Source: a virus
Lineage: Duplodnaviria > Caudoviricetes
Direction: 5' to 3' (one strand)
DNA length: 64,000 nucleotides
Virus record (IMG/VR): IMGVR_UViG_3300017432_000006
Location: 8,857 to 72,856 of that record
The notes below the pieces were generated by a model that was not told the origin of the DNA, searched no databases, and saw only the letters and a list, made by a program, of their open reading frames with translations. This document shows positions 1 to 64,000 of this stretch, piece after piece. Within the stretch, counting starts at the first letter, position 1. Each line of letters begins with the position of its first letter. Both the position numbers and the translations under genes were made by a program.

Positions 1-259
1 CATAACCAGCCGTCTTGAGAGGAATACCGAAGTAACCCTTGACGATACCAGACTTAGTAGGGCGACGAGGTTCTACGATACTTTCCTTGGGGAACAGAAT
101 ACTGTCATGATCACCGTTAGTGGATACGACTATGCCGGGGGTGTAGCGGTTGTGGTTCCACTCAGCAATAATGGTAGTTTTGGTGTCACGCACGTTGAAA
201 CTTGTCTTGAGAATGTTCTTGACATTGTTGTACTGATCTGTCGTCAGGTTACCTCTCAT
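1..259 (-). CDS. Minor tail protein, 5' part (runs off the left edge)
   Basis: ATG at 259 overlaps the end of the upstream gene; open frame MRGNLTTDQYNNVKNILKTSF... to the window edge; second gene after the tape measure. Confidence 0.65.
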   Translation of the reverse strand, partial: MRGNLTTDQYNNVKNILKTSFNVRDTKTTIIAEWNHNRYTPGIVVSTNGDHDSILFPKESIVEPRRPTKSGIVKGYFGIPLKTAGY

Positions 260-651
260 ACCTCTACCATTTCCACTGATACGTCCCACCAGTCATATTT
301 ACCCGCGCGCTTGACAAGCGTTGAACTGAAATTGTTCATGTACACGGTGTAGTTTCTGATCTTTCCATCTCCTTCTAGTACCACAAGAGTAAAGACATTA
401 GCGGTGTTGTAAAAGTTCTCCATCTCCCGCGCTCCCCAAAAGTTGTCAACGGTGTGTGCGGCTGTGCCGGGCACGGTTGTCCAACTCAGGGAAAATGTAC
501 GCTTGTCTGCGATCACATACGAGCGCGACGTACCGTCCGCCATACGAGCACGGTTCTCGATACGCTCTACGCTCATCTGCAACTCAGAACGGTTGTGGTC
601 AGTAATCTTATTACCGCTCCACGTCATTAATTGGGGCTTGAGAAACTTCAC
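256..651 (-). CDS. Distal-tail-like minor tail protein
   Basis: 131-aa ORF directly after the tape measure, 4-bp overlap. Confidence 0.65.
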   Translation of the reverse strand: MKFLKPQLMTWSGNKITDHNRSELQMSVERIENRARMADGTSRSYVIADKRTFSLSWTTVPGTAAHTVDNFWGAREMENFYNTANVFTLVVLEGDGKIRNYTVYMNNFSSTLVKRAGKYDWWDVSVEMVEV

Positions 652-3600
652 TTAATCACTCTCTTTCTTCCTGTCTTCTTGTCCTTCTCATCAATAGCAC
701 TCCACACGGCTCTCTTGATATCAATTGTATCATTAACCTTGTCATTGAAGTTAAGGTTGAACGTGTAGTTATTGTTCATGTTGCCGCTTTGTAGTTCTCC
801 AATACCTTCCTTCAACCCGCGTGACAGTGGTGCAGTAAGAACAGTTTCGTTCTTGTGCAAGTTGGCTAGTGTGTTGTCGTACTTGATATCTCCACCCACA
901 CGTAGACCAGGAATGTGCTTGTTCGGGTTAACCCATTCTGGTAGACCCAACTGGTAGTGAAGGTGGTTACCTGTAGATGAACCAGTCGTACCTACGTAAC
1001 CAATTCTCTGCCCGCCGGTTACCTGCTGACCTGCTGTAACAAGAGGACGTGAATTCATGTGGGCATAACCAGTCTTTACGTTGTTACCGTGATCGATAAG
1101 TACGTAGTTACCGTAAGAACCGGCCCAACCAGCCTGTGCTACTCTACCTGGCTTGGATGCGTAGATTGGCTTTCCACCGTTAGCAGAGAAGTCCATACCG
1201 TTGTGCAGTTTCATTCTTCCTGTGATCGGGTGCTGACGCATACCGAATGGAGATGACAACTTCTTGTAGTTACTTCTACCACCAAGAGGGTGATTCCAAC
1301 CACCGGCGGCTACGGTAGACTGTGCTCCGGTACCCGTCTCAGGTAAAATCGACAACTTGGAACCATTCAAAATAGCAACGGCTTCATCTTCCCACTTAGC
1401 ATAAGCGTTAGGGAAGCCTGATCTTTGTACGGCCTGGGCAGCGTCCGTCAAGGCCATTGAGTTGCGCCCCTTAACCTTTAGCAGACCCTCGAAGAACTTA
1501 CCCGCTGAGTACTCGGGGTCCATGATTTGTTCGATTGTTCCCCAGCCCTGTGATGTACGCTGCTGGAACAGACCAACTGAGTCACGGTCACCGTAGTTCA
1601 AGTTATTAAGACCTGACTCCTGCATGGCAGTCATAAGACCAATGATGAGGTCTCTCTCGCTAGCACCCATACTACGACCGACGTTCATGATTGTTGCGGC
1701 GTTCTGTAGTTGCGTTGCACTAAAGTTGGTACCACCGTACTTACCTGCGGCAGCCGCTGAGTAACCAGAATCCATTGCGCTCATCGTACCGACGATTTGT
1801 GCAATTCTACCTGCTGCTGATGCAAACACACTTCGGGCTACAGACTTGGCAATTGAGTTGCCAATGGCAGCGGCGATAAAACCTGCTCCCATTCCACCCA
1901 TGTCAGGTCCACCCATAGCATCAGAGCCAGAAAGGTCCATTGGCTGTCCGCCGTTGTTGATAGCATTTAGCAAACCTCTGTTCTTACGGCTAGCCCTTGA
2001 GTTAATGACGTATTCGTCCTTCTTGATGACCGCCATTGTCTCTGATGGGTACAATGATGAACTGCGAGGGACGCCGGTACGATCCTTTTGACTGAATCCC
2101 GGGCTTCCTCCGATGTGGTAAGCATGAAGTCCACCCTCTCGGTTACCAGCAGCACTGGCATCCTTGTAAGCCTTAAGCACGGCTGTTACAGTCGAGTCAA
2201 CTCCCTTATTGGTACCACCTGGGAAGTTACCTGTCTTCAACCATTCAACCAACTGGTCACCAGAAAGGTTGTAGGCGCTACCCATCTCGGTTGCAATGTC
2301 TTGACCGATCTTCTTCCAGTCGATTTCATCTTGTAGTGCCGCAGCAGCAGTCGCTACGTTGGTCTCAAGAGCAGTACCGACATAAGCACCCCACGCATCA
2401 CCCTGCAACTTAAGACCGTTTCCGTATCTCTCGTATGCTTCCTGTACCTTAACAATGTGATCGGCAAGTTCCTCGCGGGTACGTGGTGTAGCAGCCTTAA
2501 GTGTTTCTAGTTGTGCTGCAAGCATTCTTGAGTTGTTATCGAACTCAGCCTGCTTTGACTTAACGCTAGCATCAAGGTCAGCCTTCAACTTGTCTTGGTT
2601 GTTCTGGTGAGACAGAGCATTGTTCTGCTTCTGGTTCTCCAAAGCCTTGAGATTACTGTCCTGACGTGACTTAAGTGCCTTTGCGTCTCCCTGCTGACGA
2701 TCCTTGAGTCTAGTTGCCTCAAGTTCCTGCTGCTTCTTGAGGTTAGCCATAGCGGCTTCCTGCTCAAGATTAAGGTTCTTGATACGGGCTTCCTTCTCAG
2801 CCTCCATCGTCTTGATGCGGATATCTCTTTGCTCTTCCGCCAACTTGGTAGCGGCAGACTTCTGGTCTTCAAGTTTCTTGACCTCACCGGTCATCTTCTC
2901 TCTTAGAGCAGTTGAGGCATCACCAGATACAGCCGCCTGGTCGTCAATACTCCATTGCTGCTGAGTTGCGGCGGCATCGTTTTGAATCTTAGCGGCTTCA
3001 TCCAGGTTACCCCCGGCCAGTGCTGCATTAAAATCGACAGTCTGGTTGAACATTGCGGCAAGACGCTCGATACGACGACGCTCTGCCTCAAAGATTTCCT
3101 GACGACGATCCTCCGCACGCTCTTCGGCTTCGATAGAATCCTGAATCTTCTTAATTCGTGCATCGTAGGCTGCCTCTTGTGCTTCGATCTGACGGTTGAG
3201 TGTGTCTGTTGTCTTCTCAATAGCAGCATCGTACTTGGCTTCCTCGTTCTCGATGCGAGTTTCCCAGGCAGTCTCAGCGTTATCGGCATTGCGCTGCCAC
3301 AGTTCGTTGAAACGCTTTGTCTCGGCTTCCTGACGTGTGTTAAGTGCTTCGTCTTCGGCAGCATGAGTGTCCTGAATTGCGTCGCGCTTTGCGTCGTAAC
3401 GGTCAGCGTCAGCATCAGCACGAGCCTTCATCTTGTCTAGTTCGGCCTCACCGTTTGCACGCATGGCGTCCAGTTGAGCAGTGTTACTTTGTTGTAGTAG
3501 CCTGTCAGCCTCTTCGTAAATGCTGCTCATGGTGCCAGACATTGCAGACTTGAGCGTGTTCGTCAAATCGTCGGCTGTCATAGCCACTTCTTCCATAGCC

Positions 3601-6600
3601 TCAGCCTGGTCTTCTAGTTCCTGGGTAGCCCCGCCGGTAGCGGTGCTGAACCCCTGCTGTAGACTTGTTGCTTGTCCTAGACCAGCAAGCATACGGAAGT
3701 TGTTAAGAATTTGCAGTTTCTCAGCCGCGTCCATCTTCTGATACTCTTCGTTATTCTTACGAAGGTGAGTGTTGTAGCGAGCGCGTGCTTCGCCCAGGCT
3801 GACGATTGGTGCTACGCCGATAGCCTTGAGTACTTGGTTAAGGTTCTCGTACTCGTCCGCACTTTCCTTGGTCTTGTCATTACCAAGGGCGATGGTTCTA
3901 ATGATTTCCTTTTGTACGTCATCGAACTGTAGCACTTCGTCACCCGCGCCTTCGTAGACACGACGTAGGTCATCGATATTGGCAACTCCTTCAAGTTGCG
4001 CACTTGTGCTGTTCTTGACCTTGTTCATCTGCTCTGTCAAGTCCTGAACGCTGTTGATACCTAGAGCCTTGAACTCTTCCGAGTACTGCTTTTGTAGTCT
4101 GTCGAACATCGGCTGGCTCTGTGTCGCAACGCTTTCGACAAGTACTGTCGCGGCCTTGCTTCTCTCAATATCTGTAGCAGCAGCACCGAAGGCTTGGTTG
4201 AACATCGTTCCAACCTTACCGCCCTCTTCCTTGGCATCGTTAGACGCTTGGCTGTCGCCGCCAAACATTCTTTCCATCCAACCCTTGTTGTCAACCTTTT
4301 CCATTCCGGTACGAAGAGCCTCAGCCATCTGCTCCCCGCGCGCTTCAAGTACGGCGTCTTCTGACTCAAAGTTGATTCTTGCGGTAACGTCGAGAACCAT
4401 GTTGTCCAGGGTGTCACCTGTAAAACCGGCGGCGTACAGTGCTGTGCGTACGGCGTTTGAAGCGTCGCTTGCGCTACCACCTGCGGCCAGGGTTGCTAGG
4501 GCAAACTGAATTGCTAGGTTAGTCTGCTCTAGTTCGCCATTAGCGGCCTTGATGGAATCGTACCAAGCCTTAGTCTCATCGTTGGTTTCCTGCATAGCCT
4601 TAACTCTTTGTTCGTCAAGTGATACGCTGTTGACCGGCTTACCCTCTTCGTCTACCTGAGCAGGGTTATAAGTGAATTCGAGTACCTGAGAGATACCCTC
4701 GCCTGCGTTGCCCATGAGTTCGGCATTCTTACGACCTTCGTTGAGGTTGTTGTCAATAGCCTTTGTCGCAGCAACGATTGCCGTGAAGATACCAACGGCA
4801 ATACCAAGTGGTCCTAGTAGACGGCCTACACTTAGTAGTAGTCCACCTGCTCCTCTTGCTGCACCTCCTACGACATTCTTCAAAGCCCCGGCGCTTCTGA
4901 CGTTTGCAAGCATTGCCTTACCACTAGCCAGGCTGCTTAGTGCGAACAACTTGGCTCCGGCACCAGCGGCCTTGATAACAAGTACTAGTTTTGCCCAGGC
5001 AGCGTTAGGTACGAGCGCACCAAGTAGACCAACAGTCATGAGAATGTTGGTCACATTGTCGAATGTCTCGCTCGATGAACCGCTCATCGTATTGAATGCA
5101 AGCGCAACTAGTCCTGCGTTTGCCACGATACCAGGAAGTGCTCTGGCGATCTTGCCTGTAGCACCTGCTGTTTCAGCCGCGCCTTCTGCGGCTTGCTGGT
5201 TGACAACTGCGTGTCGTCCCTGCATGTAGTTACCGGTCAGCGGTGTGTTCGCCTCTGGCACAGAACCTGGAATTGGTGCGATGTGTCTACCGTTTGGTAG
5301 TCCACCCATCTGACGAGAAAGCAAACCTAGTGTTACGGCTAGTCTTTCAGCAGAAGTCGTTTCTCCGTCGAAAGCGGCCTTTGCTCTCAACGCGGCAATT
5401 TCTGCTGCACGCTGCTCGGGGGTCAGCACCTTGAATCTCAAAGCCAGTTGTGCAAGACCGGTTCCTGCCTTGATGACAGAACCAGTAAGGTTAGCGACTA
5501 CACCAACGAGCATCAGCACGACACCGGCTAGTGCTGCACCACCGGCAGCAACAAGGGCAAACGTCTTAACGCCTTCTGGTAATGCGTTGAATGAGTCTAC
5601 CAGTCCACTGATGAAGTTGACGATTGGCACGACTGCTCTCAGGACCGGCTCTCCTAGTTGTGCTAGGTTAGCGTAAAGTGTCTGCACAGCGATCTGGAAC
5701 TGACCAGAAAGGCTGTCTTGGATAGCCTGGATTTCTGTGTCGGCTGTTTGTGCCCACTCAGTAGTTGATTGCTTTGCTACGTCCATGGCGCGGGCTGTCT
5801 GTGAGGTCTGGTCTCCAACCCCGGCCATAGCATCACCAATACCACCAAGGGCAGCGTTTAGTCGGTTGAACTGATAAGTACCGAACAGTCTGGCGATTGC
5901 CTGCTGACGCTGTAGTGGATCAAGGTCCTTCATCTCCGTAGAAAGTCTTTGGAGAACCTTGAACAAGTTACCGCCCTCGTCCTCAACGATCTTCACCACG
6001 TCGATCTTGTACTTATCGAACTCAGCGATAGCAGCGCGGGTAGGGTTAAGGATTCTTGTTGTAGCAGACTTTAGAGCGTTAGCACCTTCGGCAGCGTCAA
6101 CACCCTTTTCTCTCATCGCTACGAGTAGGACGGTCATTTCTTCAACTGTTACTCCAAGACCCGCCAGCGCGCTTGCAGCACGCGGGGTGGCAGCGGCAAT
6201 GTCCTGAATGCTCAGTGACGTTGCGTTTTCTACCGAGTTCATAAAGTTGAACTTCTCGGTCATCTGATCAGCAGAAAGCCCGAATGCGTTTTGCAAGGCA
6301 ATAGCAGTTTGTAGGGCGTCGTTACGATCAAGTTCACCAAGAGTAGCAATACGTGTTACTTCCGCAGTTGTCTTGATAAGGTCTTGTCCAGTAAGACCGG
6401 TCTGCGCTAGGTCAGCCTGCGTCTCTAGGGTATCCTTGATGCTGGCACCGTACTCCTTAGCCATGACCGTTGCATTACGTGTAGAGTCCTCACGCAACTG
6501 GTTAAGTTCCTTGGTCTTGGCGATCTGAGCGTCAGCCTGTGTCATGTAGTCGTAATTAGCAGTGTCGTAAACCTTCTGGATACGAGTCATCTGCTTGTCT

Positions 6601-7232
6601 ACCTGATATGCTGCGGCTGCCGCTCCGACTCCGAGCATAGCAATAGGCATACCCACACCAACGGTGATCTGACGACCGGCCCATTGTGTGTTCTTACCCC
6701 AATTGACTGTCTGGTGTGCTACTGAGGAAAGTAGTTGGTTGTAGTAACCAAGTTCCTGACGCATCCCGCGTAGGTTCTCGATATTACCGGCGGGGACGAG
6801 CAAGTCCATTCTAGACTTACCTGTTGTCTGGTTAGAGAAGGATGAACCAAGAGCGTTCTGTAGTGCTACCTGCTCCTTCATAGAAGCAACTAGTAGTTTA
6901 CGCTGTCCCCAGGCTTCACGTAGGCCAACCTTCTGCTTGGCAAGGGCATTGTTGAATGCCTCGGTACCAGAAACAACCTTCATCTCCGCTACCTGATATA
7001 CACCACTTGCCTGAGCAGCGAGGTTGAATGCCTTACGTCTTTCCTGTAGTTCCTTGATAGCCTGAGCATATTGACCGGTAGGCAGCATCGTGCCGTCGGC
7101 AAGGATATCGTTGCGTGCCGCTCTCTTGGCGATATCGTCAAGTTGAGCAAACTGTGCTTGCAGTCTCTTGATCCCCGCGCTTACGTCACGGAAATCAGAG
7201 GTTCCGGTAAACCTTACGCCTACGTTCTCTAT
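648..7232 (-). CDS. Tape measure protein with C-terminal lysozyme/transglycosylase-like and M23 peptidase domains; probable AUA start at 7232
   Basis: Over 2100 aa, Ala/Gly-rich TMP core; GLFQQR..GWG motif; M23 motifs HNGMDF, GYAHM, HLHY; frame open 48 codons upstream of ATG 7088 to an ATA preceded by AAGGGA. Confidence 0.93.
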   Translation of the reverse strand: MENVGVRFTGTSDFRDVSAGIKRLQAQFAQLDDIAKRAARNDILADGTMLPTGQYAQAIKELQERRKAFNLAAQASGVYQVAEMKVVSGTEAFNNALAKQKVGLREAWGQRKLLVASMKEQVALQNALGSSFSNQTTGKSRMDLLVPAGNIENLRGMRQELGYYNQLLSSVAHQTVNWGKNTQWAGRQITVGVGMPIAMLGVGAAAAAYQVDKQMTRIQKVYDTANYDYMTQADAQIAKTKELNQLREDSTRNATVMAKEYGASIKDTLETQADLAQTGLTGQDLIKTTAEVTRIATLGELDRNDALQTAIALQNAFGLSADQMTEKFNFMNSVENATSLSIQDIAAATPRAASALAGLGVTVEEMTVLLVAMREKGVDAAEGANALKSATTRILNPTRAAIAEFDKYKIDVVKIVEDEGGNLFKVLQRLSTEMKDLDPLQRQQAIARLFGTYQFNRLNAALGGIGDAMAGVGDQTSQTARAMDVAKQSTTEWAQTADTEIQAIQDSLSGQFQIAVQTLYANLAQLGEPVLRAVVPIVNFISGLVDSFNALPEGVKTFALVAAGGAALAGVVLMLVGVVANLTGSVIKAGTGLAQLALRFKVLTPEQRAAEIAALRAKAAFDGETTSAERLAVTLGLLSRQMGGLPNGRHIAPIPGSVPEANTPLTGNYMQGRHAVVNQQAAEGAAETAGATGKIARALPGIVANAGLVALAFNTMSGSSSETFDNVTNILMTVGLLGALVPNAAWAKLVLVIKAAGAGAKLFALSSLASGKAMLANVRSAGALKNVVGGAARGAGGLLLSVGRLLGPLGIAVGIFTAIVAATKAIDNNLNEGRKNAELMGNAGEGISQVLEFTYNPAQVDEEGKPVNSVSLDEQRVKAMQETNDETKAWYDSIKAANGELEQTNLAIQFALATLAAGGSASDASNAVRTALYAAGFTGDTLDNMVLDVTARINFESEDAVLEARGEQMAEALRTGMEKVDNKGWMERMFGGDSQASNDAKEEGGKVGTMFNQAFGAAATDIERSKAATVLVESVATQSQPMFDRLQKQYSEEFKALGINSVQDLTEQMNKVKNSTSAQLEGVANIDDLRRVYEGAGDEVLQFDDVQKEIIRTIALGNDKTKESADEYENLNQVLKAIGVAPIVSLGEARARYNTHLRKNNEEYQKMDAAEKLQILNNFRMLAGLGQATSLQQGFSTATGGATQELEDQAEAMEEVAMTADDLTNTLKSAMSGTMSSIYEEADRLLQQSNTAQLDAMRANGEAELDKMKARADADADRYDAKRDAIQDTHAAEDEALNTRQEAETKRFNELWQRNADNAETAWETRIENEEAKYDAAIEKTTDTLNRQIEAQEAAYDARIKKIQDSIEAEERAEDRRQEIFEAERRRIERLAAMFNQTVDFNAALAGGNLDEAAKIQNDAAATQQQWSIDDQAAVSGDASTALREKMTGEVKKLEDQKSAATKLAEEQRDIRIKTMEAEKEARIKNLNLEQEAAMANLKKQQELEATRLKDRQQGDAKALKSRQDSNLKALENQKQNNALSHQNNQDKLKADLDASVKSKQAEFDNNSRMLAAQLETLKAATPRTREELADHIVKVQEAYERYGNGLKLQGDAWGAYVGTALETNVATAAAALQDEIDWKKIGQDIATEMGSAYNLSGDQLVEWLKTGNFPGGTNKGVDSTVTAVLKAYKDASAAGNREGGLHAYHIGGSPGFSQKDRTGVPRSSSLYPSETMAVIKKDEYVINSRASRKNRGLLNAINNGGQPMDLSGSDAMGGPDMGGMGAGFIAAAIGNSIAKSVARSVFASAAGRIAQIVGTMSAMDSGYSAAAAGKYGGTNFSATQLQNAATIMNVGRSMGASERDLIIGLMTAMQESGLNNLNYGDRDSVGLFQQRTSQGWGTIEQIMDPEYSAGKFFEGLLKVKGRNSMALTDAAQAVQRSGFPNAYAKWEDEAVAILNGSKLSILPETGTGAQSTVAAGGWNHPLGGRSNYKKLSSPFGMRQHPITGRMKLHNGMDFSANGGKPIYASKPGRVAQAGWAGSYGNYVLIDHGNNVKTGYAHMNSRPLVTAGQQVTGGQRIGYVGTTGSSTGNHLHYQLGLPEWVNPNKHIPGLRVGGDIKYDNTLANLHKNETVLTAPLSRGLKEGIGELQSGNMNNNYTFNLNFNDKVNDTIDIKRAVWSAIDEKDKKTGRKRVIK

Positions 7233-7251
7233 GTCAGTTCAGTCCCTTAGT

Positions 7252-7940
7252 TTATTCTTCTACGATTTCAATTCCGATATCAGCGAAGAAGTCTTGTCCT
7301 TCTACCTTACCGTTGATCTTTTCAAGTTTGGCTTCTGCTCGCTTCTTGACCGCCGCGACTCTTGCCTTTTCTTCTTCTGCGCGTAGGTCTACTCCGTGAG
7401 CAATCCATGCTTGAGTGTATGTTCTTTCTTTTTCAATTTTTGCTTGTGCTTCTAGAATCAGTTGTAACTCAAAGATCGAGATTTCTTCTTCTAGTTGTTC
7501 GAAGTTTCGCCAGGCTCCGATGAGGTAGGCTGCTCCTTCAAGTTCTGCGAGGTTTCGGTCCCACTCTCTTGGGTCGCTGTTACTGCCGTCAGAATCCTCG
7601 CCATCTCCTCCGGGTCCATCTGCGCTACTGCTTCCTGCATTTTTTTTAGATCGATCCCCGTGCAGACCGCGAGTACCTTGTAGATCGTCTCTGTATCGAG
7701 AACTGCATCAAACTCGTAACCCTCGGGCCAGTCCTTCTTGAGAACCTTGAGGCAGTACACGCACAGTTCGTACAACTGCTCTTCTGTGTCATCACCGTCG
7801 GTGTCCAGCGTTGAGTTGTCCATAATGTCCAGCATCTTCTTATTGGCGATGCGGTAGTACTTGATCGGTGTCGGACGGAGGTTGACTACCGTTCCGTCGA
7901 ATAGTTCAATTGGTTCTACTGTGTATACTGTTGCTGCCAT
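7252..7940 (-). CDS. Tail assembly chaperone G-T fusion (predicted -1 frameshift)
   Basis: The -1 frame is open from ~7710 to TAA 7252, has no start codon of its own and encodes a T-like domain (WDRNLAELEG..W.NFEQLEEEIS...AHGVDL); A8 run at 7640-7647. Confidence 0.65.
7491..7940 (-). CDS. Tail assembly chaperone G
   Basis: 149-aa acidic ORF between major tail and tape measure. Confidence 0.8.
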   Translation of the reverse strand: MAATVYTVEPIELFDGTVVNLRPTPIKYYRIANKKMLDIMDNSTLDTDGDDTEEQLYELCVYCLKVLKKDWPEGYEFDAVLDTETIYKVLAVCTGIDLKKMQEAVAQMDPEEMARILTAVTATQESGTETSQNLKEQPTSSEPGETSNN

Positions 7941-8009
7941 GTTTTTCTCTCTTTCTGTTGTTAGTATATGATAACATTTCTAGTGGAAACTTCAAAGTGT
8001 CCTGAGACG

Positions 8010-8049
8010 CAACAAACCGCCCCAGGGACTTCCTGAGGCGGGTGTTGTT
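8010..8049 (-). terminator. Intrinsic terminator after the major tail gene
   Basis: GC-rich hairpin followed by a U-rich run on the minus strand. Confidence 0.6.
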
Positions 8050-8067
8050 CTAACTAAGTGTTGCTGG

Positions 8068-8718
8068 TCAGGCTCCTGTTCCTGAGAACGTTGAGGCTGA
8101 TGTTACTGCTCTGTCGATAACGCGACCATATGGAGCACCGGATGCTGCTGCATTTGGAAGAACACGGAAAGAAACAGGAAGACCTGTTACTTCTGTACGA
8201 CGGAGTGCGTGGCTTGAAGATTCTGTCTGAATCGCACGACGTAGGTGGTAGACTCTTTCTCTACGACCGGTTACGCGAGGGGCCTTACCCACGAAAAGAA
8301 TTCCTCTTTCCACAGGGTCGTCACCAAGGGAACCACCAGTCATATCAAGAGTTGATACGGCTGTCGCTCCTGATCCAGTTGTAGTAAGTGTACCGTTCTG
8401 CTGACCCCAAACAACTACTAGGTTCTCAAGTGTCGCTTCTGCGAGTGTAGTGTTAACTGTCACTCTCATTGACTGCTTGAACACGCGAGCGGAGTCTAGA
8501 AGTTGGTCAACTTCTACGTCACCAAAGTCTGGTTCGTAAGAAACTTCAACACCTTCCATTGTGAAACCGACGTTGCGGAAATCTGCGGCTGGGGGTGCTT
8601 CGGTAGGTGTTGCCTTGCTCAAAGCGGTGTCCCAGGCTGTACCTGCTCCACTTTCTGAATCCACAGTAGTTAGCCACACTTGAGCGGCTCCTACGAGAAT
8701 GTTACGGCTTTCTGCCAT
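8068..8718 (-). CDS. Major tail (tube) protein
   Basis: 216 aa; VGFTMEGVEVSYEPDF..VEVDQLLD and TTLAEATLENL tail-tube pattern; strong RBS; followed by a terminator. Confidence 0.85.
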   Translation of the reverse strand: MAESRNILVGAAQVWLTTVDSESGAGTAWDTALSKATPTEAPPAADFRNVGFTMEGVEVSYEPDFGDVEVDQLLDSARVFKQSMRVTVNTTLAEATLENLVVVWGQQNGTLTTTGSGATAVSTLDMTGGSLGDDPVERGILFVGKAPRVTGRRERVYHLRRAIQTESSSHALRRTEVTGLPVSFRVLPNAAASGAPYGRVIDRAVTSASTFSGTGA

Positions 8719-8809
8719 TTGATTTGTTCACCATCTTTCCTTTTCAAAATTTTTGCTGGCTAGGCGGTCTATCTTCTCACTTGCTAGTATAGGTTAGATT
8801 TTTTTGAAA

Positions 8810-9265
8810 TCAAAACTCTTTGTAGCCAACTCGAAGAGTTATTGTTATACTAGCCCTTCCTCCCTGTTCGGAGGCTGGTTCTATACCCGACGCATTGTAT
8901 ATACTAATGTAGTCGTAGTCATAATTCTTGAATCCCGCGACCGGGCTGGCATCGACAAATCTGTTGACACGGGCTGCCGCTTCGTTGTAGTCCTTGAAGT
9001 TCTTGGTCAGAATTTTAGTTACACGTCTGAGCACTTCGTCATCCTTCGAGAAAATCGTATAGACGATGTTGTCATCACGCTTGAAGTAGTTCTCGGTAAT
9101 GGTGTTGAGCACCCATGAGTAGATGATGACCGGGCGGGTTTCTGTACGTACCATTTCTGCCCACTGCTGAGTGGGTGCGATGATTACCGATAGTGGCTCT
9201 GCGTCCAGTAGTGACTTAAAATAGTTGTTCACCGGGTCACAGAAATTGATGTGATCAGTAGCCAT
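8810..9265 (-). CDS. Tail terminator-like protein
   Basis: Start better placed at ATG 9265 (RBS GGAGG); immediately upstream of the major tail gene. Confidence 0.6.
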   Translation of the reverse strand: MATDHINFCDPVNNYFKSLLDAEPLSVIIAPTQQWAEMVRTETRPVIIYSWVLNTITENYFKRDDNIVYTIFSKDDEVLRRVTKILTKNFKDYNEAAARVNRFVDASPVAGFKNYDYDYISIYNASGIEPASEQGGRASITITLRVGYKEF

Positions 9266-10088
9266 ACAGTAACATCCTCCTCTTGGCAGCGTCATCGATG
9301 AAACGCCCGCGCTTTCTCTCCATGTCAATCTTAGCCTGCTTGCGTGCTTTTTCAAACTCTTTGCGCGCATTCGATGAACGCCAGAGTGTGAAGTTCTTCT
9401 TTGCTGCTTGTGTAGTTGCTCTCTTGATACCGTCTACACTTGCTACTTGCTTAGACATTAGGTCGTCTAGACCCTGACGCTTGAACTCCACCGCGCCGCC
9501 CGATGCCCACCACATCAAGAATCGTGAAGTGAACTGCTTTTCGCTCTTACCCTTACCGGCGATGAATCTACTTGGCTTGGTTGTAGCAAAGAACTGTCCG
9601 TCTCTGACATAGGCTAGTTGGTCAGTGAGTTGCGGTCTAACAACTACTGGCATGGCATATTCGAATACCGGCGCCTTCCATGTGAAGACGTGAACACCCT
9701 CGTTGACGTGATACGGTGGGGTAGTCAGGATAGGGTTGACTGGCATCGGTACTGTCGATGGTAGGAAGGTGAAACCAGCAATTTTGTTACGCCCGCGCCC
9801 GACCAAGGTGTGAACCCACAATCTCGACAGAGGGTCACCGATGGTGTCTCCTCCACGGAATGTCGATGGGGCTTCGTAGACGTGGTGCAGTTGGCCCTTA
9901 TTTGTCTTTGCCTCAGCGTCGATTGCCAGGTTGAATGAGTCTGCCAATCTGGCGTGAATCACGTTTACGGCTGTACCGAGGAACAGGTCAGTCTTGACGC
10001 TCTCTTCGATACCCTTGACATAACCAGCGTATGCATAAGACCCGGCTAACCCGGGTGTGATCTGAAACCCCTTCCTCTTGCTAGCCAC
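9255..10088 (-). CDS. Neck/tail-completion protein (putative)
   Basis: 277-aa basic ORF within the head-tail joining gene order. Confidence 0.5.
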   Translation of the reverse strand: MASKRKGFQITPGLAGSYAYAGYVKGIEESVKTDLFLGTAVNVIHARLADSFNLAIDAEAKTNKGQLHHVYEAPSTFRGGDTIGDPLSRLWVHTLVGRGRNKIAGFTFLPSTVPMPVNPILTTPPYHVNEGVHVFTWKAPVFEYAMPVVVRPQLTDQLAYVRDGQFFATTKPSRFIAGKGKSEKQFTSRFLMWWASGGAVEFKRQGLDDLMSKQVASVDGIKRATTQAAKKNFTLWRSSNARKEFEKARKQAKIDMERKRGRFIDDAAKRRMLLYGY

Positions 10089-10554
10089 TTTGTACTTCCG
10101 ATCTTCTAAGCACTACGTATTTTTCTACTACTGCCTTGAACGGGCCAAGCACAGGTGTTACGCTGACCACTGAGTACACGGTAGCAACATTGTTGCTTTC
10201 CTCTTCGACCCATGCGATCTTTCCTGTCGAGTCCTTGATATTGGTGATTCTGTCATTAGTGTCGATCTTGGTCTCGGGTCCACAACGCATTTCCAAGAAC
10301 TCATTGATGCTCAGAGCAATGTCTGCTGTTGAGATGTTGTCCTGAGAAGACTTGTAGGTCGAGCTGCTGAATGTGTTGACAGAGCAGTCGATGATTCTTG
10401 ATGGCTCCATTGCTGATGTGGTATTGTCTCCATCTGCTGTCCATGAGTTAGTAACGGCAAAGGTGACGGGATCGATTACTTGGTGTACCGGCGCTTCCTT
10501 CTTTGTCAGTACTGTTGCTTTCATAGAATACTGCGCGCTTGTCAAACATCTCAT
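10081..10554 (-). CDS. Head-to-tail stopper (putative)
   Basis: 157-aa beta-rich ORF following the adaptor. Confidence 0.55.
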   Translation of the reverse strand: MRCLTSAQYSMKATVLTKKEAPVHQVIDPVTFAVTNSWTADGDNTTSAMEPSRIIDCSVNTFSSSTYKSSQDNISTADIALSINEFLEMRCGPETKIDTNDRITNIKDSTGKIAWVEEESNNVATVYSVVSVTPVLGPFKAVVEKYVVLRRSEVQSG

Positions 10555-11417
10555 ACAATACCGGCGCCGATCTTTCGGTATTTGTCAAGCAACTGATCGA
10601 CAATCACATTTCCCGTGCCCTGGAACGCTAGCGCGTTGAGACCTAGGGTAGTTCTGTCGTAACTGACATTCTCGAAGTAGCGTTCTCTGTATACTGAGTC
10701 ATTGCATGAGTAGTCATTGATCAACAAACGTGCTGCCTCTTGTACGTCGGCGGGAATGTGTGTGTATCCCCACTCTCCGTAGATTCTGTAAAGACCGTCA
10801 GGCTGGAATGAGTATCTGTAGTTAGGTGTTCTAATGACACCGCCGACTACCATCTGATTCAAGTATTCCTCGGGTGGTGCTTGCTTCAAGGTCATATATG
10901 AAACGGTAGGTAATTGAATGTAGTTGCCACCAACTGTGATCGTAGCATCGCTTACCCACATACCCGGCGTCTCTGGGTCGATACTGATGAGTGGTGAGCC
11001 AAGCGCCATGCGTGAACCATTAATTGCCTTGCCCTCTCGGACCTCCTTGAACAAACCGAACTTCTGGCCTGTGTAGGACTCGATGACAAGTCTTACTTGG
11101 TTCTCGATAGTCTGTAGTTCATTGTCACTCTTGATATCGGTGAAGTAGGTCTTGATCACACTGAGAGGCACCAAGGGGGTAAACACATCAACAGAGTTCT
11201 TGGTTGTGAACCCGCCCGGTCCTGTCCACACGAAGAAGACCTTACCGTCGTACTTGGTTTCGCTGTAGTTCAACTTAACCGAATATCTACCGGCAACCGG
11301 TGTAACGTTCTGTACCTTTCTTAGTTCTTTGCCATCACGCTGAATGCTGACAGACAAAGGACCCGGGTGTGGGTGCTGGAACACGAAATCTGAGTTAGTA
11401 TCTCTGTAAATAATCAT
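10551..11417 (-). CDS. Head-to-tail adaptor
   Basis: C-terminal GEWGY..IPADVQEAARLLI...VDQLLDKY pattern typical of adaptors. Confidence 0.7.
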   Translation of the reverse strand: MIIYRDTNSDFVFQHPHPGPLSVSIQRDGKELRKVQNVTPVAGRYSVKLNYSETKYDGKVFFVWTGPGGFTTKNSVDVFTPLVPLSVIKTYFTDIKSDNELQTIENQVRLVIESYTGQKFGLFKEVREGKAINGSRMALGSPLISIDPETPGMWVSDATITVGGNYIQLPTVSYMTLKQAPPEEYLNQMVVGGVIRTPNYRYSFQPDGLYRIYGEWGYTHIPADVQEAARLLINDYSCNDSVYRERYFENVSYDRTTLGLNALAFQGTGNVIVDQLLDKYRKIGAGIV

Positions 11418-11433
11418 TTGACCTCATTATACC

Positions 11434-14400
11434 TTATGGTGCCGGAGTTCCGAACTTGTCAACTGCCCAAGTTCTAATAGCGTTTCTATCTGTCTGTGAC
11501 AACTTACCCTGGTGAATTGCCAATGCTCCAAGTCGGAACTGCTGACCGTCCTTAGGTCCACCGTCGAACCAACGAGCACCTAGAAGGATTCTATCAAGGA
11601 ATAGTGTTCCTGTGTTAGTAGGATTGGTTGCGGAAGTTGTCAACTGCACACCGTCTACATATACAACCGGCGCAGCAGCGTCTACAGAAAGAACAACTTG
11701 CACAACTGAGTATGTGTCAAGTGCTCTAGAGAAACCTGTGTATGAACCACCGGTCTGCGGTGCTCCACTTACAGTAATCGACTGTAGCGCGGTTTCTCCT
11801 GTTGCTGCTGGACCACCAATTGCCCACTGACCAACTGTCTTATCATAGTCGTTTGCTGTGCTTGGTGTAGCAGAAATGTAACCTGATCTTAGTGCTGTTA
11901 CCAAGAATCTCTGAGCCATGACCATGCTAACAGTGATTGAAGACTGACCCGCGATTCCGGTCTGTTCGATCAATGCTCTTCCGTTGAGGAATTCGGCAAC
12001 CTTTCTTCCGTTAGCAAGAGTTCTGGCAATTGGACGCTCAGAGTCTGTGCTCCAAGCAAAGACCTTTCCTGTCTTCTGGTCTGTCAAATCAGTAATTCTC
12101 AAACTGTCCGCCGCACCTGTGTCGTTGGCATCAACGAACATCAAGGTGTTTGCAGAAGTAACAGGTAGACCAGAGTAAAGGTTTAGCACTGTTGCTGCGG
12201 TTGACGAGAAGTTACCCGCTGCGTCGTATGCTGCTACAGTCACGTCGTAGACACTTGTTGAATTCAGGTTTGAGTATGTGTAGGAAGTACCAGAAGTTAC
12301 TTCGTTGGTCACGACGTTACCGCTCTGTCGTGAAGTACGAACAACTCTATATCCTGTAACACCTACTGCATCTGTGCTCGCCGTCCACGTCACAGTACCG
12401 CCCGTGTCACTTGTTCTTTGAGCAGTAACGTTAGTTGGAATTGTCGGTGCTGTAGTATCACCTGCGGCTGCAAGAGTGACAGAAACTCTTGACCCCTCGT
12501 TACCCGCCGCGTCCGCTGCGGCAACTTGGTAGACGTAAGAAGCAGAGTTTGTCAGCGATGAATCATTGTAACTAGTTGAAGTCACTGTGTTGACCAATGT
12601 AGGAGTTGTGTTACCTGCACCACGGTAAATTCTGTACTCAGTCACACCTACGTTGTCAGTTGCAGCAGTCCAGTTCAAGGTTGCAGAACTGGCAGAGTTT
12701 CTTGTAACTCTGAGATTGGTAACTGCGCTTGGTGCGCTGGTGTCAGCGCCGGACGAACTTGTTGATGTAGTAATTCCGAGTACACCACGGTCAACAACGG
12801 TAGTTGTTCCGAATGTCGAAACAAGAGCCTCACCGTTCCAACCTGTAGGCATTCCTGAAAGGCTTCCTGGCACGCTGTTGTTGATGTTAATTTCTCTGTA
12901 CAGTTTCTTGGTTGTCTTACCTGATGAAGACTTGGTGCTCAGAGTGATGATAGCCTTGCCGTTAGTGAATCTTGTAGTATCGACGTTATCCAAGAACCCG
13001 CGTCCGGCCACGTCAAGTGAAGACTTGGCAACGGTACCGAGTAGTGTGTTTCCGATGCTGACTTGCACACCATCTGCGTGAATACCTGTAACGTGTCCTG
13101 CGTAGAAGCAGATCGCCATGGTGTTTCTGTACTGATCAGTTGATCCAAGTGTTTGAACACCACTTGAGTTCTTTGGGTATCCTGTCAGTGTACCTGATAC
13201 TGTGGCCTTTCTTCCTGGGGTTAGGAATACCAGTGTAGGTGGTGTCGTATCGGCACCCGCTGTTTCTGATCTAACCGCGCCTGGCGTGAAACTGATTCTT
13301 GAAAGGTTGTTACCGCCGAACCAGTTCGAGTTACCCGGTCCACCGACAGCCTGTGCGTCTCTAATAGTAATCTCAAGGACACCGCCGGAACCACCGACAC
13401 CACGAACTACGTTTCTGTTCGGGTTGGCGTCTTCGATCAAGATTGATTCGATCTTACCGATGACGCTTTCTGTTGTTGTTCCGTTGTTTAGGAAGAGTGA
13501 TCCGTGGTCCTGCTCAGACCAGTTGCATCCCTTTAGGTGTACTCTCTGTGCTAGTGCGTTATAGATACCCTTGTAAGGTGTTGAGCCGGATGCTTCTCTG
13601 TCCCACAGCAAACCGCCCGCTGCGCTACCTTCGACGTACAGTTGGTCCCAATAAATGTCAGAGTTGCAGATCGTCACCGCGCCTCTACCGTGACCTGTTG
13701 TTTGTACGCGGTGTCTGATGTAGGCAATACGCTTTGAGTCAGATGCGTCAGATTCACCATTGTAACGAACCGGTGCGATACCGTCGTCACCACTGCGCTG
13801 AGATGTGCAGTCAGTGTAAAGGATATCTTCACAACCGTTGGCTGCGTGGAATGCGTCAGCCCATGTTTCAGTCGATGTGCAACGGTTGTACCATACACGG
13901 TGAGCGCGGTAGGCAAAGAAGCCCGCTGCGCGAGCGCCAATACCATAAACGTCTTGAATCATGATATCGCTGGTGTAAGGGTCACACAGAATCATTGTGT
14001 TACCCTGCTGGTTAAGACCTGTACGGCCAACGGCTCCTAGTGTTTCCAGTACCGCTGGGTAGTTCCTGCTGGCTGCTCTAATACGAATACCACTGGCAGA
14101 CCCGGCCTCTGTTGAGTTGTTACCGAGAATACGGATTGCGTGGTTGCTCATTAGACCTGTGTTTGAGTCTGCGTGAGAGAACTGAATTACACCAGATGCA
14201 GAAGTTGTACCAATGACAATTTCGATGTTCTTACATGAAGGTGGAATGTCAAGGTTCAAAGCAGTCGCTTGGTTGACGCCCGTGATGATGATTCTGTCGT
14301 TCTGCTGCCATGTACCAGAGTAACCGTTTCTGTTACCAAAGTAACCCATCCAACGCCTCTCGAAATCAGTACCCGCCGCCACGGTTCCCGTGTAAACAGG

Positions 14401-14778
14401 AAGGTCGTTGAGGATAATTGTACGAGTCGGCGTTCTGACCGGCTGGTCTCCCTGATTGGTGATAGGGTCGAAGGCAGCACCAAACATATCCTTGTAACTT
14501 GTAGTGAAGGTCTGTCGGGCGCTCAGTGTCTTTGTACCAATCGCCTGTGGGAAATCTGTGTTCTCAGTACCGCCAGAAGGAGGAGGAGTGTTATTGACAA
14601 TAAAGGTTCTAGTTACAGAAGAGGTCACACCCTGATCCGTCGTCACTTCTGCGCGAAGTGTCAGTGTGCCGTTTGCCATCGATGAAGTATCAATTGACTT
14701 GGACCAGTTGTTTCCTGACAGGGTGGCGTCACCCAGGCTTGTTGAGCCGTTGTAAATAGTTACCTTTTGAATTGCCAT
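11434..14778 (-). CDS. Large virion-associated protein: Ig-like + right-handed beta-helix + two FN3 + LamG-like domain
   Basis: 1114 aa; WADAFH/GDDGIA beta-helix motifs; two DT.AP..P...W.A.TD.VGVT.Y FN3 repeats. Confidence 0.75.
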   Translation of the reverse strand: MAIQKVTIYNGSTSLGDATLSGNNWSKSIDTSSMANGTLTLRAEVTTDQGVTSSVTRTFIVNNTPPPSGGTENTDFPQAIGTKTLSARQTFTTSYKDMFGAAFDPITNQGDQPVRTPTRTIILNDLPVYTGTVAAGTDFERRWMGYFGNRNGYSGTWQQNDRIIITGVNQATALNLDIPPSCKNIEIVIGTTSASGVIQFSHADSNTGLMSNHAIRILGNNSTEAGSASGIRIRAASRNYPAVLETLGAVGRTGLNQQGNTMILCDPYTSDIMIQDVYGIGARAAGFFAYRAHRVWYNRCTSTETWADAFHAANGCEDILYTDCTSQRSGDDGIAPVRYNGESDASDSKRIAYIRHRVQTTGHGRGAVTICNSDIYWDQLYVEGSAAGGLLWDREASGSTPYKGIYNALAQRVHLKGCNWSEQDHGSLFLNNGTTTESVIGKIESILIEDANPNRNVVRGVGGSGGVLEITIRDAQAVGGPGNSNWFGGNNLSRISFTPGAVRSETAGADTTPPTLVFLTPGRKATVSGTLTGYPKNSSGVQTLGSTDQYRNTMAICFYAGHVTGIHADGVQVSIGNTLLGTVAKSSLDVAGRGFLDNVDTTRFTNGKAIITLSTKSSSGKTTKKLYREININNSVPGSLSGMPTGWNGEALVSTFGTTTVVDRGVLGITTSTSSSGADTSAPSAVTNLRVTRNSASSATLNWTAATDNVGVTEYRIYRGAGNTTPTLVNTVTSTSYNDSSLTNSASYVYQVAAADAAGNEGSRVSVTLAAAGDTTAPTIPTNVTAQRTSDTGGTVTWTASTDAVGVTGYRVVRTSRQSGNVVTNEVTSGTSYTYSNLNSTSVYDVTVAAYDAAGNFSSTAATVLNLYSGLPVTSANTLMFVDANDTGAADSLRITDLTDQKTGKVFAWSTDSERPIARTLANGRKVAEFLNGRALIEQTGIAGQSSITVSMVMAQRFLVTALRSGYISATPSTANDYDKTVGQWAIGGPAATGETALQSITVSGAPQTGGSYTGFSRALDTYSVVQVVLSVDAAAPVVYVDGVQLTTSATNPTNTGTLFLDRILLGARWFDGGPKDGQQFRLGALAIHQGKLSQTDRNAIRTWAVDKFGTPAP

Positions 14779-14812
14779 GTTATCTCCATATTACGGTATA
14801 AGTTAGTATAAA

Positions 14813-16045
14813 TCAATCTGACGCAGTACCAGTGACGGTGATTGTTCCTGAAACATCTGCGCCACTGGCAGGGCTGACGAATGCGACAACGGGTTCTCCG
14901 TCGCTCGCTGTTCCTTCTAGTACGAAGTTGTCTACTACTGTCGCGCCAGAGGCAGGACTTGTAATAGTGACTGTTGCTGTAGCAGGTGCTTGTCCCTGAC
15001 CAATCTCAATTGTGTTTGCCGCACTAACAAGTTTTGTGCCTCTTCTGGTGAATTTCTCAAAGAACTTCACCTGCCCCCCGCGCTTGATCACGAACTTGTT
15101 AGGCAGAATTGTCATGACAACTTCATCAAATCCACTCACATCTTCGTTGTCCGAAGCCGAGAACCGGAATGTTGCCAGGGTTTGAGACCCTAGTGGTGGT
15201 ACGGTGACGATCAGACTGTTGCCACTCGTTGTAGTTGACAATGTTGGGCCTGATGTTTGAGACCATGACGTTGCCTTATAAGGCGTTACCCCGCCCGTGA
15301 CTGTTGCTGTCAGTGTGACCTTTGAGTAAGGTGCTGCTGTCACGTCCGCGCTCGCGCTCACCAAAATTGGTGATGCTGCGTTCTGGTGGTTAATCGCAAT
15401 TGTCGTTGTGTAGTGAGTGAACTTCTCTTGTGTATCAGTAACGACGTTACCTGTTTGTGTGCTACCACTGGCATTGCTGACTTGCTTTGTGGCTAGGTGA
15501 ACGTACGAGTTAACGGCGTCTGTCTGTGCCGACCCCGCGCTGATCTGTGTTGTCCATGATGATCCGCTGTTGAATGTTCTCAAATACGGAACTACGTTGG
15601 AAAAAGCATTCATAACTGACATGAGTAGTACGTTGCTTGAGTTGATGCCGATGTTCGGGTGAATAGACGTCAATACGCCGTTACCGTTGGATACTCTTTC
15701 TGTGATGACAGACACCGGATTTGCTGCGTTGCGGTAGACGACGTAGGCGATCTGCATTCTTCTGTTCGCCCCGGCGTTGCTTGTCACACTGACACTTGCT
15801 GTAAGGTCAGCAGACGTTAGTCGCTTCCAACCAACATACGCTGCATCAGAACCGCCCGACGTAGTTCTAATCTCTGTGAGGTCAGACAAGTTGACGATTG
15901 GTAGACCGCTTCTTTCTTGTGAAGCAGCGACAATGATCAAGTCTCCTACTTGCCCCCCGACAGAGCCGGGGGTGTTCTGCGCTGCCAAAGCAGTAACAGA
16001 AGCAGTGCTTGACGCACCGACAGACTTACCAACTATTGTAGGCAT
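14813..16045 (-). CDS. Virion-associated protein with PKD/Ig-like modules
   Basis: 410 aa; WSQTSGP PKD-like motif; two ITSP.SGA Ig-like starts. Confidence 0.6.
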   Translation of the reverse strand: MPTIVGKSVGASSTASVTALAAQNTPGSVGGQVGDLIIVAASQERSGLPIVNLSDLTEIRTTSGGSDAAYVGWKRLTSADLTASVSVTSNAGANRRMQIAYVVYRNAANPVSVITERVSNGNGVLTSIHPNIGINSSNVLLMSVMNAFSNVVPYLRTFNSGSSWTTQISAGSAQTDAVNSYVHLATKQVSNASGSTQTGNVVTDTQEKFTHYTTTIAINHQNAASPILVSASADVTAAPYSKVTLTATVTGGVTPYKATSWSQTSGPTLSTTTSGNSLIVTVPPLGSQTLATFRFSASDNEDVSGFDEVVMTILPNKFVIKRGGQVKFFEKFTRRGTKLVSAANTIEIGQGQAPATATVTITSPASGATVVDNFVLEGTASDGEPVVAFVSPASGADVSGTITVTGTASD

Positions 16046-17070
16046 TAGTTTCTCACCAGCAATACTTCGGAACCGTCTTCGATGTAGGTGTTTCTGTCCG
16101 CTGTACCTGCACCGACATTGACGACTGCCGTTGAGTTGAAGTTAAGTGACAATGGTGCTCCCGCTTGCATGAGTCTTGCGTCCTTGGCGAACTTGTTTCT
16201 TAGGAATACTCCTAGATCAAACCCGGCCAGTCTCGAACTACCAGCATTCACACCAATGTCTCCTCCACGAAGGAAGTTGTCAGTGAATGTGATACCGCTG
16301 GTTGGGCCTACTCCGTTATTATTGTTGACCATCAATACGGAAAGTGCGTGATCGTTGTTTCGTGATGCGTACTGATCAGTGATGTATTGCGCTCTACCGT
16401 CACCGAAGTTACGGTTAAGGTAAGCGTCTAGTCTGTTTCCGATGATCACTGCGCCGGTACCACCTTGAATTTGAATTGCGTCATTGTGTGTACCGTCGGT
16501 GTGAATTCCATCGTCGTTCAACCAGTAAACCATCTTGTCTACCCATGAACCAAGAATGTTGACGTTGAGTGGTCCACCTGGGTTTGATGTATTGAATACT
16601 CCGAATCCGTCCGTGGTGTTTCTGGTAATAACGCGCTTGGCTGTGTAGTCGTGACCTGTGATACCGTTCCACTTGTAGTGAGGTACCTGAGGTTGTAATA
16701 GGCAGTCTTCGATAACACAATTTACTGCCGCCGCGTTGGTTGACATTACCAAACCACGCTCACTGCTCGGTGCTGTTGTCGTACCGCGCACGATGCAGTT
16801 CTTGAGTTTGATGTTCGCTGCCTGGAAGTCTACTGTTCCATAGATATCAAGGTTCTCAAGCACGGTCCCCGGCGTTGTCAAAAAGTAGTTTCTTGACACC
16901 ACAGTACGAGCAACGTCGGAAAGTGGACCTGAGTTTGTGTTGTCCGGCTGGTACTGACCAATCGTCAGTAGTTCACGACGGTTGTAATCTGTATTGGCTA
17001 CGTTGATCGAAGGGTAACCATATCGCTTGAGAATACTTCTTGATTCTCTGAGTGTGTACCTGTCGATCAA
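16045..17070 (-). CDS. Beta-helix (pectin-lyase-like) protein
   Basis: 341 aa; TH.DAIQIQGG motif; Asn-rich repeats. Confidence 0.6.
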   Translation of the reverse strand: MIDRYTLRESRSILKRYGYPSINVANTDYNRRELLTIGQYQPDNTNSGPLSDVARTVVSRNYFLTTPGTVLENLDIYGTVDFQAANIKLKNCIVRGTTTAPSSERGLVMSTNAAAVNCVIEDCLLQPQVPHYKWNGITGHDYTAKRVITRNTTDGFGVFNTSNPGGPLNVNILGSWVDKMVYWLNDDGIHTDGTHNDAIQIQGGTGAVIIGNRLDAYLNRNFGDGRAQYITDQYASRNNDHALSVLMVNNNNGVGPTSGITFTDNFLRGGDIGVNAGSSRLAGFDLGVFLRNKFAKDARLMQAGAPLSLNFNSTAVVNVGAGTADRNTYIEDGSEVLLVRN

Positions 17071-18311
17071 GATTCTCTATCCCACTCGTCTCCGTCAAGC
17101 ATCCATGAAAGAGGAGGCTGAGTTCCGTCAAGCGCACCCGGCCCCTTCGCAATGATGGTAATGTCAGTTCTGTTAGTTGGACGGGAACTAGGCCATGAGT
17201 TTGCAGCGCCGTAACTTGACTTGTAGTAATCAACAACAACGGTGGCTCCCAGCACGACACGCTCAATGTTCATCACGCCAGACGTAATGTCTGTTGCTGA
17301 GTGAGTGTGCGTTGTGCTAGCCTTGCCGCTAAGAGCAGTCTGAGTAGCAGACGAAATAGGCTTGTTAACGTCGGATGTGTTATCCGCGTTTCCAAGACCG
17401 ACGTGTGCCTTCGTCACACCACTAACAGTACCGGTAAATGTTGGGCTTGCTGTATTGGCCTTAAGATTGATCGATGCTGTCAAGTCTGACTTGTCAGTTG
17501 CATATGTTGAAGTTTGCACTCTTGAGTCAAGGGCTGCTTGTAGTCCTGTAATGTCAGAGATAGCCAATGACACGTCACCTGATGTTGGTGCCTTACCGTT
17601 AACTGTTCTCAGTAGTGCGCTATAGGTAATAGTGTCGTTGGCATCGTCATAAGACACTTGAATACCCGGTCCTGCTACCGTTGCAGAACCAATCACGTCT
17701 CTTACGGTTTCAGCGTCAGTTACTCCTCCGCTCCCTCCGCCGCCGGTAACTGTTAATGTCAACTTACCATTTGGGTCGTCGTAGGAGAATACAGCGCCAG
17801 AACCTGCGACAAGCATTCCTGCTACGGTGTCTTGAACTGCTTCTACGAAGTCAGAAATTGTTGTAGAAGTTTGTGTTCCGGTGTGGTTTCCACGAAGTCT
17901 AGCAGCGTCGATGGCTGACTGCTGCGCTGATGAAACAGGCTTTGCAGAGTCAGCGGTGTTATCGACGTTTCCTAGTCCTACGTGCGCCTTGGTAACACCC
18001 GAGACCGTTCCAGTAAATGTAGGATTGGCCTTGGGTGCTAGTGTGGCAATTGTTGTCAGTACAGAGTCTACGCTTGCCTTCGTGGCTTTCGTGTTACCGC
18101 GTTTCGTCCATGTGGACGTTCCAGTCTTTTCGTAGGTGTCGTCGGTTGCAGTATCAAGATACCAGTCGTTGACAAACCCCAATGCAGATGATGGAACGCC
18201 GGAACCACTACGATACGTGAATCCAGTTCCACCGCCAGAGCCGCCGGGACCGACTGGTCCTTGAACGCCTGGGACCTTAACTAGAACTACTGTTGGTTTC
18301 AAAAAAGCCAT
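17067..18311 (-). CDS. Fiber-like protein with repeated shaft motifs
   Basis: Two VTKAHVGLGN.DNT.D..KP.S.A repeats; N-terminal VKVPGVQGP.G.GG. Confidence 0.7.
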   Translation of the reverse strand: MAFLKPTVVLVKVPGVQGPVGPGGSGGGTGFTYRSGSGVPSSALGFVNDWYLDTATDDTYEKTGTSTWTKRGNTKATKASVDSVLTTIATLAPKANPTFTGTVSGVTKAHVGLGNVDNTADSAKPVSSAQQSAIDAARLRGNHTGTQTSTTISDFVEAVQDTVAGMLVAGSGAVFSYDDPNGKLTLTVTGGGGSGGVTDAETVRDVIGSATVAGPGIQVSYDDANDTITYSALLRTVNGKAPTSGDVSLAISDITGLQAALDSRVQTSTYATDKSDLTASINLKANTASPTFTGTVSGVTKAHVGLGNADNTSDVNKPISSATQTALSGKASTTHTHSATDITSGVMNIERVVLGATVVVDYYKSSYGAANSWPSSRPTNRTDITIIAKGPGALDGTQPPLSWMLDGDEWDRES

Positions 18312-18367
18312 GAAAACTCCTATTATTTATTTGTTCAATAGTAACATCGGATTGGTTGATTCCCAAA

Positions 18368-19339
18368 TCATTCTTTGACGTAGAGGCGAACTTCATTCCA
18401 ACCGAAAGGCACTTGTGACGGAGCACCGGCTGTAGATGCTTGAGCCGCTACACTGACGTTAATGTAATCCGGTGCGCTGACCAGACCATTGGCGTCCGTG
18501 GCAACTACACCAAATGTCAGTACGCTTCCTGTTGTCTGGCTGGGCGCCGTGAATGTGACGTTGGCGCCATTGGTGGATGACAGCGTTACCGTTGGTCCTG
18601 CTGTCTGTGACCACGTATATGAAACCGGCGCTGTTCCTCCGGTTGACATGGCAGAAAGAGTTACCGTGCTGGCGGCATTGACAGATTGGTCTACACCCGC
18701 GCTGACAATCGGCGGAACCGGGTATGGTCCTAATGATGCGGTGTCGGACCAGCCGATTGCATCGAAGTCCAGTGAACCACTAATTGCAGCACCGTTGAAC
18801 AGACCGTGTCTAACCTGATCGATCGATCCCACGGTTCCGTTGTATGTCTTTGTTTCCAGCGCAGTTGTTGAGTCACCCTGATATACCGAAAGCGTTGCGC
18901 TGCTGGCCGTTGTTGCTACTTCGATTCTGTAAATGGAGTTAGCGACGTAGGCGCTCGCACCAAGGAAAATTCTCTGAGTACCGCCGATCAGCATGTCTAG
19001 TTGTCCGCTGGTGTTGAATCGTACTTCCCAAACCGTAGTACCGGCGCTGGTGCCACGAATGAGTCTCTGGTTGAACGGAATGTTGGTCGAAGTGATTGGG
19101 AACTTACGATATGCCGAAGCCCAATGCGTCGTTCCGCTGACGTTCCACCCGACATATGATTCTGTCGATGAGGTCAATGTCGCTGTCGCTCCACGAATAC
19201 CCACCATCGCTGCTGTACTTTGTGCTACGATTTGACCCGACACAACATCAAAAGCGTCTCCCGAGGCTCCGCCCGAGTTTCCGGTTGTGACTGTTGTTCC
19301 TGAAGTAATGCCTTCGAAACTGTTTCTCTTAGTTGTCAT
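18368..19339 (-). CDS. Lectin-like + PKD domain virion protein
   Basis: 323 aa; AGVDQSV....VTL...YTWSQTAGP PKD/REJ motif. Confidence 0.6.
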   Translation of the reverse strand: MTTKRNSFEGITSGTTVTTGNSGGASGDAFDVVSGQIVAQSTAAMVGIRGATATLTSSTESYVGWNVSGTTHWASAYRKFPITSTNIPFNQRLIRGTSAGTTVWEVRFNTSGQLDMLIGGTQRIFLGASAYVANSIYRIEVATTASSATLSVYQGDSTTALETKTYNGTVGSIDQVRHGLFNGAAISGSLDFDAIGWSDTASLGPYPVPPIVSAGVDQSVNAASTVTLSAMSTGGTAPVSYTWSQTAGPTVTLSSTNGANVTFTAPSQTTGSVLTFGVVATDANGLVSAPDYINVSVAAQASTAGAPSQVPFGWNEVRLYVKE

Positions 19340-20895
19340 AGAAATGTAAGCCCCTGTACGTTAGATTCTTCCCAAGTGTATTTGTCTGCCACCGAACCCG
19401 CGCTTGTCACCTTTTGACCATTAACGTAAACGTTGTCGAAAGTCACATTGCTCAAAGGCTTGTTGGCACTACCACCTTGCAAATGAATTGGGAAAACACC
19501 TGACGTGTTGATCTTCACTCTTCTATAGGTGATATTTGAAATGGCGCATCGCGCCTCTTCGGTTGTTGCGTTTGGATAACTGCTGTAGTCGCTAGTATAG
19601 AATGAACCCACCCAAATACTGAATTGTCCATTGACCACGTCTTCGACCACCACGTCTTCGTAAAGAACATTGGACAGCGGCAGGCGGTCAACCAGGTGGA
19701 TACCGAGAGCAGCCATTCGGTAATTGATGTTCGGGTCTCTGAACTTTACAACGGTGTGCTTCTTGTACGAAATGTCACCCAACTTGGTCGGGGTTCTGTT
19801 GGTAAATGGTGTACCGTCAACCTTGGTCGTAAAGTTCTCATAACCAATTTCTGAACCATTACCACCCGGCCCGTTGATGAAAAAGCAATTGCTGTAGTTG
19901 ATCTGCTCCGTACTGCCGGACCAACCATTTGGCGATGACGCTCCATTGCCCTGCTTGAAGTTCTTAATTGCTGATGCATCGTCGTGAGAGCGAATGAAAA
20001 CCTTGTCGAAGTTGACGTACGAACTTCCCATAATGTCGATACCGTCAGGGGTGTCTCCTGCTCGGTTGCGCCATGAGAACATCTTGACACCGTTGAGGTT
20101 GATGTTCAAGGATTCGGCCAGGATAACTCCCCAATGGGTTACTGACAGCATCGTCAAGCCGGAAATGGTTGCTGAGTTGACGTTGTTGACCATCATTGGT
20201 CGTCCCCAGCGTGATTCTGTTGTTCCGAGAATGTCCTGGTTGTTGCCCTGTGGGCTGCTGTCAACAATACCGTTACCCGACACTCTGATGTTGGTGTTGG
20301 CGTAACTTGCTCCGTCGGTCGGCACGGGGGCTCCGACGTTTATGTGACCCACAAAGTATGCTCCACCATCAAAGTACACCGACTGGTTAGAGTTAAGTGT
20401 TAGTGTTTGATTAGTGAGTGCTGTTCCATTGGGGAGAGTTCCACCATAGAACCCCGGCCCGTAGTAATATGTGACGTCACCAACCGCAGGCTTGGGCTCA
20501 AGGGCATTGGCGAACAGGTAAAGACCCTCTCGCTTGTTACCATTCACCCATACCACATAGTTGCCCGGCTCTTCGATCTGAAACGAGATTGTTCTGTTGT
20601 TGACTTCGTAAGCGACATTCTTCTCGCTCGGCATAATCTTGACTTCATTGACAGCCACGTCGTTGGTTACTCTGACAACAACGTGACCATCTTTGAATGC
20701 GAAGTTCGTGAAGTACCCTGAGTTGAAACTTTCTCCACTTTCTACCGGCGTTCCGTAGACAACGGAGTTATTATTGTTCACCGTGACAGAGAATTTGGTT
20801 GATGCTGCGGGTGCGCCGGAAGGTCTGGCGTACGTCTCAACAACGCCCTCGGGAGTATTGTCTACCCATCTGTGGAAAAGTCTCGTTCTCGACAT
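19336..20895 (-). CDS. Glycoside hydrolase/depolymerase, GH28/GH49-like beta-helix
   Basis: 519 aa; TPDGIDI and SHDDASAIK match the GH28-type DG/DD acid motifs. Confidence 0.7.
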   Translation of the reverse strand: MSRTRLFHRWVDNTPEGVVETYARPSGAPAASTKFSVTVNNNNSVVYGTPVESGESFNSGYFTNFAFKDGHVVVRVTNDVAVNEVKIMPSEKNVAYEVNNRTISFQIEEPGNYVVWVNGNKREGLYLFANALEPKPAVGDVTYYYGPGFYGGTLPNGTALTNQTLTLNSNQSVYFDGGAYFVGHINVGAPVPTDGASYANTNIRVSGNGIVDSSPQGNNQDILGTTESRWGRPMMVNNVNSATISGLTMLSVTHWGVILAESLNINLNGVKMFSWRNRAGDTPDGIDIMGSSYVNFDKVFIRSHDDASAIKNFKQGNGASSPNGWSGSTEQINYSNCFFINGPGGNGSEIGYENFTTKVDGTPFTNRTPTKLGDISYKKHTVVKFRDPNINYRMAALGIHLVDRLPLSNVLYEDVVVEDVVNGQFSIWVGSFYTSDYSSYPNATTEEARCAISNITYRRVKINTSGVFPIHLQGGSANKPLSNVTFDNVYVNGQKVTSAGSVADKYTWEESNVQGLTFL

Positions 20896-21137
20896 TATGA
20901 ACCATGAACCTTAACTGCCACTAGTTTTGCCCCGGCAGGAGCAGCGGCAAGGGCAGCCGCTAGGTCATTATCGGTATATGTTGTAGGCAGCACGTACACA
21001 AGGTCATTATGAAGCGCGTCAACGTTCTGACGAGTTTCTGTCAATGATTCTGACATTGAGTTATGATCAGCAGCAGGATTACCCGAACCCTGAACGCGAC
21101 CAAGCCCCGGCACCGCTTTGAGCCAATTGAAGGCCAT
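20895..21137 (-). CDS. Small virion-associated hypothetical protein
   Basis: 80-aa ORF coupled to its neighbours. Confidence 0.6.
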   Translation of the reverse strand: MAFNWLKAVPGLGRVQGSGNPAADHNSMSESLTETRQNVDALHNDLVYVLPTTYTDNDLAAALAAAPAGAKLVAVKVHGS

Positions 21138-21147
21138 TTAGTTCTCC

Positions 21148-22338
21148 TTAGTATGTTGCAGAATATGTTGCTGAGTATCCACCCGCCGGAGGCGAGTAAA
21201 CTGCTCTTCTCATTGTATTACCAAGTGCAAAAACAACGTTTCCTCTTGCTGTAGGACCCACGATAAAGTGTACTGTTGAAGTATTGTTTGTTGTGTCTCT
21301 GAAAATTTCAATCCATTCCGCGCCCTTACCTAGCGGGTTCACAAGAATGAGTGCTTGCACTTGCGCTGACGCGCCCTGAGTAGTCAAGAACATCGGTGCT
21401 GTCGAAAGGTGCTTCGACTTGAATGCGCAGTAAGCGATGCCCTGGGCTCCGGTGTTACCGGCCCATACTGCACCAAGACGAGAACCACCTTGCTTTCGGT
21501 ATCCCTCACGTAGTAGTGTCTTTGTTGAATACGGAACACCGTCGGGTGCAAGTACGATTGCCTCTTCTGTCAAAGCGATAGTTGTTGACTGGAAAGTACC
21601 GGCTCCTGTCCATTCTGTAGGAACAGTGAATGAGTCCCACGTCAAACCATGGTCGTCTGAGTACATCACCAGAGACTTATTAGAAGCAAGGTGACCACTG
21701 GCGTCTCCGTAGGTAAACCAAATTCTGTCCCACTTCTTGTCGTATGCTACTGCGTGACAGTGAAGGTTGACAACCCCTGGGAACATTACAGTAAGGTCTA
21801 GGATGACTCTCCATGTATTACCCGCGTCTTCTGACCAATACACTCTCGTTGCCTTGGCTGATTGATCTGTTCCTGAATCTGTTTGTACACCGTATTCGCA
21901 TGTCACGATATAGTTTTCTGCGTGGCAGAACTGATTCATTCCCCATACTGATCTGATGTACCCGGCCTGTGTCTGAAACACGTTTGTCCATGTGGCGGTT
22001 GCCGGATTTGGTGACCAGTTAGTGCTCTTGTACAAATAACCCGGACTTGCTGTACCACCCTGACAAACAACAATGACTTCACCGTTGTCGAGGAACGTCA
22101 TTCCTTCAATGTTGAAGGCAAACGTGTTAACTGTCGTCCAGTTATCACCGTCGTCAACACTCTGGTAAAGTGTCTTCTGGTTGTCGGGGTTAGTCGTGAT
22201 GCCTCGGGCGTAAATCTTTGTTGCGTCAGGAGACATACCGATAAGACGGTAGTTGGTTGACAATGTTGTCACTTCCGTCAAATAAGTATTTGTAAACCTT
22301 ACCGGAATAGATGCTGGGTCAATTGTCTGTACTGTCAT
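21148..22338 (-). CDS. Beta-propeller (BNR/Asp-box, sialidase-like) protein
   Basis: Asp-box repeats SVDDGDNW, SEDAGNTW, SDDHGLTW. Confidence 0.7.
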   Translation of the reverse strand: MTVQTIDPASIPVRFTNTYLTEVTTLSTNYRLIGMSPDATKIYARGITTNPDNQKTLYQSVDDGDNWTTVNTFAFNIEGMTFLDNGEVIVVCQGGTASPGYLYKSTNWSPNPATATWTNVFQTQAGYIRSVWGMNQFCHAENYIVTCEYGVQTDSGTDQSAKATRVYWSEDAGNTWRVILDLTVMFPGVVNLHCHAVAYDKKWDRIWFTYGDASGHLASNKSLVMYSDDHGLTWDSFTVPTEWTGAGTFQSTTIALTEEAIVLAPDGVPYSTKTLLREGYRKQGGSRLGAVWAGNTGAQGIAYCAFKSKHLSTAPMFLTTQGASAQVQALILVNPLGKGAEWIEIFRDTTNNTSTVHFIVGPTARGNVVFALGNTMRRAVYSPPAGGYSATYSATY

Positions 22339-22760
22339 ACTGTAATCTCCGTATATACCATAATCGTTACTGCTCCCGACACTGCCTGCCCCGTAGGTGT
22401 TCGGGCATAAATCTTCTGTGTATTACCTGACGTATCGACAAACTGAGAACCGGCGGGTACCGTTGTCCATGTTGAAGGATAGTTACCGTTGGCATTTGTC
22501 GTATTGATGTAGGCGACCTGAATGTCTCTACCCTGTGTGTCAGGGTTTACGACTACCAACTTGGTACGCTTCTGTTCAACATATCTGATGACCGGCGGGT
22601 TTGCGTCATTCTTAGCCACCATTTTGTTGTACGAGTAGATAGTCGTCGGCAAAGGATTTGCTTTGAGGTCTCTCCACGTTCTGAATCTAACAGCAGAATC
22701 ATTGACAGACGCTGCGATTAGAGCGAGTTCTGCGTTAAGTTCTGCTTGACTCTTAGGCAC
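22335..22760 (-). CDS. Hypothetical virion-associated protein
   Basis: ORF 22335..22778; GTG 22760 gives a short overlap with the upstream stop. Confidence 0.55.
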   Translation of the reverse strand: MPKSQAELNAELALIAASVNDSAVRFRTWRDLKANPLPTTIYSYNKMVAKNDANPPVIRYVEQKRTKLVVVNPDTQGRDIQVAYINTTNANGNYPSTWTTVPAGSQFVDTSGNTQKIYARTPTGQAVSGAVTIMVYTEITV

Positions 22761-23607
22761 TTGTTGCACCATCCACATATGTCTTGAGGAAATCGGCCAT
22801 GACCTTTGCTTGCGCTACTGTCTGCTCTAGTTGTGCAAGACTTCTTGGGTAAGCATAATTAGGTACTAGTGGTAGCGTTCCCATAACCGGTAGGTTTACC
22901 GTTGTCCCCCCGCCGCCCGTGTTCGCTGCGGCTGATGTACGAAGTGCCACAGGGAAACCGGCACCTGACGCCGCCGGTACAGACGAGAACATATCCTTAA
23001 TCGCTACAGACGAAGCGGTAGCAACTGTCTGCTGCACAACTGTCAAGTTCGAATCAGAACCACCGGTTGCTGTGCTGACAGTTCCAGCAACAGTCATACC
23101 AGAAGGCGCATTGAATCCACCCGGCGCACCACCTGTTGTGTTCGATGCAGCAATACCGATGTAAAGGTCGTCCGCATAACTTGTTGTAATTGCAGACAGT
23201 CTGACGCGAGGACCCGTTGTTGATGTAATTGCTACACCACTGTCGATCAGTGTTGCGTATGTTCCTGCTACGTCCAGTGTGGAACTTGCGATGTTAGATG
23301 TTCTGAATGACAATCCTAGGTGTCTTCCCGAAGCACCCCCGGCCCACGTCCATGACGTAGGCGCAGAAGCGGGTACTGTGTACTTCCATACCGACAACAG
23401 ACCTGTTGTTGAATCAGCGGGTGCGCTGACAACAGTCCAGTCCGTAGGTGTTGTTGTGTATTGTGCTGTTCCTAGTCTGTGGTAGATAAATGCAAGAAGA
23501 ACATCTCCCTCTACCGCGTTCGCAGGCTTGTTGAGAACTAATGAGGTACCGGAAGCCGAAACTCCCGTACCCACGTTTCCCGTACCTGTCAGAAGTGCTC
23601 CGGCCAT
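22753..23607 (-). CDS. Ser/Thr/Ala-rich virion-associated beta protein
   Basis: 284 aa; KPANAVEGDVLLAFI motif similar to the GDLIIVAA motif of 14813..16045. Confidence 0.55.
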   Translation of the reverse strand: MAGALLTGTGNVGTGVSASGTSLVLNKPANAVEGDVLLAFIYHRLGTAQYTTTPTDWTVVSAPADSTTGLLSVWKYTVPASAPTSWTWAGGASGRHLGLSFRTSNIASSTLDVAGTYATLIDSGVAITSTTGPRVRLSAITTSYADDLYIGIAASNTTGGAPGGFNAPSGMTVAGTVSTATGGSDSNLTVVQQTVATASSVAIKDMFSSVPAASGAGFPVALRTSAAANTGGGGTTVNLPVMGTLPLVPNYAYPRSLAQLEQTVAQAKVMADFLKTYVDGATSA

Positions 23608-25415
23608 TACGCCACCACCTGTAGAATTGCTCTAGAGTCGTTGTTGATTACTTGGTTGGTGTTAGCCACACCAACCACGGCAGGATCGTTGAATCTGTCA
23701 TAGGTGTTAAGTCCTAGTGCCACCGCGCGTGTACCCACAGAAGAACCAACGTGAATTACCGGCTGGTCTGCTGCGTAGTTTGTCTGGTAGCGTGTGAACT
23801 TGTTGCCTTGAATGAGCAACTGGCTACCGCCGGTGATCATCAGGAATCCCTTGTCGCTCGCTGTAGGTGCGTTCATACCGCCCTTGAATGACATATTGCT
23901 AATGACGTGTCCAGTACCACCAGAAATCAACATCATCTTACCGTTGAATCGTGATGAGTCCTGAGCGTCAAGCGCAAGCATATCGAATGTCGAGTTGTAT
24001 CCACCTTCAATGGTTAGTCCCCATCCAACAGTACGGGCAGTGATCATGCACTTACCGATTGTTGACTTGGACAACATCGAACGCATAAACGGCGTTGCTG
24101 TCTGTGTCGATGTTGATGAAGCAGCGAATGAATAACCGTCGTGACCGAAGACTGTTGTCTCTGATCCACCGAGGAAGATCGCTGTATCACCAATTGCCTG
24201 GAAGTGGGAAACACCGGTAGCGAATGAGCAGCCTGTGGTGTAACCGTGCCATACAGTGCTAAAGTTCTTCCAGCCTGAGTCCTTGAACTCACAGTACCAT
24301 AGTGTCTTACCGGCAATGTCAGAACCGCTCATGTTGTTTCTTGGCATCCAGTTAGTAGAAGAGCCGCCCTGCCATTGAATGTTATTCATGGTAATGTCTC
24401 TTGGCGAACCGTCGGAAGGATATGACTGACTTGTCTGTCCGTCTGCCGGGAATGCCAGTGCATTTGAACCTGATCCACCTTGCCAGTTCCAAATAGTACC
24501 ACGCTGGAACTCTCTGGAAGGACCCTCGCGGCCTAGGATCGTAGCACCACTGTACAGCGAAACGGGTACGGTTGTGTTGATCTGTCGGGCTGGTAGTCTA
24601 ACTGCTCTTGATGGTCCGCCGTTGTGATCACGAAGGTATGCATTAAGTGCTGTCACGCGAGCGTTGTCATCAGAACCGAAGTCATCGAATGATCTTTCAC
24701 CGACGCTCATCAGAATGCTGTTAACGTCTACTGTTGTGCTACCGCTTGATGCTGGTAGTTGTGCTGCCGGTACCTTACCGTCAACAAGATCAGCCTTAAG
24801 GGCTAGTGCTGTTGACGTAGCCGCTGAAATAGGCTTCGCTGAGTCACTGGTGTTATCCACGTTACCTAGACCAACGTCACCCTTGACAAGACTTACTGAT
24901 CCTGTCTTACCCGCTACTGATGTTACGTCAGCAGTCAAGGTAATTGTGTCCCCTGCGTCGTCGGCAGTAACGGTAAGGCCGACCCCTCTCAAGGCGGTAG
25001 CAATACTGTCTCTTACTACCTCTGGGTCTGTTGTCCCGCCACTTGCTGTTACTGTTGCAGAAAGTGTGTTCGATGCGTCGTTGTAGTTCCAGGTAATACC
25101 TGTGTGGCTACCACTGGTAATCAAAGACGCTACCGCGTCCTGCACGGCTTCTGTTAAATCTGTTACCTGTGCAGAAGTGTGAGTGTGGCCGGACAGTGCG
25201 AGTGTCGGACCTCTCTTAGTCCATACGTTTGAGACCTTTTCGTACCAGTCTCCGCTTACTGTATCTCTGTACCAATTACCATTTGCTCCCAGACCGTTTG
25301 CTGGCACGCCGCTTCCAGAAAGAGTTGTTGTCCCCCCGCCGGTTCCCCCTGAGCCTGCTGGTCCCTGCATACCAGGAATCTTGATAATAAGTACGTCTGT
25401 GTTTAGCAGTACCAT
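23607..25415 (-). CDS. Fiber/tailspike-like protein with C-terminal beta-helix
   Basis: 602 aa; N-terminal ~200 aa paralogous to 17067..18311; DDFGSDDNARVTALN..RAVRLP tailspike-type entry. Confidence 0.7.
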   Translation of the reverse strand: MVLLNTDVLIIKIPGMQGPAGSGGTGGGTTTLSGSGVPANGLGANGNWYRDTVSGDWYEKVSNVWTKRGPTLALSGHTHTSAQVTDLTEAVQDAVASLITSGSHTGITWNYNDASNTLSATVTASGGTTDPEVVRDSIATALRGVGLTVTADDAGDTITLTADVTSVAGKTGSVSLVKGDVGLGNVDNTSDSAKPISAATSTALALKADLVDGKVPAAQLPASSGSTTVDVNSILMSVGERSFDDFGSDDNARVTALNAYLRDHNGGPSRAVRLPARQINTTVPVSLYSGATILGREGPSREFQRGTIWNWQGGSGSNALAFPADGQTSQSYPSDGSPRDITMNNIQWQGGSSTNWMPRNNMSGSDIAGKTLWYCEFKDSGWKNFSTVWHGYTTGCSFATGVSHFQAIGDTAIFLGGSETTVFGHDGYSFAASSTSTQTATPFMRSMLSKSTIGKCMITARTVGWGLTIEGGYNSTFDMLALDAQDSSRFNGKMMLISGGTGHVISNMSFKGGMNAPTASDKGFLMITGGSQLLIQGNKFTRYQTNYAADQPVIHVGSSVGTRAVALGLNTYDRFNDPAVVGVANTNQVINNDSRAILQVVA

Positions 25416-25696
25416 TATGCTCCTATCGTAATAATTCCGTTATTTAGAATTGACTCAGTGTTGTTGATGACAACCGCTATCTTGTAGAAGAGTCTGTCGT
25501 AAGGGATAGCGAGGGTTGCGGCTGTGTCTAGTTCAAGAACAGCCTTCAATCCGTCAAAGGGCAGTTCTGCCTTTTGTACGTCATTGCCGTACTCTAGATA
25601 AATGAAGACTTTGGCATCTTGACGGAACACGGGTCTGCCGTTGCTGTCAATGAAGTTGATTTCTTCTCTAAAGTGCTGACCACGGGTGATGTGCAT
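25415..25696 (-). CDS. Small Ig-like structural protein
   Basis: 93 aa; resembles the adjacent ORF (I.RG..F...I.F.D). Confidence 0.5.
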   Translation of the reverse strand: MHITRGQHFREEINFIDSNGRPVFRQDAKVFIYLEYGNDVQKAELPFDGLKAVLELDTAATLAIPYDRLFYKIAVVINNTESILNNGIITIGA

Positions 25697-26085
25697 TACT
25701 GGTTAGTCACCTGCGATAGAATCTGTACGTCACCCGTAAGGAACGTTCTTGAATCGCCGTTCACATTGGCGATCTGCAAGTCATAGATGTAGAAGTCTTC
25801 GGTCAATGTTCTTGACTGAGATGAAGGAATGTAAATCCTGATGTGGTTAGCCCCATCAAGCAACTTGACTTCTGTAAAAATAGTTATGCCTGTCTCTTGC
25901 TCGTATGAAGTCTTGAACTCCATGCTCGGGGTATACCCCGTTAGGTCAATGGTACCGGCGTCGTCTCTGAGTTCGATAAATGCCTCGAAGTAGTCGCCTC
26001 GGTACAACTTAATGTCGAAGTTGGACGGCATGTTGCCAGAACCAATTGTGTCTTCTGCCGGTTGACCCGGAAATACAATGTCCAT
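25696..26085 (-). CDS. BppU-N-like/Ig-like structural protein
   Basis: IKLYRGD.F...DLTGY...YIYDLQI.....RTFLTG pattern. Confidence 0.55.
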   Translation of the reverse strand: MDIVFPGQPAEDTIGSGNMPSNFDIKLYRGDYFEAFIELRDDAGTIDLTGYTPSMEFKTSYEQETGITIFTEVKLLDGANHIRIYIPSSQSRTLTEDFYIYDLQIANVNGDSRTFLTGDVQILSQVTNQ

Positions 26086-26286
26086 ATTCTCTCCTTTGCT
26101 TTAGTTCATTATATGGTTGATACCAGCGATTTCAAAACCCCGCCGCCGGAACTTTACCACTTTTACCGGAGAATTGAACAATTACCTTGTTGTCTTCCAA
26201 TGACGTACTACTGTGAGTGACCAGTATCACTTTCCGATACTTTGGTGGTACTACAATCGTGATACTGGTCACCCTAGTAGGAAACA

Positions 26287-26712
26287 TCAACTGTAGAAGT
26301 CCGCTGCTTCTTTTGGTGATGCCACTCTAAACCCGCCGACGTTCTCTATCAAGTGATCCGCCAACTTCGTGTCTACCAACTGGAAGGGGTTACTTCTCTC
26401 AAAGCGTAGCCCCTCTGTCTCATATGATGGGTTCTTACGTGTCATCACGATAAGAGTCTTTGTTGGTACTGCTGGTACTTCTGTGAATGGGTCTGCTACT
26501 CCCGCGACAACCGCCGGGTGGCTTGCTGATACCTGACTCGCTGCTACTTGTACGTCCTCTTCGGGCTCAGGCTGCTTAATATCACTATCGGTGATTCCGT
26601 CTTCTCTCAGTGCCTCGATGAGCGCGACCTTAGAGTCGTTGTACTTCGTCTCTACTCCGTAATGCTTCGCCATCTCGAACAGCGCCTTACGGTCCAAATC
26701 TTCTAGTCTCAT
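26287..26712 (-). CDS. Capsid-associated protein with N-terminal Rho-N/HeH-like helical domain
   Basis: LEDLDRKALFEMAKHYGV...SKVALIEAL; directly after the major capsid gene. Confidence 0.55.
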   Translation of the reverse strand: MRLEDLDRKALFEMAKHYGVETKYNDSKVALIEALREDGITDSDIKQPEPEEDVQVAASQVSASHPAVVAGVADPFTEVPAVPTKTLIVMTRKNPSYETEGLRFERSNPFQLVDTKLADHLIENVGGFRVASPKEAADFYS

Positions 26713-26760
26713 AGTTGTATATCCTTTCGTTTCATTTATTGTATCAGAGTGACCTAGAGA

Positions 26761-26797
26761 AACAAATAACCCCCGGCCTAAGCCGGGGGCATTTGTT
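26761..26797 (-). terminator. Intrinsic terminator after the major capsid gene
   Basis: CCCCCGGC/GCCGGGGG stem followed by a U-rich tail. Confidence 0.75.
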
Positions 26798-26814
26798 GGT
26801 TGGTTCGACTAAGA

Positions 26815-27846
26815 TCAGTCAGCCAACTTGAGGTTTGTTGTCACAACGAAGGCATCTGTGTTCTCGACGCCTACGCCAACGCGGGTGAAGACTGTGAACT
26901 CAGTTGTGTCCTTCTTTGGACGGAACTCGCGGAAGACCTGAATCTCGCGCTTAACAGCCCAGATAAGGTTCTTAGGGTCTGTTAGCCATACGTCGGCGTG
27001 CTGTTCACCAGTCGCACCGCTGTATGTTCCAGTTCTGAACTCATCGAACTTAGGTACTTCCTGTAGAGGAATTCCGAATGCCTGACCAGTCGTGTAACCG
27101 GCTGGACCCTGCGTACGGACTGGACCGTTAGCGATGATACCGTTTCCAACAGCCTCAATGTAGTTTCCAGAAGTACCGTCAGCCAGGCTGAATAGGTAGT
27201 CCTGAATTACACCGGAACCTGTGAGGAATCGTAGAGCCGGACGCTGCTGCATGAACTTACGAGGCATCTTCTTAAGGGCTCTGTTGAACAGTGCTCTGTT
27301 GATACCCTGTCCACCGTGGTCAAGAACGTGGGCTGCTCCTTCTTCGTTACCTTCAAGAGCAATCTTTCTCCAGCCGTCGAATACACGAAGTAGTGGGTCT
27401 GTTGAAGCCTTGTCACCGTTAATAGCAAGGTCCTCAAGGTCGTTACCGGCCTGAGTCGCCATTAGACGTGCAATGTGGTCTTCAAGAGCCTCTCCTTCGA
27501 TGTTATCTTCCAGTGACTCGGTTGAGATTTCCCAATCGAGACGTAGTTTCTTCGTTGTCAATGACAACTTGGAGAAGATGACACCCTGGTTCTCACCTGT
27601 GTCAACGGCTTCGGTAGCACCACGTAGTAGTCGCTGACCAACACCGATCTTGTCGATTTCTACTTCATTGGCCGTCATACGGATCGTACGAACCTGACTT
27701 CCAAGAACTGTAGCATCCCACATGTAGTCGATGAATCGGTCTGACTGTGCTGCGTTTAGTAGGCCGGACCCGGCGGGGTTACCAATCTCGGTAGAGACGA
27801 TAACCTTTTCAAGTAGTTCTTCTTTGTTATCCACTGTAAATTTCAC
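26815..27846 (-). CDS. Major capsid protein (HK97 fold)
   Basis: 343 aa; GLLNAAQSDRFIDYM..L.TKKLRL.WEISTESLEDNIEG; follows protease/scaffold; strong terminator. Confidence 0.9.
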   Translation of the reverse strand: MKFTVDNKEELLEKVIVSTEIGNPAGSGLLNAAQSDRFIDYMWDATVLGSQVRTIRMTANEVEIDKIGVGQRLLRGATEAVDTGENQGVIFSKLSLTTKKLRLDWEISTESLEDNIEGEALEDHIARLMATQAGNDLEDLAINGDKASTDPLLRVFDGWRKIALEGNEEGAAHVLDHGGQGINRALFNRALKKMPRKFMQQRPALRFLTGSGVIQDYLFSLADGTSGNYIEAVGNGIIANGPVRTQGPAGYTTGQAFGIPLQEVPKFDEFRTGTYSGATGEQHADVWLTDPKNLIWAVKREIQVFREFRPKKDTTEFTVFTRVGVGVENTDAFVVTTNLKLAD

Positions 27847-27892
27847 TTCCTTTCAATTCTATAGTTTAGTTTGGTATTGCTAAAGGACTGAC

Positions 27893-29236
27893 TCAGAGGT
27901 TGTCCACTGAGAAGATTGAGCCGCCCCATGTACCGCCACTACTCTTAGTGATGGTATTTTCACTTGCTGATCCGCCAAGATCGCCAGATTTCTTAGATGC
28001 AGTTGTCTTTGCAACCTGACCAAGACTCTTTTCTACAGTCTCGACCTTGCCTGACAACTCATCAAACTTCTTTCTAAGACCCTCGCCGTCGGCGCGTAGT
28101 TCATTGAACTTCGTCTCGAAAGCGTCTACAGTCTTAGCAAACTTGTCTTCTAGACCCTCTAGGGCTTCCTTGTGCTCGCGCTGGCCCTTTTCAAGAGTCT
28201 CTTTAATCTTGTCCTGAAACTCGGAAATTGTCTTGACAATCTCATCGTCGGTAGTGTCCTTGTCCTCGTCCTCAGCCTTGTCCTCATCTGACTTCTCGTC
28301 AGTTGTCTCTTCTGCTGGCTCCGTTGACTCTGCACCTGCTGGAACGTCTACGATCTGGTCGTCGCTCTCAGTCTTGGTTGCTTCCTCTACCGGAAGGTCT
28401 TCGGCTGACGCACTGTCAACAGTTGCGTTGACCTCTTCATTGTCGCCGTGGTGTAGTTCTTCGTTATCTGCCACTTCGTTTCCTCCTTCCTCGGAATCCT
28501 TGAATGACTTGACGATCTGACGAACCTTGGCGACGTTTTCTTCGTCCCCGGCGGTCTCAAACCAGCCAATATTTTCCATTGGACGTGAGCAGATAGTACA
28601 GTCTGTCTTCTCCAATGTAGTCTTAATGGCAACTCCATCTGTCTTGCAGTACAGGACGTTGCGAATATCGATGTTAACGATTTCTCCCTCAACAACTGTG
28701 TTGTCAGAACCAGCAACCTTTTGAATGCTGAATACGTTGGCTAGTTGGTTGGCTCCCGCGTCACAAAGACTTAGTTCTGTGAGGTCATACTTAGTGATGA
28801 CTCTTACCTGATGTGCCTTACCATCTGCTGACTTGCGGATTTCTGACTTGGACTCCTTGACGCTACCGCCGATGCTGAAAGCCTGTAGGGTTCCGTCAAT
28901 GACCTTTTCCCATACCAAAGGAGAACCCTTTGAAATGTAAGCGTCAACGTAGATACCGCGATATACCTTGTCATCGTCGGCTGAGTAGTATTCTTCTTCT
29001 CTGTGGTTGAGCACCTTACCAATAGCGATATTGGTGTGTGACTCACGAAGGTTGAATCGTGACTTGTCAAAAGCCTCCTTAGAAGCCTCCGCCGTCACTA
29101 CGTCACCCTGGGTATCAACATTGTCCAATGTTGCGAAACCAGATACGATGCGCTTATCTTCGTTTACCTTGGCAAACGGCACTGTCAGTTGCAGTGCAGG
29201 TCCGGCTACATCGAAGTGAGTCTTCTTAATCTCCAT
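27893..29236 (-). CDS. Capsid maturation protease fused to scaffold
   Basis: N-terminal RIVSGFAT..VD.QGD..LRE.H..AFSIGG..ELSL.D protease pattern; acidic/coiled-coil C-terminal half. Confidence 0.8.
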   Translation of the reverse strand: MEIKKTHFDVAGPALQLTVPFAKVNEDKRIVSGFATLDNVDTQGDVVTAEASKEAFDKSRFNLRESHTNIAIGKVLNHREEEYYSADDDKVYRGIYVDAYISKGSPLVWEKVIDGTLQAFSIGGSVKESKSEIRKSADGKAHQVRVITKYDLTELSLCDAGANQLANVFSIQKVAGSDNTVVEGEIVNIDIRNVLYCKTDGVAIKTTLEKTDCTICSRPMENIGWFETAGDEENVAKVRQIVKSFKDSEEGGNEVADNEELHHGDNEEVNATVDSASAEDLPVEEATKTESDDQIVDVPAGAESTEPAEETTDEKSDEDKAEDEDKDTTDDEIVKTISEFQDKIKETLEKGQREHKEALEGLEDKFAKTVDAFETKFNELRADGEGLRKKFDELSGKVETVEKSLGQVAKTTASKKSGDLGGSASENTITKSSGGTWGGSIFSVDNL

Positions 29237-29283
29237 GTGATAAATCGTAACACTGTGTTTTCGAAAAGCAAAAAACTTTTCTT

Positions 29284-30855
29284 TTACGCAGTTGTACGTC
29301 CTTCTCCCTGTGTATTTCTCGCTTCGCCTGTCGAGTCAGTTCTGTTTGCCGCTCTTGTGGTGTCTCTTTCACGCGAGTTGGTTGCTTCTGCCTTCATATC
29401 TGCCTGTTGCTGACCAGAAAGAATAATCGGGTCATCCCCGCCCTCGCGGGCAGGAAGTCCTTGCTTCGCGCGAACTTCATTCGGTACATACACACCTGTT
29501 GCAAGATATGTTTGGTCGATTGCTGCACGCTGCTGTTCGTCAGATAGACTCATCTCGATCAACTTGAATCTCAATGCTTCTGTTTTCTCTGCGACCAGTT
29601 TGTTGATCTTCTTCTCGATGATCAGTTGCTCAGGCTCCACGACCTGTGTAGAGAATGTCTTATCGGCATCACGCGCTGCGGCTAGTCCCATACCTTCTGC
29701 TGCTGAGACCTTGCTGATAGGTACACGGTTAGCAGTCAAGATATCGCTGATGTTTGCCTTGCGGTAATCACCGAAAGATGAATCTTGGGTCCCGGCCTCT
29801 ACCGGCTTCATCTCAAATGAGACCTTACGCTCATTAGTGTCTGCTGGGAGCGGGATATAAATGGTTCTGTGGTTCTTACCCTTGACACCTTCAAAGAACT
29901 CGATAAGACTGTTCTCTGATGCAGACGACATGTTTCCACCTTTGACGATGATGACGTAACGGGGGACTGCCTTGTTCTCGAAGTAGTCTAGGTTGTAGAT
30001 ATTGGCAAATCTGTTACCAGCAACCGCCGGTAGCGCAGAGATGATATCTGGTACACCGTAGTAACCCGATGTAGGGCTGTACTTCTTGAAGTGCATTATT
30101 TCGTTAGGCTCTTCATCACCTACGGGGTTGTCTGTGTCAAGGTCTCCGAAGTTGCGGAAGAATACTGCCTTGTTAGAAACCATCTGTACGAAACCGTCGC
30201 GCTCCTTGCGAAGACGAATCGTAGTTGCAGGAATGTGACCGATGTATCCAATCTCACCAAAGACTGTACGACCAATTTCCAGGTAACCGTTACCTGTTGC
30301 TTCGTAGTCAGTGATGACCTTCATCAAAGTCTCTGTGATAGTATCGTCCTGGTTGCAGGAATCGATCCAATCGTAGATATCGTTCTTGTGACGCTCTAGG
30401 TTACGACGAATAGAGTTGACTCTATCTGGTCCCGTCGCTCTGTCTACCTTCTGACGTGTCTTGTGGCTTTCTACAAAGTCAAAGCCTAGTCCTACGATGT
30501 GAGAGACCTTTGTCTTGACCGCCGCGTAGTGTGTGGGGTCTTCGATGTACAGACGTGCCAGGTAGTCCATATTGAATCCCGGCTGGACGATACCCAATAG
30601 GTTATAAGCGCCTACGTCGTCCCACTCTACTCTTGTCGAACGGGCTCCCTCATATCCTTCCGCGCGCTTCTCAATTCTTGAAGCACGCTTCTTGACACTT
30701 GGCTTGAGTCCCGCGATCTTGGTGATATCGACGTCGAATGTGTCTTGAGGGGTAACGGGTAGGTTACGCGAACTGCCCAACCTTACGTTAATCTCTTTCT
30801 CAACTAGTTCTGCTCGGGCACGCTGACGTGTTCCCGCTACCTTTGGCTCATTCAT
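29284..30855 (-). CDS. Portal protein
   Basis: 523 aa; DYEATGNGYLEI, EIMHFKKYSP...YYGVPDII, VPNEVR portal motifs. Confidence 0.9.
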   Translation of the reverse strand: MNEPKVAGTRQRARAELVEKEINVRLGSSRNLPVTPQDTFDVDITKIAGLKPSVKKRASRIEKRAEGYEGARSTRVEWDDVGAYNLLGIVQPGFNMDYLARLYIEDPTHYAAVKTKVSHIVGLGFDFVESHKTRQKVDRATGPDRVNSIRRNLERHKNDIYDWIDSCNQDDTITETLMKVITDYEATGNGYLEIGRTVFGEIGYIGHIPATTIRLRKERDGFVQMVSNKAVFFRNFGDLDTDNPVGDEEPNEIMHFKKYSPTSGYYGVPDIISALPAVAGNRFANIYNLDYFENKAVPRYVIIVKGGNMSSASENSLIEFFEGVKGKNHRTIYIPLPADTNERKVSFEMKPVEAGTQDSSFGDYRKANISDILTANRVPISKVSAAEGMGLAAARDADKTFSTQVVEPEQLIIEKKINKLVAEKTEALRFKLIEMSLSDEQQRAAIDQTYLATGVYVPNEVRAKQGLPAREGGDDPIILSGQQQADMKAEATNSRERDTTRAANRTDSTGEARNTQGEGRTTA

Positions 30856-31184
30856 CAGTCGTCCTTGAATTCCTTCTTAAATCTGTATTCGTCAATCATG
30901 TTACCGAGGTCGTAAGGGTCTGGTACGTGACCTGCTGCCTCACGTTCCTTTTGGTATTCGTACTCTGCCTTTGACACAGGACGCTGACCTGATCTAAATT
31001 CTGCCTGCCCGCCCGGTACACCGTGGGCCCTGGCGGCGGCTGCTAGTGCAGCGATCTTAGATTGGTCACCCTTCTTCGATTGAATCATCATGTAATTGTA
31101 GTCGGCGTCGGTGACGTACTTCCCGTCATCTGTTCTCCATACGTAAACACCGTACTCAATATCATCTACTTGTTGGATTTTCAT
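30855..31184 (-). CDS. Conserved hypothetical protein upstream of portal
   Basis: 109-aa ORF with 1-bp overlap. Confidence 0.65.
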   Translation of the reverse strand: MKIQQVDDIEYGVYVWRTDDGKYVTDADYNYMMIQSKKGDQSKIAALAAAARAHGVPGGQAEFRSGQRPVSKAEYEYQKEREAAGHVPDPYDLGNMIDEYRFKKEFKDD

Positions 31185-31208
31185 ATTGATATTATGACAC
31201 AGTGTCTA

Positions 31209-32621
31209 TCAAACTGCAAAAACTGTCCAGTTGTGTCCGTAAACAGATGCGATTGAGTCAAAAATGTCCACCTGCTGTCCTTCATCGGCAACAATTGATC
31301 TAACAAAGAAGTTATTGTACAAATCAGTGGCGTTCGGTGCGTAGTCGAACAACGAGAAAAGACCCACACCACCCTTGACTCTGGTAGTTCCGTTCTTTCC
31401 AATATCCAAGGTCTTCTGTGTTTCGTTAAGAACCTTGACGACGTGAATCCACTTGTCCGTGTCATAGGAAGCGTCAAACGATCTTTGCACCCCATTGATG
31501 TATGTGGTACCAGCATACTGATCTAGGAATGACAAGTCTGAGCCGTCGTGCTTGACCCACATCTGGTATGCCTTTATCACTTGATCTTCTTCGCTGGGAA
31601 TCGTCACGGTACCCGCGCCGATCAATCCTGTATTACTCTCAGCCTTACGAGGGTAGAAGTATTCACCTAGCGCAGAGTTAGTGTCCACTGCTAGATCATT
31701 GATGTATGTTCTGTTGTAGATGTTGATTGTCAAGTCATCTAGGTATCCCGGTGTTCCTTGAGTAAAGACAACTCTAACCTGTAATTCTACAGATAGTTGA
31801 ATGGGCTCATCTTGAACTAGGTTAACCCACGTCGATCCTGATAGACGCTGCACGTAGATACCGCTACCGGAAAAACTGACGGTGGCTGTGTACTCGTCTG
31901 TTTGTGGAAGATAGGAGACCTGCCACGAACCGCCCTGTGCTATACCGTCTATATAGTTAGAAGACACAGTGCTATCGACTACGACGTTGTTCTCTAGCCC
32001 CGGCCAGCCCATATCTCGGTAACTCAGGTAGTTCACCGGTGTCGTCTGGTACTTGTTTAATTCGTAAGAAGTACCGTCAACCGACTGAAAGACATTCTCC
32101 TCTACAACTCCCAGACCGTAGTGTCTCAAAATGGTATCTCCGTCCAGAGAGTAGTGATATGCCGCAAAGGCAGAGCCAAACACTCTTGATGACGTAGACG
32201 AAGAGGAAAGGTTAGACACCTTGCGTACCGCGCCGGGTTCAAATGTCAAAGCACCCACACGCTCGCCATTGAGATATAGGGTTGCTTCACCAGGACTGTA
32301 TGTGGCTACGGCATGGTAGATTCTCTGAGTGTAGGGCACGCTGACCGCGTTACCATCGACGGAGAAAGTGATTGAGTTTTGATCCACAAAAAGACCAGTC
32401 GTATCATCGAAAGCAAGTATGCTGTTCTTAGCCTTGATCGATACCGGGTAGAACCATGCCTCTAGCGAGAATGACTTGGTTGGGACATACGTGTTGAATG
32501 CGTATGTCTGTGCGCTGAGTTTGAATGACTTACCGTCGCTCGCCAGAATGTGTGTGTTCTTGGTGTCGGCGGGAGAGTAGAAAAATGCCGGACTATCCTT
32601 TTCGATGTAATATCTGTACAT
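31209..32621 (-). CDS. LamG/concanavalin-like domain protein (minor virion protein)
   Basis: FSLEAWF..HAVATY....LYLNGE LamG motifs. Confidence 0.7.
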   Translation of the reverse strand: MYRYYIEKDSPAFFYSPADTKNTHILASDGKSFKLSAQTYAFNTYVPTKSFSLEAWFYPVSIKAKNSILAFDDTTGLFVDQNSITFSVDGNAVSVPYTQRIYHAVATYSPGEATLYLNGERVGALTFEPGAVRKVSNLSSSSTSSRVFGSAFAAYHYSLDGDTILRHYGLGVVEENVFQSVDGTSYELNKYQTTPVNYLSYRDMGWPGLENNVVVDSTVSSNYIDGIAQGGSWQVSYLPQTDEYTATVSFSGSGIYVQRLSGSTWVNLVQDEPIQLSVELQVRVVFTQGTPGYLDDLTINIYNRTYINDLAVDTNSALGEYFYPRKAESNTGLIGAGTVTIPSEEDQVIKAYQMWVKHDGSDLSFLDQYAGTTYINGVQRSFDASYDTDKWIHVVKVLNETQKTLDIGKNGTTRVKGGVGLFSLFDYAPNATDLYNNFFVRSIVADEGQQVDIFDSIASVYGHNWTVFAV

Positions 32622-32646
32622 CTTCCGATTTTACCATAGATACCAC

Positions 32647-32771
32647 AAAAGCCCCGCCGAAGCGGGGCTGATGCAGGTAATATAAAACCATCCTAAAGCG
32701 CGCTAATCCATCTGACAAGAATGGCCCAGCGAAGTCTCAGACGCTCTCACTAACTGCGTTCCGAATGACTT
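32647..32771 (-). ncRNA. Candidate ~125-nt small RNA with its own promoter and terminator
   Basis: TGGACT-17-TACAAT at 32806-32778; no ORF; nested helices; ends in a GCCCCGC/GCGGGGC-UUUU terminator. Confidence 0.45.
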
Positions 32772-33306
32772 AGTTATATTGTACCTCACTTGATAGGGAA
32801 AGTCCAGACAGGTAATCAGCCAGACGACGAAGAGTATCTGGATTATCTTTTATTCTTCCTAGCGTTGAGTTACAAGATTGACAGAGTAAACCTCTAACAC
32901 ATTTTCCGCAAGACCTAGACTTCTCGGGACAACAGTTATGATCGTGGTCTACTACCAAAGGTGAGTCATCGCTACCTAGGTTCAGGCACCCGGCACATTT
33001 GCCGTCCTGATCTTTCAGTAATTTCAAGTATTGATCGTAGGTAATCTTGTAATTTCTTAAGTAGTAGGCGTTTTTACCTTCGATGGTTCGATGGTAATTA
33101 TAACCCTTTTTTATTTGCGCTTTACGAACATCAGGACGCTTATATCTTTCTCGTTCGTATTCATTAATACAAATTCTACAAGATGGAGTACGTCCTTGCT
33201 TACAATTCTTATTAATTCTAAACTCTTCTAGAGTCTTAGTTTTCTTACACTTTGAACAAGTTTTCATGTTGGGCTCTAACGTAAAATCCCCGAACAGGGA
33301 GCCCAA
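32770..33306 (-). CDS. Endonuclease VII-type HNH (homing) endonuclease with N-terminal Zn finger
   Basis: QDGKCAGC..VVDHDH.CC....CGKCVRGLLCQSCN.TLG..KDN; N-terminal C..C..C..C. Confidence 0.9.
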   Translation of the reverse strand: MGSLFGDFTLEPNMKTCSKCKKTKTLEEFRINKNCKQGRTPSCRICINEYERERYKRPDVRKAQIKKGYNYHRTIEGKNAYYLRNYKITYDQYLKLLKDQDGKCAGCLNLGSDDSPLVVDHDHNCCPEKSRSCGKCVRGLLCQSCNSTLGRIKDNPDTLRRLADYLSGLSLSSEVQYN

Positions 33307-33381
33307 CTCACCTGTTCGGGGAAGTGTAATTTACAGTCAAATTGTTGGGCTCATTGCTGTATAAGCCAATGATACCACAAA

Positions 33382-34506
33382 TTACTTAATAGGCAGTAGC
33401 CACGCTGCATTCCACGTCTGCTCGCCCAAAAGGCCATTGACCTTGAGACCGGCTAGTTTCTGGAAGTAGCGGACGATACGGTCTGTGTCAGGTCCGAATG
33501 AACCATCAACGTCTAGACCGTAACCGCGCTCTACCATCTGACGCTGCCACTTAGCGATACCAGAAGAGTTGTCACCCTTCTTGAAATACCCGCGACCCTT
33601 AGTCCATCTGGCAGAAGCCGGAACTGTGAGCGCAGGCTTTGGTGCTACAGGCTTCGGCTTGTTCGCTTCTGCCTTTGCTGCGGCTGCTGCCTTATCGGCA
33701 CGCCACTTGACCCAACGACCGTAGTGCTGCCACGTCACTCTTTCGACAACACCCGTTACGGGTACTCCTACCTTCTGCTGTACGACCTTTACTGCATCTG
33801 CTGTCTTGGGACCGTAGAAGCCATCAGCCTTGACCCCGGCCCATCCCTGAATTGCAACAACGTCAGGGCCTCCTAGTTGTGGAACAGTAACCTTTAGTTC
33901 ACGCTCTCCAACGCGGTATGTCTTCTCGGGCTTTGCTACAATTCCGCCCTTGCGAAGTGTTGAAGGATGATCAAGGAATCCCTGTACTGTCGAGCGGAAC
34001 TGATTCATGTTGATACCGGCTGGGTCGATCTTACGACCGCGAGGAACACAAATCTCCTTGTGCGCGCCGACTCTGCTGCTGTTGCGTCTGATGTACTTTA
34101 GCACAGCGGCGGTGCCGCGAGCATATGAATCAAGTTGTGCTGCTGTCCAGTCCTTACCGTTACCCACTGATTCGGCTTCTACACCGATGAATGAGCCATT
34201 AAGATTACTGAATCCTGCCCAACTTGAAGTACCGGCGTGGTTGGAACGACCTGCGGCAATAACATACCATGTACCGTCGCGGCCTAGACCTAGTTGTGAC
34301 AACGGACCGGAAAGTCCTGCACGCCCGTTCTTGACTACGTTCAATGATGGGTAGTTACCTGTCTTGGCACCTACCGTGTGGTGAGGGGTGATTCCCTCTA
34401 CTGCGTTCATGCCGCGCGTACCGCGAGTCTTCCAGCCACTAACCTCAACTACCGGATAGCCTGTTTCTCTCAGTGCGTCAGCAAGCCATGTTGCCCAAAC
34501 TGCCAT
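33382..34506 (-). CDS. Endolysin: N-acetylmuramoyl-L-alanine amidase plus peptidoglycan-binding domains
   Basis: HHT..NHAG..IGVEAE..HKE..KIDP Amidase_2 motifs; two DG.(Y/F)GP.T PG-binding-1 repeats. Confidence 0.92.
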   Translation of the reverse strand: MAVWATWLADALRETGYPVVEVSGWKTRGTRGMNAVEGITPHHTVGAKTGNYPSLNVVKNGRAGLSGPLSQLGLGRDGTWYVIAAGRSNHAGTSSWAGFSNLNGSFIGVEAESVGNGKDWTAAQLDSYARGTAAVLKYIRRNSSRVGAHKEICVPRGRKIDPAGINMNQFRSTVQGFLDHPSTLRKGGIVAKPEKTYRVGERELKVTVPQLGGPDVVAIQGWAGVKADGFYGPKTADAVKVVQQKVGVPVTGVVERVTWQHYGRWVKWRADKAAAAAKAEANKPKPVAPKPALTVPASARWTKGRGYFKKGDNSSGIAKWQRQMVERGYGLDVDGSFGPDTDRIVRYFQKLAGLKVNGLLGEQTWNAAWLLPIK

Positions 34507-34757
34507 TAGTCTTCCTCATCCTCCTCAGGGTGGTCGAGTAGATACTGGTCTCTACCGGCATCCCAATTCTCGGCCTCATAATCTTCTACTGTCTTCTCGG
34601 GGTTGTAACTTACTGTGAGTTCCCCGCTCTCAAATAGTTCTTGTAGTTCTGCGTCTGTTGTTGGCTGCGCGCCGTCGAATGCTGCGTCTCGCTTGTCCTC
34701 AAAAGGAGTCTTGCGGAACTTGCTCACGACCTTACCAATGCTGTTTGCGTTGATCAT
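34506..34757 (-). CDS. Small acidic hypothetical protein
   Basis: 83 aa; RBS AAGGAG; no transmembrane segment, so not a holin. Confidence 0.65.
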   Translation of the reverse strand: MINANSIGKVVSKFRKTPFEDKRDAAFDGAQPTTDAELQELFESGELTVSYNPEKTVEDYEAENWDAGRDQYLLDHPEEDEED

Positions 34758-34788
34758 TTCACTCTCCTTAAGTTATGAGTATAACACC

Positions 34789-34817
34789 AAACCCCCCGAA
34801 CCCAAAGGGCCGGGGGG
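34789..34817 (-). terminator. Terminator after the RNR operon
   Basis: C6/G6 stem followed by UUU on the minus strand. Confidence 0.55.
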
Positions 34818-34829
34818 TAGGTAAGAGTG

Positions 34830-34916
34830 TCAGCCCTCGCAGGCTACACACTCAGGGTTGTCTAGTTTGCACTGAGGAATAACTTCCCAATCATCATCGT
34901 CCCATGAAATATCCAT
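34830..34916 (-). CDS. 28-aa NrdA C-terminal redox-tail peptide (MDISWDDDDWEVIPQCKLDNPECVACEG)
   Basis: In frame with nrdA, two codons after its TGA; own RBS AAGGAG; ends in the C..DNPECVACEG motif typical of class I NrdA tails; absent from the ORF track. Confidence 0.75.
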   Translation of the reverse strand: MDISWDDDDWEVIPQCKLDNPECVACEG

Positions 34917-34919
34917 TTG

Positions 34920-36608
34920 TCAGTTCTCCTTTCTTCTTGCTTTACTGGCTTGCACGCCCGCCTTGGAGCGGAAGTAATATAGTGCCTTGACATAAGGGTC
35001 AAGCATTGCCTGCTTGTGAACATCGCTGATCTTAGCAGGAGATTCCTTGGCATCGAAGAACAGGTTTAGTGACTGCCCCTGATCGATGTACTGCTGTCTG
35101 TCCGAAGCCTGCTGTACGACGTGAACTTGGTCAATCTCGTAAGCAGTCTTGAATACGTCCTTCTCATGACCAGTTAGCCAGTCAACGTCTTGCACAGAAC
35201 CGTTGTTGTCGATGATGTGATCAACAATCTCTGGTGTGTAGACGTTTCTCTCCTTCATGATCTTGAGAAGGGTGGGGTTGACTCTGAAAATCTCCCCCGC
35301 CGCGCTTGACTGGTTCCAAGCGTTAGCAACGATAGGCTCAATGCCCTGCGACACCCCGCCGACGAGCAGCGCGGTTGACATTGTAGGTGCAATTGCCATT
35401 AGGTGCGTGTTGCGCCTGCCGTCAGCCCACTCAGGAGCACCGGCAAGATCGGCCATTGCAGTGCTTGCAATCTCGGCCTCTCTTCTAATGTGATTGAACG
35501 CTTCCTTGTTAAAGATGTAGGCATCCTCAGAATCAAAAGGAATCATGTTGTCCTGTAAGTATGTGTGGTAGCCCATAACACCGAGACCTAGCGCGCGGGA
35601 CTTCTCTGTGAATCGAACCGCGTTCTCTGTTCCCTTAATACCCTTTGCTGCACGGACGAATGCCTCGGCTACACAATCAAGAAACACGGTAGCGTCCTTA
35701 ACGGCAGATGTGTCCTCCCAATCATCGTAGTGAGCCAAGTTCATCGAACTCAGGACACAGGTGAATGAGTGGTCAGCGTCAGAGTGAAGTGTAATCTCTG
35801 AGCACAGGTTACTTGCCTTGACGCTGAGACCGTTCTTGGCATATGACTCAGGGTTGAGTCTATTCACCTTGTCTACGAAGAACATGTATCCTTTACCAGT
35901 AATTGCTCTGGTCTTGAGGATAGCCTTGTAACGACGAACTGCCTCTTGGTCCCCGGCCTTCAACTTATTGATGAAGTCATCGGTGATGTTCCATCCAACG
36001 TTGAGACCATCAGGATTATTGCGAAGGTAGGTCACAATTTCGTCAAAGTCTGCGTGATCTGCTTCGATGTAACCCGCCCATGCTCCTCTACGTGTCGAAC
36101 CCTGAGATGTGTCGTCCATATCCTGAACAAATCCCTTGATGACTGGCATCGGGCCTGCGGCCTTGCCGTTGTCAGAGAACTTTGAACCACGGGGACGGAT
36201 ATCACCAAGGTATGATGACGTTCCGAAACCGTGCTTTGTCAGAACTGCTGACTCTAGACGGCTAGAGTAGAATCCGTAGATAGAATCTACGACATAGTTT
36301 CCTGTACAACTGACAGGAAGTCCACGGGTAGTTCCCAGGTTTGCAAGAACCGGGGTAGAAGGTGAAAGCCAACCCTTCCAGATAAGATCGAAGAAAGTGT
36401 TCTCCCAATCATTCCATCCGTAGAGTTCGGTAGCAATGTCACCGGCTGTCTTGGCGATCTTTTTGTAACGGTCCTTTAGGCTTTGTCCTGGCTCTGCGTA
36501 CTTGAGCATGAACATCTGGTAACCGCCGGTTGTGTACCAACCAGGGACCTCGCCCTTGGCTTGTAATTCCTTTCGCTCATTGGCGAACTTTTCATAGATT
36601 GAAGTCAT
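34920..36608 (-). CDS. nrdA: Ribonucleotide reductase class I alpha subunit (no ATP cone, no C-terminal Cys pair)
   Basis: PVSC, SNLCSEI, AIAPT and LYYFRS motifs. Confidence 0.95.
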   Translation of the reverse strand: MTSIYEKFANERKELQAKGEVPGWYTTGGYQMFMLKYAEPGQSLKDRYKKIAKTAGDIATELYGWNDWENTFFDLIWKGWLSPSTPVLANLGTTRGLPVSCTGNYVVDSIYGFYSSRLESAVLTKHGFGTSSYLGDIRPRGSKFSDNGKAAGPMPVIKGFVQDMDDTSQGSTRRGAWAGYIEADHADFDEIVTYLRNNPDGLNVGWNITDDFINKLKAGDQEAVRRYKAILKTRAITGKGYMFFVDKVNRLNPESYAKNGLSVKASNLCSEITLHSDADHSFTCVLSSMNLAHYDDWEDTSAVKDATVFLDCVAEAFVRAAKGIKGTENAVRFTEKSRALGLGVMGYHTYLQDNMIPFDSEDAYIFNKEAFNHIRREAEIASTAMADLAGAPEWADGRRNTHLMAIAPTMSTALLVGGVSQGIEPIVANAWNQSSAAGEIFRVNPTLLKIMKERNVYTPEIVDHIIDNNGSVQDVDWLTGHEKDVFKTAYEIDQVHVVQQASDRQQYIDQGQSLNLFFDAKESPAKISDVHKQAMLDPYVKALYYFRSKAGVQASKARRKEN

Positions 36609-36714
36609 GTTCGTGGTCTACCTCCGTCAACGTCTTGTATGAAATGATGTACTCGCCCGCGCACACGAGGCAAGTTGCATTCTTGTCTGTGATCAACCAA
36701 TTGCCAATACCCAT
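36592..36714 (-). CDS. 40-aa hypothetical protein with CxxC/HxH
   Basis: TGATG coupling to nrdB; MGIGNWLITDKNATCLVCAGEY...DHEHDFNL. Confidence 0.45.
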   Translation of the reverse strand: MGIGNWLITDKNATCLVCAGEYIISYKTLTEVDHEHDFNL

Positions 36715-37691
36715 CAGAAATCAAACCCATCTTCATCGAAGTTTCTGTTGTACTCGTTCTGAGTACCGTTGAAGAAGTCACCGAACTGCTGTGCGTTGAT
36801 TCCTCGGTAGAACCACTCAGCAATAGGGTTATCGCCAATTTCGTAGCGAGGCTTGAAATCAAGGTACTCGTAGCACAGGTTAAGACGTGACTTGACGAAA
36901 GTAGTCAACTGATCGAAGTCGATACCCTCGATTTCACCCTTCTCGAAGATCATCTCAATGATGCGGGTTTCGTGCTCTAGGATGTGGTCTGCTGCCTCAT
37001 CGATTCTTGTCTTAAGGGCATCTAGTCTTCCCTGGCCCGCGCCTTCCTCGTCTCTCAACTGACGGAAAAGCCATGCTCCTAGTTCGTGGTGAAGGGACTC
37101 GTCTCTAACACTAAAGTTGATTCCTCTTACCACGGTGTTGAGCAGGTTCTTACCGCCGGACTGGAAGTGCTTGAGGAATGCGAATGACGAATACAGAACC
37201 GCGCCCTCTAGCATGGAGAACACAGCAATGGCAAAGAGAAGGTCGTCGTCTTCTGCTGCGTCCTCCACGAACTGCATACGTGCTGCCAGAGTCTCATCAT
37301 TCTTGTAAGAATTAAAGAACTCGTCATTGGCTAGCAGCATCGCCTCATTGATCTTGTTGTAGAAAGGTGCGTGTACTGCCAGTTCGATAGCATTGATCAA
37401 AGCACCAGCCTGCTGAATCTCAGGACGAGGGAATGCCTTGACCACTCGGTCTCCCCAATAACTTGATCCTACTTCTAGTTCGTACAACACGAAAAGTTTA
37501 AGTACGACTACAACCGCCTCATACTCTGCGGGAGTCATGTTTGCTCTGAGGTCTTGAATGTCTTTCTCTACGTTAATCTCTTCCGGTGTCCAGAAGATGC
37601 TTCTCTGCTGCTCGATCTTCTCAAGCACGAACGGGTAATCGAATGTATACGTTGACTTGGGGGTTCTGATCTGTGGTAGTGTGTCCGTCAT
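36714..37691 (-). CDS. nrdB: Ribonucleotide reductase class I beta subunit
   Basis: FWTPEEI, ELAVHAPFY, LEGAVLYSSF and RDESLH diiron motifs. Confidence 0.95.
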   Translation of the reverse strand: MTDTLPQIRTPKSTYTFDYPFVLEKIEQQRSIFWTPEEINVEKDIQDLRANMTPAEYEAVVVVLKLFVLYELEVGSSYWGDRVVKAFPRPEIQQAGALINAIELAVHAPFYNKINEAMLLANDEFFNSYKNDETLAARMQFVEDAAEDDDLLFAIAVFSMLEGAVLYSSFAFLKHFQSGGKNLLNTVVRGINFSVRDESLHHELGAWLFRQLRDEEGAGQGRLDALKTRIDEAADHILEHETRIIEMIFEKGEIEGIDFDQLTTFVKSRLNLCYEYLDFKPRYEIGDNPIAEWFYRGINAQQFGDFFNGTQNEYNRNFDEDGFDF

Positions 37692-37766
37692 TTTATCTCC
37701 TTACTGATAAAAAATGACCCCCTCCCTGGGGGTCCCTGTGATATTTGGTTGTACTATCGTAGCACA

Positions 37767-38720
37767 TCAAATCCGGTCGAAAAGTTGTTGGAACTGCTTG
37801 CGAGTCAGTTCCTGCCAATTGTATTTGCGTTGTGCCGCAACACTTTTCGCAAATGCCAGGCTTGCGTATCTTTTATAATGCACCCGAGAAAGTTCGAACT
37901 TTTTTACCAGATCATCAAAATCTGGTTCGTACATCTTGCCCGGGTGGGTATCTTCCCACGGACTGTCACGAAGAGTAGTTTTCACTAACAGATCGTCAAT
38001 CAGGTGGTCCTCGTAGGGTGCCCAGCCAGACGTACAAATCTGTGGCATTCCTGTGAATACGCCTTGAAGACCCGGAATACCGAAACCCTCGCCCCATGTC
38101 GAGTTGACGAAGACGTGGTGCTTGCGGTACATGTAGGCTAGTTCATTCTCGTTAACCATCTGCTTGATCACCTTGACGTTGGACGGTAGGGTGTTAGGCA
38201 GTAGTGGACGGTGAATCGACTTGAAGGTCAGGCTTACTTCGTTACTGTCCTTGAAGACTTGGTTGAAGGCTTCTAGAGCAATACCCGCGCCCTTCCTGAC
38301 AGCCGCGCCGTCCATATGAAGGTAGCGTAGCACATCTTGTGGTCGACGCTTCTCGGCGTACCAGATATTGCCGTCCACGCCATGCTCGTAAACATAAATT
38401 GGCTTGGTGGTCCACGGTCTCATCCACTCTGCCAGGCGGGGCGAGGTTACCCATAATTCGTCCACCTGCTTGAAACAGTCGATCCAGTTATCTCTAGGTA
38501 GTGTGGACTCCCATGCCATATAACCGACCTTGTAGGATTTTTCTGACGACCACTCCCAACTATCGGGGTGACCGAAGGCCAGTTCTACCGGGGCGCCAGG
38601 GTCTCTGAAAGGAACCTTGTATCCATTAGCCTGTAATGATGTGACGATGTTGAACCCGGCCTCACCGAATCCTGTACCGCGAATTGCCATGTCTGGTGGC
38701 ATTGAGAAGGAAATTATCAT
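37767..38720 (-). CDS. Glycosyltransferase family 4 (GT-B)
   Basis: RKGA and STWGEGFGIPGL GT4 motifs. Confidence 0.88.
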   Translation of the reverse strand: MIISFSMPPDMAIRGTGFGEAGFNIVTSLQANGYKVPFRDPGAPVELAFGHPDSWEWSSEKSYKVGYMAWESTLPRDNWIDCFKQVDELWVTSPRLAEWMRPWTTKPIYVYEHGVDGNIWYAEKRRPQDVLRYLHMDGAAVRKGAGIALEAFNQVFKDSNEVSLTFKSIHRPLLPNTLPSNVKVIKQMVNENELAYMYRKHHVFVNSTWGEGFGIPGLQGVFTGMPQICTSGWAPYEDHLIDDLLVKTTLRDSPWEDTHPGKMYEPDFDDLVKKFELSRVHYKRYASLAFAKSVAAQRKYNWQELTRKQFQQLFDRI

Positions 38721-38732
38721 CCTCCTAGTCTA

Positions 38733-39092
38733 TCACTGACCTCGGAACTGCGCTGTCACCTTAATTCCCGTGGCTGCCAGGTTGAGTGCGAGCACACCGA
38801 GGTTGACGGTAATTTGTCTGACGTCCACACTTGCTGATTTCTTATCACTGGCAAATACAAGATTCTGGAATTGGTAGGCTGCTGTTCCCCATGCTTGAAA
38901 CGACGAAGCATCGAAGTAAATTTCTTTGAAGATCGGACTGCCGTCCGCCTTGACCAGCGGGAAAACACACTTACCGCTTGAGTTGACCAATGTGCTTGCA
39001 TAGGCGATGGTCAGTGACGGCATCAGTGCTCCGTTGACATACACGGTTGACTTGAGGTCTTTCTCGTCGTACAGCGTCAGGTGCTTAGGCAT
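38733..39092 (-). CDS. Hypothetical protein
   Basis: 119-aa ORF coupled to its neighbours. Confidence 0.65.
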   Translation of the reverse strand: MPKHLTLYDEKDLKSTVYVNGALMPSLTIAYASTLVNSSGKCVFPLVKADGSPIFKEIYFDASSFQAWGTAAYQFQNLVFASDKKSASVDVRQITVNLGVLALNLAATGIKVTAQFRGQ

Positions 39093-39684
39093 TGTATTCC
39101 TCCGTGATGACTACTCCCGCGTCATCGATGCGTAGTTTCCATCTCTTGTTCGTGCTATCGGTGATGATGACAGAATTCACTGTCTCCCCGCGCGCGGCCT
39201 TGGTGGCGATGGTATCCTGCAAGGTCTTAAGTCCCGCTGCGTAGTCGGTGGCACTGATCATCGAAGTCATATCGCTTTTCAGTGCGTAGTTACCTACTGG
39301 TTGCTTGGTCTCAAGCACACTGGCAACGTTTTGTACTTCTGTCTTGGTGGCGAAGTTACCCTTTGGCTGCTTTGCATCAATTGCTGAGTTAAGGGAACTG
39401 ACTGCTGCTGTGAGTTCTTGGGTACTGACCATGTTGGTCATATCGGTAGGCTTCAAATACGTACCCGCCGGTTGCTTCTTGCCAATCTCGGTTTGAAGAT
39501 CACCAACCATACCGTTCACTTGGTCGGCTGTGGCGTAGTCACCCTTGTCCTGCTTGCTGGCGATCATACCTTTGATCTTGGCAATCTCGGACTCTAGTTG
39601 GCTGTTGTCAGGCGCGGGGGCAGTGCTGTTGTTGTTACCACCTTGACCCGGGCCACGTACGTTATCTGCTTGTCCTAACTTCAT
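39085..39684 (-). CDS. Fiber-like coiled-coil protein with KQ..G.YA repeats
   Basis: Four KQ(D/P)..G.(Y/F) repeats; C-terminal DSTNKRWKLRIDD.G. Confidence 0.6.
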   Translation of the reverse strand: MKLGQADNVRGPGQGGNNNSTAPAPDNSQLESEIAKIKGMIASKQDKGDYATADQVNGMVGDLQTEIGKKQPAGTYLKPTDMTNMVSTQELTAAVSSLNSAIDAKQPKGNFATKTEVQNVASVLETKQPVGNYALKSDMTSMISATDYAAGLKTLQDTIATKAARGETVNSVIITDSTNKRWKLRIDDAGVVITEEYNA

Positions 39685-39711
39685 AACTCAACTCCCCCAA
39701 GTTTTGTCGAT

Positions 39712-39847
39712 ATTGTACCGCGACCTTTTTCTGCATTCAACTTTGACTTGATTGACGGGTGTGCTATAGTTGTTATTAGTTAGGCAGTAAATCACTGCTT
39801 CGGGTTGGCAAGCCCATCTTGACTAGACTCTCGTGAAGTAGTATACT
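39712..39847. promoter_or_regulatory. Divergent promoter cluster: one leftward, two rightward
   Basis: Minus: TTGAAT-17-TACAAT (39740-39712); plus: TTGACT-16-TATAGT (39743-39770) and TTGACT-17-TATACT (39819-39847). Confidence 0.75.
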
Positions 39848-39852
39848 TACTA

Positions 39853-39931
39853 CTATACAGATGACCCCCACCGGGTCCTATGAATGTTTCCGAGAGTCCG
39901 TTCATAGGGTTGCCCCCGGTGGGGGTTTTTT
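39853..39931 (+). ncRNA. Candidate ~80-nt hairpin sRNA/attenuator
   Basis: Starts just after TATACT; 11-bp plus 8-bp stems; ends in T6. Confidence 0.5.
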
Positions 39932-39939
39932 ATTTGCCT

Positions 39940-40335
39940 GGCTGGTCCGACAAGGATTGTCTGATTCAGTTCCAGCAGACTTGTCGGTGGACGAACACCT
40001 GTATTCGCAAAGGCGCGGGGTCAGTAGTCCGGGTAACTTAAAACCCTTGACAGCCAATGTCTCAATATATGGAATGAGACGTAAGGTAAGGCGCGGTTAA
40101 AGCCTTAGACTTCGAAGAACCAACAATAACAGCAGGGCTCAATGTTGTTGGACATAGGACGCAATCCCTTCTGAGATTTCAAATGACCCTGTTAGCATCT
40201 TAGTCACTGCTAACCACTAGACCGAAGGGTTGCATACTAAGTTCCCCCGCCCTCCCGGACCTAAAGACCCGGGTACTATGTCACTGGTAGCCGACTGTTG
40301 AGACGTGATCTTAGTTCTTCAACAGCAGGGGGGAA
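39940..40335 (+). ncRNA. Candidate large structured non-coding RNA
   Basis: No credible ORF; at least seven 5-8-bp helices readable by eye. Confidence 0.45.
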
Positions 40336-40361
40336 TAGAAATCTATCTAATTGGAGTAAAC

Positions 40362-40589
40362 ATGACTAAGAAAAAACAAAAAGTATGGTGGCTCAAGGGA
40401 CCAGGACAAGTAACTCTGTGCAAAGAAAGAACAACATGCTTTAGAAATAACGAAATCTTAGAGCCTGGCTCTAAGATTGGAATTCTACACAAGAAAAAGT
40501 TCTGTCTTAGTTGTTATATCAAGGTAAAAGCCATTCTTAACAGAGAAGTGAACGCGATGAAGCACCCTTATGGAAGGATGACTCAGTGA
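40362..40589 (+). CDS. Small basic Cys-containing protein
   Basis: RBS GGAG before ATG 40362; C..C motifs. Confidence 0.6.
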   Translation: MTKKKQKVWWLKGPGQVTLCKERTTCFRNNEILEPGSKIGILHKKKFCLSCYIKVKAILNREVNAMKHPYGRMTQ

Positions 40590-40644
40590 CTTGCCGGGGC
40601 CGGTGGTCTGTGGTAGGGTTGGTGTCCCTACAGATGGAGACACG

Positions 40645-40830
40645 ATGGAACCTATAGAGATGTACCTTGACGAAGATATGAGTGTCGGGGTAGGAGATAA
40701 GGAATTTTTGTTCTTCGTCGCTAATAAAGAGAATGACCACTCAGGCGAAGAAATCATTGTAGAAAAGAGCCGGTGGGAAGGTCTAGGTTCCCCTAAGAAG
40801 ATTAGAGTTGTTTGGGAGCCAGTATTATGA
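40645..40830 (+). CDS. Hypothetical protein
   Basis: RBS GGAG before ATG 40645; ATGA coupling to the next gene. Confidence 0.6.
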   Translation: MEPIEMYLDEDMSVGVGDKEFLFFVANKENDHSGEEIIVEKSRWEGLGSPKKIRVVWEPVL

Positions 40831-41129
40831 TGACACGTAAAGGCATTATTATGAGGCTAGACGAAGGTCAACTAGAAAGAGACCGGCGTCGCTATGTTTT
40901 AGAGGGAGACCCCACCGACGTCTCTTTCAAAGACGATGTTCAACTCAGTACTCTTAATTTCGAATATGATGACTGGTTGCACATGGGAAAGCCCCGTACT
41001 GTTACCGTCCATGTCTACCCCGGCGACCTTACAGATGGACGGCGGGACACCTTAGAACGTGTATATCGTGACTCTAAAGAAGACATGCTACTAGCAGCAA
41101 GAAAGTTGGAAGACAGCGATGAAGAATGA
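40827..41129 (+). CDS. Hypothetical protein
   Basis: Coupled ORF; shares a K.Y.....D.....F.......GKP/P(K/R)...V pattern with the preceding ORF. Confidence 0.6.
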   Translation: MMTRKGIIMRLDEGQLERDRRRYVLEGDPTDVSFKDDVQLSTLNFEYDDWLHMGKPRTVTVHVYPGDLTDGRRDTLERVYRDSKEDMLLAARKLEDSDEE

Positions 41130-41391
41130 AATAGTCAGTGAGATTTTGACTGATGCTTACTCCTTAACGCTCGATGAGCAGATGAAGATTTTTGAGGACT
41201 CCCAGGTAAAGCCGGGGATTGAAGAAGTACTGTCAGATGATGACACTGTCGATGAATCTCCCGACGCTGCAATTGTGGCTATGGGTTTTCTCAAGGCTAT
41301 CTATCTCATGGAGAGGTTTTACGCTGACAGAAAGCAGTTAGTCAGTCGTATCGAAGAACTGGAACACCGAATTGAAGGTTTAGAGAAGTGA
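41119..41391 (+). CDS. Hypothetical protein
   Basis: 90-aa ORF in the coupled series. Confidence 0.65.
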   Translation: MKNEIVSEILTDAYSLTLDEQMKIFEDSQVKPGIEEVLSDDDTVDESPDAAIVAMGFLKAIYLMERFYADRKQLVSRIEELEHRIEGLEK

Positions 41392-41645
41392 ACGATCAAT
41401 TACCAAATTTCACTACCCTTAAGGTAGATGATGTAAAGAAGGACGTCAATAGTTTTGATGTTCAAGACCATCTAGATGGTATCAGGGAGTCTAATATTCT
41501 TAAAGAATACGAGGAAGTTCTTAACGACCCCGCCGGGCGGGCTGAACTATCGATTGATGAACTTACCTTGGTGTTCGGTGTCTACAAGTTGGCACTGTTG
41601 CTTGAAAGAGTAGAAAATGAGTGGGAGCCTCGAAGTAATGCCTGA
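41388..41645 (+). CDS. Hypothetical protein
   Basis: 85-aa ORF with GTGA overlap. Confidence 0.65.
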   Translation: MNDQLPNFTTLKVDDVKKDVNSFDVQDHLDGIRESNILKEYEEVLNDPAGRAELSIDELTLVFGVYKLALLLERVENEWEPRSNA

Positions 41646-41685
41646 GGACGGGGTGGTAACTAAAAAGAAAGAAGAAGTGGTTTAG

Positions 41686-41991
41686 ATGACTCATAAGATT
41701 ACCTTAACCAAGGTACAGGTCCTAGATGATCGCCGCTACTACAAGGACCCGGCCACGGGTTATCAGTTATCGGTAAAAGAGCAAGACGCTCAAAGACTAA
41801 ACTTGGGAGACGAATGGTCAGTACATGCTATCTACAAGAAGTTCCTCAGTGAGCGGGTTCTAGAAGTGCCGGTTGCTGTTGCTACTCTGCCCTTTGACCC
41901 TGATGAAAAAGAACAGGCTTGGGAGACTATGCGGCTGATGAATGATAGTCTTGATAACGCTTACGAAGATTGGTTGGCATCAGATGGCTGA
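41686..41991 (+). CDS. Hypothetical protein
   Basis: 101-aa ORF. Confidence 0.65.
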   Translation: MTHKITLTKVQVLDDRRYYKDPATGYQLSVKEQDAQRLNLGDEWSVHAIYKKFLSERVLEVPVAVATLPFDPDEKEQAWETMRLMNDSLDNAYEDWLASDG

Positions 41992-42136
41992 CTTAGTTAA
42001 AGGCTATATCATAGGGGTGTCCAATGAAAACATCATCATCGTTACCCCCGACCGTCAAAGATTTTCCAAGCCGGTAGAAGAGTGGGCACAACTTGCCGCC
42101 GAACACGAAGACAGAATAAGAGGGTATATTGACTGA
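41984..42136 (+). CDS. Hypothetical protein
   Basis: ATG 41984 overlaps the upstream stop. Confidence 0.55.
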   Translation: MADLVKGYIIGVSNENIIIVTPDRQRFSKPVEEWAQLAAEHEDRIRGYID

Positions 42137-42368
42137 ATTAGAGCCCAGCATCATCTACACCACACCCGGCGGGGGTAGGGTGAGTTTTTCCAAGCACGGT
42201 GATCTTGCTATTCATACAGATAAGGGCTTTAAGTCTTTGCCTTTGTTGTTCTGGGAAATGGCCTACGACAGTTTCTTTCCTTCTCTAATAGAACAAATAG
42301 AACACATTAACAACCAGATCGCCAGTAACCCAGAACTATTAAAAGAATTAGGAATAAATAATGACTGA
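42129..42368 (+). CDS. Hypothetical protein
   Basis: 79-aa ORF, TTG start, RBS GAGGG. Confidence 0.55.
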   Translation: MTELEPSIIYTTPGGGRVSFSKHGDLAIHTDKGFKSLPLLFWEMAYDSFFPSLIEQIEHINNQIASNPELLKELGINND

Positions 42369-43074
42369 ACTACCAGCCGGTTATATCCGGGTATTAGATG
42401 ATAAGGGCTATGTAGGTCTTAAGGATCACATGGGAACAGACCTCAGCACCACCCGCGCCGCCCGGGTGAGTTACAACAAAGATTCAGAAGAGTGGAACGG
42501 CAAGGAAGAGCGTTTGCTCAACTTCCTGATTCGTGAGGGTCATACGTCAACCCTGCGCCATGCCACGCTGTCATTTGAGGTTTACGCCCCGATGATGGTC
42601 AAGAATCAGTGGATAAAGCACGCTATTGGGTCGTCTCATCTTGAAGACGGTTTGGCTTGGAATGAGTCCAGTCGCCGGTACGTCACAGAAGAGCCGGAAT
42701 TTTACGTTCCCGCCGGTACTGACTGGCGTAGCAAGCCTGCTAACTCAAAGCAAGGCAGCGGCGGGGTTCTACTAGAAAGCATGGGCGGGGTCTTTACAGA
42801 AGACCTCCATCAGACTATTACTCTCAGTGTTAAACTTTACGAGGAAGCAATGGCTAACGGTGTGGCACCAGAGCAAGCCAGGCTTTTTCTCCCGGCCTAC
42901 GCAATGTATATACGATGGATTTGGACTACCTCATTAGCGGGGGTCCTGTCTTTTCTTGAGCAGCGTCTAGCCAGTGACTCACAGTTCGAGATTCAAGAGT
43001 TTGCCAAGGCCGTAGAAATCATCACAGCAGACAAGTTCCCCAACACAGTAAAGGTTTGGAAGGATCATCGATGA
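42361..43074 (+). CDS. thyX: FAD-dependent thymidylate synthase
   Basis: RAARVSY, GHTSTLRH, NESSRRY and EQARLFLP ThyX motifs. Confidence 0.93.
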   Translation: MTELPAGYIRVLDDKGYVGLKDHMGTDLSTTRAARVSYNKDSEEWNGKEERLLNFLIREGHTSTLRHATLSFEVYAPMMVKNQWIKHAIGSSHLEDGLAWNESSRRYVTEEPEFYVPAGTDWRSKPANSKQGSGGVLLESMGGVFTEDLHQTITLSVKLYEEAMANGVAPEQARLFLPAYAMYIRWIWTTSLAGVLSFLEQRLASDSQFEIQEFAKAVEIITADKFPNTVKVWKDHR

Positions 43075-43232
43075 GTTTCATGTACAAGAGTATTAAGAAC
43101 CCAACTGTTTTGTTTGGAAAGAACAGCGAAGTCATTGCTGTCTTCACAAGTGAGGCCCATTTGGATGAAGCCCTAGAAGCGAACAGGCTTGCCGAAGAGA
43201 TGCTTATTGCTTGGAGTAAGGGTGTGGAATGA
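43071..43232 (+). CDS. Hypothetical protein (53 aa)
   Basis: ATGA overlaps on both sides. Confidence 0.55.
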   Translation: MSFMYKSIKNPTVLFGKNSEVIAVFTSEAHLDEALEANRLAEEMLIAWSKGVE

Positions 43233-43417
43233 ACATCGATCTTCCTGATGACTTGTTAGAACTAGTATGTCAATTCATGAACGAACCCGCCGCTTCTGAT
43301 TGGTGTGTCGGTAATAATGCTTTTCTCGGTACTCGCCCGGTTGATGCGTGGAAACTAGGATACAAAGCAGAAGTTGAAGGTGCCCTACATGGTTGGGCCG
43401 ACGGGTCGTTTGCATAA
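43229..43417 (+). CDS. Stand-alone Xre/MbcA/ParS antitoxin C-terminal (DUF2384-like) domain
   Basis: A..W....N..L...P.D......V...L.....G.FA pattern. Confidence 0.6.
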   Translation: MNIDLPDDLLELVCQFMNEPAASDWCVGNNAFLGTRPVDAWKLGYKAEVEGALHGWADGSFA

Positions 43418-43575
43418 TGATACTTCTCAATCCCCGCTGCCCGTCCAAGATTGACCACATTCACTGGACCTTCACTTGCCAACTAGTGCCCAACCATGGT
43501 AAGTTTCATTTCTGGAACAGTGAGGAAAGATATGTCAGATGGGATGAGAACAGGGTGGTAGACTCAAGACTATGA
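43417..43575 (+). CDS. Small Cys/His-rich hypothetical protein
   Basis: TAATG coupling. Confidence 0.5.
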   Translation: MILLNPRCPSKIDHIHWTFTCQLVPNHGKFHFWNSEERYVRWDENRVVDSRL

Positions 43576-43718
43576 CGAAATTTTGTTATTGGGTGCGCCG
43601 GTTGATCTGCAATACAACCGGCCACCGCTCAATTGTGACGTTGGTGACTATCGAGAGGTCAACTGACGAGTTTATTCGCATTAAGAAGTGTCTTTTTTGC
43701 GGTAAGAGGACCAAGTGA
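43572..43718 (+). CDS. Small Zn-ribbon-like protein (48 aa)
   Basis: C...GH...CLFCG; coupled on both sides. Confidence 0.5.
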   Translation: MTKFCYWVRRLICNTTGHRSIVTLVTIERSTDEFIRIKKCLFCGKRTK

Positions 43719-44089
43719 TCACTCATACTCAGATAGATCACTTGAATAGACGTTTAAGACAGGTCTATGCAGCCGATACAGCCCAGCCTTTTGACGGAAA
43801 GTGGTCCAAGGGCAACCCCACCAAGGGGCATTGCGCGGTTGTGTCTATGATCTTGACCGATTTATTGCCTGATTCTATGATCATGACCTGTCGAGTCAAA
43901 GACGGTGACCAATCTATCAAGCACTACTACGTGGATTGGGCAGGATTTAACATAGATTTAACTTTTGACCAGTTCTCGCCCGGCTCAGTGGTGTATAGTA
44001 GAAGACAGGCAGACCTCGGAGAGTACTATTTCACAGATACCTTCGAGAAGTACCTGCTACTGAGCGAGAGAGTTGATGAAGTAAAGTGA
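43715..44089 (+). CDS. YunG-like protein (Cys-His-Asp triad, papain/transglutaminase-like)
   Basis: W...NP..GHCAVVS, HYY and DLT.DQF pattern. Confidence 0.6.
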   Translation: MITHTQIDHLNRRLRQVYAADTAQPFDGKWSKGNPTKGHCAVVSMILTDLLPDSMIMTCRVKDGDQSIKHYYVDWAGFNIDLTFDQFSPGSVVYSRRQADLGEYYFTDTFEKYLLLSERVDEVK

Positions 44090-44277
44090 CCGAAGAGCAA
44101 GCAGAACGCATTCTTGCGGCCTTGAGCGCCAATGTCATTGCGACACACCGGGTTTACGACGTATTGCTTCTCCTGCTGGACGAAGAGGACCGGAAACTCA
44201 TTCAGGCAGATCATGCCGAGGGCCGGTTGCTCGGACCGACTATCAGATTTGCAGGAGAAGAAGATGACAATACGTGA
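44086..44277 (+). CDS. Hypothetical protein
   Basis: 63-aa coupled ORF. Confidence 0.6.
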   Translation: MTEEQAERILAALSANVIATHRVYDVLLLLLDEEDRKLIQADHAEGRLLGPTIRFAGEEDDNT

Positions 44278-44401
44278 TGACAAGCAACTAGACTGGACCA
44301 AGCAGCAAATGGTTTTCGCCAACCTGCGTGGTGATGACGAACTGTGGCAGCAATACTACGTCGCAGTTTGTGAGTACGAAGAAAGGATTATTGTTGTCTG
44401 A
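44264..44401 (+). CDS. Hypothetical protein
   Basis: RBS AGGAG before ATG 44264. Confidence 0.55.
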   Translation: MTIRDDKQLDWTKQQMVFANLRGDDELWQQYYVAVCEYEERIIVV

Positions 44402-44618
44402 TCTGACCGACAGACTGGACCAGATGGGTATTAACTCAGAACTGGATGAGGGCGAACTGATTTCTGACGCTATTGTCGTCATGAAGGTGATCACTGCCGA
44501 AGGCGAGCCCTATGTATTTGTGACAAGCAGCGACGGTCTTGATTGGATTACCGCGATTGGGATGATGGACGTTGCCGGTGATCAAATTGCCGGGGGTACT
44601 GAGACAACGGAGGACTAA
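44394..44618 (+). CDS. Hypothetical acidic protein
   Basis: RBS GAAAGG before TTG; common actinophage ELISDAIVVMKV..W....GM pattern. Confidence 0.6.
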   Translation: MSDLTDRLDQMGINSELDEGELISDAIVVMKVITAEGEPYVFVTSSDGLDWITAIGMMDVAGDQIAGGTETTED

Positions 44619-44785
44619 TGATCAGCAAAGAAACTCTAGAAGAGATTCGTAATGTCAAGTCTAAATTGGTCTACATCTCAGATGGTACCCGTGCTGGTGA
44701 TAGGCTTTTGAATGTTCTAAAGAACCACGACCTTATGCTTAGGGAATTGGAAGATATTTATGACAGAACCCAAGATTTGGACTGA
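44618..44785 (+). CDS. Hypothetical protein (55 aa)
   Basis: RBS GGAGG; TAATG coupling. Confidence 0.55.
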   Translation: MISKETLEEIRNVKSKLVYISDGTRAGDRLLNVLKNHDLMLRELEDIYDRTQDLD

Positions 44786-44902
44786 AACACTCAAAGCCAC
44801 CCGCCGCCGGTGGTTCCTCAACAATTACGAATTCAACGACATAACATGGGAGAAATTCAATGCTCAAGAAGATGAAGACTTTTCTGATCAGCATGGTCAA
44901 CT

Positions 44903-45166
44903 ATGAGTGACACCCCAATTTACGACGAAGTTGTGGCAAAGAAGGCGGGCGATAGTTTTATTGAAGCCATGCTGGACTCTTACCTTTCTTTGAAAGGGGA
45001 GGCAGGTGTTCTTAGGCGGAGTTTGAACAAGGACCCAGTCTTGATTCAGCAGTATCAAGTCAATGAACTTAAGTCCCGCCGCCGTTACGACTACGACTAC
45101 CACCGCGATTTTAAGCGCGAGTACGGTCGCAAGGTCTACAAGTCTGTGGTAGACTGGAAGGTATGA
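44903..45166 (+). CDS. Hypothetical protein
   Basis: 87-aa ORF. Confidence 0.6.
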   Translation: MSDTPIYDEVVAKKAGDSFIEAMLDSYLSLKGEAGVLRRSLNKDPVLIQQYQVNELKSRRRYDYDYHRDFKREYGRKVYKSVVDWKV

Positions 45167-45513
45167 GTTACAAATTCGAAGAAGGCGAGCAGGTGTTCGT
45201 CACTGTCGGTGATTACAACGGCACGCAGGGAATCGTCTGCGCCCGCGACGGTGGTTACGAGGTCCAACTTTACAACGCAGAGAACGTCAAAACCACGTTT
45301 AGCGCAGACCAACTAAAGTCAGTGTGGCCCGACACAGAGTTAGGACAAAAGCAGCGCCAGGCGGCATTGCTGATGTACCAGTCATCGAAGATCACAGAGT
45401 CACTACCTAAGGCAGAAAATGATAAGATCAAAACAGCGGTTGCCACCGCGAGAGACGAAGGAGTCTCCGAAGAAATCCTTCTCAAAATTGTTAAGGAAGC
45501 CTACGAGGGGTAA
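45163..45513 (+). CDS. Hypothetical protein with KOW/SH3-like N terminus
   Basis: FEEGEQVFVTVGDYNGTQGIV. Confidence 0.6.
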   Translation: MSYKFEEGEQVFVTVGDYNGTQGIVCARDGGYEVQLYNAENVKTTFSADQLKSVWPDTELGQKQRQAALLMYQSSKITESLPKAENDKIKTAVATARDEGVSEEILLKIVKEAYEG

Positions 45514-45696
45514 GACTCAAGAGTACGACAAAGACGGAAACGTCACAGAAAGACCATCAACCCTACGCGAAGTCGTAGGGTTTACTCTTTGTACCGTACT
45601 GGACAGTGTTCCCACGGTTTACCAAGGAGATGCCGGTCTACACATGGGCCGGGGACATTGGGGATGCCGCCACCAAATAGGCAGCAGAATAGCAGG

Positions 45697-46116
45697 ATGG
45701 AACTAATGTTAGTAGACTACGCAAAGCAGGAACTAGAACTGGCTGGGCTGTTCGACAAGGACAGCGACTACGACGGTGAACTAGGTAAGGCAGCACTAGA
45801 ACTGGTGGAGAAGTTCGCTGATCAAAACCACAGTGGTTTCAGTGCAAGCATGGTGACGCAGATCGTTACCAAATTGATGCAGTACCAGCCCCTTACCCCG
45901 CTTACCGGCGAGGACGATGAGTGGATGGACGTAGACGGCCAGGGGCTTTATCATAACAAGCGTTGTTCCAGTGTCTTCAAGCAAGGTGACCGCGCTTACA
46001 ACATCGATGGCCGGGTTTTCAGGGATAAGGACGGGTATACCTATACCAGTAAGGACAGTTGGGTAGACATTACCTTCCCCTATACTCCGACCAAGGAGAT
46101 TGTAGACGTTGACTAA
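45697..46116 (+). CDS. Conserved phage hypothetical protein
   Basis: YAKQELELAG..HSGFSA..PLTPLTGEDDEW..HNKRCS.VFK pattern, widespread in phages. Confidence 0.7.
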   Translation: MELMLVDYAKQELELAGLFDKDSDYDGELGKAALELVEKFADQNHSGFSASMVTQIVTKLMQYQPLTPLTGEDDEWMDVDGQGLYHNKRCSSVFKQGDRAYNIDGRVFRDKDGYTYTSKDSWVDITFPYTPTKEIVDVD

Positions 46117-46657
46117 TTCATACGACTACCCGGACGTCTACAAAGACCTAGGCGTCACCATCAAAGACCTCGGTTGCGTAATGCTAGAGGTGGATAACAT
46201 TGAACTACCTGATCTTGACTGGTACTACTCGGAAAACCCGGATTTTTGGTGGATCAAGGGGCCGGTCGGGTCCAAGGGCGCTCACTGCACGTTGCTCTAC
46301 GGTTTGATGGAGCCTGCCTATACGTGGTCCGAGCACTGTGATAGAATGCTTGATGGATGGACCCCAGAGCCCCTAGAGATTAGGGACGTGTCCTATTTCC
46401 CCGCGCGAGGCCCGCTCGCGGGCGAGTACTACTGCCTTATTGGTAAGGTCAAGGTCACTGAGAATTTGCTAGAAGGCCACAACCGCCTTGAACTACTGCC
46501 ACATATCAATACTTTCGACTACCAGCCTCACGTCACACTTGGGTATATCAAGGCAACTGACGGAGAGCCGGGGGATTCATTGAGAAAACTCTCTCATATC
46601 GCCGGTAGAGAACTACCAGTAACCAACATCTCATACGGAGACAAGAAACTAGTATGA
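46109..46657 (+). CDS. 2H phosphoesterase, Acb1/T4 gp57B-like
   Basis: Two HxT motifs: HCTLLY and PHVTLGY. Confidence 0.8.
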   Translation: MTNSYDYPDVYKDLGVTIKDLGCVMLEVDNIELPDLDWYYSENPDFWWIKGPVGSKGAHCTLLYGLMEPAYTWSEHCDRMLDGWTPEPLEIRDVSYFPARGPLAGEYYCLIGKVKVTENLLEGHNRLELLPHINTFDYQPHVTLGYIKATDGEPGDSLRKLSHIAGRELPVTNISYGDKKLV

Positions 46658-46941
46658 CTGAACCATCCTTGCACAATGAAGACCCCAGCGTGGTCGAGAT
46701 AGAAGATCGCTATTACCTCGTCACCACACAAGACGATTTTAACAATGCCTTGAGAAAGGAGATTCGCCGGGCGGTAGACGAAGGTCGTCTACGTCCAGAA
46801 GACAAAGAAGATCACATCCAAATCGAATTACTGAGATTCATCGACGCCGGGATCACACCATCAGATAAGGTGCTGGCAACGCTTGTTGATTTCAACACAC
46901 TTCCTTTGGAGAAGAATGCTGCACACGACACTCAAGATTAA
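46654..46941 (+). CDS. Hypothetical protein
   Basis: 95-aa coupled ORF. Confidence 0.6.
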   Translation: MTEPSLHNEDPSVVEIEDRYYLVTTQDDFNNALRKEIRRAVDEGRLRPEDKEDHIQIELLRFIDAGITPSDKVLATLVDFNTLPLEKNAAHDTQD

Positions 46942-47137
46942 CAGTAACGCTATCGCGTCTTTTACAGCAGTTAGAATCACCAACACCCACGCTCCCGTCA
47001 TCGACCCTGACGACGTGAGTACGTACAAGGTAGAGTTCTTTGACCCGGGCGCTGGGGAAATCAAGGGAGAAGTGCAGCACCGTTACGGAGACGGTGGTTG
47101 GAAACTACTACAGAAAGCAATAGAGGAACTACTGTAA
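46916..47137 (+). CDS. Hypothetical protein
   Basis: RBS GGAG before ATG 46916; H.YGDG..L..KA pattern. Confidence 0.55.
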   Translation: MLHTTLKINSNAIASFTAVRITNTHAPVIDPDDVSTYKVEFFDPGAGEIKGEVQHRYGDGGWKLLQKAIEELL

Positions 47138-47406
47138 TGCCTAAGCACACATATACAGAACTTGTAGCCGCCGGTGCGCCGGAACTACCATTTCAGCACT
47201 ACTACGAGGTATCTCGACTGATTGACCCGGACCTGCCGGACTACCAAGTTATTATCTACAACAACGACCTGTATAAAGCATCTTCGCTACCTTTCGGGCA
47301 CTTGAGCATGGAAAAAGTTGTTATCGCTTGCGCACAGGCTCATCGTTACATGTTGGCGGATATAAAGAAGCGACGAGGAGAATCCGAATGGCTGGGCCGG
47401 TACTGA
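47137..47406 (+). CDS. Hypothetical protein
   Basis: TAATG coupling; RBS GAGG. Confidence 0.6.
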   Translation: MPKHTYTELVAAGAPELPFQHYYEVSRLIDPDLPDYQVIIYNNDLYKASSLPFGHLSMEKVVIACAQAHRYMLADIKKRRGESEWLGRY

Positions 47407-47561
47407 TCGAGTGGGACATATACGAGTACCAGCCGGGTTGTTGGATTGCTTTTGCCTGGATAGGTCATGGTCTACAAGCAACAGTGATGGGCCGCAACCG
47501 TCCGATCTTCGACATTAGAGTAAGACTATGGAACATTTACCTGCATTGGAAGAATCGATGA
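47388..47561 (+). CDS. Hypothetical protein
   Basis: RBS GAGGAG before ATG 47388. Confidence 0.5.
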   Translation: MAGPVLIEWDIYEYQPGCWIAFAWIGHGLQATVMGRNRPIFDIRVRLWNIYLHWKNR

Positions 47562-47746
47562 AAAAGAAGTTTGACGCAAAAGAAGTTCTTCACGCGATGG
47601 TCATTCTTTCAACCATAAACCCATCTGTGGACAAGACCCTTTTTTCAAAGGCAGAGATTAAGGTTTGGAACAAGTTGCATTCAGTAGGTGCGCGCGGTGG
47701 GGAGTTCGTTGCGGACGAGCACACCGTTGTCACGTATGAAGACTGA
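47558..47746 (+). CDS. Hypothetical protein
   Basis: ATGA coupling. Confidence 0.55.
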   Translation: MKKKFDAKEVLHAMVILSTINPSVDKTLFSKAEIKVWNKLHSVGARGGEFVADEHTVVTYED

Positions 47747-47960
47747 GTGCTTGACGTGTGACACACACGGGCCGGAAGAGTCGAAGACATTGGCGCAGTT
47801 CCTAGAACTACACCGTGCCATGCACGACATTTTTAGAGAAGTAATTAGACCAGTAGAGAGGTTAGTAGAATGGCTATCAGCACAACACAGACTTTCCCCC
47901 AGAACAGTTACGAACTTAGATTTTACGGAAAGACGAAGCAAGAAGTCATCAACGAGTTGA
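47736..47960 (+). CDS. Hypothetical protein with CxxC..H
   Basis: ECLTCDTHG; 3' part overlaps the next gene. Confidence 0.45.
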   Translation: MKTECLTCDTHGPEESKTLAQFLELHRAMHDIFREVIRPVERLVEWLSAQHRLSPRTVTNLDFTERRSKKSSTS

Positions 47961-48133
47961 ACAAATACCTCACAGAGACACCACGAATCGTTCAGTGGGT
48001 GCCAAGAGAACTACAGAAAATAGACCTTGGAAGCAATTTTGTTGTATCCGACGAGTACAATCTTGCTGTAGATTTCGTCAGAGTAAGTAACGTGGTTCGT
48101 AACGCGGACGGAACCGCCGGGTTGCAAGAGTGA
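47870..48133 (+). CDS. Hypothetical protein
   Basis: 87 aa; RBS GAGG. Confidence 0.6.
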   Translation: MAISTTQTFPQNSYELRFYGKTKQEVINELNKYLTETPRIVQWVPRELQKIDLGSNFVVSDEYNLAVDFVRVSNVVRNADGTAGLQE

Positions 48134-48480
48134 ACGACAGACAACTATTAGTACTGGCACTTAACCAGTTAGAAAATCTTGTCGCTATTCATAACTCAGT
48201 CGAGTTCGATGACCAAGTAGACATTGATTTGCAGGCAAAGGCAGTTAAGACGTTTACGGCATATGTCGAGAACGTACGCGCCGCGGCGGGATTGTGTGTA
48301 ACAGGGTGCGATGATGATTGTGAGTCCCTATGTCACGAAGAGCACGAAATCGCTGGGATCGCCCATAAGACAGTAGCAGCAACAATGAGACTAGTAAACA
48401 TTAACGACGAAGGCCAGTACAACTCTACTATCGAGAATCAGTTGAGAACGCTAGAAGAACTGCTGGCTAACCTACTCTAA
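48130..48480 (+). CDS. Hypothetical protein, last plus-strand gene of the block
   Basis: 116 aa; C..C...C..LCH motif. Confidence 0.6.
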   Translation: MNDRQLLVLALNQLENLVAIHNSVEFDDQVDIDLQAKAVKTFTAYVENVRAAAGLCVTGCDDDCESLCHEEHEIAGIAHKTVAATMRLVNINDEGQYNSTIENQLRTLEELLANLL

Positions 48481-48631
48481 CCGGGGCTTCGTTACCAATT
48501 TGTTACCTAATTTGCAGATTCAAAATTTTAGTATGCGGGAATTACTAACGGATGGTGTCTGGAAAGCATAAAAGGCATTTCCAATTAGTGCGCACATAAG
48601 AGCAGTTTTAATTCATGCTCAGGAATTGTTT

Positions 48632-48793
48632 TCAGTTGATTCGCGCCCCCGGAAGAAAGTCATTCATTCCGAAAGTAGAAACCCAACCATCCTCCATCGT
48701 GAATGTGATTGTCTCACCATCAAAAGAAACAACGGCCTGAGTAACCTTGAATCCGCTGATGATATCACCAACGAGAATCTGCGAAGCCTTCAT
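48632..48793 (-). CDS. Small beta-barrel-like early protein (53 aa)
   Basis: MKASQILVGDII...; RBS AAAGGA. Confidence 0.6.
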   Translation of the reverse strand: MKASQILVGDIISGFKVTQAVVSFDGETITFTMEDGWVSTFGMNDFLPGARIN

Positions 48794-48860
48794 TTCAATT
48801 CCTTTGTTCGATGGGGAGGGGTGGGAAGTTTAAAGACATTCCCAGGTCTTAGAACTTAGA

Positions 48861-49094
48861 TCAGAGGAACTTGCCGGAAGCGGTGAGAAGCATTCCGCAA
48901 GAAACGCACTTGTGAGCCCCAACAGAAGCCTTGAAGTGCATATCCCCACCACACTTACAGGTCTCCGTACCGTGCTCACCAGAGCGCGTGTACTCGTCAC
49001 GGATAGCGGCCACCTCATAGCCGTGCTCATCCGTACCCGCGTAGGTGGTGTGGGCGCGAGCAACAGCGGCGGCGAACCAGGGGTTGTGCTTCAT
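48861..49094 (-). CDS. Zn-ribbon early protein
   Basis: CKCGG...CVSCG; first gene after promoter 49166. Confidence 0.7.
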   Translation of the reverse strand: MKHNPWFAAAVARAHTTYAGTDEHGYEVAAIRDEYTRSGEHGTETCKCGGDMHFKASVGAHKCVSCGMLLTASGKFL

Positions 49095-49138
49095 GACTGC
49101 CTCTCCGTTGGGGGACCCTCCCCCTTCCTTGTGCCTTA

Positions 49139-49166
49139 AGTCTATGGCATACAGGCACAGTGTCAA
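49139..49166 (-). promoter_or_regulatory. Early promoter TTGACA-16-TAGACT with tandem ARG-like boxes at 49189-49222
   Basis: Consensus hexamers; conserved leader to GGAGAGG-ATG. Confidence 0.8.
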
Positions 49167-49231
49167 GCCCAAACAGCAAAATCCCCAATGAATTTTCATG
49201 CATGGGTGTGCATGATCATGCAGTGTCCGTA

Positions 49232-49362
49232 ATGTCCGATTTGTCCCTTTTGCCCTAGAGTGACTGCTGGCACTTTCAGAATGTCCGTTTTGTCCCTGCC
49301 AGGGTCAATGTCCGATTTGTCCCCCGCCCCATGGGCGGTATCCCATATGTCCGTTTTGTCCT
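49232..49362 (+). repeat. Four iterons ATGTCCGWTTTGTCC
   Basis: Copies start at 49232, 49281, 49308 and 49347. Confidence 0.85.
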
Positions 49363-49470
49363 AGGTTGTACTGATATATCCTGACATATCGTGATTTGGC
49401 CCTGTTGTCCCTTTACCACAAAGGCCGGGGATGGTGAGGGTAGTTTAGCCACATACCCTAGGTGGTAGTA

Positions 49471-49611
49471 TCACAGATTCCAGATAGATTCGATTGTCTC
49501 TAGCGTAGCCTCATAAGCCTCAGCCTCTTTGATGTTTCCTTCCTCCCGGCATTCCTCAGCACACTCAGAAATCATCTTGTGAAGCCGGTTAGCCTTTTCG
49601 TCAAAAGCCAT
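49471..49611 (-). CDS. Small acidic early protein (46 aa)
   Basis: Flanked by two pseudoknot elements; RBS AGGA. Confidence 0.6.
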   Translation of the reverse strand: MAFDEKANRLHKMISECAEECREEGNIKEAEAYEATLETIESIWNL

Positions 49612-49681
49612 TGTTTGTCCTGTCTGTGAGAAAGGGCGGGGGATTGGTGGGCAGTTTTACTACTTACCCAGGTAGTCCTAA

Positions 49682-49855
49682 CTAGGAAGCGATACGGACG
49701 ATGCGACGGCGGGTGATCTGGAACTTAGAGATGCAGTTATCACCAGTAAGGGTAATCACCTTCCCCGTCTCCATGGAACGTGCCTCACCGTAACCCAGGA
49801 ATTCGAAGTGCTCGCCATTGGTGTAACGGATGAGGACGGTACCGACGGTCTTCAT
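49682..49855 (-). CDS. Early protein (57 aa)
   Basis: First gene after promoter 49928. Confidence 0.65.
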   Translation of the reverse strand: MKTVGTVLIRYTNGEHFEFLGYGEARSMETGKVITLTGDNCISKFQITRRRIVRIAS

Positions 49856-49898
49856 GATTCCCTCTCCGGTTGGGGTCTTTCCCCTCCCTGTAAGCACC

Positions 49899-49928
49899 AT
49901 GGTAGTAGGGGTTGGGGGAGTCTGTCTA
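49899..49928 (-). promoter_or_regulatory. Early promoter TAGACA-18-TACCAT with a TGTAC direct repeat at 49948-49964
   Basis: Hexamers plus conserved leader. Confidence 0.7.
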
Positions 49929-50049
49929 CTCGAAACGGCAAGATTTTTGTACTGACTTTTGTACCGGGTCACCGCCCGCAGGGTGGTTGCGTGTTCAACC
50001 AAATGTGTTGTGTGAGAATGGTTTTCAGCAATAGTGGAAACGGCGGGTG

Positions 50050-50202
50050 TTAGTCAGGGTTAGTCATATCCCTAATGTAGTAACTAACAGAGGTGTATTC
50101 CCTAGACAAAGAATTGCGGTACTCAATTGCAGCGGCATGTGTATCGAATGGTCCATACACATCAGCAGGGTATCCATAAATGGTAGCGACAATGCAGCAC
50201 AT
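50050..50202 (-). CDS. Early protein (50 aa, YGPF motif)
   Basis: RBS AAAGGA; MCCIVATIYGYPADVYGPFDTHAAA. Confidence 0.55.
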   Translation of the reverse strand: MCCIVATIYGYPADVYGPFDTHAAAIEYRNSLSREYTSVSYYIRDMTNPD

Positions 50203-50404
50203 GCGGTAAATCCTTTCGTTTTGTGGGGTATTTGCGGAATTAATTGCGGAAAATGGCCGAATTTGCGGAAAAAGGGGCGCTATATGTAAAAAACCAATGC
50301 CTAAAAATCGGCTGTCACAGAATTTTTGTTCAACAATTCATTTTTGTCACATGAATGCTAACCTTGTTCATCTACACGTTCGGTGCGCTATATCTTCGAC
50401 CTTT

Positions 50405-51072
50405 TCAGTAAACCGTCCGGTAGTCCGTTATCTCTATCACTGTGGTATGTACTTCAATAGGATCGCTAGGGGTTGCTATCTCTTCCCGCGTCTCCCGCGC
50501 CGCCTGTAATGTTGGGTATTGCTGCCCACCGAACCAAATGCTTTCTTGTCTCACTGTGGGACGTTTGCTGTAAGTGCTTTCTATCTCATTCATCAAACCC
50601 CGCCCGTCCGGCTGTAGTCGAATAGCGCCTTCTCTAGATACTTACACATATCACGATACTCAATTAAGTTCTTTCGTGCTTCGTAAAAGGTGTGTAGTGC
50701 AAAATACTCTGAATCATTGTTAATAAGGCTTGCCACTTCAACCCCGCGCCTTTTCTACATTGACACCAGTAACAATGAATCCGTAGGCAATGTTCTCCCG
50801 AGTCTCAATCTCTTCAACATTCATTTCAACCCCGCGCCTCATCGTAGTTGTCAATAGCCGTAGCGACCATCATTCGCATATCCCGCACATCATCCCGGCG
50901 CATTCCGTCAAGCATTCCGAGGAACATCTTTGCAGCGTCATACTCAGCGTCATTGTTGATGAATGCCCTAGGCTGATAAACCATCTTAACCCCGCCGATT
51001 CTTGAGAATGTCCCTAATGTCAAGCAATAGCCAACAGATAACCACTAGCAGAAAGAAGATACCAACGTCCAT
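50405..51072 (-). other. Chain of five translationally coupled mini-ORFs (50986-51072, 50826-50984, 50738-50824, 50593-50736, 50405-50593)
   Basis: Each start is preceded by GCGGGGTT; lengths 28, 52, 28, 47 and 62 aa. Confidence 0.65.
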
Positions 51073-51144
51073 CCTAACCCCGCCTTTTCGTTGTTGTGCG
51101 CTATTGGTGTGGGCCTTTTACCGACAATGCCCAGGTCTATTCAC

Positions 51145-51306
51145 TTACTTGTCCCAACGAATGTTCGTCTTAACCCATTCACGCATTCCCTCGTCACCCT
51201 CAGAAAGCATCTTCTCATAAAGGTCAATCATTGCGGCCTGATAGCCATTCATGTGCCACTTTGTCTGAGTAGTACCATTGGGGGCGTAAGCGGGAACAAC
51301 GCGCAT
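51145..51306 (-). CDS. Early protein (53 aa)
   Basis: Between two pseudoknot elements; RBS AAAAGG. Confidence 0.6.
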   Translation of the reverse strand: MRVVPAYAPNGTTQTKWHMNGYQAAMIDLYEKMLSEGDEGMREWVKTNIRWDK

Positions 51307-51384
51307 TGTTTCGGCCTTTTCTGTGAATGGTGCCGGGGTTTTGGTGGGGCCTTTTAGAATGTCATGCCCAGGACATTTGCTGAA

Positions 51385-51549
51385 TCAGTAAACAGTGACG
51401 AACAAATCACGCTGACGGTGAATCCGCTGAGTCTTTCCGTCAGCCGCAACAAAGAGGATCGTAACAAAGTCACTGTAACGGTGCGCGGCGGTCACCGTAC
51501 CCTCATCGATGACGTCCCCGGCCTCAAGGTCCCAAACGATCTTCTTCAT
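51385..51549 (-). CDS. Small beta-barrel-like early protein (54 aa)
   Basis: First gene after promoter 51623; paralog of 54443..54622. Confidence 0.7.
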   Translation of the reverse strand: MKKIVWDLEAGDVIDEGTVTAAHRYSDFVTILFVAADGKTQRIHRQRDLFVTVY

Positions 51550-51595
51550 GATTCCCTCTCCGTCCGGGGGACGTTCCCCCTTCCTTGTAAGACCT

Positions 51596-51623
51596 AGCGT
51601 ACACCATCTAGGGGCGTGGTCAA
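51596..51623 (-). promoter_or_regulatory. Early promoter TTGACC-16-TACGCT with a perfect CRP-type site at 51644-51659
   Basis: TGTGA-CGTGCA-TCACA. Confidence 0.75.
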
Positions 51624-51659
51624 CCCCAAACCGCGCGGGTCAGTGTGACGTGCATCACA

Positions 51660-51806
51660 TCACGGACGGTCAACGAACCTAACCGTAAATTCCTCCGTAT
51701 CATTAGACTTACTGACATTCTCATAAGCATCATCAATGTCGTCAAAGGGCCCGGTAATTCCGAGAATAAAAGCGTTCTTTGCGTCCTGCTTAACGATAAC
51801 GTACAT
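51660..51806 (-). CDS. Early protein (48 aa, GPF motif)
   Basis: RBS GAGGG. Confidence 0.55.
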   Translation of the reverse strand: MYVIVKQDAKNAFILGITGPFDDIDDAYENVSKSNDTEEFTVRFVDRP

Positions 51807-51814
51807 TCTACTAA

Positions 51815-52027
51815 TCACTCACCCTCACGATAGACAATGGTGTCGGAAGTGTCATACTCGGGAACACGAACAGGATTCATCCAAATGCTGCGTCGAACGT
51901 CAGCATTCCTTGACAGCAATTCATCACGCAATCCCCGCCGGGCGGCAATCAAAGGGCCTACACAATCGCGCGGGACTCGAACGTGCCAGATACCAAAACC
52001 GTTAGCCCAGGTGGTAACCATCGTCAT
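51815..52027 (-). CDS. Early protein (70 aa)
   Basis: RBS AGGA after a pseudoknot element. Confidence 0.65.
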   Translation of the reverse strand: MTMVTTWANGFGIWHVRVPRDCVGPLIAARRGLRDELLSRNADVRRSIWMNPVRVPEYDTSDTIVYREGE

Positions 52028-52092
52028 TCCTGCTTTCTTTGTAGGTAATGGTGGGGCCTTTTACAGACATGCCCGGGTCTATTGTTCGGATA

Positions 52093-52398
52093 TCACATAA
52101 AACGCATCATTGCACGGTCAAGACGAGCCATCTTCTCATCGAAAGACAGTTCGACACTGGCAAGAATCATTGCGCGATAACGGGCGCCGATCTTTCGGTT
52201 GGTCTCCCGCGCGTCCCGCGCCGCCCACTCAGCCTGCCGCGCGCTAGCCACCGTGGCGCACGTTCCAGCGTGGTCCCCACGGCTGTAGTAACCAGAAGCG
52301 TACTCAGCGGAGAGGTTAACCGTAGCACCGAAGCACGTTCCGACCATGGTGCCACACTCAGCGCACGCCCGGACACTGTGAACACGATTCGTCGCCAT
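52093..52398 (-). CDS. Early protein with CxxC (101 aa)
   Basis: First gene after promoter 52469; RBS GGAGGGAG. Confidence 0.7.
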   Translation of the reverse strand: MATNRVHSVRACAECGTMVGTCFGATVNLSAEYASGYYSRGDHAGTCATVASARQAEWAARDARETNRKIGARYRAMILASVELSFDEKMARLDRAMMRFM

Positions 52399-52439
52399 GG
52401 TGCTCCCTCCCGGTAGGGTCCCTCCCTGCCGTTGGGTCA

Positions 52440-52469
52440 AGTATAGGCACGGCAGGGAGGGGCGGTCAA
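52440..52469 (-). promoter_or_regulatory. Early promoter TTGACC-18-TATACT with a GTGA-N7-TCAC site at 52492-52506
   Basis: Near-consensus hexamers. Confidence 0.8.
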
Positions 52470-52502
52470 CCCGAACGAACAACTACTTTGGGTGACTGCC
52501 GA

Positions 52503-52862
52503 TCACTCAAAGTCAAACGAGGGACGACGAATGCTGTAACCGGCAATTCGGTAATCGGGAAGCCCGGCAATCTGAGAAAGCACAGAATCAACCTCGAAAA
52601 CATCGAGCCAACCGATAACATCACCAGTGACCGGGGTTCCATAGGTAATGTCACCATCCTCATTCAGAACAGCAATCTCCCAAAGACCATCCCGACCACC
52701 ATAACTACCAGAGTGAGAAATGATAGAAGCGGCAAAACCGTTCTCAAAAAGAATGACAATTCGCTTACTGTTGGGAATGCCGTCAATAGCGCCCGCCTCA
52801 ATCACAACACCATTGTTGTGAAGGGTAAGCATGTTTCCGGTGATGGTGGCGAGAGCAGACAT
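52503..52862 (-). CDS. Conserved phage protein (119 aa)
   Basis: FENG..ASII....SYGG..GLWEIAVL......Y.TP.T.DV.GWL pattern, common in diverse phages. Confidence 0.7.
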   Translation of the reverse strand: MSALATITGNMLTLHNNGVVIEAGAIDGIPNSKRIVILFENGFAASIISHSGSYGGRDGLWEIAVLNEDGDITYGTPVTGDVIGWLDVFEVDSVLSQIAGLPDYRIAGYSIRRPSFDFE

Positions 52863-52927
52863 TGTTTTTCCTTTCCAAGAATGGCCGGGGGATTGGGCCT
52901 TTTTGTATCTTGCCCAGGATATTTAGA

Positions 52928-53065
52928 TCAGTAGCAGTGAATGCACTCGTGATCGGGGTTACCAATCGCGGCAATGCAATCCATCATCCCGAAGAAGTCA
53001 TCAGCGTGCTCATCCTCGGGACCGAACTTTGCCGGGTCATCCTCGAAGTCAAAGTCAAAAGCCAT
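52928..53065 (-). CDS. Very acidic Cys/His-containing early peptide (45 aa)
   Basis: First gene after promoter 53141. Confidence 0.65.
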   Translation of the reverse strand: MAFDFDFEDDPAKFGPEDEHADDFFGMMDCIAAIGNPDHECIHCY

Positions 53066-53111
53066 GATTTCCTCTCCGGTCCGGGGGTCCGTCCCCCTTC
53101 CTTGTGTCTTT

Positions 53112-53141
53112 AGAGTAAGCCATGGGGAGGGGTAGGTGCAA
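53112..53141 (-). promoter_or_regulatory. Early promoter TTGCAC-18-TACTCT with tandem ARG-like boxes at 53165-53198
   Basis: Hexamers plus conserved leader. Confidence 0.7.
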
Positions 53142-53245
53142 GCCGAAACCGAAGATTTTTCCCATGAATTTTCATGCATGGTGGCGCATGATCATGCATG
53201 GGCCGGGGAGGTTAGGCAGTTTATTCACATACCTAGGTGAGAATG

Positions 53246-53668
53246 TCACCCAAAGAAATCCGGCAGGGCAACCGGGTCATTCATGGTGCCATTCTTGAAG
53301 TTGTAAAGCACCCAAGCCGTGCGACCATTCCCGTCAGTGAACGGGTGAATCCAAAGAAACTCCTTAATCCATTCATCGACAGTAAGGTCATTGCCATGCA
53401 CGATAAGGCCAGAAACAAGCCGAACAACATCAGCGGCATTTGCAGCCGTACCACCATTGGCAAAGGTAACCGGCGTCTTTCGGTAAACCCCGCCATTGTC
53501 CGGCTCAACAATACCGGCAAGAATAGCGATGCTGCCCATCGTGATATCGGCGGGAGAAAGCGAAGAAGCGTACTCGTAACCCCGAATCAGTGTCCAAAGG
53601 CGCTCAATTCCAACGTGCTGCCGCTCGCACTCAATAGCAGCCGCAGAAGCAATCGCGTGAATGTTCAT
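53246..53668 (-). CDS. Fic/Doc family protein
   Basis: HPFTDGNGRTA Fic signature; YR...V.F flap motif. Confidence 0.9.
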   Translation of the reverse strand: MNIHAIASAAAIECERQHVGIERLWTLIRGYEYASSLSPADITMGSIAILAGIVEPDNGGVYRKTPVTFANGGTAANAADVVRLVSGLIVHGNDLTVDEWIKEFLWIHPFTDGNGRTAWVLYNFKNGTMNDPVALPDFFG

Positions 53669-53736
53669 CGAATTCTCTTTCTGTCGTTTTCGGGAATGGG
53701 TGTGGGCCTTTTAACATCATGCCCAGGATGTTTGAA

Positions 53737-53880
53737 TCAAGCCATAGAACGGAAGTCAACCATGTGGGTAAGATTTCCATTCTGAATCTTGCACCAGCCA
53801 AAAACAAATTCAATGACAGTACCGGTGCGAGTCATTCCCGAAAGGTCGCGCCCGACGATCTTGTCACCAATGTTCGGCAT
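53737..53880 (-). CDS. Small SH3/KOW-like early protein (47 aa)
   Basis: First gene after promoter 53954. Confidence 0.65.
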   Translation of the reverse strand: MPNIGDKIVGRDLSGMTRTGTVIEFVFGWCKIQNGNLTHMVDFRSMA

Positions 53881-53925
53881 GATTTCCTCTCCGGGGGAAG
53901 GTCCCTCCCTCCCCCTGCAAGCACA

Positions 53926-53954
53926 AGGGTAACGGTCTGGGGGAGGGTTGTCTA
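53926..53954 (-). promoter_or_regulatory. Early promoter TAGACA-17-TACCCT with tandem ARG-like boxes at 53977-54010
   Basis: Hexamers plus conserved leader. Confidence 0.7.
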
Positions 53955-54035
53955 CTCGAACGGCAACTTTTTCCCATGAATTTTCATGCACGACCATGCA
54001 TGATCATGCGCGACGCTGAGTGTCTTTGATCCTCG

Positions 54036-54221
54036 TTACTTCTTCCTGTAAGACGCGCGAATGATGACGATAGCGGCAACAATACCGATAACGAGATTGA
54101 CACCAATAGGCATCATGACAACCGCCGGGGATAGGGTGAACATCGTCAGAATACCGGCAATGATCATACCAGCGAAAACATAGCACCCAACAATAATGAT
54201 ACCGGCGGCTGTATTGCTCAT
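54036..54221 (-). CDS. Two-TM membrane protein (61 aa)
   Basis: Hydrophobic; start at ATG 54221, just after the upstream stop. Confidence 0.6.
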   Translation of the reverse strand: MSNTAAGIIIVGCYVFAGMIIAGILTMFTLSPAVVMMPIGVNLVIGIVAAIVIIRASYRKK

Positions 54222-54225
54222 TGTA

Positions 54226-54378
54226 TTAAACCCAATCGCTAACGGTGCGGGAAACCTTGACGTAGGAATAGTTGCCCATTCCAGCATACTGATTGACGTA
54301 GTAATCAGCCTGTGACTCGTCAAGACAAGGAAGAATGCTGTCGCCATTGATTCGCTTAACGCCCCACTCAGTACGCAT
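54226..54378 (-). CDS. Early protein (50 aa)
   Basis: RBS AGAGGA after a pseudoknot element. Confidence 0.6.
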   Translation of the reverse strand: MRTEWGVKRINGDSILPCLDESQADYYVNQYAGMGNYSYVKVSRTVSDWV

Positions 54379-54442
54379 GATTCCTCTTTCTGTTGTTGTT
54401 CAAGAATGGTGGGCAGTTTCTATTCATGCCCAGGAATAGAAA

Positions 54443-54622
54443 TCAGGAATTTCCCATTTCGAAAACCGTCAGCATCACATCCCGAAGAAAGCACTCACGA
54501 CCGTTAACACCATCATTGGTGAAACGAACATCAACAAACTCACTGTATCGGTAAACAGCGGTAACGGTACCGTATCCCATGACAACATCACCGATAGTCA
54601 GAGACTGTGCATCCTTGAACAT
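54443..54622 (-). CDS. Small beta-barrel-like early protein (59 aa)
   Basis: L.IGDV....GTVTAV.RYS.FV; paralog of 51385..51549. Confidence 0.7.
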   Translation of the reverse strand: MFKDAQSLTIGDVVMGYGTVTAVYRYSEFVDVRFTNDGVNGRECFLRDVMLTVFEMGNS

Positions 54623-54663
54623 GATTTCCTTTCCTGGCCGGGTCCCTCCCTGCCGATGTGATA

Positions 54664-54693
54664 AACCTATGCCCTGCCCGCTAGGTCTGTCAA
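54664..54693 (-). promoter_or_regulatory. Early promoter TTGACA-18-TAGGTT with a TGTAC direct repeat at 54713-54728
   Basis: Hexamers plus conserved leader. Confidence 0.75.
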
Positions 54694-54749
54694 CCCGAAA
54701 CCCAAGAAACTTTGTACCAATTTTGTACCAACCAAAAATCCATCCTACG

Positions 54750-54784
54750 GGCCGGTAGGCTGAGTGTGTACCTACCTACCGGCC
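54750..54784 (-). terminator. Hairpin/terminator after gene 54799..55197
   Basis: GGCCGGTAGG/CCTACCGGCC 10-bp stem. Confidence 0.55.
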
Positions 54785-54798
54785 TGTTCCTGGGACCC

Positions 54799-55197
54799 TC
54801 AGAGAGCGGCTACAGCGTGCCTAGCGCGTGCCTCATCAATGGGCAGGGGATAACCCGAGGAAGTACGGGAAAGGAAATCATCGGAACCCTTATCATAAGG
54901 CGTCAGCATATCGGCATCAAGAGCAAACAGATATGCCAGGAAGAATCCCCAAGAATCATAGGTGGCAGCATAGTCAAGGGAATAGCGGTCAACATTCTTT
55001 GCAGTACCGGCATTAACGCGCCTCTTTGAATGGGTCCCGTCACCGATCAACTTAACGGTAATGCCATTCTTGCGCTTAGTGCTACCGTGCCAATCGAAAT
55101 CATCAAGAATGACCTTACCGTGCCCGGCATTTCGCGCAGCATACTCAGTAGCAGAAACAATATCCTTGTAACCGATAACGTCAGAGTGAATACGCAT
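54799..55197 (-). CDS. Conserved hypothetical protein (132 aa)
   Basis: HGSTKR...AATYDSWG.FLA.LF..D pattern. Confidence 0.7.
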   Translation of the reverse strand: MRIHSDVIGYKDIVSATEYAARNAGHGKVILDDFDWHGSTKRKNGITVKLIGDGTHSKRRVNAGTAKNVDRYSLDYAATYDSWGFFLAYLFALDADMLTPYDKGSDDFLSRTSSGYPLPIDEARARHAVAAL

Positions 55198-55199
55198 GA

Positions 55200-55490
55200 T
55201 TACCTCTTAATCTTAGTCGCGGGAAGATTGAAGGGAATTGCTTCGATAAACCAATCACGATCAAAGCCGTAACCATCCTGCGCGTCGCAGAAAGCCTTAC
55301 CGTCCGCCCAATTGTCGAAGATAGCAACAACGTTAGGCGTACTATGCCAGGAATCGGCATTGCAATACTTCACCGCCCAAATGGTGTTTGTAAAGTCACC
55401 AATGGAAACAATGCTACTCATATCAATCCTCCCAATGCCCATCCATTGCATTGTCAACAATGGCATACTCTGAATTGTAGTGAATGTCAT
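55200..55490 (-). CDS. Hypothetical protein (96 aa; true start may be internal)
   Basis: ORF in series. Confidence 0.55.
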   Translation of the reverse strand: MTFTTIQSMPLLTMQWMGIGRIDMSSIVSIGDFTNTIWAVKYCNADSWHSTPNVVAIFDNWADGKAFCDAQDGYGFDRDWFIEAIPFNLPATKIKR

Positions 55491-55561
55491 GACTAGGCGC
55501 GGAAATCTCGCACGGGAAACGCTCGGGGGAATCGCGGAACCACATCACCGAATTACACACA

Positions 55562-55735
55562 TCAAACCTCTCGAATACGCATACGGTTGGCGTAGTTTGG
55601 CTGATTCTCTCGATACTCAGCAAAAGCAATCTCAGCGTCTTTGCGAGTATCCTTTGCCGGGCCGATAGGAAGCCATACCTGTGTCATTCTCGCGCCGCTA
55701 AACGGGTTGATCTTCTTAACCTCAACAACAAACAT
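55562..55735 (-). CDS. Early protein (57 aa)
   Basis: RBS GAGAGG. Confidence 0.55.
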   Translation of the reverse strand: MFVVEVKKINPFSGARMTQVWLPIGPAKDTRKDAEIAFAEYRENQPNYANRMRIREV

Positions 55736-55909
55736 GGGAATTCCTCTCAGAAAGCCGGGGGACGCTCTAGCGAAGAAACATACATCATATCGAAGGAAGG
55801 CGCCTTTGCCTTTGCCTTGAACATTCGCCGGAAGAAAGCCACGGGAATTCTCCTAATGTATTGCGAGGAATGGGAGGGTTAGTTTTACATCATAACCCAG
55901 GATGAGATA

Positions 55910-56053
55910 TCAGAAACGCTCGCGGCTGATAACCCGGTCGTCCTTGTCAAGAACGATGCGAACATTGTAGAGAAAGACGCCGTAAGGGTCAAGGATACGG
56001 TAAATGGGAAAACCGTTGTCATCGAAACCCATAAAACGCTCGCGGTTGTCCAT
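55910..56053 (-). CDS. Early protein (47 aa)
   Basis: First gene after promoter 56125; RBS GAAAGG. Confidence 0.6.
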   Translation of the reverse strand: MDNRERFMGFDDNGFPIYRILDPYGVFLYNVRIVLDKDDRVISRERF

Positions 56054-56096
56054 GGGTTCCTTTCTCGGGAAGGTCCGTCCCTCCCTGACAAGACCT

Positions 56097-56125
56097 AGTT
56101 AATCACCATCCGGCCCGCCCGTCAA
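56097..56125 (-). promoter_or_regulatory. Early promoter TTGACG-17-TTAACT with a CRP-like site at 56146-56161
   Basis: TGTGG-N6-TCACA. Confidence 0.65.
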
Positions 56126-56295
56126 GCCGAATCGGCGGGGTTGTGTGTGGTGTGCGTCACACTACGCAGAGTAACCGCCGGATACCGATTCTAGAAACCA
56201 CCCAACGGTGCTATTTCTAGAATCGGCCCGGAATTAGCGAGGATTGAACCAACAAATCCAAAGAACAACCAACAGGACAACTACAGGAATGCCAT

Positions 56296-56469
56296 TCATC
56301 GTCCGCGCCGAATGTCATTGAAGAAACGAGCCGTACCAGCGAAACTACCACCAGTCATGCAATACGCCGCCCAAATCTCGGAATTGGGAATGAAGTTGTC
56401 GGGGTTGAAGGGGTTACCAATGTCACTCCCGAAACGAACAGCATCGGCAATCATCGAAGTAGTGATCAT
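56296..56469 (-). CDS. Early protein (57 aa)
   Basis: First gene after promoter 56609 and the three-way-junction leader. Confidence 0.6.
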   Translation of the reverse strand: MITTSMIADAVRFGSDIGNPFNPDNFIPNSEIWAAYCMTGGSFAGTARFFNDIRRGR

Positions 56470-56502
56470 GATTTCTCTTTCTCGGGATGGAATGGTGCGG
56501 GA

Positions 56503-56575
56503 TTGTCAGGAAGCCGTTAACAGACCACAGACATTCGTTAAGGGATTTTTTGGTATCTCCCTCACTTCCTGACAA
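56503..56575 (-). ncRNA. Three-way-junction 5' leader RNA, copy A
   Basis: 11-bp P1 UUGUCAGGAAG/CUUCCUGACAA; homologous to 59817-59908 and 60754-60824. Confidence 0.65.
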
Positions 56576-56580
56576 GAAGA

Positions 56581-56609
56581 ACACTACGGGACCGCGCACC
56601 CAGAGTCAA
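56581..56609 (-). promoter_or_regulatory. Early promoter TTGACT-17-TAGTGT with a TGTAC direct repeat at 56618-56634
   Basis: Near-consensus hexamers. Confidence 0.8.
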
Positions 56610-56846
56610 GCCAGTTCTGTACCAACTTTTGTACCAAATTTTTTCAGCGTCTCCCGCGCCCAACCCCTCCCCCGGTACCCACCTACCCTGCCCTTCCTGG
56701 CAGGCTCTCAGTGTGCCCTACAGGCTCCCTAGCCTAGAAGTCTGATGGTGTGTAGTGGTCCGGGCCGGGGCAAGGAATGTCCGTCAAATCAAAGTCATAG
56801 TCTCTACAATGACAACAGATACCATCGGGTGTAAAGGAATGTCCCA

Positions 56847-57008
56847 TCAGAATTCCACCGCGATATCGAAATTCTCGCCCTCACTGGAAAGCCCGGCGTC
56901 AAATGCCGCACGAACAGCAGCGGCAATCATATTCGGAATGTCAACGTCAGCCATTTCAGCGCAATTGATGGAAAGATCACCGGCGTCATTGCGAACGGTA
57001 ATAAGCAT
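56847..57008 (-). CDS. Early protein (53 aa)
   Basis: TGATG coupling on both sides. Confidence 0.55.
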   Translation of the reverse strand: MLITVRNDAGDLSINCAEMADVDIPNMIAAAVRAAFDAGLSSEGENFDIAVEF

Positions 57009-57262
57009 CAGAAAAGGTTCCCATCCTGAGGAATAGCGGTGAAGAAATCAAAGGCAACAGCCTCGAACAAAGCATCACGCGCGGTTAGCGTAGTGTCCTC
57101 GTAGAACATATCCTGCGCGCGCGGGCAAATTACATCATACATGTAGCCATATGTCGCGGTATCCCAATAGGGACCGTCCGTACGCTCGAAAGCATAAAAG
57201 TAAACCGCCTCTCCCTCAAACCTCTCGGAATTGATTTGCTCGTCACGAATAGGATTGGTCAT
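57008..57262 (-). CDS. Acidic hypothetical protein (84 aa)
   Basis: RBS AGGAAG. Confidence 0.6.
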   Translation of the reverse strand: MTNPIRDEQINSERFEGEAVYFYAFERTDGPYWDTATYGYMYDVICPRAQDMFYEDTTLTARDALFEAVAFDFFTAIPQDGNLF

Positions 57263-57268
57263 TGCTAC

Positions 57269-57418
57269 TCACTTCCTGCGCTTGTAGTAATCGGGATCGC
57301 CGGTAATATAGGTGCCAGTGTGAATGATGATCTGTCCGTTAGCGTCAGTCACCTTAATGTGGTCGGGAAGCATCTTGTCTAGAACACGAATCATCTTGAC
57401 AGTGAATAGTGGTCGCAT
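57269..57418 (-). CDS. Early protein (49 aa)
   Basis: Open frame filling the gap between neighbours. Confidence 0.5.
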   Translation of the reverse strand: MRPLFTVKMIRVLDKMLPDHIKVTDANGQIIIHTGTYITGDPDYYKRRK

Positions 57419-57494
57419 AAGCATTCCCAATGGGTCGGGCGGGGGACACTAACTATCGCATCCCCCGCCATTGGTTGTCAACCCAGGAATGTAT

Positions 57495-57782
57495 TCAGTA
57501 AATCTTTCCCTGATGCTTAGAAGTAGTAACCGAATACTTTACAGGCGGCTTAACCTCAGTACCATCAGAAAGCACCCAAGCAATCGGCGTGCCGTAAGAG
57601 AGAACAGTGTAAACAATGTCATTTCGCTGCGCCCGGTACTGAGTAGCGTACTCACTAGGCATACGCCCGGAATCCCAATAGGCACCAGCCATAGCAGAAA
57701 GCGCACCGTGCGTGTCGAAAGGAATTCGCTTACGCCAGGAATCGGTAACATCAAAGGAGCGGGAGGAAATCTTAGCAGCCAT
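57495..57782 (-). CDS. Conserved phage protein (95 aa)
   Basis: Y.V.SYGTPIAW......KYS.TTSKHQ pattern; RBS AAAGGA. Confidence 0.7.
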   Translation of the reverse strand: MAAKISSRSFDVTDSWRKRIPFDTHGALSAMAGAYWDSGRMPSEYATQYRAQRNDIVYTVLSYGTPIAWVLSDGTEVKPPVKYSVTTSKHQGKIY

Positions 57783-57850
57783 TGTCGTTATCCTTTGTGA
57801 GTGATTGGTGCGGGATGATGTGTCAAGCGTATGTGTTGCGGCACTACTTG

Positions 57851-58144
57851 TCAAGCCGAGACGTTATCGGAAATCCACTCAGAACGAACATCGGAATCGT
57901 CGGAATTGTAAATGTCAAAGGGCATTTCTACCTCAGTGAAATTACCGTCAGTGTAATCGCTAAACCCCACCCGATAAGCAATAGGGTCCATTTCCTCAAG
58001 CACCCGCGCGGGATCAAAAGAACAGCCCGCGACATTGACCATCGGATAACACTCATTCAGCATATCCCGGTAAAGGTCATCCATTTCATCCTGAGTGTAA
58101 ACCGTATCATCGGTGACATAAACGGTGATGGTGCCGGAAGCCAT
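57851..58144 (-). CDS. Acidic conserved phage protein (97 aa)
   Basis: ML.ECYP.V.VAG..F..A.VL.E.DP.AY pattern. Confidence 0.7.
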   Translation of the reverse strand: MASGTITVYVTDDTVYTQDEMDDLYRDMLNECYPMVNVAGCSFDPARVLEEMDPIAYRVGFSDYTDGNFTEVEMPFDIYNSDDSDVRSEWISDNVSA

Positions 58145-58205
58145 TGCGATATCCTTTGTTCGGTTCGGGATGATGGTAAGAGTCTAGCCTATAGAACCGC
58201 GCGGG

Positions 58206-58487
58206 TCAAATCGTGGGGGAAATCCAGAAATGGTACCCACCAGCAGTCTCGGAAAACTCATTTGCATTCCCGATATTGTGCAGGGCAGTGTGAATGTCAA
58301 GCCAAATCTCGTCAGAAGTGATATCCATTCCATCATTCCAGCGAGGGTCACTGTCATTCTGAGAATCACCATCCCAGAAGTGATCAACAATACCAACGAG
58401 ATGTGCCACGGCATCCTCGAAAGAATCGAAAGTCTCCGGGTCATTCTCAGGAAGATAACCGGGCATGTTGTAACCGGCAGTGAACAT
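58206..58487 (-). CDS. Acidic hypothetical protein (93 aa)
   Basis: RBS AAGGAG before ATG 58487; AG.NMPGYLPE. Confidence 0.65.
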   Translation of the reverse strand: MFTAGYNMPGYLPENDPETFDSFEDAVAHLVGIVDHFWDGDSQNDSDPRWNDGMDITSDEIWLDIHTALHNIGNANEFSETAGGYHFWISPTI

Positions 58488-58780
58488 ATCAATTCTCCTT
58501 GAATGGGGACGGACGGTTAGCCAATTGACGGAACCGATAGGTGCGCGGGTGAATGATTCGGTTAAACAATCTCCTAAGCATTGACTTCCAATCGTCGGGG
58601 GATAATGCATTGTGAATGTGGTCCGTCCGGTTGATTCCGGTTCTTTGGGATTTGATAGTCCCAATGTGTTATCCGCTTATCGCGGGAATACACCAACGGA
58701 TACTAAGCCAGTGACAACCGAAACCGATTGTCGTTATTACTGGCTAGGCAGTTTGAATTCCTACCCAGGAATTGAAGGAA

Positions 58781-59026
58781 TCAGGCTTCCCTCTGCGCCC
58801 GGCGCCATGCCATAAAAGCATCACTCTCCCCATTAGCGATAATCTCGTCAATAAGAGCGTTAATCCGCTCCTTATCCTTTCGCATAGCCTTATCGCGGGA
58901 AACCTCCTCCCACACAGACATTCCGCAAAGACGGAAAGTGAGACAAAGAGCGTGAGAATCGTAAGACTGCTCCAACTTAGCCATACGCTCGAAACGGGCA
59001 ACACTCTCAGCCTTGAAGTCAGTCAT
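58781..59026 (-). CDS. Early protein (81 aa)
   Basis: First gene after promoter 59098. Confidence 0.65.
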   Translation of the reverse strand: MTDFKAESVARFERMAKLEQSYDSHALCLTFRLCGMSVWEEVSRDKAMRKDKERINALIDEIIANGESDAFMAWRRAQREA

Positions 59027-59069
59027 GATTCCCTCTCTCGGGCCGGTATCTCCTGCCCTTGTGACTACA

Positions 59070-59098
59070 ACTATACGCACGGGACGGGGGAGCGTCAA
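59070..59098 (-). promoter_or_regulatory. Early promoter TTGACG-17-TATAGT with a GTGA-N7-GCAC site at 59131-59145
   Basis: Near-consensus hexamers. Confidence 0.8.
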
Positions 59099-59381
59099 GC
59101 CGAAACCCAAGTTTTTTCTGACTACTTTGCGTGACCATGTTGCACGCTCAACTACTTGTCTCGTCACTGAGAGTAACCGTTGAAAGATATCCAGCCATAT
59201 ATGGGTGTGGGTATTCACCACATATGGCTAGGTAACCCCCAACGGGGGAGCATACATTACCCAGGAAGTATGCTAGTTCCATTCCCGCGAATTTGCCGTC
59301 CGATAGATAGGCTCTCAGGAAACGATTCGATGGGATTTGGTATTGCGTCCGCGTGTTAGGTATGCGCGGCCCACCATTGAA

Positions 59382-59726
59382 TCACTCAGCCGCGACCAGC
59401 GCAGGGTTAGCCTGAGCGTACTCGGTAACCGTACCGGTCGCAACCGCCAGGAGAGCAGCGTCCGCGATCTTGCCACGCGCGCCCACCTTAGCGCCAGCGT
59501 CCCGAAGAGCCTGCCGCGCGTCGTCAAGGTTGACCTTGACCGGACGACGCTGACCCTTGACCTTGACGTCAACGGTGGGGATGTGCTCGCCAGCGACGTA
59601 CCGGCGGTCAGCAGGCTTGCCCTTGTTAAAGGCAGCGATGACCTCAGCGGAGAACTTGCCGCGGGTGCCGACGGCCATACCAGCGGCGGCGGCGAAGGAA
59701 CGAACAGCAGCGGGGGAAGCAGACAT
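59382..59726 (-). CDS. lsr2: Lsr2-like protein with two tandem DNA-binding domains
   Basis: VRSFA...G.AVGTRGKF and ARQAL...G.KVGARGKI AT-hook-like RGK motifs. Confidence 0.75.
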   Translation of the reverse strand: MSASPAAVRSFAAAAGMAVGTRGKFSAEVIAAFNKGKPADRRYVAGEHIPTVDVKVKGQRRPVKVNLDDARQALRDAGAKVGARGKIADAALLAVATGTVTEYAQANPALVAAE

Positions 59727-59816
59727 AATCGGTGATCCATTCTGTGTGTGTGGTCGGAAGACTTTTGCAACCGATCCGGTGGTGATGGGTGAAACTCTAC
59801 AACCTGTGGAGCCTGT

Positions 59817-59908
59817 CTGTCAACCCGTAACCCCGGCCCGTTATCGGCCCGTTCATGATCGCTAGCAGGTTTTGGACTATCCTGCCGACCGGGGTTCCTT
59901 GCTGACAA
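59817..59908 (-). ncRNA. Three-way-junction 5' leader RNA, copy B (lsr2 leader)
   Basis: P1 AACCCCGG/CCGGGGUU, P2 GCAGG/CCUGC; same loop and junction motifs as copies A and C. Confidence 0.6.
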
Positions 59909-59913
59909 GAAGA

Positions 59914-59942
59914 ACATTACAGGTGCCGCTAGGTCCGGTCAA
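59914..59942 (-). promoter_or_regulatory. Early promoter TTGACC-17-TAATGT with GTAAC-N6-GTAAC at 59963-59978
   Basis: Near-consensus hexamers. Confidence 0.8.
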
Positions 59943-60034
59943 CCCCAAACACCAAGATTTTGGTAACGGTTGTGTAACGGTCTTGTGTCGTACAGGTGTT
60001 CGATGATTCAAAGTTAAACTACCTGTAAATACAG

Positions 60035-60062
60035 AAATCCCCCGGCAAAAGGCCGGGGGAAT
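60035..60062 (-). terminator. Intrinsic terminator
   Basis: TCCCCCGGC/GCCGGGGGA stem followed by UUU. Confidence 0.7.
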
Positions 60063-60068
60063 CCGTAA

Positions 60069-60245
60069 TCAAACCTCGTTATCCCTTTCAATCCAGTAGT
60101 GAGTATGGGCAACGGCTTCCCGATTAGCCATTCCTTCAAGGGAATAACCGAAAAGCGGACCGCATATCTTACAGGTAAGGAACCACCCATCTAATGCGCC
60201 GGGGCCACTAGCCTTTGTCGGCTTAACATCGACAGTGTGAAGCAA
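60069..60245 (-). CDS. Zn-finger-like early protein (58 aa)
   Basis: RBS AGGAG, TTG start; CKICG...H.H. Confidence 0.55.
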   Translation of the reverse strand: MLHTVDVKPTKASGPGALDGWFLTCKICGPLFGYSLEGMANREAVAHTHYWIERDNEV

Positions 60246-60354
60246 TGTATTCTCCTAAATGATTGATGAATGGGTGGCGGGATTTCATACCCGCTATCTC
60301 TGTGATTCGATCACAGTAAGTTTGTGAAGCATTCGACTCTACCCATTGTGGTAT

Positions 60355-60486
60355 TTAGTTGTCGCGCTTCCATTCACGCTTTTCTTTTGCCTTTTGCGCG
60401 CGCTTTGCCTTTTCGGTCCACCGCTTTGTTACCGGTTTGTCGTGACAAGCGCCGATCTTTGCGCCTAGGCTGTTCATCATTCGCAT
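60355..60486 (-). CDS. Small Lys/Arg-rich protein (43 aa)
   Basis: ..KRWTEKAKRAQKAKEKREWKRDN; paralog-like to 60554..60718. Confidence 0.6.
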   Translation of the reverse strand: MRMMNSLGAKIGACHDKPVTKRWTEKAKRAQKAKEKREWKRDN

Positions 60487-60553
60487 AACGGTATTGTATC
60501 CTAACCGTAGAGGGAATGGGAGGGTAGTTTATTGTCATACCCTAGGACAAAGA

Positions 60554-60718
60554 TTAGTGAATCTCCTTCTTCCACGCACGGTTCTCCCGCGTGCGAGCAA
60601 TTCGCTTGTGCTTCTTCCTGTCCTTCATGGAAAAGCAGCAGTCACAAGCGCGCTTCTTCCCGAAGTGAGCGTGCTCGGAAACCAAAACAGCGTGACGCAT
60701 CATGCGAGCCATAGCCAT
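60554..60718 (-). CDS. Small Lys/Arg-rich protein with CDCC (54 aa)
   Basis: RBS GAGGA; ..KDRKKHKRIARTRENRAWKKEIH. Confidence 0.65.
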   Translation of the reverse strand: MAMARMMRHAVLVSEHAHFGKKRACDCCFSMKDRKKHKRIARTRENRAWKKEIH

Positions 60719-60753
60719 TCCTCACTGTCGGGGGATGATGCCTAACCGTAGCG

Positions 60754-60824
60754 TGTCGGGAGCCGTTATCGGACCGTAGGTGATCGTTAAGGGGTTTTTT
60801 GGTCTGTCCCCTCACTCCCTGACA
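60754..60824 (-). ncRNA. Three-way-junction 5' leader RNA, copy C
   Basis: Close homolog of 56503-56575 with compensatory changes. Confidence 0.65.
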
Positions 60825-60830
60825 AGGAAA

Positions 60831-60859
60831 AACTTACAGGGTCCCGCGCCCGTGGTCAA
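60831..60859 (-). promoter_or_regulatory. Early promoter TTGACC-17-TAAGTT with GTAAC-N6-GTAAC (60869-60884) and two DnaA-like boxes (60889-60908)
   Basis: Near-consensus hexamers; TTCTCCACA and TTTTCCACA. Confidence 0.8.
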
Positions 60860-60918
60860 GCCCAAACGGTAACGAACAGGTAACGAAGTTCTCCACAGGT
60901 TTTCCACAGGTAGTGAAC

Positions 60919-60951
60919 AAAAGAAATCCCCTAGCAGTATCACTAGGGGAT
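60919..60951 (-). terminator. Intrinsic terminator
   Basis: ATCCCCTAG/CTAGGGGAT stem followed by UUCUUUU. Confidence 0.75.
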
Positions 60952-60962
60952 AACGGTAATTC

Positions 60963-61247
60963 TTAGTGCCAATGGCACTTATCAGGACAATTGCCATTCC
61001 AGATATCGACACCAGCCTCAATTCGGAATTCGGTATCCTGAATCACGCAGGGAAAGTTCGTGCCGTTGTTGGGGGAAAGGAAAAGAATTGCCTCCGTAAT
61101 CTCCTTAGCCATAGTGGGATAAGACTCAGCAAGCATTTGAAGGAATTCACAGCACTCATCAAAAGAAAGGCCAATCTTGTGATCGACGTAGTGCTTCCCG
61201 AAAGAGCCAGGAATACGGTAGTAAATACCGGCAGCAAACATCGTCAT
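60963..61247 (-). CDS. Early protein (94 aa)
   Basis: First gene after promoter 61318. Confidence 0.7.
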   Translation of the reverse strand: MTMFAAGIYYRIPGSFGKHYVDHKIGLSFDECCEFLQMLAESYPTMAKEITEAILFLSPNNGTNFPCVIQDTEFRIEAGVDIWNGNCPDKCHWH

Positions 61248-61289
61248 GATTTCCTCTCCCGCCCCGGTCCGTCCGGCGCCGATGAGTCA

Positions 61290-61318
61290 AAGGTAAGGGA
61301 TGGGGGAGCCAGTGTCAA
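61290..61318 (-). promoter_or_regulatory. Early promoter TTGACA-17-TACCTT with a perfect CRP-type site at 61329-61344
   Basis: TGTGA-CGTACA-TCACA. Confidence 0.8.
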
Positions 61319-61379
61319 GCCGAACCGATGTGACGTACATCACACCTGTAGGGGTTGCACCATGGGTTGCCATGCTGTA

Positions 61380-61710
61380 GAGTCGTGCCAACGACAACAG
61401 CACAGAGCACAACGACCGAACCGCCCGAACAGGGCAAATCGGACATTCGGTACAAACCGGGACGGGACGGGCGAACAGCCCAAAACGGACATGCGGGACA
61501 AACCACGCAAACCGGGACGGACGGGGCAAAACGGACATTCCGGGCAAACCGGGGCAAACCCGGACGGGCCGGGCGAACCGGACAAGCCGGGCGCAGAAAC
61601 ATGCTTTTACGAAACCTCGCCTTTACGAAGCGGGACTTTTTCATGGCATTACGAAACCTTTACGATGCTCACCATTTTCATGGGAAAATATAACGATTAC
61701 GTAACCTCAC
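61380..61710. repeat. Repeat-rich non-coding segment: inverted copies of the 49.2-kb iteron plus TTACG(A/T) repeats
   Basis: CAAAWCGGACAT cores within 61432-61446, 61479-61492 and 61524-61538; TTACG repeats across 61606-61710. Confidence 0.75.
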
Positions 61711-61767
61711 GCAAAAGCGTGGGGATTTTTGTGTTGTTTTCGACCTTGAATATGTTATACTTGATGT

Positions 61768-62406
61768 ATGAACAAACAACATAGACTTTATAACAAAGAC
61801 ACAGACGCCATGACTGCATTCTGTATGCTATGTCAAGATACAGTTACGATGCACTACAACAAGCCCAACGACGCATACTACTGTATTAATCGAGTGAGGG
61901 CTTCCGCAGAAAAAGAAAAGGTTCAAGCAAGAGCAAGGTACCACGCCAAAGAAGACACCGGTAAGAAAAAGCATCACAAAATTAGTGAGTTTAGAAGGCA
62001 TAAGGGAAAGGGCTACTGTCTTTCTTGCCGTAAAGAAGTGCAAGTCATTCTTAAGGACGAAAAACTACTTTGTATCAACTACTTTAAGACTGAGCAAGAC
62101 AGAAAGCAGGCATCCCGAAAGCGCGACCAAAATCAAATCAACACTATCAATGCACGACGCAAGGGTGTCAACGTAGACGATTACGATACCACTTACAAAG
62201 ACCTCTTTACGAAGCAGGACGGTGGTTGTGCTATCTGTGGTGCAAAGGAAGTAGCATTGGTTATGGACCACAATCATACTACCGGCGCTGTGCGCGGTTT
62301 GTTATGCCGTCAACACAACGTCGGTTTGGGAATGTTTCAAGACAACCCTGACACACTAGCCAAAGCCATTGAATACCTTACCTCGTTACTGCCCGAACAA
62401 GAGTAA
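61768..62406 (+). CDS. Endonuclease VII-type HNH endonuclease with N-terminal Cys-rich repeats
   Basis: QDGGCAICG..MDHNH.TGAVRGLLC..HN.GLG.FQDN; near-leaderless start after TATACT. Confidence 0.88.
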   Translation: MNKQHRLYNKDTDAMTAFCMLCQDTVTMHYNKPNDAYYCINRVRASAEKEKVQARARYHAKEDTGKKKHHKISEFRRHKGKGYCLSCRKEVQVILKDEKLLCINYFKTEQDRKQASRKRDQNQINTINARRKGVNVDDYDTTYKDLFTKQDGGCAICGAKEVALVMDHNHTTGAVRGLLCRQHNVGLGMFQDNPDTLAKAIEYLTSLLPEQE

Positions 62407-62554
62407 GCACTACGTAGACCACGAAGGCTACTGCAACAGTCAGCATACACCACTGAGCAAGGGTGAGTGTAGCAAAGAACTTGATGATCCACATGACGAA
62501 GAGGATAGCGGCGAGACCACCAATCAGTCCCGCCGCTCCACCTAAGAAGTTCAT
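62378..62554 (-). CDS. Two-TM membrane protein (58 aa)
   Basis: TAATG coupling; hydrophobic. Confidence 0.6.
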   Translation of the reverse strand: MNFLGGAAGLIGGLAAILFVMWIIKFFATLTLAQWCMLTVAVAFVVYVVLTLVRAVTR

Positions 62555-62832
62555 TACGAGACTCTATCATATTCGTTGAGGTAGCCACGAACAAGACTGT
62601 AACCCTGTCGCATTCCTACAGAACTACCCCTTGCTGCTGCAAGATACCCAGCCAGGTAGTCAGCATTATGGCTATCGTGAATGTCAATGCAAGACCTTAC
62701 GGCCTGAACCTTATCACCTAGACGGTCATATTCGGCAGGGTTGTGCTTGAAACCCTCTTGAATATCTTGAAGACTTAGTAGCGCACCATCAAGACGCTTA
62801 CCGAACTCATCTGCATCAAAGGGAATCTTCAT
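62554..62832 (-). CDS. Hypothetical protein (92 aa)
   Basis: TGATG coupling. Confidence 0.65.
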   Translation of the reverse strand: MKIPFDADEFGKRLDGALLSLQDIQEGFKHNPAEYDRLGDKVQAVRSCIDIHDSHNADYLAGYLAAARGSSVGMRQGYSLVRGYLNEYDRVS

Positions 62833-62984
62833 CAGTTGTCCTTGGTCTTGTAGAGAAGGAAGACACCGTAACCGGCGCCAAGCAAAGCGAAGTACATGCT
62901 ATTGGAAAGAAGGACAGCGGTCACCATGATTGCCGCAGCAACAATGAGCGGGGAATCCTTGAAGAACTGCTCTCGGGTAATCAT
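62832..62984 (-). CDS. Two-TM membrane protein (50 aa)
   Basis: TAATG coupling; hydrophobic. Confidence 0.6.
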   Translation of the reverse strand: MITREQFFKDSPLIVAAAIMVTAVLLSNSMYFALLGAGYGVFLLYKTKDN

Positions 62985-63205
62985 TACGAAACCTTCCTAG
63001 GAACCTTGGAGGAAATCTTACCTGGCACTCCGCGCTTAACCCATCCAGTGTGACCACCACAACGGTACAGGTAGTTGCCAGCAGCATTGATCACAGCGTT
63101 GTGAGCGGTGTTGCGGCAGCAATCTGACATAGCAATGCCATCTGGCCGCATAGGGTAAGAGCACTGGACATACAGATCATCCACAGGAATCATTTCAATG
63201 GTCAT
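62984..63205 (-). CDS. Cys/His-rich Zn-binding protein (73 aa)
   Basis: C......CC..A......C.GH pattern. Confidence 0.65.
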   Translation of the reverse strand: MTIEMIPVDDLYVQCSYPMRPDGIAMSDCCRNTAHNAVINAAGNYLYRCGGHTGWVKRGVPGKISSKVPRKVS

Positions 63206-63206
63206 A

Positions 63207-63356
63207 TCAACTCACCACCATCATCGTAATGTCGAATACCATACCGGCATCGATCTTGGACATAAAGGAACTTACGGTACCACCAACAAAACCGCCGACG
63301 ATCATCTTGGCCCGGCCCCGGCGGGGCGGGGTGCAGTTGCAGTCCGTGTGCGTCAT
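63207..63356 (-). CDS. Hypothetical protein (49 aa)
   Basis: Fills the gap; RBS AGGT. Confidence 0.45.
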   Translation of the reverse strand: MTHTDCNCTPPRRGRAKMIVGGFVGGTVSSFMSKIDAGMVFDITMMVVS

Positions 63357-63365
63357 GGGTACAAC

Positions 63366-63716
63366 CTACCGCATCAGTGCGGGGTTGTCAACCTGTCGGA
63401 ACCATCGGGGCTCAGTATCCTGCGGCATGTGAACGTCAGCCACCATCGGGATAACCTTGTCCCTGCGAGGACGCATATCAAGAACACCGACAGTGTTATT
63501 AAGAAACGCATGGAGGTCTCGTCGGTTGGCGGTGCGGTCGTAATCGTAGTACTCCTTACGCCACATGAAGGAAGCAACCTTCTTATCAAGCCACTTGGCG
63601 CGGGACTGCATGATCATGACGGTCTTCTCACGACCATAGGTATCAGGCTTGTGGCTAACCTTGTAGTAGTAGCCCTCAGGCAGCGGGTGAAGGTCCAGAA
63701 TCTCTCGGATGTTCAT
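63366..63716 (-). CDS. Hypothetical protein (116 aa), leaderless
   Basis: ATG 6 nt after the -10 hexamer. Confidence 0.7.
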   Translation of the reverse strand: MNIREILDLHPLPEGYYYKVSHKPDTYGREKTVMIMQSRAKWLDKKVASFMWRKEYYDYDRTANRRDLHAFLNNTVGVLDMRPRRDKVIPMVADVHMPQDTEPRWFRQVDNPALMR

Positions 63717-63722
63717 GTGAGT

Positions 63723-63751
63723 AACCTATCCTATGAGTGGCGGGTTGTCAA
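63723..63751 (-). promoter_or_regulatory. Promoter TTGACA-17-TAGGTT for a leaderless transcript
   Basis: Near-consensus hexamers directly before ATG 63716. Confidence 0.75.
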
Positions 63752-63999
63752 GCGATGTAGCGGTCGAAGGTCATCACGCCTTCACGAATGTTCTTCACTG
63801 TCTGAACCTCCCTGGCGTCCTTACGATTGCACTCTACACAGCGGAAGATGGGCTTACGTCCCTTCCCCTGGCTGTACTCTCGGTGCTCCCCGGTTTGCCC
63901 GCAGCGTGCGTGGTAGCGGGTCTCAGTGCGAGTGTTGACGAACTTCCTAGCACCGCCAACACCCCGTCGGACTGGCTGGTACTGGTAGAACCCACCAGG
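63748..63999 (-). CDS. Hypothetical basic Zn-finger-like protein, 3' part
   Basis: Open frame from the right edge; H..CG...CVEC. Confidence 0.55.
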   Translation of the reverse strand, partial: PGGFYQYQPVRRGVGGARKFVNTRTETRYHARCGQTGEHREYSQGKGRKPIFRCVECNRKDAREVQTVKNIREGVMTFDRYIA

Positions 64000-64000
64000 A

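Follow-up and report, generated by a model that had tools for sequence, protein, structure and literature searches.

Multiple turnover by class I RNRs requires the redox-active C-terminal tail, a disordered segment that most structures do not show and that is therefore hard to study. In 2007, Zhang and co-workers reportedly found that the tails of yeast Rnr1 act across the dimer. The canonical tail cysteine pairs are C754/C759 in E. coli NrdA and C695/C698 in B. subtilis NrdE, and in the B. subtilis class Ib enzyme the docking site of thioredoxin is an aromatic patch on alpha that adjoins the tail (PMC11903788). The largest published survey of RNR termini describes class I enzymes as having a disordered C-terminus with a CXXC consensus, and reports split forms only for class II. 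NrdJa/NrdJb of Pseudomonas aeruginosa is a split class II RNR in which NrdJb provides thiol-disulfide exchange (Crona et al. 2015, PMC4520616). The enzyme uses B12, and its NrdJb piece folds into several domains (Burnim et al. 2022, PMC9669993). In Aeromonas phage Aeh1, the alpha subunit is reported to be split into NrdA-a and NrdA-b within the catalytic core by a homing endonuclease (PMC3045599). A literature search for class I enzymes with a split-off tail turned up only the NrdJa/NrdJb pair of class II and the Aeh1 core split, and a search for the tail peptide described below found no paper. At the phage locus analyzed here, the C-x-x-C redox pair is absent from the alpha chain and is found instead on a separate, adjacent peptide of 28 aa.

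Organization of the nrdA locus

The DNA analyzed, referred to here as the window, is a 64,000-nucleotide stretch of an incomplete IMG/VR phage contig of 72.8 kb, which is estimated to be ~55% complete. On the minus strand of the window, nrdB (36714..37691) encodes a radical-generating beta subunit of 325 aa and of class Id type (PF00268, E=7.7e-43), and is followed by nrdA (34920..36608), which encodes a catalytic alpha subunit of 562 aa with matches to PF02867 (E=1.1e-79) and PF00317. The alpha chain ends in ...KARRKEN, without Cys, and its TGA stop is at 34922-34920. A single CAA codon (34919-34917, minus strand) lies between this stop and an ATG at 34916-34914, 3 nt past the nrdA stop, at which the gene for the tail peptide begins (P0001, 34830..34916, minus strand). 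This gene comprises 28 codons plus a TGA stop (34832-34830) and shares the frame of nrdA, with one sense codon between the upstream stop and its own start. A Shine-Dalgarno sequence, AAGGAG, is located within the last codons of nrdA at 34926..34931 on the same strand, exactly 9 nt before the ATG. The encoded peptide has an acidic N-terminal half with two Trp residues, a third Cys, and the end C-V-A-C-E-G. The preliminary description of this DNA had reported an nrdA ending in KARRKEN-UGA without terminal cysteines, followed by CAA, ATG, and an in-frame 28-aa ORF with AAGGAG 9 nt upstream, and the minus-strand sequence bears out every one of these details.

Downstream of the peptide gene, a terminator-like G+C hairpin followed by T-rich sequence is present on the minus strand at ~34793..34826, as seen in the sequence and in a scan match at 34809-34793. 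This hairpin likely marks the end of an nrdB-nrdA-peptide operon, and comparable hairpins are found 3' of the peptide gene in the related contig L080, in phage Trina, and in the Weaselvirus phages. Past the hairpin lie an 83-aa ORF (34506-34757) and then an endolysin gene. The 83-aa ORF has no family match in Pfam or PHROG; it was considered as a possible redoxin and rejected, as neither database gives such a match.

Enzyme class and integrity of the alpha subunit

Among solved structures, the window alpha is closest to two class Id catalytic subunits, 6DQW (E=1.8e-116) and 6DQX (E=1.2e-110), and the beta subunit to the class Id betas 9DWS, 8DQ3, 6SF4/5OLK, and 6CWO (E=1e-22 to 1e-26). The resemblance of the beta subunit to class Id betas, a type with a Mn2(IV/III) cofactor, is clear at the level of sequence. 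No ATP-cone is present in the alpha subunit, in which PF00317 and PF02867 are the only Pfam domains, and the C-terminus of NrdB is acidic and aromatic. By sequence, then, the window enzyme is assigned to class Id.

The alpha subunit carries the catalytic set, with the thiyl Cys in an N-x-C-x-E motif, the redox Cys pair of the barrel, and the Y-Y radical-transfer pair; residues C101, C269, E271, C284, and Y544/Y545 fall in invariant columns of alignments of 42-43 sequences. AF2 predicts the body of the subunit with a pLDDT of ~90. Because the catalytic residues are invariant and the predicted body is confident, the enzyme looks fully functional apart from the missing redox tail on alpha. The read-through fusion of alpha and peptide was also modeled with AF2 in two runs, the second of which included ten in-frame fusions as alignment rows. 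The body was again well folded in these models, while residues ~552-592 had pLDDT values below 50 and no docking site was predicted for the tail. Low values over this region would also be expected of a flexible tail.

Homology of the peptide to fused C-terminal tails

The nearest fused relatives of the window alpha are found in Vibrio and Pseudomonas phages, at 55-59% identity. The last seven residues of the peptide are identical to the C-terminus of these proteins, where the same seven residues directly follow a conserved ...Q-A-S-K-G. A profile built from four peptides was searched among 1.84 billion protein representatives (cut-off E<=1e-3) and retrieved 13 cluster representatives, all of 29-81 aa and all matching at their own C-terminus. 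Given the seven identical residues and the fact that the profile matches are uniformly short and C-terminal, the resemblance of the peptide end to a fused tail is far beyond chance. On every contig fetched for the profile matches, the peptide lies directly after a tail-less class Id nrdA. The gene contexts are phage-like in some cases (lysin, HNH, glycosyltransferase) and bacterial and high-GC in others (MetE, SodA, 4HBT). A 374-aa member of one peptide cluster (P0020) was found to be unrelated to the family, its inclusion being a clustering artefact.

Roughly 150 homologues at greater distance are all fused or members of a distinct tail-less clade; at the 150 loci surveyed (viral and metagenome contigs), nearly all of them terminate in C-x-x-C followed by one to three residues. 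The fused alpha of Bordetella phage CN1 has a longer tail with the same three-Cys spacing as the peptide and, because of this, the third Cys of the peptide is a normal tail variant. An alignment of 25 unique peptides shows shared features beyond the redox pair, namely an acidic stretch with two aromatic positions that are usually Trp, the third Cys, an E-N-G motif, and the terminal C-x-A-C-E-G.

When the 28-aa peptide alone was compared by tblastn with the phage collection, the matches were weak (E>=0.4), the informative ones being the fused alpha C-termini of Bordetella phages. No model in Pfam, NCBIfam, or PHROG covers the tail peptide. The public names of the peptide proteins are "hypothetical protein", the copy in Weasels2 is unannotated, and that in Trina is annotated in the wrong frame.

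Distribution and phylogeny of the split

The same split is present in five Rhodococcus phages, NiceHouse, Trina, Weasels2, Grayson, and Peregrin (60-73% identity), on the phage-like contigs L012, L080, L169, L170, and L172, and on the high-GC contigs L166-L168, L173, and L175. A scan of bacterial genomes, with one genome per species, found the split in 30 of 30 actinobacterial matches. Most of these are Nocardioides spp., and the remainder are Marmoricola, Phycicoccus, Segeticoccus, an unclassified Actinomycetes MAG, and a Nanopelagicales MAG; four more distant genome matches are fused. The preliminary description had allowed that all relatives might turn out to carry a fused gene, an outcome that did not occur, as five isolate phages and 30 bacterial genomes are split. 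It had also looked to related phage nrdA loci for the same split in the same frame. The split is indeed shared by the five Rhodococcus phages, whereas the frame is not, since the peptide ORF occupies frames 0, +1, and -1 among them.

In phylogenetic analyses the split NrdA proteins form one clade, with support of 100/100 in IQ-TREE (8 rows) and an SH-like value of 1.0 in FastTree (18 sequences). This clade unites the window, the five Rhodococcus phages, phage-like metagenome contigs, and the 30 actinobacterial genomes, and every nearest outgroup is fused. A homologous peptide follows every tail-less nrdA of the clade. These sequences are best explained by a single origin of the split, which actinophages and Nocardioides-type chromosomes have retained ever since. 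The bacterial split alphas are nested in the tree as sister to the Weaselvirus phages, and a clade that unites RNRs of actinophages and Nocardioides points to genes having been exchanged between the lineages of phage and host.

Junction variation and alternative explanations

Programmed readthrough of the UGA codon would make a full-length alpha with an attached tail the active form, leaving the free peptide irrelevant or secondary. In the window, a single sense codon between stop and start in a continuous frame, together with the UGA-C context, which is comparatively leaky in E. coli, lends itself to such a reading, and the peptide ORF is also in frame in NiceHouse, L012, Weasels2, L170, L172, L166, L168, and six Nocardioides-type genomes. 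The stop codons in these junctions are less accommodating, however: many of the in-frame cases use TAA, including NiceHouse and L012 (TAA, 3 nt, ATG) and Weasels2 (TAA directly followed by ATG). The closest relative of the window, L080 (83% identity; a low-quality contig with an in-frame stop inside nrdA), has TAA, a 4-nt spacer, and the peptide ORF in frame +1. Trina has tandem TAA TAA stops and a 22-nt spacer that places the ORF in frame +1, Grayson and Peregrin have a TAATG overlap (frame -1), and the ORF is in frame +1 in L169 and +2 in L175. Frames 0, +1, and +2 are represented 6, 10, and 14 times among the 30 bacterial genomes, in which the stop is TGA, TAG, or TAA, so that across the clade the ORF is preceded by TAA, TAG, TGA, or tandem TAA TAA. 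Spacing is similarly variable, from a 1-nt overlap (-1) to ~23 nt, with stop-start distances of -1, 0, 1, 3, 4, 22, and 23 nt in most lineages. The distances are longer in a few high-GC contigs, reaching ~90 nt from the stop to the called start in L173.

What is retained across these junctions is a dedicated ribosome-binding site and start codon. AAGGAG is found 7-10 nt before the peptide ATG at every low-GC junction examined (NiceHouse, Trina, Weasels2, Grayson, Peregrin, L012, and L080), and in Trina it lies outside nrdA, within the 22-nt spacer. With frames and stops varying among the relatives while the Shine-Dalgarno sequence and ATG are conserved, readthrough cannot be what selection preserves, and we give it only a slim chance of being the correct explanation; a trace of readthrough may occur in the window phage alone. 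Low-GC junctions are in frame 0 more often than chance predicts (the window, NiceHouse, L012, Weasels2, L170, and L172), an excess that can be explained by shared ancestry. Since the relatives carry the ORF in all three frames, after varied stops and at varied distances, the shared frame in the window is most simply taken to be incidental, or else a remnant of the event that produced the split.

The incomplete state of the source record (~55%) and the obvious in-frame stop within nrdA of the related contig L080 raise the question of whether the split is an error of sequencing or assembly, or a recent nonsense mutation that has left the remnant of a dying gene. This explanation does not account for the recurrence of the split in isolate phages that were sequenced independently and in some 30 bacterial genomes, where stops, frames, and spacers differ, the ORFs are intact, and the Shine-Dalgarno sequence is conserved. 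Close pairs of peptide genes also have pN/pS values of 0.06-0.31, and the gene is under purifying selection. The comparative sequence data effectively refute artefact or decay already, and we consider it the least probable of the alternatives. With a Shine-Dalgarno sequence of its own and a start codon that overlaps the nrdA stop or lies near it, both conserved in relatives, the peptide ORF has the layout of a translationally coupled small gene. One ancient split, purifying selection, a dedicated Shine-Dalgarno sequence and start, and an arbitrary frame and stop together argue for a separately initiated peptide and not for readthrough, and it is very likely that the gene encodes a separately translated, functional product. 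The position taken in the preliminary description, that neither a nonsense mutation nor a sequencing error is at work, is thus upheld by the monophyly of the split clade, by selection, and by the conserved initiation signals, which also lend support to its proposal that the tail is supplied as a free peptide. Its other proposal, in which UGA readthrough restores a full-length subunit, does not hold up against the use in relatives of all three frames, of TAA, TAG, TGA, and tandem TAA TAA stops, and of varied spacings.

A functional peptide could still serve in some capacity other than as a tail. In composition, with acidic residues around paired aromatics, its N-terminal half resembles the ends of the NrdB proteins encoded by the same phages, and peptides that copy beta tails are classical RNR inhibitors. 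Thus, the peptide could be a regulator or inhibitor whose acidic aromatic half mimics the NrdB tail and competes for the beta-binding cleft on alpha, or it could help the class Id beta subunit to assemble its metal or cofactor; the presence of three conserved Cys residues rather than two could be taken in the same direction. The likeness to beta tails is compositional and is not an alignable homology, however, and we treat it as a lead only. In exactly this clade the alphas no longer carry a Cys pair of their own, and the terminal motif of the fused tails is found on the peptide; the three-Cys arrangement occurs on the fused alpha of phage CN1 as well. A regulatory or assembly role is accordingly improbable, to about the same degree as readthrough, and the peptide probably acts as a redox tail in trans, as its homology to the fused tails suggests.

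Proposed role of the peptide

Taken as a whole, the best explanation for this locus is a class Id operon of nrdB, nrdA, and a tail-peptide gene, in which the redox tail has been detached from alpha and is made as a separate peptide of 28 residues; we hold this with good confidence. Ribosomes that end nrdA at the UGA, or newly recruited ones, would start at the AUG 3 nt downstream by means of the AAGGAG, and synthesis of alpha and peptide would be roughly coupled. From homology we infer that the peptide re-reduces the active site: after each turnover its terminal Cys-x-x-Cys would reduce the active-site disulfide C101-C284, and thioredoxin would then re-reduce the peptide, as it does the attached tail in other class I enzymes. 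More speculatively, the conserved acidic stretch with its two aromatics could take the place of the covalent tether by anchoring the peptide to either alpha or thioredoxin. Because the B. subtilis alpha receives thioredoxin at an aromatic patch beside the tail, by analogy the partner of the motif might be thioredoxin and not alpha. Each of the five complete phage relatives possesses a thioredoxin-like ORF, and no glutaredoxin gene was found in them; neither a thioredoxin nor a glutaredoxin gene was found in the 72.8-kb record of the window, which is ~55% complete.

A separate clade of class Id alphas also lacks a tail, and no detached-tail (CxxC) ORF was found within ~1.5 kb of its members. 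This weakens the assumption that the tail is indispensable, and some enzymes of the class Id family may manage without any tail. For the split clade, we lean, with more reserve, toward a broader proposal in which the peptide is an unrecognized third subunit of class Id RNRs, a diffusible dithiol peptide of 27-45 residues that would carry electrons from thioredoxin to the active site while detached from the enzyme, with the two-Trp acidic motif as its docking handle, and that extends from actinophages to Nocardioides chromosomes. Such a subunit may be exchangeable between phage and host enzymes.

A natural, free tail peptide of ~3 kDa would permit direct add-back experiments, in which titration, Cys and Trp variants, and labeled peptides could be used to learn how the tail locates the active site and its reductant. 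Alpha subunits recorded in surveys as lacking C-terminal cysteines may just be accompanied by a partner ORF that was left unannotated; many such ORFs fall below the usual length limits for gene calling.

Comparison with known systems

A comparison of the window enzyme with described class Id RNRs (NrdAi/NrdBi; Flavobacterium johnsoniae 6DQW/6CWO and Actinobacillus ureae 6DQX) shows a common minimal alpha of ~560 aa without an ATP-cone and a common gene order of beta followed by alpha. The solved enzymes and other fused relatives retain the C-x-x-C on alpha, whereas the alphas of the split clade do not. With the canonical class I tail the peptide shares the terminal motif and, presumably, the chemistry, in which a flexible tail moves into the active site, reduces the disulfide, and is itself re-reduced by thioredoxin; the tail is covalently attached in those enzymes and detached in the window. 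The acidic stretch with two aromatics belongs to the peptide and is absent from the short fused tails of the nearest outgroup.

As in Aeh1, where the two pieces have to reassemble, the phage class I alpha of the window is encoded in two parts. The Aeh1 case involves a mobile endonuclease gene and a division of the catalytic core, while in the window only the tail is separated, no mobile element is present at the junction, and the split is old and widespread. The closest known case is NrdJa/NrdJb, in which the catalytic barrel and the redox cysteines are likewise located on two separately translated polypeptides from adjacent genes, and which offers by analogy a precedent for a redox tail as a separate polypeptide. 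Unlike that B12-dependent class II enzyme, the RNR described here is by sequence a class I (Id) enzyme with an NrdB gene upstream. Also, unlike the folded NrdJb, the detached piece here is 27-45 residues long, is predicted to be disordered, and has no folded domain. The feature described here is real and conserved, a split RNR of class Id with a micro-peptide as its probable tail.

Variation at the nrdA/peptide junction

A comparison of the phages Weasels2, Grayson and Peregrin (L003-L005) suggests a recombination breakpoint at the junction between nrdA and the gene for the separate tail peptide. The NrdA proteins of Grayson and Weasels2 are almost identical, yet the Grayson peptide is the same as that of Peregrin at the protein level, and the peptide genes of Grayson and Weasels2 have diverged strongly (pS ~0.7). 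Given such a breakpoint, the peptide gene may be a module that is able to travel.

In two high-GC, bacterial-type loci, L173 (2930-2985) and L167 (3515-3570), a long spacer separates the nrdA stop codon from the conserved Met of the peptide. The two share a spacer element of ~45 nt containing a near-palindrome (ATCTA-G-TAGAT in L173). This element may represent a regulatory site or RNA structure, and no other copy of it was found in the loci checked. The phage-like locus L172 (2930-2994) encodes an NrdA with ~19 additional residues ahead of the end that encodes the Shine-Dalgarno sequence. The N-T-K motif is repeated in this stretch, which resembles a small-scale duplication of junction sequence.

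The closest relative of the window, a 2.4-kb metagenome contig (L080), has its peptide ORF in the +1 frame, following a TTTT spacer. This contig also carries an in-frame stop codon within nrdA (907-909), at the position of a conserved Glu. The stop probably reflects either misassembly or a defective variant, and the weight given to the +1 frame of the contig should be adjusted accordingly.

Class Id alpha subunits without a tail

Class Id alpha subunits from the metagenome loci L094, L095, L102, L109, L114, L115, L126, L129, L132-L134, L140, L142, and L153 form a distinct, monophyletic clade whose members end in a Lys/Glu-rich stretch and lack the Cys pair. Searches for a small ORF with a terminal Cys pair found none within ~1.5 kb of these alpha genes, which are often followed by a terminator.

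Annotation and operon context

The tail peptide ORF of Rhodococcus phage Trina lies at 26719-26805 of NC_042040.1 (3200-3286 of locus L002). The frame annotated there as gp060 (26723-26812) is wrong; the conserved ORF starts 4 nt earlier. The corresponding ORF of Weasels2 (NC_041887.1; 3196-3288 of locus L003) has no annotation at all.

The split class Id operon of one bacterial lineage has a gene for superoxide dismutase nearby (L175/L176, 3471-4064), a curious neighbor given that class Id cofactor assembly reportedly uses superoxide. In the window, nrdB and nrdA are separated by a gap of ~105 nt (36609-36713), and a weak promoter-like site was flagged between them on the minus strand (36707-36679). 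Unlike this arrangement, the stop and start codons of nrdB and nrdA overlap in the Rhodococcus phage relatives.

Follow-up and report, generated by a model that had tools for sequence, protein, structure and literature searches.

A coremin-like RNA pseudoknot, arrayed behind stop codons in one phage and widespread in others, as a candidate roadblock on polycistronic mRNA

The closest known RNA to the element described here is the coremin Xrn1-resistant motif (xrRNA-C) together with its Watson-Crick variant. Coremin of BNYVV has the form GUC-CGAA-GAC-GUUAAACUAC, in which the C-G closing pair is required and A16-A20 are essential (PMC6546385). In the Watson-Crick variant, loop and spacer pair as a short S2; in its published model, the adenosines of the spacer occupy the minor groove of S1 (PMC10321173). 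Xrn1 stalls at coremin, which also blocks scanning ribosomes and promotes -1 frameshifting (PMC10321173), the two effects on ribosomes being those seen in eukaryotic lysates. As a flaviviral xrRNA also halts bacterial RNase J1 in vitro, blocks of the xrRNA type are mechanical and not enzyme-specific (PMC5760640).

The window analysed here is a 64 kb stretch of a viral contig. Between 48.6 and 60.5 kb it carries 15 pseudoknot elements on the minus strand, directly 3' of the stop codons of small early genes. An actinobacterial host for this phage, assumed in an earlier sequence-only reading, is supported by the capsid region of the contig, which shares 72-80% identity with Streptomyces cluster BE phages, and by an Lsr2 DNA-binding-domain protein encoded in the region. 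Inspection of the sequence bore out the number and positions of the elements given by that reading, their strand specificity and placement after stop codons, and every loop/tail pairing that it listed. The elements are as follows.

60521..60550, minus strand: pseudoknot copy; S1 UUGUC/GACAA, loop CUAGGGUAU, L3 UAAAC, tail UACCCU; 3 nt past UAA; next start 34 nt; 43.5 bits
59228..59274, minus strand: variant copy; S1 AGCAUAC/GUAUGCU, loop UUCCUGGGUAAU; tail UUACCUAG pairs with CUGGGUAA; missed by the covariance model
58744..58773, minus strand: pseudoknot copy; S1 AAUUC/GAAUU, loop CUGGGUAG, tail CUGCCUAG; 7 nt past UGA; then ~250 nt non-coding; 37.1 bits
55876..55904, minus strand: pseudoknot copy; S1 CAUC/GAUG, loop CUGGGUUAU, L3 UAAAAC, tail UAACCC; 5 nt past UGA; 40.5 bits
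54410..54442, minus strand: pseudoknot copy; S1 CUAUUC/GAAUAG (extensible to 9 bp), loop CUGGGCAU, tail UGCCCA; 0-3 nt past UGA; next start 31 nt; 47.8 bits
53703..53732, minus strand: pseudoknot copy; S1 AACAUC/GAUGUU, loop CUGGGCAU, L3 AAAAG, tail GCCCA; 4 nt past UGA; next start 34 nt (Fic-domain gene); 48.4 bits
53213..53240, minus strand: pseudoknot copy; S1 UCAC/GUGA, loop CUAGGUAU, tail UGCCUA; 5 nt past UGA of the Fic-domain gene; then promoter module, no gene; 41.5 bits
52894..52921, minus strand: pseudoknot copy; S1 UAUC/GAUA, loop CUGGGCAA, L3 CAAAAAG, tail GCCCA; 6 nt past UGA; next start 31 nt; 37.6 bits
52054..52082, minus strand: pseudoknot copy; S1 (AU)AGAC/GUCU(GU), loop CCGGGCAU, tail GCCC; 10-12 nt past UGA; 44.8 bits
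51347..51377, minus strand: pseudoknot copy; S1 AUGUC/GACAU, loop CUGGGCAU, L3 (U)CUAAAAG, tail GCCC; 7-8 nt past UGA; next start 40 nt; 39.2 bits
51110..51137, minus strand: pseudoknot copy; S1 GAC/GUC, 9-nt loop CUGGGCAUU, tail GCCCA; 7 nt past UAA; 31.3 bits
49648..49676, minus strand: pseudoknot copy; S1 ACUAC/GUAGU, loop CUGGGUAA, L3 AAAAC, tail UGCCCA; 5 nt past UAG; next start 36 nt; 44.7 bits
49437..49465, minus strand: pseudoknot copy; S1 CCAC/GUGG, loop CUAGGGUAU, L3 CUAAAC, tail UACCCU; 5 nt past UGA; then repeat-rich 300-nt spacer and promoter; 45.1 bits
48822..48850, minus strand: pseudoknot copy; S1 AAGAC/GUCUU, loop CUGGGAAU, L3 UAAAC, tail UUCCCA; 10 nt past UGA; next start 28 nt; 47.2 bits
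48600..48627, minus strand: last pseudoknot copy; S1 AAUUC/GAAUU, loop CUGAGCAU, L3 AAAAC, tail UGCUC; 4 nt past UGA of the last leftward gene; 39.3 bits

The loop pairs with the tail as GAGCA/UGCUC (48.6 kb), UGGGAA/UUCCCA (48.8 kb), AGGGUA/UACCCU (49.4 and 60.5 kb), (U)GGGC/GCCC(A) (51.1-53.7 kb), UAGGUA/UGCCUA with one G-U (53.2 kb), GGGUUA/UAACCC (55.9 kb) and CUGGGUAG/CUGCCUAG with two G-U (58.7 kb). At 59.2 kb, ~105 nt past the stop codon of an Lsr2-like gene, a CCCCC-GUU-GGGGG hairpin takes the place of the A-rich linker and CUGGGUAA/UUACCUAG pairing spans it. The retention of pairing across this insert stood as first described, but the C:G closure said to be absent from this copy is present. 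Support for this variant is weaker, since it is a single instance. A covariance model built from the other 14 copies recovered these and no others, every one on the minus strand (E 5e-13 to 1e-7), with the next-best match in the 64 kb window at E 1.3 and no additional copies in the remaining 8.9 kb of the contig. The gap between stop codon and S1 is 0-10 nt in these 14 copies, in keeping with the 0-12 nt claimed; the 25-45 nt claimed to the next RBS instead matches the spacing to the next start codon, which is ~26-40 nt for ten of the elements. Downstream of the remaining five there is a promoter, non-coding DNA or nothing, the 48.6-kb copy having no co-oriented gene downstream. A second type of junction, in which stop and start codons overlap without a knot, is present in the same region (50.6-51.1 kb).

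Covariation was assessed in two alignments. For the window copies (A1), 93.7% of cells were paired as compared to 71% in shuffles and 32-41% with the partner slid, double changes were present in 7/9 pairs, and the observed covariation was reached in 0/500 shuffles. For 124 matches from the window plus viral contigs (A2), obtained with a model from which S2 was absent, 93% were paired with double changes in 8/10 pairs (0/500 shuffles). The A2 matches contained S2 variants GAG/CUC (n=11), GGC/GCC and AGG/CCU, and two had the closing pair flipped to G-C. Other S2 variants were GGGG/CCCC and GGGGGC/GCCCCC in cyanobacteria and AAGCA/UGCUU in Moraxella phage Mcat1. The H-type pseudoknot originally proposed is well supported, with both helices covarying in the window and in >100 other contigs. 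This support comes from covariation and not from energy, as single window copies are thermodynamically ordinary in nested folding (z about 0), which yields S1 or S2 singly. The 3' flank is G-poor and without excess structure (z -0.26). The consensus of ~28 nt consists of a 3-6 bp S1 closed by C-G, a loop CUGGGYAW and a tail URCCC(A), with a loop of 8 nt in 119/124 matches and 10 nt from closing G to tail in 102/124. Strong conservation of primary sequence across very different phages was observed at C13, GGG, A20 and AAAC. Transcribed within leftward early mRNAs, the element would fold autonomously into a compact H-type pseudoknot, in which L1 would be a single C across the S2 groove, S2 would comprise 5-6 G-C-rich pairs between loop UGGGYA and tail URCCCA, and the A-rich linker NUAAAC would run along the S1 minor groove.

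The motif is very widespread and not private to the window phage, contrary to the initial view of a private system of its 'mini-gene module'. It was found, with new compensatory variants, in >100 unrelated viral contigs, cultured phages and cyanobacterial genomes, the usual number outside the window phage being one or two copies per genome. Carriers span 6-kb Microviridae, large cyanophages and bacterial chromosomes. Cultured carrier phages (e.g. Microbacterium phage Count and Corynebacterium phage phi673) have hosts in Corynebacterium, Microbacterium, Cellulosimicrobium, Moorella, Geobacillus, Streptococcus, Nostoc, Synechococcus and Sinorhizobium, and copies were also found in Moraxella phages and crAss-like phages. 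Bacterial genomes contained the motif in 14/151 cyanobacteria, 1/151 Bacteroidia, 0/151 Actinomycetes and 2/151 gammaproteobacteria, both of the latter being weak and unconvincing when inspected. A search for RNase J was positive in control genomes (B. subtilis, C. glutamicum, S. elongatus and Caulobacter) and was above cut-off in 0/101 Gammaproteobacteria and 0/101 Bacteroidia. Nearly all of the cultured hosts found belong to groups with RNase J; the host groups of the Moraxella and crAss-like phages were without it in the sampled genomes. The suggested Rfam check (Rfam 15) returned no family at gathering score or at E<=10, and no publication describing the motif in phages was found.

Across the family, S1 starts 4-7 nt past the stop codon (mode 5), and 10/18 matches in cyanobacterial genomes have a stop that ends 9-11 nt ahead of the loop. 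The next start codon is 20-40 nt past the tail in about half of cases. With these spacings, S1 lies immediately beyond the footprint of the terminating ribosome and the knot has room between that footprint and the next. The tightest positional constraint is to the upstream stop codon and not to the downstream RBS, which is unpaired and 15-30 nt from the knot. Copies also accompany RNA genes, being found 1-9 nt before a tRNA 5' end in six viral contigs, likewise just before a tRNA in Nostoc phage NMeng1, in the gap separating two tRNAs (L099) and within the intervening segment of a permuted tmRNA; these tRNA- and tmRNA-precursor copies have no ORF upstream. Since copies occur at operon ends and directly before tRNAs, the element is not tied to a downstream RBS alone. 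Flanking genes are diverse, those upstream including major head proteins, Hsp20 (10/68), SSB and RecT, and no protein family co-occurred with the motif among the flanking genes inspected. Crude and noisy gene calls gave 14 cases of a same-strand upstream with an opposite-strand downstream gene and 6 of the reverse. Most copies in a bacterial small-ORF family have the stop codon within the knot or past it. The open stretch behind the stop had a median of 7.5, 9 and 7 codons for the three frames, and a single slippery heptamer was present among 74 copies, neither measure giving a recoding signature.

Given its wide spread in unrelated phages and some bacteria, its absence from Rfam and its close likeness to coremin, the motif probably serves to mark and protect the borders of genes on long messages. 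Our preferred reading, held tentatively, is that the element acts without protein on polycistronic early mRNA as a mechanical roadblock or boundary element, RNase J being the enzyme most likely to be blocked; its activity, direction and enzyme are what we infer. An RNase J roadblock was the first function suggested by the sequence-only reading, and it gains indirect support from the likeness to coremin and from the membership of nearly all cultured hosts in groups with RNase J. Sitting where the mRNA is free of ribosomes, between one that is terminating and one that is initiating, the knot would both mark the boundary and stall a 5'-to-3' decay enzyme on the polycistronic transcript (i.e. RNase J in an actinobacterial host, elsewhere possibly scanning RNase E), such that the downstream cistron or RNA gene would retain a protected 5' end. 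At a 3' end, the same knot could also hold up 3' exonucleases. Carriers among Moraxella and crAss-like phages, whose host groups were without RNase J in the samples, and the 0/151 Actinomycetes genomes count against RNase J. Counting against a 5' roadblock are the 48.6-kb copy without a downstream gene and two others followed by promoters, and these unit-end copies (48.6, 53.2 and 49.4 kb) favour a somewhat unlikely reading in which read-through transcription is followed by endonucleolytic or RNase P cleavage and 3'-to-5' exonucleases then trim the RNA as far as the knot. The knot is as near the stop codon, its sharpest positional constraint, as a terminating ribosome permits, and would therefore protect the upstream cistron without transcription termination. 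The highly expressed genes upstream (major head proteins, Hsp20, SSB and RecT) and the noisy 14 versus 6 strand cases agree with this. So do the knots before tRNAs in six contigs and NMeng1; following RNase P cleavage at the tRNA, the knot would be at the 3' end of the upstream RNA, a placement no less in keeping with protection of 3' ends than of 5' ends. However, a 3' block in the tRNA-tRNA gap of L099 or the permuted tmRNA segment would hinder 3' maturation, ordinary hairpins usually do this job and the related coremin fold is known solely as a 5'-to-3' block.

Insulation of translation is unlikely. With the stop codon in the A site, the knot would abut the mRNA entry channel, barring post-termination or read-through ribosomes from the next cistron and uncoupling neighbouring genes. 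The 4-7-nt spacer is that of frameshift and read-through pseudoknots, coremin acts on ribosomes in eukaryotic lysates, and knot-free junctions with overlapping stop and start codons are present in the same region, all of which speaks for such a role, but the copies without an upstream ORF, the small-ORF family and the missing recoding signature speak against it. Despite that spacing, the short open codons and single heptamer make a recoding signal (stop-codon read-through or frameshift) scarcely credible. The same grade applies to a DNA-level recombination module for cassette shuffling; the elements flank one-gene units, but what the covariation and the strict strand bias indicate is an RNA fold, and recombination could only be a by-product. 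A switch or small riboswitch, in which a ligand or translation toggles between S1 hairpin and S2 helix, might be suggested by the nested folds, by the 54.4-kb S1 that can extend to engulf the linker and by the preQ1-I-like topology. This is highly improbable, as the very constant loop and linker lengths suit a simultaneous knot, no riboswitch family matched even at E<=10, the unpaired RBS and unrelated flanking genes provide no expression platform, and a metabolite sensor would hardly be expected in 15 copies behind unrelated genes. The conserved bases could instead be contacts, and not fold determinants, for a protein or RNA polymerase (in processive antitermination, a translational operator or a processing enzyme), and location after promoter-proximal genes is shared with the lambda nutR and HK022 put sites. 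Such a binding site is nevertheless quite unlikely given the diverse flanking genes, the lack of a co-occurring protein family and the breadth of carriers from Microviridae to bacterial chromosomes. Cyanobacteria are not known to possess Rho, so an anti-Rho role could not be general. The same conserved bases are, moreover, required for protein-free Xrn1 resistance in coremin (PMC6546385).

Among the known folds invoked by the sequence-only reading, the preQ1-I riboswitch and the gene 32 operator resemble the motif in topology and no further. Its comparison with plant-virus xrRNAs holds for coremin and fails for the dianthovirus/luteovirus class. Two differences separate the motif from coremin: loop position 2 is U in place of the G needed for Xrn1 resistance, and hp2, the second hairpin directly after the spacer that is also needed for resistance, is absent. 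Both count against the roadblock reading. Otherwise, the architecture is that of the coremin and Watson-Crick coremin of eukaryotic RNA viruses, with near-identical sequence outside the loop. The 10 nt from closing G to tail correspond to GACGUUAAAC of coremin, and phage copies such as gtcCTGGGTATgacgttaaactaccc are identical to BNYVV coremin outside the loop (PMC6546385).

Fifteen short elements were located on the minus strand of the window between 48.6 and 60.5 kb. The copies consist of a 5' stem (S1) of 3–6 bp closed by a C-G pair, a loop of 8 or 9 nt (C-U-R-G-G-N-A-W), an A-rich linker with AAAC or AAAAG at its 3' end, and a tail complementary to the loop (the loop/tail helix is termed S2). 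Every one of the loop/tail pairings listed in an earlier sequence-only reading was present in the sequence, and the 59.2-kb copy does, as had been claimed, keep an 8-bp pairing despite an inserted hairpin (i.e. CCCCC-GUU-GGGGG, which replaces the linker). The AAA run is invariant across the other 14 copies, and the alignment of these copies (A1) was used to construct the covariance model (R1) that the same reading had proposed. Searching the window with this model recovered exactly those 14 copies, all on the minus strand and with E values of 5e-13 to 1e-7, the 59.2-kb variant lying outside the model. The next-best match in the 64 kb had an E value of 1.3 and the remaining part of the 72.9-kb contig yielded zero further copies. 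In A1, 93.7% of cells were paired as compared to 71% in shuffles and 32–41% when partners were slid; both-sided changes were observed at seven of nine pairs and the observed covariation was reached by 0 of 500 shuffles. Nested folding of single copies was unremarkable, selecting S1 or S2, and hence the evidence for the fold is comparative and not energetic. A generic search for H-type topology was rejected as evidence, since the hundreds of chance matches in 64 kb mean that topology alone is uninformative. With 15 copies in 12 kb, the array is the richest among those observed and provides a natural series of compensatory variants.

The wider occurrence of the motif was examined using a degenerate pattern in which S1 was not demanded. 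Matches were obtained in at least 114 IMG/VR contigs, whose local G+C content ranges from ~25% to 67%, and the covariance model added copies that fall outside the pattern; the motif is not private to the window's phage. An S1 of at least 3 bp was present in 110 of 116 pattern matches as compared to a chance expectation of ~14% (our estimate, from the odds of two further random positions pairing). A second alignment of 124 sequences from the window and viral contigs (A2) had 93% of cells paired and double changes at eight of ten pairs, a result equalled by 0 of 500 shuffles. For S2 alone (5–6 bp), double changes were observed at four of six pairs and the score was again equalled by 0 of 500 shuffles; as S2 was absent from the model structure behind A2, this covariation is independent of the fit. 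Variants of S2 included GAG/CUC (11 times), GGC/GCC, AGG/CCU and, in Moraxella phage Mcat1, AAGCA/UGCUU, and both strands lengthen in step in GGGG/CCCC and GGGGGC/GCCCCC. S1 in A2 is 3–6 bp long (mode 4) with a closing pair of C-G in 121/124 or G-C in 2/124 sequences, the loop consensus is C-U-G-G-G-Y-A-W (8 nt in 119/124), the distance from closing G to tail is 10 nt in 102/124, and the linker carries AAACU in 102/124 or the variant AAAAG in 22/124. Simultaneous formation of both helices as an H-type knot is sterically ordinary (L1 loop, 1 nt; S2, 5–6 bp; junction, 1 nt; A-rich linker L3, 4–7 nt; S1, 3–6 bp). The covariation in A1 and A2 establishes the pseudoknot fold of the original proposal. 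A pattern scan of bacterial genomes gave 120 matches, about half of which were due to chance (i.e. inside coding sequence and with S1 not formed), such that scan counts are not copy numbers.

The suggestion that this motif had not been described was upheld by Rfam 15, whose models gave zero matches in the whole window at gathering score and no relevant match, preQ1-I (RF00522) included, between 48.4 and 61 kb at E ≤ 10. Membership of an Rfam family, including preQ1-I, was dropped as no model matched, and no published account of a comparable element from phages or bacteria was found in literature searches. A tRNA-like acceptor knot (i.e. TYMV type with an NCCA end) was also rejected: CCA or ACCA follows many window copies but is not family-wide, and the 3' flank of the wider family is variable and A/U-rich.

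S1 begins 0–10 nt past a stop codon in 14 window copies and a start codon lies 26–40 nt beyond the tail in ten copies; promoter modules or long spacers follow the others, and the last copy, at 48.6 kb, is without a co-oriented gene downstream. For 46 of the 124 A2 sequences, the stop codon of the upstream ORF ends 8–11 nt ahead of the loop, with S1 beginning 4–7 nt past the stop (mode 5). An ORF end was found within 4–20 nt for 59% of motif matches as compared to 7% of random positions, and the stop-to-loop distance was 9–11 nt in 10 of 18 matches in cyanobacterial genomes. When the stop codon occupies the A site, the first S1 pair is at about +12 from the first P-site base, a position just outside the ribosomal helicase site. 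This stop-to-S1 spacing is the same geometry as that of frameshift knots. In annotated cultured phages the motif is co-oriented with genes, and matches start 5 nt (Microbacterium phage Count), 18 nt (Moorella phage MTATph1) or ~100 nt (phi673 and NMeng1) past the end of a CDS. The upstream genes are varied, with Hsp20 in 10 of 68 and also head proteins, polymerases, SSB, RecT and regulators. The knot lies 1–9 nt 5' of a tRNA in six viral contigs (loci L099, L047, L060, L059, L087 and L051; in L099, between tRNA-Met and tRNA-Asn) and precedes a tRNA-like gene in Nostoc phage NMeng1 (L252). In the crAss-like phage cr7_1 (NC_055895.1; L346:472-835), a permuted two-piece tmRNA gene has the knot at 601-632 within its intervening segment; 3 nt further on is GGGCGUG, interpreted as the 5' acceptor strand of the tmRNA, and the 3' part of the gene is overlapped by a tRNA-Cys call. 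Crude gene calls were too noisy to decide between operon-end and operon-start copies because the window's own small genes were miscalled.

Other elements were observed near the knots of the window:
57408-57496, minus strand: very stable nested structure just past a stop codon (-41 kcal/mol, z -5)
49091-49130, 49852-49891, 51546-51585, 52395-52434, 53062-53101, 53877-53916, 54619-54658, 59023-59062 and 61244-61283, minus strand: nine leader modules
49171-49221, 53147-53197 and 53959-54009, minus strand: three palindrome-rich blocks (GCATGATCATGC ... CATGCATGAAAATTCATGGG) just upstream of promoters
56509-56590, 59838-59923 and 60758-60840, minus strand: three leaders of ~80 nt (CCUUGUCAGG.AGUGAGGG...AAAAAAYCCCUUAACGA...CGGCUUCCUGACA) after promoters
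61423-61550 and 49240-49420, non-coding spacers: three tandem 46-nt repeats plus dispersed GGACAAA(A/U)CGGACAU-type repeats
50590-51075, minus strand: five consecutive mini-gene junctions with a shared GGCGGGGUU and then a stop

The structure at 57408-57496 opens with the pseudoknot 5' half AUUCCUGGGUUG and has the partner CGACCCA beyond a G+C-rich hairpin, so that its pairing is nested and not knotted; either a terminator or a derived form of the motif could account for it. Each of the nine leader modules comprises a G+C-rich hairpin followed by GGAGAGG(G/A)AAUCAUG (i.e. a strong RBS plus start codon) and is situated downstream of a TTGAC...TAnnnT promoter-like site, indicating that the early region is built from repeated promoter-leader units plus knots. 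The palindrome-rich blocks look like operators and the repeats in the spacers like iterons or operators. The ~80-nt leader, for which Rfam contained no match, is a candidate second structured RNA. At the mini-gene junctions the stop abuts or overlaps the next start (e.g. GGUUAGGAUG, GGUUGAAAUG, GGUUUGAUG), and this coupled type of junction is without a pseudoknot. In a set of bacterial loci (L141, L143, L152, L162, L164, L169, L179, L181, L189, L193, L196, L209, L215, L221, L224, L228, L232, L233, L235, L236 and L247), the knot overlaps the end of a conserved ORF of 16–31 codons (M..YMLRPVAHCKEGCS..SWA* or MKRFMIPRxAHCxGGCH*) whose stop codon can precede the knot, lie within it or come after it. 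Carriers of this small ORF include Desulfobacterales, Planctomycetes, Omnitrophota, Peptococcaceae and others, and it had no family match in NCBIfam. The downstream gene, where callable, is often an Rrf2-family regulator and, at one locus, hydroxylamine reductase (hcp); small ORF and knot together may represent a leader-peptide device.

With an estimated completeness of 55%, the IMG/VR record of the window's phage is incomplete; the capsid region exhibits 72–80% identity to Streptomyces cluster BE phages. The early genes of this phage encode an Lsr2 DNA-binding-domain protein (59385-59726, minus strand; E 6e-11) and a small Fic/DOC-domain protein with an HPFTDGNGR motif (53249-53668, minus strand; E 2.5e-7). 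The BE-like capsid region and the Lsr2-domain protein make an actinobacterial host likely, in agreement with the setting assumed by the sequence-only reading. No convincing copy was detected in three Streptomyces BE phages (i.e. NootNoot, StarPlatinum and Birchlyn), the nearest cultured relatives. Searches for close relatives with an orthologous array found none via the Fic-like protein, Megablast of the early region was empty, and a 414-aa ORF of the structural region had distant matches only. Hosts of the cultured carriers were Corynebacterium, Microbacterium, Cellulosimicrobium, Moorella, Geobacillus, Streptococcus, Nostoc, Synechococcus (several phages) and Sinorhizobium, with Moraxella phages Mcat1/2/4/5, two crAss-like phages and one gut microvirus as exceptions. 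The many enterobacterial and Pseudomonas phages of the collection were without a convincing copy, their matches being short and inside coding genes. Among sampled genomes, the model matched 14/151 Cyanobacteriia, 1/151 Bacteroidia and 0/151 Actinomycetes; matches in 2/151 Gammaproteobacteria were weak and were discarded as S1 was not formed on inspection. RNase J (TIGR00649) scored over the cut-off in 0 of 101 Gammaproteobacteria and 0 of 101 Bacteroidia, and was detected in the control genomes (i.e. B. subtilis, C. glutamicum, S. elongatus and Caulobacter). These distributions are suggestive of carriers being mostly, not only, phages of RNase J-bearing hosts, within a sample biased by the BLAST queries. 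One copy (40 bits) was present 24 nt past a peptidase gene in Sigmofec virus UA08Rod_4626 (L250; Microviridae, 6085 nt, ssDNA), and a cyanobacterial chromosome (G388; L253-L255) contained six copies, including a duplicated locus pair after Rad52-like and other prophage-type early genes.

The best-supported inference is that the knot acts as a protein-free mechanical roadblock at unit boundaries, a reading to which we would give somewhat less than an even chance. The knot would sit in the space that separates a terminating ribosome from an initiating one, such that translation would never melt it, and would halt 5'-to-3' decay (by RNase J in the host of the window's phage), so that the 5' end of the next cistron or RNA gene stays protected. 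The strongest alternative reverses this picture, with the knot protecting the 3' end of the upstream message; in its favour are the tight anchoring to the stop codon, copies that close an operon and copies just before RNase P sites, and it is considered rather improbable. Both the 5' roadblock and the 3' protection could be true of one knot. The copies before tRNAs and inside the tmRNA gene indicate that the element is not bound to translation; a function as a translation insulator is less probable than either of these two, and one as a protein or polymerase site slightly less probable still.

Recoding (i.e. -1 frameshift or read-through) is unlikely and was rejected, as the median number of open codons past the stop was 7.5, 9 and 7 for the three frames, one slippery heptamer was found in 74 copies, and no extended downstream frame was present. 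Frameshifting knots of the luteovirus type (BWYV, ScYLV, PEMV-1) are likewise compact H-type structures of ~28 nt positioned 5–8 nt past the A-site codon, with an L1 of 1–2 nt containing C over a G-C-rich S2 and an A-rich L3 in a minor-groove triplex with S1, whereas the phage motif has another primary sequence, follows a stop codon and lacks a slippery site or extended frame. A ligand switch is also unlikely. The preQ1-I aptamer resembles the motif in its H-type pseudoknot, A-rich 3' linker and size, but the motif has neither SD sequestration nor a terminator, does not match RF00522 and has unrelated flanking genes.

Coremin (xrRNA-C) occurs in many eukaryotic RNA viruses, among them BNYVV (RNA3/5) and the cucumoviruses (Dilweg et al. 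2019, PMC6546385; 2023, PMC10520033). The BNYVV sequence is GUC-CGAA-GAC-GUUAAACUAC, and coremin needs a C-G closing pair, a YGAD or YGNNAD loop, A16–A20 and, directly after the spacer, a second hairpin (hp2) of at least 4 bp that is required for Xrn1 resistance; Xrn1 stalls in vitro just 5' of the first hairpin, hp1 (PMC6546385; PMC10520033). Coremin also stimulates -1 frameshifting (PMC10321173) and blocks scanning ribosomes (companion paper to PMC10321173). Outside the loop, phage copies of the type gtc-CTGGGTAT-gac-gttaaac-taccc show no difference from coremin. Both elements are small (~27–45 nt), occupy UTR or intergenic sites, sometimes at stop codons, and have a short 5' hairpin of 3–5 bp with a C-G loop-closing pair, a loop that opens with a pyrimidine and ends in A-D, and 10 nt from the closing G through ...UUAAAC followed by U-A/G-C. 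The phage S1 (3–6 bp; C-G in 121/124) agrees with hp1, and the fixed-length spacer ...GUUAAACUAC with A16–A20 is present. The loop departs from YGAD/YGNNAD: the first Y and final A-D fit, but position 2 of the 8-nt CUGGGYAW is U where coremin requires G, and the phage loop makes 5–6 Watson-Crick pairs with sequence past AAAC. The phage motif is also without hp2, the 35 nt past the tail folding no better than shuffles (mean z -0.26) with G at 16% versus 24%, and its carriers are DNA phages and bacteria, which are without Xrn1.

Watson-Crick coremin (xrRNA-WCC) is represented by selected variants and by Sanxia picorna-like virus 5; its S2 consists of 3 bp formed between loop and spacer, and in the published model the spacer adenosines occupy the minor groove of S1 (Dilweg et al. 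2023, PMC10321173). The phage motif shares the antiparallel, canonical pairing of hp1 loop with spacer 3' of the AAA run (evident from the S2 covariation), an L1 of 1 nt and an A-rich L3, which the published WCC model sets in the minor groove of S1; that hp2 is dispensable for the ribosome-directed (frameshifting) activity of WCC is counted as a further likeness. In contrast, WCC has an S2 of only 3 bp that is formed by a 4-nt loop and begins one base earlier, its L1 is G, and hp2 is still needed for exonuclease resistance, whereas the phage loop is 8 nt, L1 is C and hp2 is lacking. The phage motif is a longer-S2 version of the WCC architecture; owing to the U at loop position 2 and the missing hp2, it was filed as a new variant and not as a coremin member. 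It probably works like coremin. Class 3 plant xrRNA (PMC11702639) is another xrRNA class with no bearing on the phage fold. A flaviviral xrRNA halts bacterial RNase J1 in vitro (PMC5760640), indicating that such blocks are mechanical and not enzyme-specific.

It is conceivable, if doubtful, that the element is the prokaryotic counterpart of coremin xrRNA, by homology or convergence. That would make it the first class of exoribonuclease-resistant RNA from phages or bacteria, a protein-free stop for RNase J (perhaps for other translocating enzymes) that divides transcripts gene by gene into stable units. The window's phage would then use it 15 times in 12 kb. To our knowledge, programmed exonuclease resistance has so far been confined to RNA viruses of eukaryotes. 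A 28-nt sequence-defined knot with strong covariation, near to coremin outside the loop and spread from Microviridae to large cyanophages and bacterial chromosomes, raises the testable questions of whether the same trick is played against RNase J in bacteria and phages, how the many tiny early phage genes are expressed from long transcripts, and what minimal fold is able to stall a translocating enzyme. As a part of very small size, it could also be transferred to Gram-positive, actinobacterial and cyanobacterial hosts to stabilise or insulate cistrons. Gene-by-gene structured RNAs on a polycistronic transcript are likewise a feature of the RNase III sites of the phage T7 early region and of mitochondrial tRNA punctuation, which define and stabilise individual messages; those are long duplexes or tRNAs cleaved by known endonucleases, whereas the phage motif is a 28-nt knot with no known cleavage.

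Follow-up and report, generated by a model that had tools for sequence, protein, structure and literature searches.

Why do the early promoters of a phage carry, upstream of their -35 hexamers, repeats that resemble operators of host global regulators? The question is raised by positions 49-61.4 kb of the window, the 64,000-nucleotide stretch analysed here, which belongs to a 72.9-kb contig from a phyllosphere metagenome (~55% complete according to CheckV). The portal protein of the phage is 55-57% identical to those of Streptomyces Stanwilliamsviridae, its ribonucleotide reductase is 72.6% identical to that of Rhodococcus phage Trina, and the contig is syntenic with BillNye and Tomas. The phage appears to be a large uncultured actinophage, Stanwilliamsviridae-like, with a genome of roughly 130 kb. 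Relatives such as Streptomyces phage Tomas have a long terminal repeat with a block of small early genes, the counterpart of this region; in Tomas, the repeat around the early module is ~12.7 kb long, and synteny suggests the same placement on the present contig. The best explanation is that the region is an early, host-takeover-type module, at whose operator slots, filled by interchangeable sites, host ArgR and CRP, and probably a response regulator, are read. We give this reading as a whole a probability of about 45%.

The 13 promoters and site centres of the original prediction were all confirmed in position, but the number of promoters had been set too low. A generic sigma70 scan does not rise above chance (17 found, 16 expected). 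An extended motif, GTTTSGGS abutting TTGAC, a gap of 16-18 nt and TAnnnT, has 13 of its 14 minus-strand matches within 49-61.4 kb, and along the entire contig the plus strand has only 3; its shorter core occurs 18 times genome-wide against 3.6 expected. The promoters are one family, restricted to the coding strand of this region, with at least 16 leftward members of the host sigma-A type. In the additional members, with -35 hexamers at 59823, 58209 and 57854, a leader or the end of the upstream gene takes up the space in which an upstream site would lie, and none is present. The first (59794..59823) is located in the leader of promoter 3, immediately 5' of the Lsr2-like gene, and the other two (57826..58209), each overlapping the stop codon of the gene before it, have no operator slot. 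In a full cassette, the operator slot of ~16-35 bp follows a terminator or a post-stop hairpin. Next come, where present, an A-tract module of 11 bp resembling an UP element, then the GTTTSGGS element, -35 and -10, and finally a hairpin in the leader ahead of a strong ribosome-binding site. The cassettes are paralogous, and different operators fill the same slot. All promoters described below are on the minus strand.

Upstream sites had been claimed for 12 of the 13 promoters, in five motif classes. Four recurrent classes, far above chance, do hold, and they account for 11 promoters: a tandem ArgR-type operator at three, a CRP/GlxR-type palindrome at three, a GTTAC direct repeat at two and a GTACAAAA direct repeat at three. 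Two of the five earlier classes are weak. At promoter 10 (52440..52506; -35 52464-52469, -10 52440-52445), the supposed BldD site is a GTGA-N7-TCAC inverted repeat centred at 52499, which overlaps the upstream stop codon and, with its 4-bp arms, is at chance level (p=0.78 against random 50-bp windows); the BldD reading is thus unsupported. The DnaA reading is likewise unsupported; of its two 9-mers, one fits a relaxed DnaA box. Promoter 4 (59070..59156; A-tract module, -35 59093-59098, -10 59070-59075) has a GCGTG-N9-CACGC palindrome centred at 59138, flanked by AAGTAGT repeats, that is likewise expected by chance (5-bp arms, p=0.34 against random 50-bp windows).

Palindromes with 5-bp arms are singly frequent in random windows, which lends some support to the view that the sites have no regulatory role, that the repeats are by-products of cassette duplication and recombination, and that their spacing is simply inherited. 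The paralogy of the cassettes also fits this view, and a close relative shows insertions and deletions of whole cassettes, with joints in repeated ribosome-site and leader sequence (e.g. 53065 joined to 53881). However, duplication does not account for different operators in the same slot of otherwise paralogous cassettes, nor for motifs that equal known host operators, and we regard this explanation as very unlikely.

The ArgR-type class comprises three tandem arrays of CATG/ARG type, in each of which two ARG boxes, TGCAT-N4-ATKCA, follow one another at a centre-to-centre distance of exactly 20 bp. Promoter 8 (53926..54010; A-tract, -35 53949-53954, -10 53926-53931) has boxes at 53997-54010 and 53977-53990, the proximal one centred 29 bp from the -35 edge. 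At promoter 9 (53112..53198; A-tract, -35 TTGCAC 53136-53141) they lie at 53185-53198 and 53165-53178 (proximal centre 30 bp), and at promoter 13 (49139..49222; -35 49161-49166, -10 49139-49144) at 49209-49222, a perfect TGCAT-N4-ATGCA, and 49189-49202 (29 bp). Both the box core and the distance between the boxes agree with those in S. coelicolor, for which TGCAT-N4-ATGCA is the tabulated core (PMC5839063). The two-box pattern also directly precedes argC, or follows closely on pheT, in four of the five actinobacterial genome matches examined. Half-sites and spacers are identical to those of bacterial two-box ArgR operators, which supports the arrays as candidate ArgR sites. A relative known from a different sequencing run, 90-97% identical, has no listed difference within the operator 49189-49222, although in the adjacent 17-bp spacer four bases are substituted and 1 nt is inserted, and a further 10 nt are inserted right at the operator's distal edge. 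An unchanged operator between variable flanks is not what repeats without a role would lead one to expect. In arginine biosynthetic operons of bacteria, ARG boxes overlap the core promoter, whereas the phage boxes sit upstream of it.

The CRP consensus palindrome, TGTGA-N6-TCACA (PMC10187061), occurs in two perfect copies (51644-51659 and 61329-61344, with ~0.1 expected) and one copy with a single mismatch (56146-56161). The perfect copies belong to promoter 11 (51596..51659; -35 51618-51623, -10 51596-51601) and promoter 1 (61290..61344; -35 61313-61318, -10 61290-61295), with centres 28 and 18 bp from the -35 edge, and the imperfect one to promoter 6 (56090..56161; -35 56120-56125, weak -10), with its centre at 28 bp. 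Trina has five perfect palindromes, of which those at 129621 and 137263 are centred 18 bp from a -35. Another IMG/VR phage contig (L242, 32% complete) has five in 4.4 kb, at distances of 18 or 28 bp to a -35, and one of them is accompanied by the same AAAAATCTTGG module as in the present contig. The L242 locus has no detectable protein in common with the present contig, so the shared palindrome and offsets point to a shared host factor, and the recurrence in Trina and L242 also argues against sites without a role. These observations support the identification as probable CRP sites. Half-sites and spacer are identical to those of class I CRP-dependent promoters, and the phage sites are likewise 5' of the -35, with an A-tract in between, as at the place that the alpha C-terminal domain occupies in class I promoters. 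In E. coli, the canonical class I centres are at -61.5, -71.5 and so on, which differs from the predicted phage centres of ~-53 and ~-63; the former in particular is no canonical class I position for CRP. Also in contrast to class I promoters, the -35 hexamers are mostly near consensus, and the promoters therefore do not look activator-dependent. For both ArgR and CRP, the host specificity is assumed from other Actinobacteria.

GTTAC-N6-GTTAC occurs three times genome-wide (0.23 expected), in two cases at promoters. It agrees with the MtrA consensus (PMC5650626) at 11 of the 12 positions that the latter specifies, which makes an OmpR-family site of MtrA/GlnR type, as originally suggested, plausible only. 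The repeat of promoter 2 (60831..60910; -35 60854-60859, -10 60831-60836, then a long leader) spans 60869-60884 and is centred 17 bp from the -35 edge, with a CCTGTGGA direct repeat further upstream (60888-60910). The repeat of promoter 3 (59914..59978; -35 59937-59942, -10 59914-59919) is located at 59963-59978, beyond the 11-bp A-tract module, with its centre at 28 bp. The three GTACAAAA-N3/4-GTACA repeats have, to our knowledge, no cognate regulator. They are found at promoter 5 (56581..56635; N4, 56618-56635, centre 16.5 bp; -35 56604-56609, -10 56581-56586, long leader), promoter 7 (54664..54729; N3, 54710-54729, 27 bp; A-tract module, -35 54688-54693, -10 54664-54669) and promoter 12 (49899..49966; N4, 49945-49966, 27.5 bp; A-tract, -35 TAGACA 49923-49928, -10 49899-49904).

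Could the slot be occupied instead by phage-encoded or virion-delivered DNA-binding proteins, for example repressors at the early-to-middle switch, with the ArgR and CRP likeness due to convergence or competition for the same sequences? In Tomas, ~18 early promoters have one identical palindrome in the slot, as would be expected if one phage regulator were dedicated to them. The Tomas promoters are otherwise built alike, with the palindrome followed by a AAAAGATCTT A-tract and the -35, and palindrome centres mostly 27.5-30.5 bp and once 18.5 bp from it; the difference is that the present contig has several kinds of site. A GGACA-N4-GGACA unit is common to both phages and fits no host regulator known to us. 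Moreover, most early proteins have no recognisable family: among 10 of them PHROGs named Lsr2 alone, and Pfam detected no DNA-binding domain besides Lsr2 in 30 proteins encoded in and beside the early block (9 of the 10 included). The ~40 small early proteins without recognisable fold could include phage regulators. Conversely, four motif classes would require several such proteins, two classes equal conserved host operators exactly, down to the 20-bp ARG spacing, and the CRP palindrome recurs at the same offsets on L242. Crp-type HTH (PF13545) and ArgR N-terminal (PF01316) domains were found neither in the present contig nor in the five related or comparable records (Tomas, BillNye, Trina, G001 and L242), although for the present contig and L242, as fragments (55% and 32% complete), this does not prove absence. 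On balance, phage proteins as the occupants of the slot seem rather unlikely.

The sites had also been said to lie on one DNA face, at three positions. With the -35 edge of promoter 6 corrected to 56125, the centre-to--35 distances for promoters 13 to 1 are 29, 27.5, 28, 29.5, 30, 29, 27, 28, 16.5, 39.5, 28, 17 and 18 bp. All credible centres fall into two ranges, 27-30 and 16.5-18 bp, measured to the -35 edge; the 40-bp position is lost with its sole member, the chance-level palindrome of promoter 4. For periods of 10.5-11.5 bp, Rayleigh R has values of 0.80-0.84 (p ~1e-4 against uniform placement), but the 13 distances are not independent, because the cassettes are paralogous. Three motif classes are found at both positions. 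The two positions are 10-11 bp apart, a step that arises because the A-tract module between slot and -35 is either present or absent (59942 versus 60859).

Alternatively, the sites might act as decoys. Phage DNA, as it replicates and perhaps with two copies of the module per genome owing to the terminal repeat, would draw off ArgR and CRP of the host and so derepress arginine, pyrimidine and carbon regulons for the phage, and any promoter effect would be secondary. This would suit sites that are repeated and of consensus grade, hence probably of high affinity, and that are not within the core promoters, so that they would not be expected to occlude them; ARG boxes are, moreover, tabulated for pyrimidine genes and nrdA (PMC5839063). 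Yet there are only three sites per kind, far below the dense arrays expected of a sponge, and titration does not need a strict offset from the -35. As the main explanation such titration is improbable, but it is compatible with host regulators being read at the slots.

If host regulators are read there, ArgR hexamers would bind the tandem ARG boxes and CRP dimers the palindromes, and a host response regulator would probably bind as well. Counted from the start site, the sites would be centred at ~-53 or ~-63 and the second ARG box at about -84, on one helix face and adjoining the DNA contacted by the alpha C-terminal domain of RNA polymerase. What the analysis shows is the promoter family, the four motif classes with their spacing, the exact agreement with the grammar of ArgR and CRP operators and its return in other phages, whereas the binding of host proteins and the sign of its effect, be it activation, repression or titration, are inferred.

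Elements of this arrangement are known from other phages. Arbiol et al. are said to have described, in 2010, promoter-early stem-loop (PeSL) cassettes by which T4-type phages shuffle small genes. These are similar in that repeated units of early promoter and stem-loop lie beside small novel genes and act as recombination points, with gain and loss of cassettes between relatives, as in the close relative of the present contig; interchangeable host-regulator operators are not described for PeSLs. The region also resembles the host-takeover module of SPO1, reportedly the subject of work by Stewart et al. in 1998, and we know of no host ArgR or CRP operators at SPO1 early promoters. Like that module, which is located in the terminal redundancy (PMC6873191), and like the Stanwilliamsviridae early modules in terminal repeats of roughly 11-13 kb (PMC5764925), it is a ~12 kb block, predicted to be at the genome end, in which tens of genes, all very small, are split over many short operons, and every operon has a strong host-type promoter and a ribosome site to itself.

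In view of two precedents, the suggestion that host-regulator sites would be unusual for a lytic phage was overstated. CtrA sites are found in promoter regions of lytic phages of Alphaproteobacteria and have been linked to "lytic deferment" (PMC9437464). There, too, consensus sites for a host master regulator were inferred largely through comparative genomics, but a single cell-cycle regulator and other hosts are involved, without a modular slot of interchangeable sites. The virulent Bacillus phages phi29 and Nf have Spo0A boxes at their early promoters, with binding and repression shown experimentally (PMC2731898). In these phages one regulator acts from sites over the promoter, whereas in the present actinophage several candidates (ArgR, CRP, OmpR-type) have putative sites upstream of the -35. 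Early transcription of phi29 and Nf thereby depends on the physiological state of the host. The present phage, in its turn, probably reads regulators of its host or titrates them, and with sites on one helix face beside the alpha C-terminal domain contact, different subsets of its early cassettes would follow the arginine and cAMP state of the host.

The source contig is a single linear virus contig of 72,856 bp from a phyllosphere metagenome assembly, 55% complete according to CheckV; the window covers its bases 8857-72856. Its portal protein shares 55-57% identity with the portals of Stanwilliamsviridae Streptomyces phages such as BillNye, Muntaha and Tomas, and its ribonucleotide reductase 72.6% with the enzyme of Rhodococcus phage Trina. 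The gene order is BillNye-like, with ribonucleotide reductase, a lysin-like gene, portal and protease on one strand, and the ThyX block on the other. In relatives of the BillNye/Tomas type, a block of very small genes sits within the terminal repeat, which in Tomas comprises 26 small genes in ~12.7 kb, including an Lsr2-like gene. The predicted counterpart of this block is the region from 48.6 to 61.7 kb of the window, with ~45 small leftward open reading frames in ~12.7 kb and at least 16 promoters of a common family. As is characteristic of a host-takeover region, it has many very small genes, and a host-type promoter of its own precedes each single gene or gene pair. Domain matches identify an Lsr2 DNA-binding-domain protein (59382-59726, leftward) and a Fic-domain protein (53246-53668, leftward). 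The contig ends show no terminal overlap, as in a linear fragment that is ~55% complete, and we therefore infer the placement of the early block in a repeat from synteny with BillNye and Tomas. Compared at the DNA level with 50,697 phage records, in near and distant modes, the region gave no match, Rfam found no family between 47 and 64 kb, and no relative of a 132-aa early protein was found in IMG/VR. Just beyond the module edge, on the opposite strand, lies an endonuclease VII-family gene (61768-62406, plus strand), in a position like that of an HNH endonuclease at the Tomas repeat boundary. The rightward ThyX block carries a homologue of Tad3-family Thoeris inhibitors (45589-46116, plus strand, E=1.6e-39), next to a gene for a protein with a weak match to the 2'-5' RNA ligase superfamily (46109-46657, plus strand).

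A plain sigma70 consensus scan finds 17 sites where shuffled sequences predict 16, and is thus uninformative alone. We used an extended family motif instead, consisting of an extended -35 and a -10 element, which matches 14 times on the minus strand of the whole contig (13 of the matches within 49-61.4 kb) and three times on the plus strand. A shorter promoter core occurs 18 times, against 3.6 expected. In the family promoters, a GTTTSGGS element directly adjoins the -35 and is in most cases preceded by an A-tract module (AAAAATCTTGG type), and a G/C hairpin leader followed by a GGAGAGGAAATC-ATG ribosome site lies downstream. Tomas early promoters share this design, with a AAAAGATCTT tract ~20 bp before the -35 and a TAGACT -10, and in Trina a GGTTTGG element likewise precedes the -35. 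We regard the family as genuine, predicted early promoters of the host type. All 13 promoters of the original prediction belong to it, with one -35 placed at 56125 rather than 56127, but the family is larger by three members (57854, 58209 and 59823, named like all promoters here by the upstream edge of the -35). Counts of 11-mers in related loci revealed no motif in common, and the paper on transcription of Rhodococcus phage WC1 contains nothing on promoters.

Several further repeated elements accompany the promoters. A long leader, TTCTTGTCAGG...CCAAAAAA...CCCTTAACGA..., is common to promoters 56609, 59942 and 60859 (at 56503-56609, 59830-59942 and 60740-60859) and has no match in Rfam. Between 48600 and 60550, many stop codons are succeeded by a hairpin that covaries (CCTGGGCA...TGCCCA type, with compensatory changes) and is located ~30-40 nt ahead of the next start, for example at 49642-49672, 51111-51134, 52054-52077, 53704-53727, 54404-54434 and 60512-60546. 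The sequence AAAGTAGT(T/C) recurs at 52489 and 59128, upstream of promoters 52469 and 59098, and also at 62071 and 62085; in a 135-kb IMG/VR relative (G001, at 15810), a copy adjoins a -35.

Upstream of the -35 and of the optional A-tract lies what we call the operator slot. All motif comparisons were made by consensus patterns, and counts for the whole contig were set against Markov shuffles. Four classes recur upstream of promoters. The palindrome TGTGA-N6-TCACA occurs in two perfect copies (51644-51659 and 61329-61344), with ~0.1 perfect sites expected, and in one copy with a single mismatch (56146-56161). A 34-bp array of CATG-containing palindromes is found at three promoters, and so is the repeat GTACAAAA-N3/4-GTACA, for which no occurrence is expected. 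The repeat GTTAC-N6-GTTAC has three copies against 0.23 expected, two at promoters and one at the convergent end of the block (48491). Two other sites that had been listed as operators are no better than chance: around 59138, the arms are 5 bp long, equalled in 34% of random 50-bp windows, and the site centred at 52499, read as a BldD site, has perfect arms of 4 bp, as do 78% of such windows. A BldD box, a palindrome of the AGTGA-Nm-TCACC type that should exceed background, is thus not supported at 52499. As 5-bp palindromes are generally common, what makes the TGTGA-N6-TCACA sites significant is their exact sequence and the fact that it recurs, rather than symmetry as such.

The upstream sites had also been proposed to be helically phased. 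The distances from their centres to the upstream edge of the -35 are 29, 27.5, 28, 29.5, 30, 29, 27, 28, 16.5, 39.5, 28, 17 and 18 bp. For periods of 10.5-11.5 bp, Rayleigh R is 0.80-0.84 (p about 1e-4 versus uniform placement), the 13 values not being independent because the cassettes are paralogues. At 39.5 bp, the palindrome is at chance level. Three classes occupy both of the main positions, namely the CRP-type sites (28, 28 and 18 bp), the GTTAC repeat (28 and 17 bp) and the GTACAAAA repeat (27.5, 27 and 16.5 bp). Promoters 59942 and 60859 show the cause: operator and GTTTGGG element are the same in both, but only 59942 has the 11-bp A-tract module inserted between the two, so that the quantisation is real but modular. 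About 18 early promoters of Tomas (800-12900) have an identical 13-bp palindrome, GACCGG-C-CCGGTC, in the slot, followed by AAAAGATCTT; it is mostly centred 27.5-30.5 bp from the -35, with a single case at 18.5 bp. Since these are the same two positions, the slot position is conserved across the family, but Tomas fills it with one uniform palindrome, whereas the source phage has mixed operators there. We rejected binding of all sites by a single phage protein in view of the four unrelated motifs, and a role of the palindromes as terminators in view of their short stems and the lack of a T-run after them. Separately, the whole early module is flanked by arrays, inverted relative to each other, of a 16-17-bp unit (GGGMCAAAWCGGACATT, containing two GGACA with a period of 9 bp). 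The left array (49224-49362) has four copies, and the right one (61426-61553) has three at a 46-bp period. In Tomas, the same 15-mer of this unit is found only in the terminal repeat, in the operator slot of the promoter of the Lsr2-like gene.

The CRP consensus is TGTGA-N6-TCACA, and class I sites are located upstream of the -35 (PMC10187061). The two perfect sites and the single-mismatch site have the 16-bp CRP/GlxR-type palindrome, and the predicted resemblance to CRP operators holds up, as the offsets recur in other phages. The centres, 18, 28 and 28 bp from the -35 edge, correspond to ~-53 (for 18 bp) and ~-63 (for 28 bp) relative to predicted start sites, and ~-53 is not canonical for class I. 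Perfect copies are also present in Trina (five), G001 (one) and BillNye (one), and a search of Tomas found none. At Trina sites 129621 and 137263 (the latter also at 861, in the other repeat copy), the palindrome is followed by 10 bp and then the -35, which puts its centre 18 bp away; for a site with one mismatch at 134830, the distance is 19 bp. An IMG/VR phage contig (L242), found via the ARG pattern discussed below, contains five perfect CRP-type palindromes within 4.4 kb, beside four ARG boxes. The palindrome at 4537 is common to two divergent promoters, with TTGACA at 28 bp on one strand (the same AAAAATCTTGG module between) and an opposite-strand TTGACA at 18 bp; those at 4368, 5672 and 6887 are also 18 bp from a -35. 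At 4280-4600 of this contig, the four ARG boxes are adjacent to one another and next to a perfect CRP-type palindrome. The locus has no detectable protein in common with the source contig. That the cis design is nevertheless the same is most simply attributed to a common host machinery. In the Trina terminal repeats, there are also three palindromes per repeat within two mismatches of the 19-bp IdeR/DtxR iron-box consensus (336-354, 376-394 and 2816-2834 of the record, plus copies in the right repeat), with none elsewhere in Trina nor in four other records.

It could also be that regulators encoded by the phages themselves bind the slot. A search for Crp-type HTH and ArgR DNA-binding domains, which recovered both in control bacteria, found neither in the source contig, Tomas, BillNye, Trina, G001 or the L242 contig. 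On the other side, the many uncharacterised early proteins are a reservation about the host-regulator reading. Overall, we consider phage-encoded slot proteins rather unlikely.

The 34-bp arrays resemble ArgR operators. Tested ARG boxes of S. coelicolor, such as those of argG, argH and SCO2686, have the core TGCAT-N4-ATGCA, and in the arg genes the boxes are adjacent 20-nt units (PMC5839063). Taking the core from this box table of S. coelicolor, we looked for half-sites TGCAT/ATGCA (or TGAAT/ATTCA) with 4 bp between them. There are six such boxes at three promoters: one perfect, three of the form TGCAT-N4-ATTCA and two with one mismatch. Each array combines a distal TGCAT-GATC-ATGCA (or a one-mismatch variant) with a proximal TGCAT-GAAA-ATTCA, and in all three the centres are exactly 20 bp apart (49215.5/49195.5, 53191.5/53171.5 and 54003.5/53983.5). 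Half-sites and ~20-bp tandem spacing are consistent with arrays bound by one hexamer. The two-box pattern was also searched in one genome per prokaryotic species. Among the matches listed, five actinobacterial loci were examined: in three, the pattern is directly upstream of a gene for a 347-359-aa protein of the semialdehyde-dehydrogenase family in the argC position, and in one it is just after pheT, which precedes argC in Actinobacteria. With the pattern at argC/pheT in four of these five loci, the phage arrays follow genuine ArgR operator grammar, and the ArgR part of the original prediction is borne out at the level of resemblance. IMG/VR contains the pattern in 58 other contigs, in one copy each except for L242, and some of the matches directly adjoin -35 hexamers. 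The position is not that of a repressor site over the core promoter: in arg operons the boxes overlap the core promoter, whereas the phage boxes lie upstream of it, with centres 29-30 and 49-50 bp from the -35 edge, or roughly at -64 and -84.

This non-canonical position counts against the host-regulator reading, and so do the near-consensus -35 hexamers, because of which the promoters do not look activator-dependent. Sites that titrate host regulators, rather than direct them to RNA polymerase, are an alternative that we judge distinctly unlikely.

The remaining motifs are less telling. The S. coelicolor MtrA consensus, (G/T)T(G/A)ACC-N5-GT(G/T)ACN, consists of two 5-6-bp direct repeats with an 11-bp period and is loose (PMC5650626). 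The phage sequence GTTACC-N5-GTTACC at 60869-60884 agrees with it in 11 of 12 specified positions. A similar site is present at 59963-59978. The phage sequence is likewise compatible with GlnR and AfsQ1 sites, which are of the GTnAC type. An MtrA/GlnR/AfsQ1-type reading is plausible, but not specific. DnaA boxes have the consensus TTWTNCACA and are usually clustered. At 60888-60910, upstream of promoter 60859, two 9-mers lie 11 bp apart, one fitting a relaxed version of this consensus, the other with one mismatch. These two CCTGTGGA repeats resemble reversed DnaA boxes only loosely, and CCTGTGGA occurs five times genome-wide against 2.4 expected. For the GTACAAAA repeat, we know of no matching regulator.

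A relative in a second sequencing run, 90-97% identical, was compared at promoter 49166 on one contig. Among the differences listed, none affects the -35, the -10 or the operator (49189-49222) of this promoter, while four substitutions and a 1-nt insertion fall in the 17-bp spacer, and 10 nt are inserted directly beside the distal box. Whole cassettes are deleted or replaced in this relative at 53065/53881, 49602/54422, 50590/50982 and 54223/54407. The joint 53065-53881 is in repeated ribosome-site and leader sequence, which points to recombination between paralogous cassettes. Cassette-level gain and loss, with at least one joint in repeated leader sequence, would suit a passive inheritance of the sites through recombination, a scenario that we nevertheless regard as very unlikely.

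The reading that we prefer, at a probability of roughly 45%, is that the operator slot would bring host regulators to a single face of the DNA, close to where RNA polymerase makes its upstream contacts, and in this way modulate subsets of the early cassettes. In a more far-reaching version, which we think unlikely as a whole, a virulent actinophage would wire different early takeover cassettes to at least three host sensors, namely arginine via ArgR, cAMP via CRP and a two-component response regulator, through a plug-in slot at a fixed helical position, the content of which would be exchanged by cassette recombination. Reliance on the polymerase and regulators of the host would then explain why phages with no detectable protein in common have this design.

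Two precedents concern sites for host regulators at the early promoters of lytic phages: Spo0A sites are known in phi29 and Nf (PMC2731898), and CtrA sites have been proposed in phages of Alphaproteobacteria (PMC9437464). SPO1 has a multi-promoter early module at the genome end (PMC6873191). Compared with these systems, three elements are new here: several host-type operators occur together, they plug into a slot whose spacing is quantised, and the setting is actinobacterial. Our literature search found no description of ArgR or CRP operators in actinophage early regions. If the interpretation is correct, operator slot, A-tract and -35 with a spacing quantised in 10-11-bp steps would make up a portable promoter design, usable to study the activation geometry of actinobacterial RNA polymerase. 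A culturable system exists in Rhodococcus phage Trina, with its five perfect CRP-type sites and iron-box-like sites in the terminal repeat. Consensus host operators can also help to guess the host clade and the relevant regulators of uncultured phages. Finally, binding by ArgR and CRP of the host would make this a clear example of a lytic actinobacterial phage that couples the first minutes of its expression to host metabolism, using several host regulators simultaneously.
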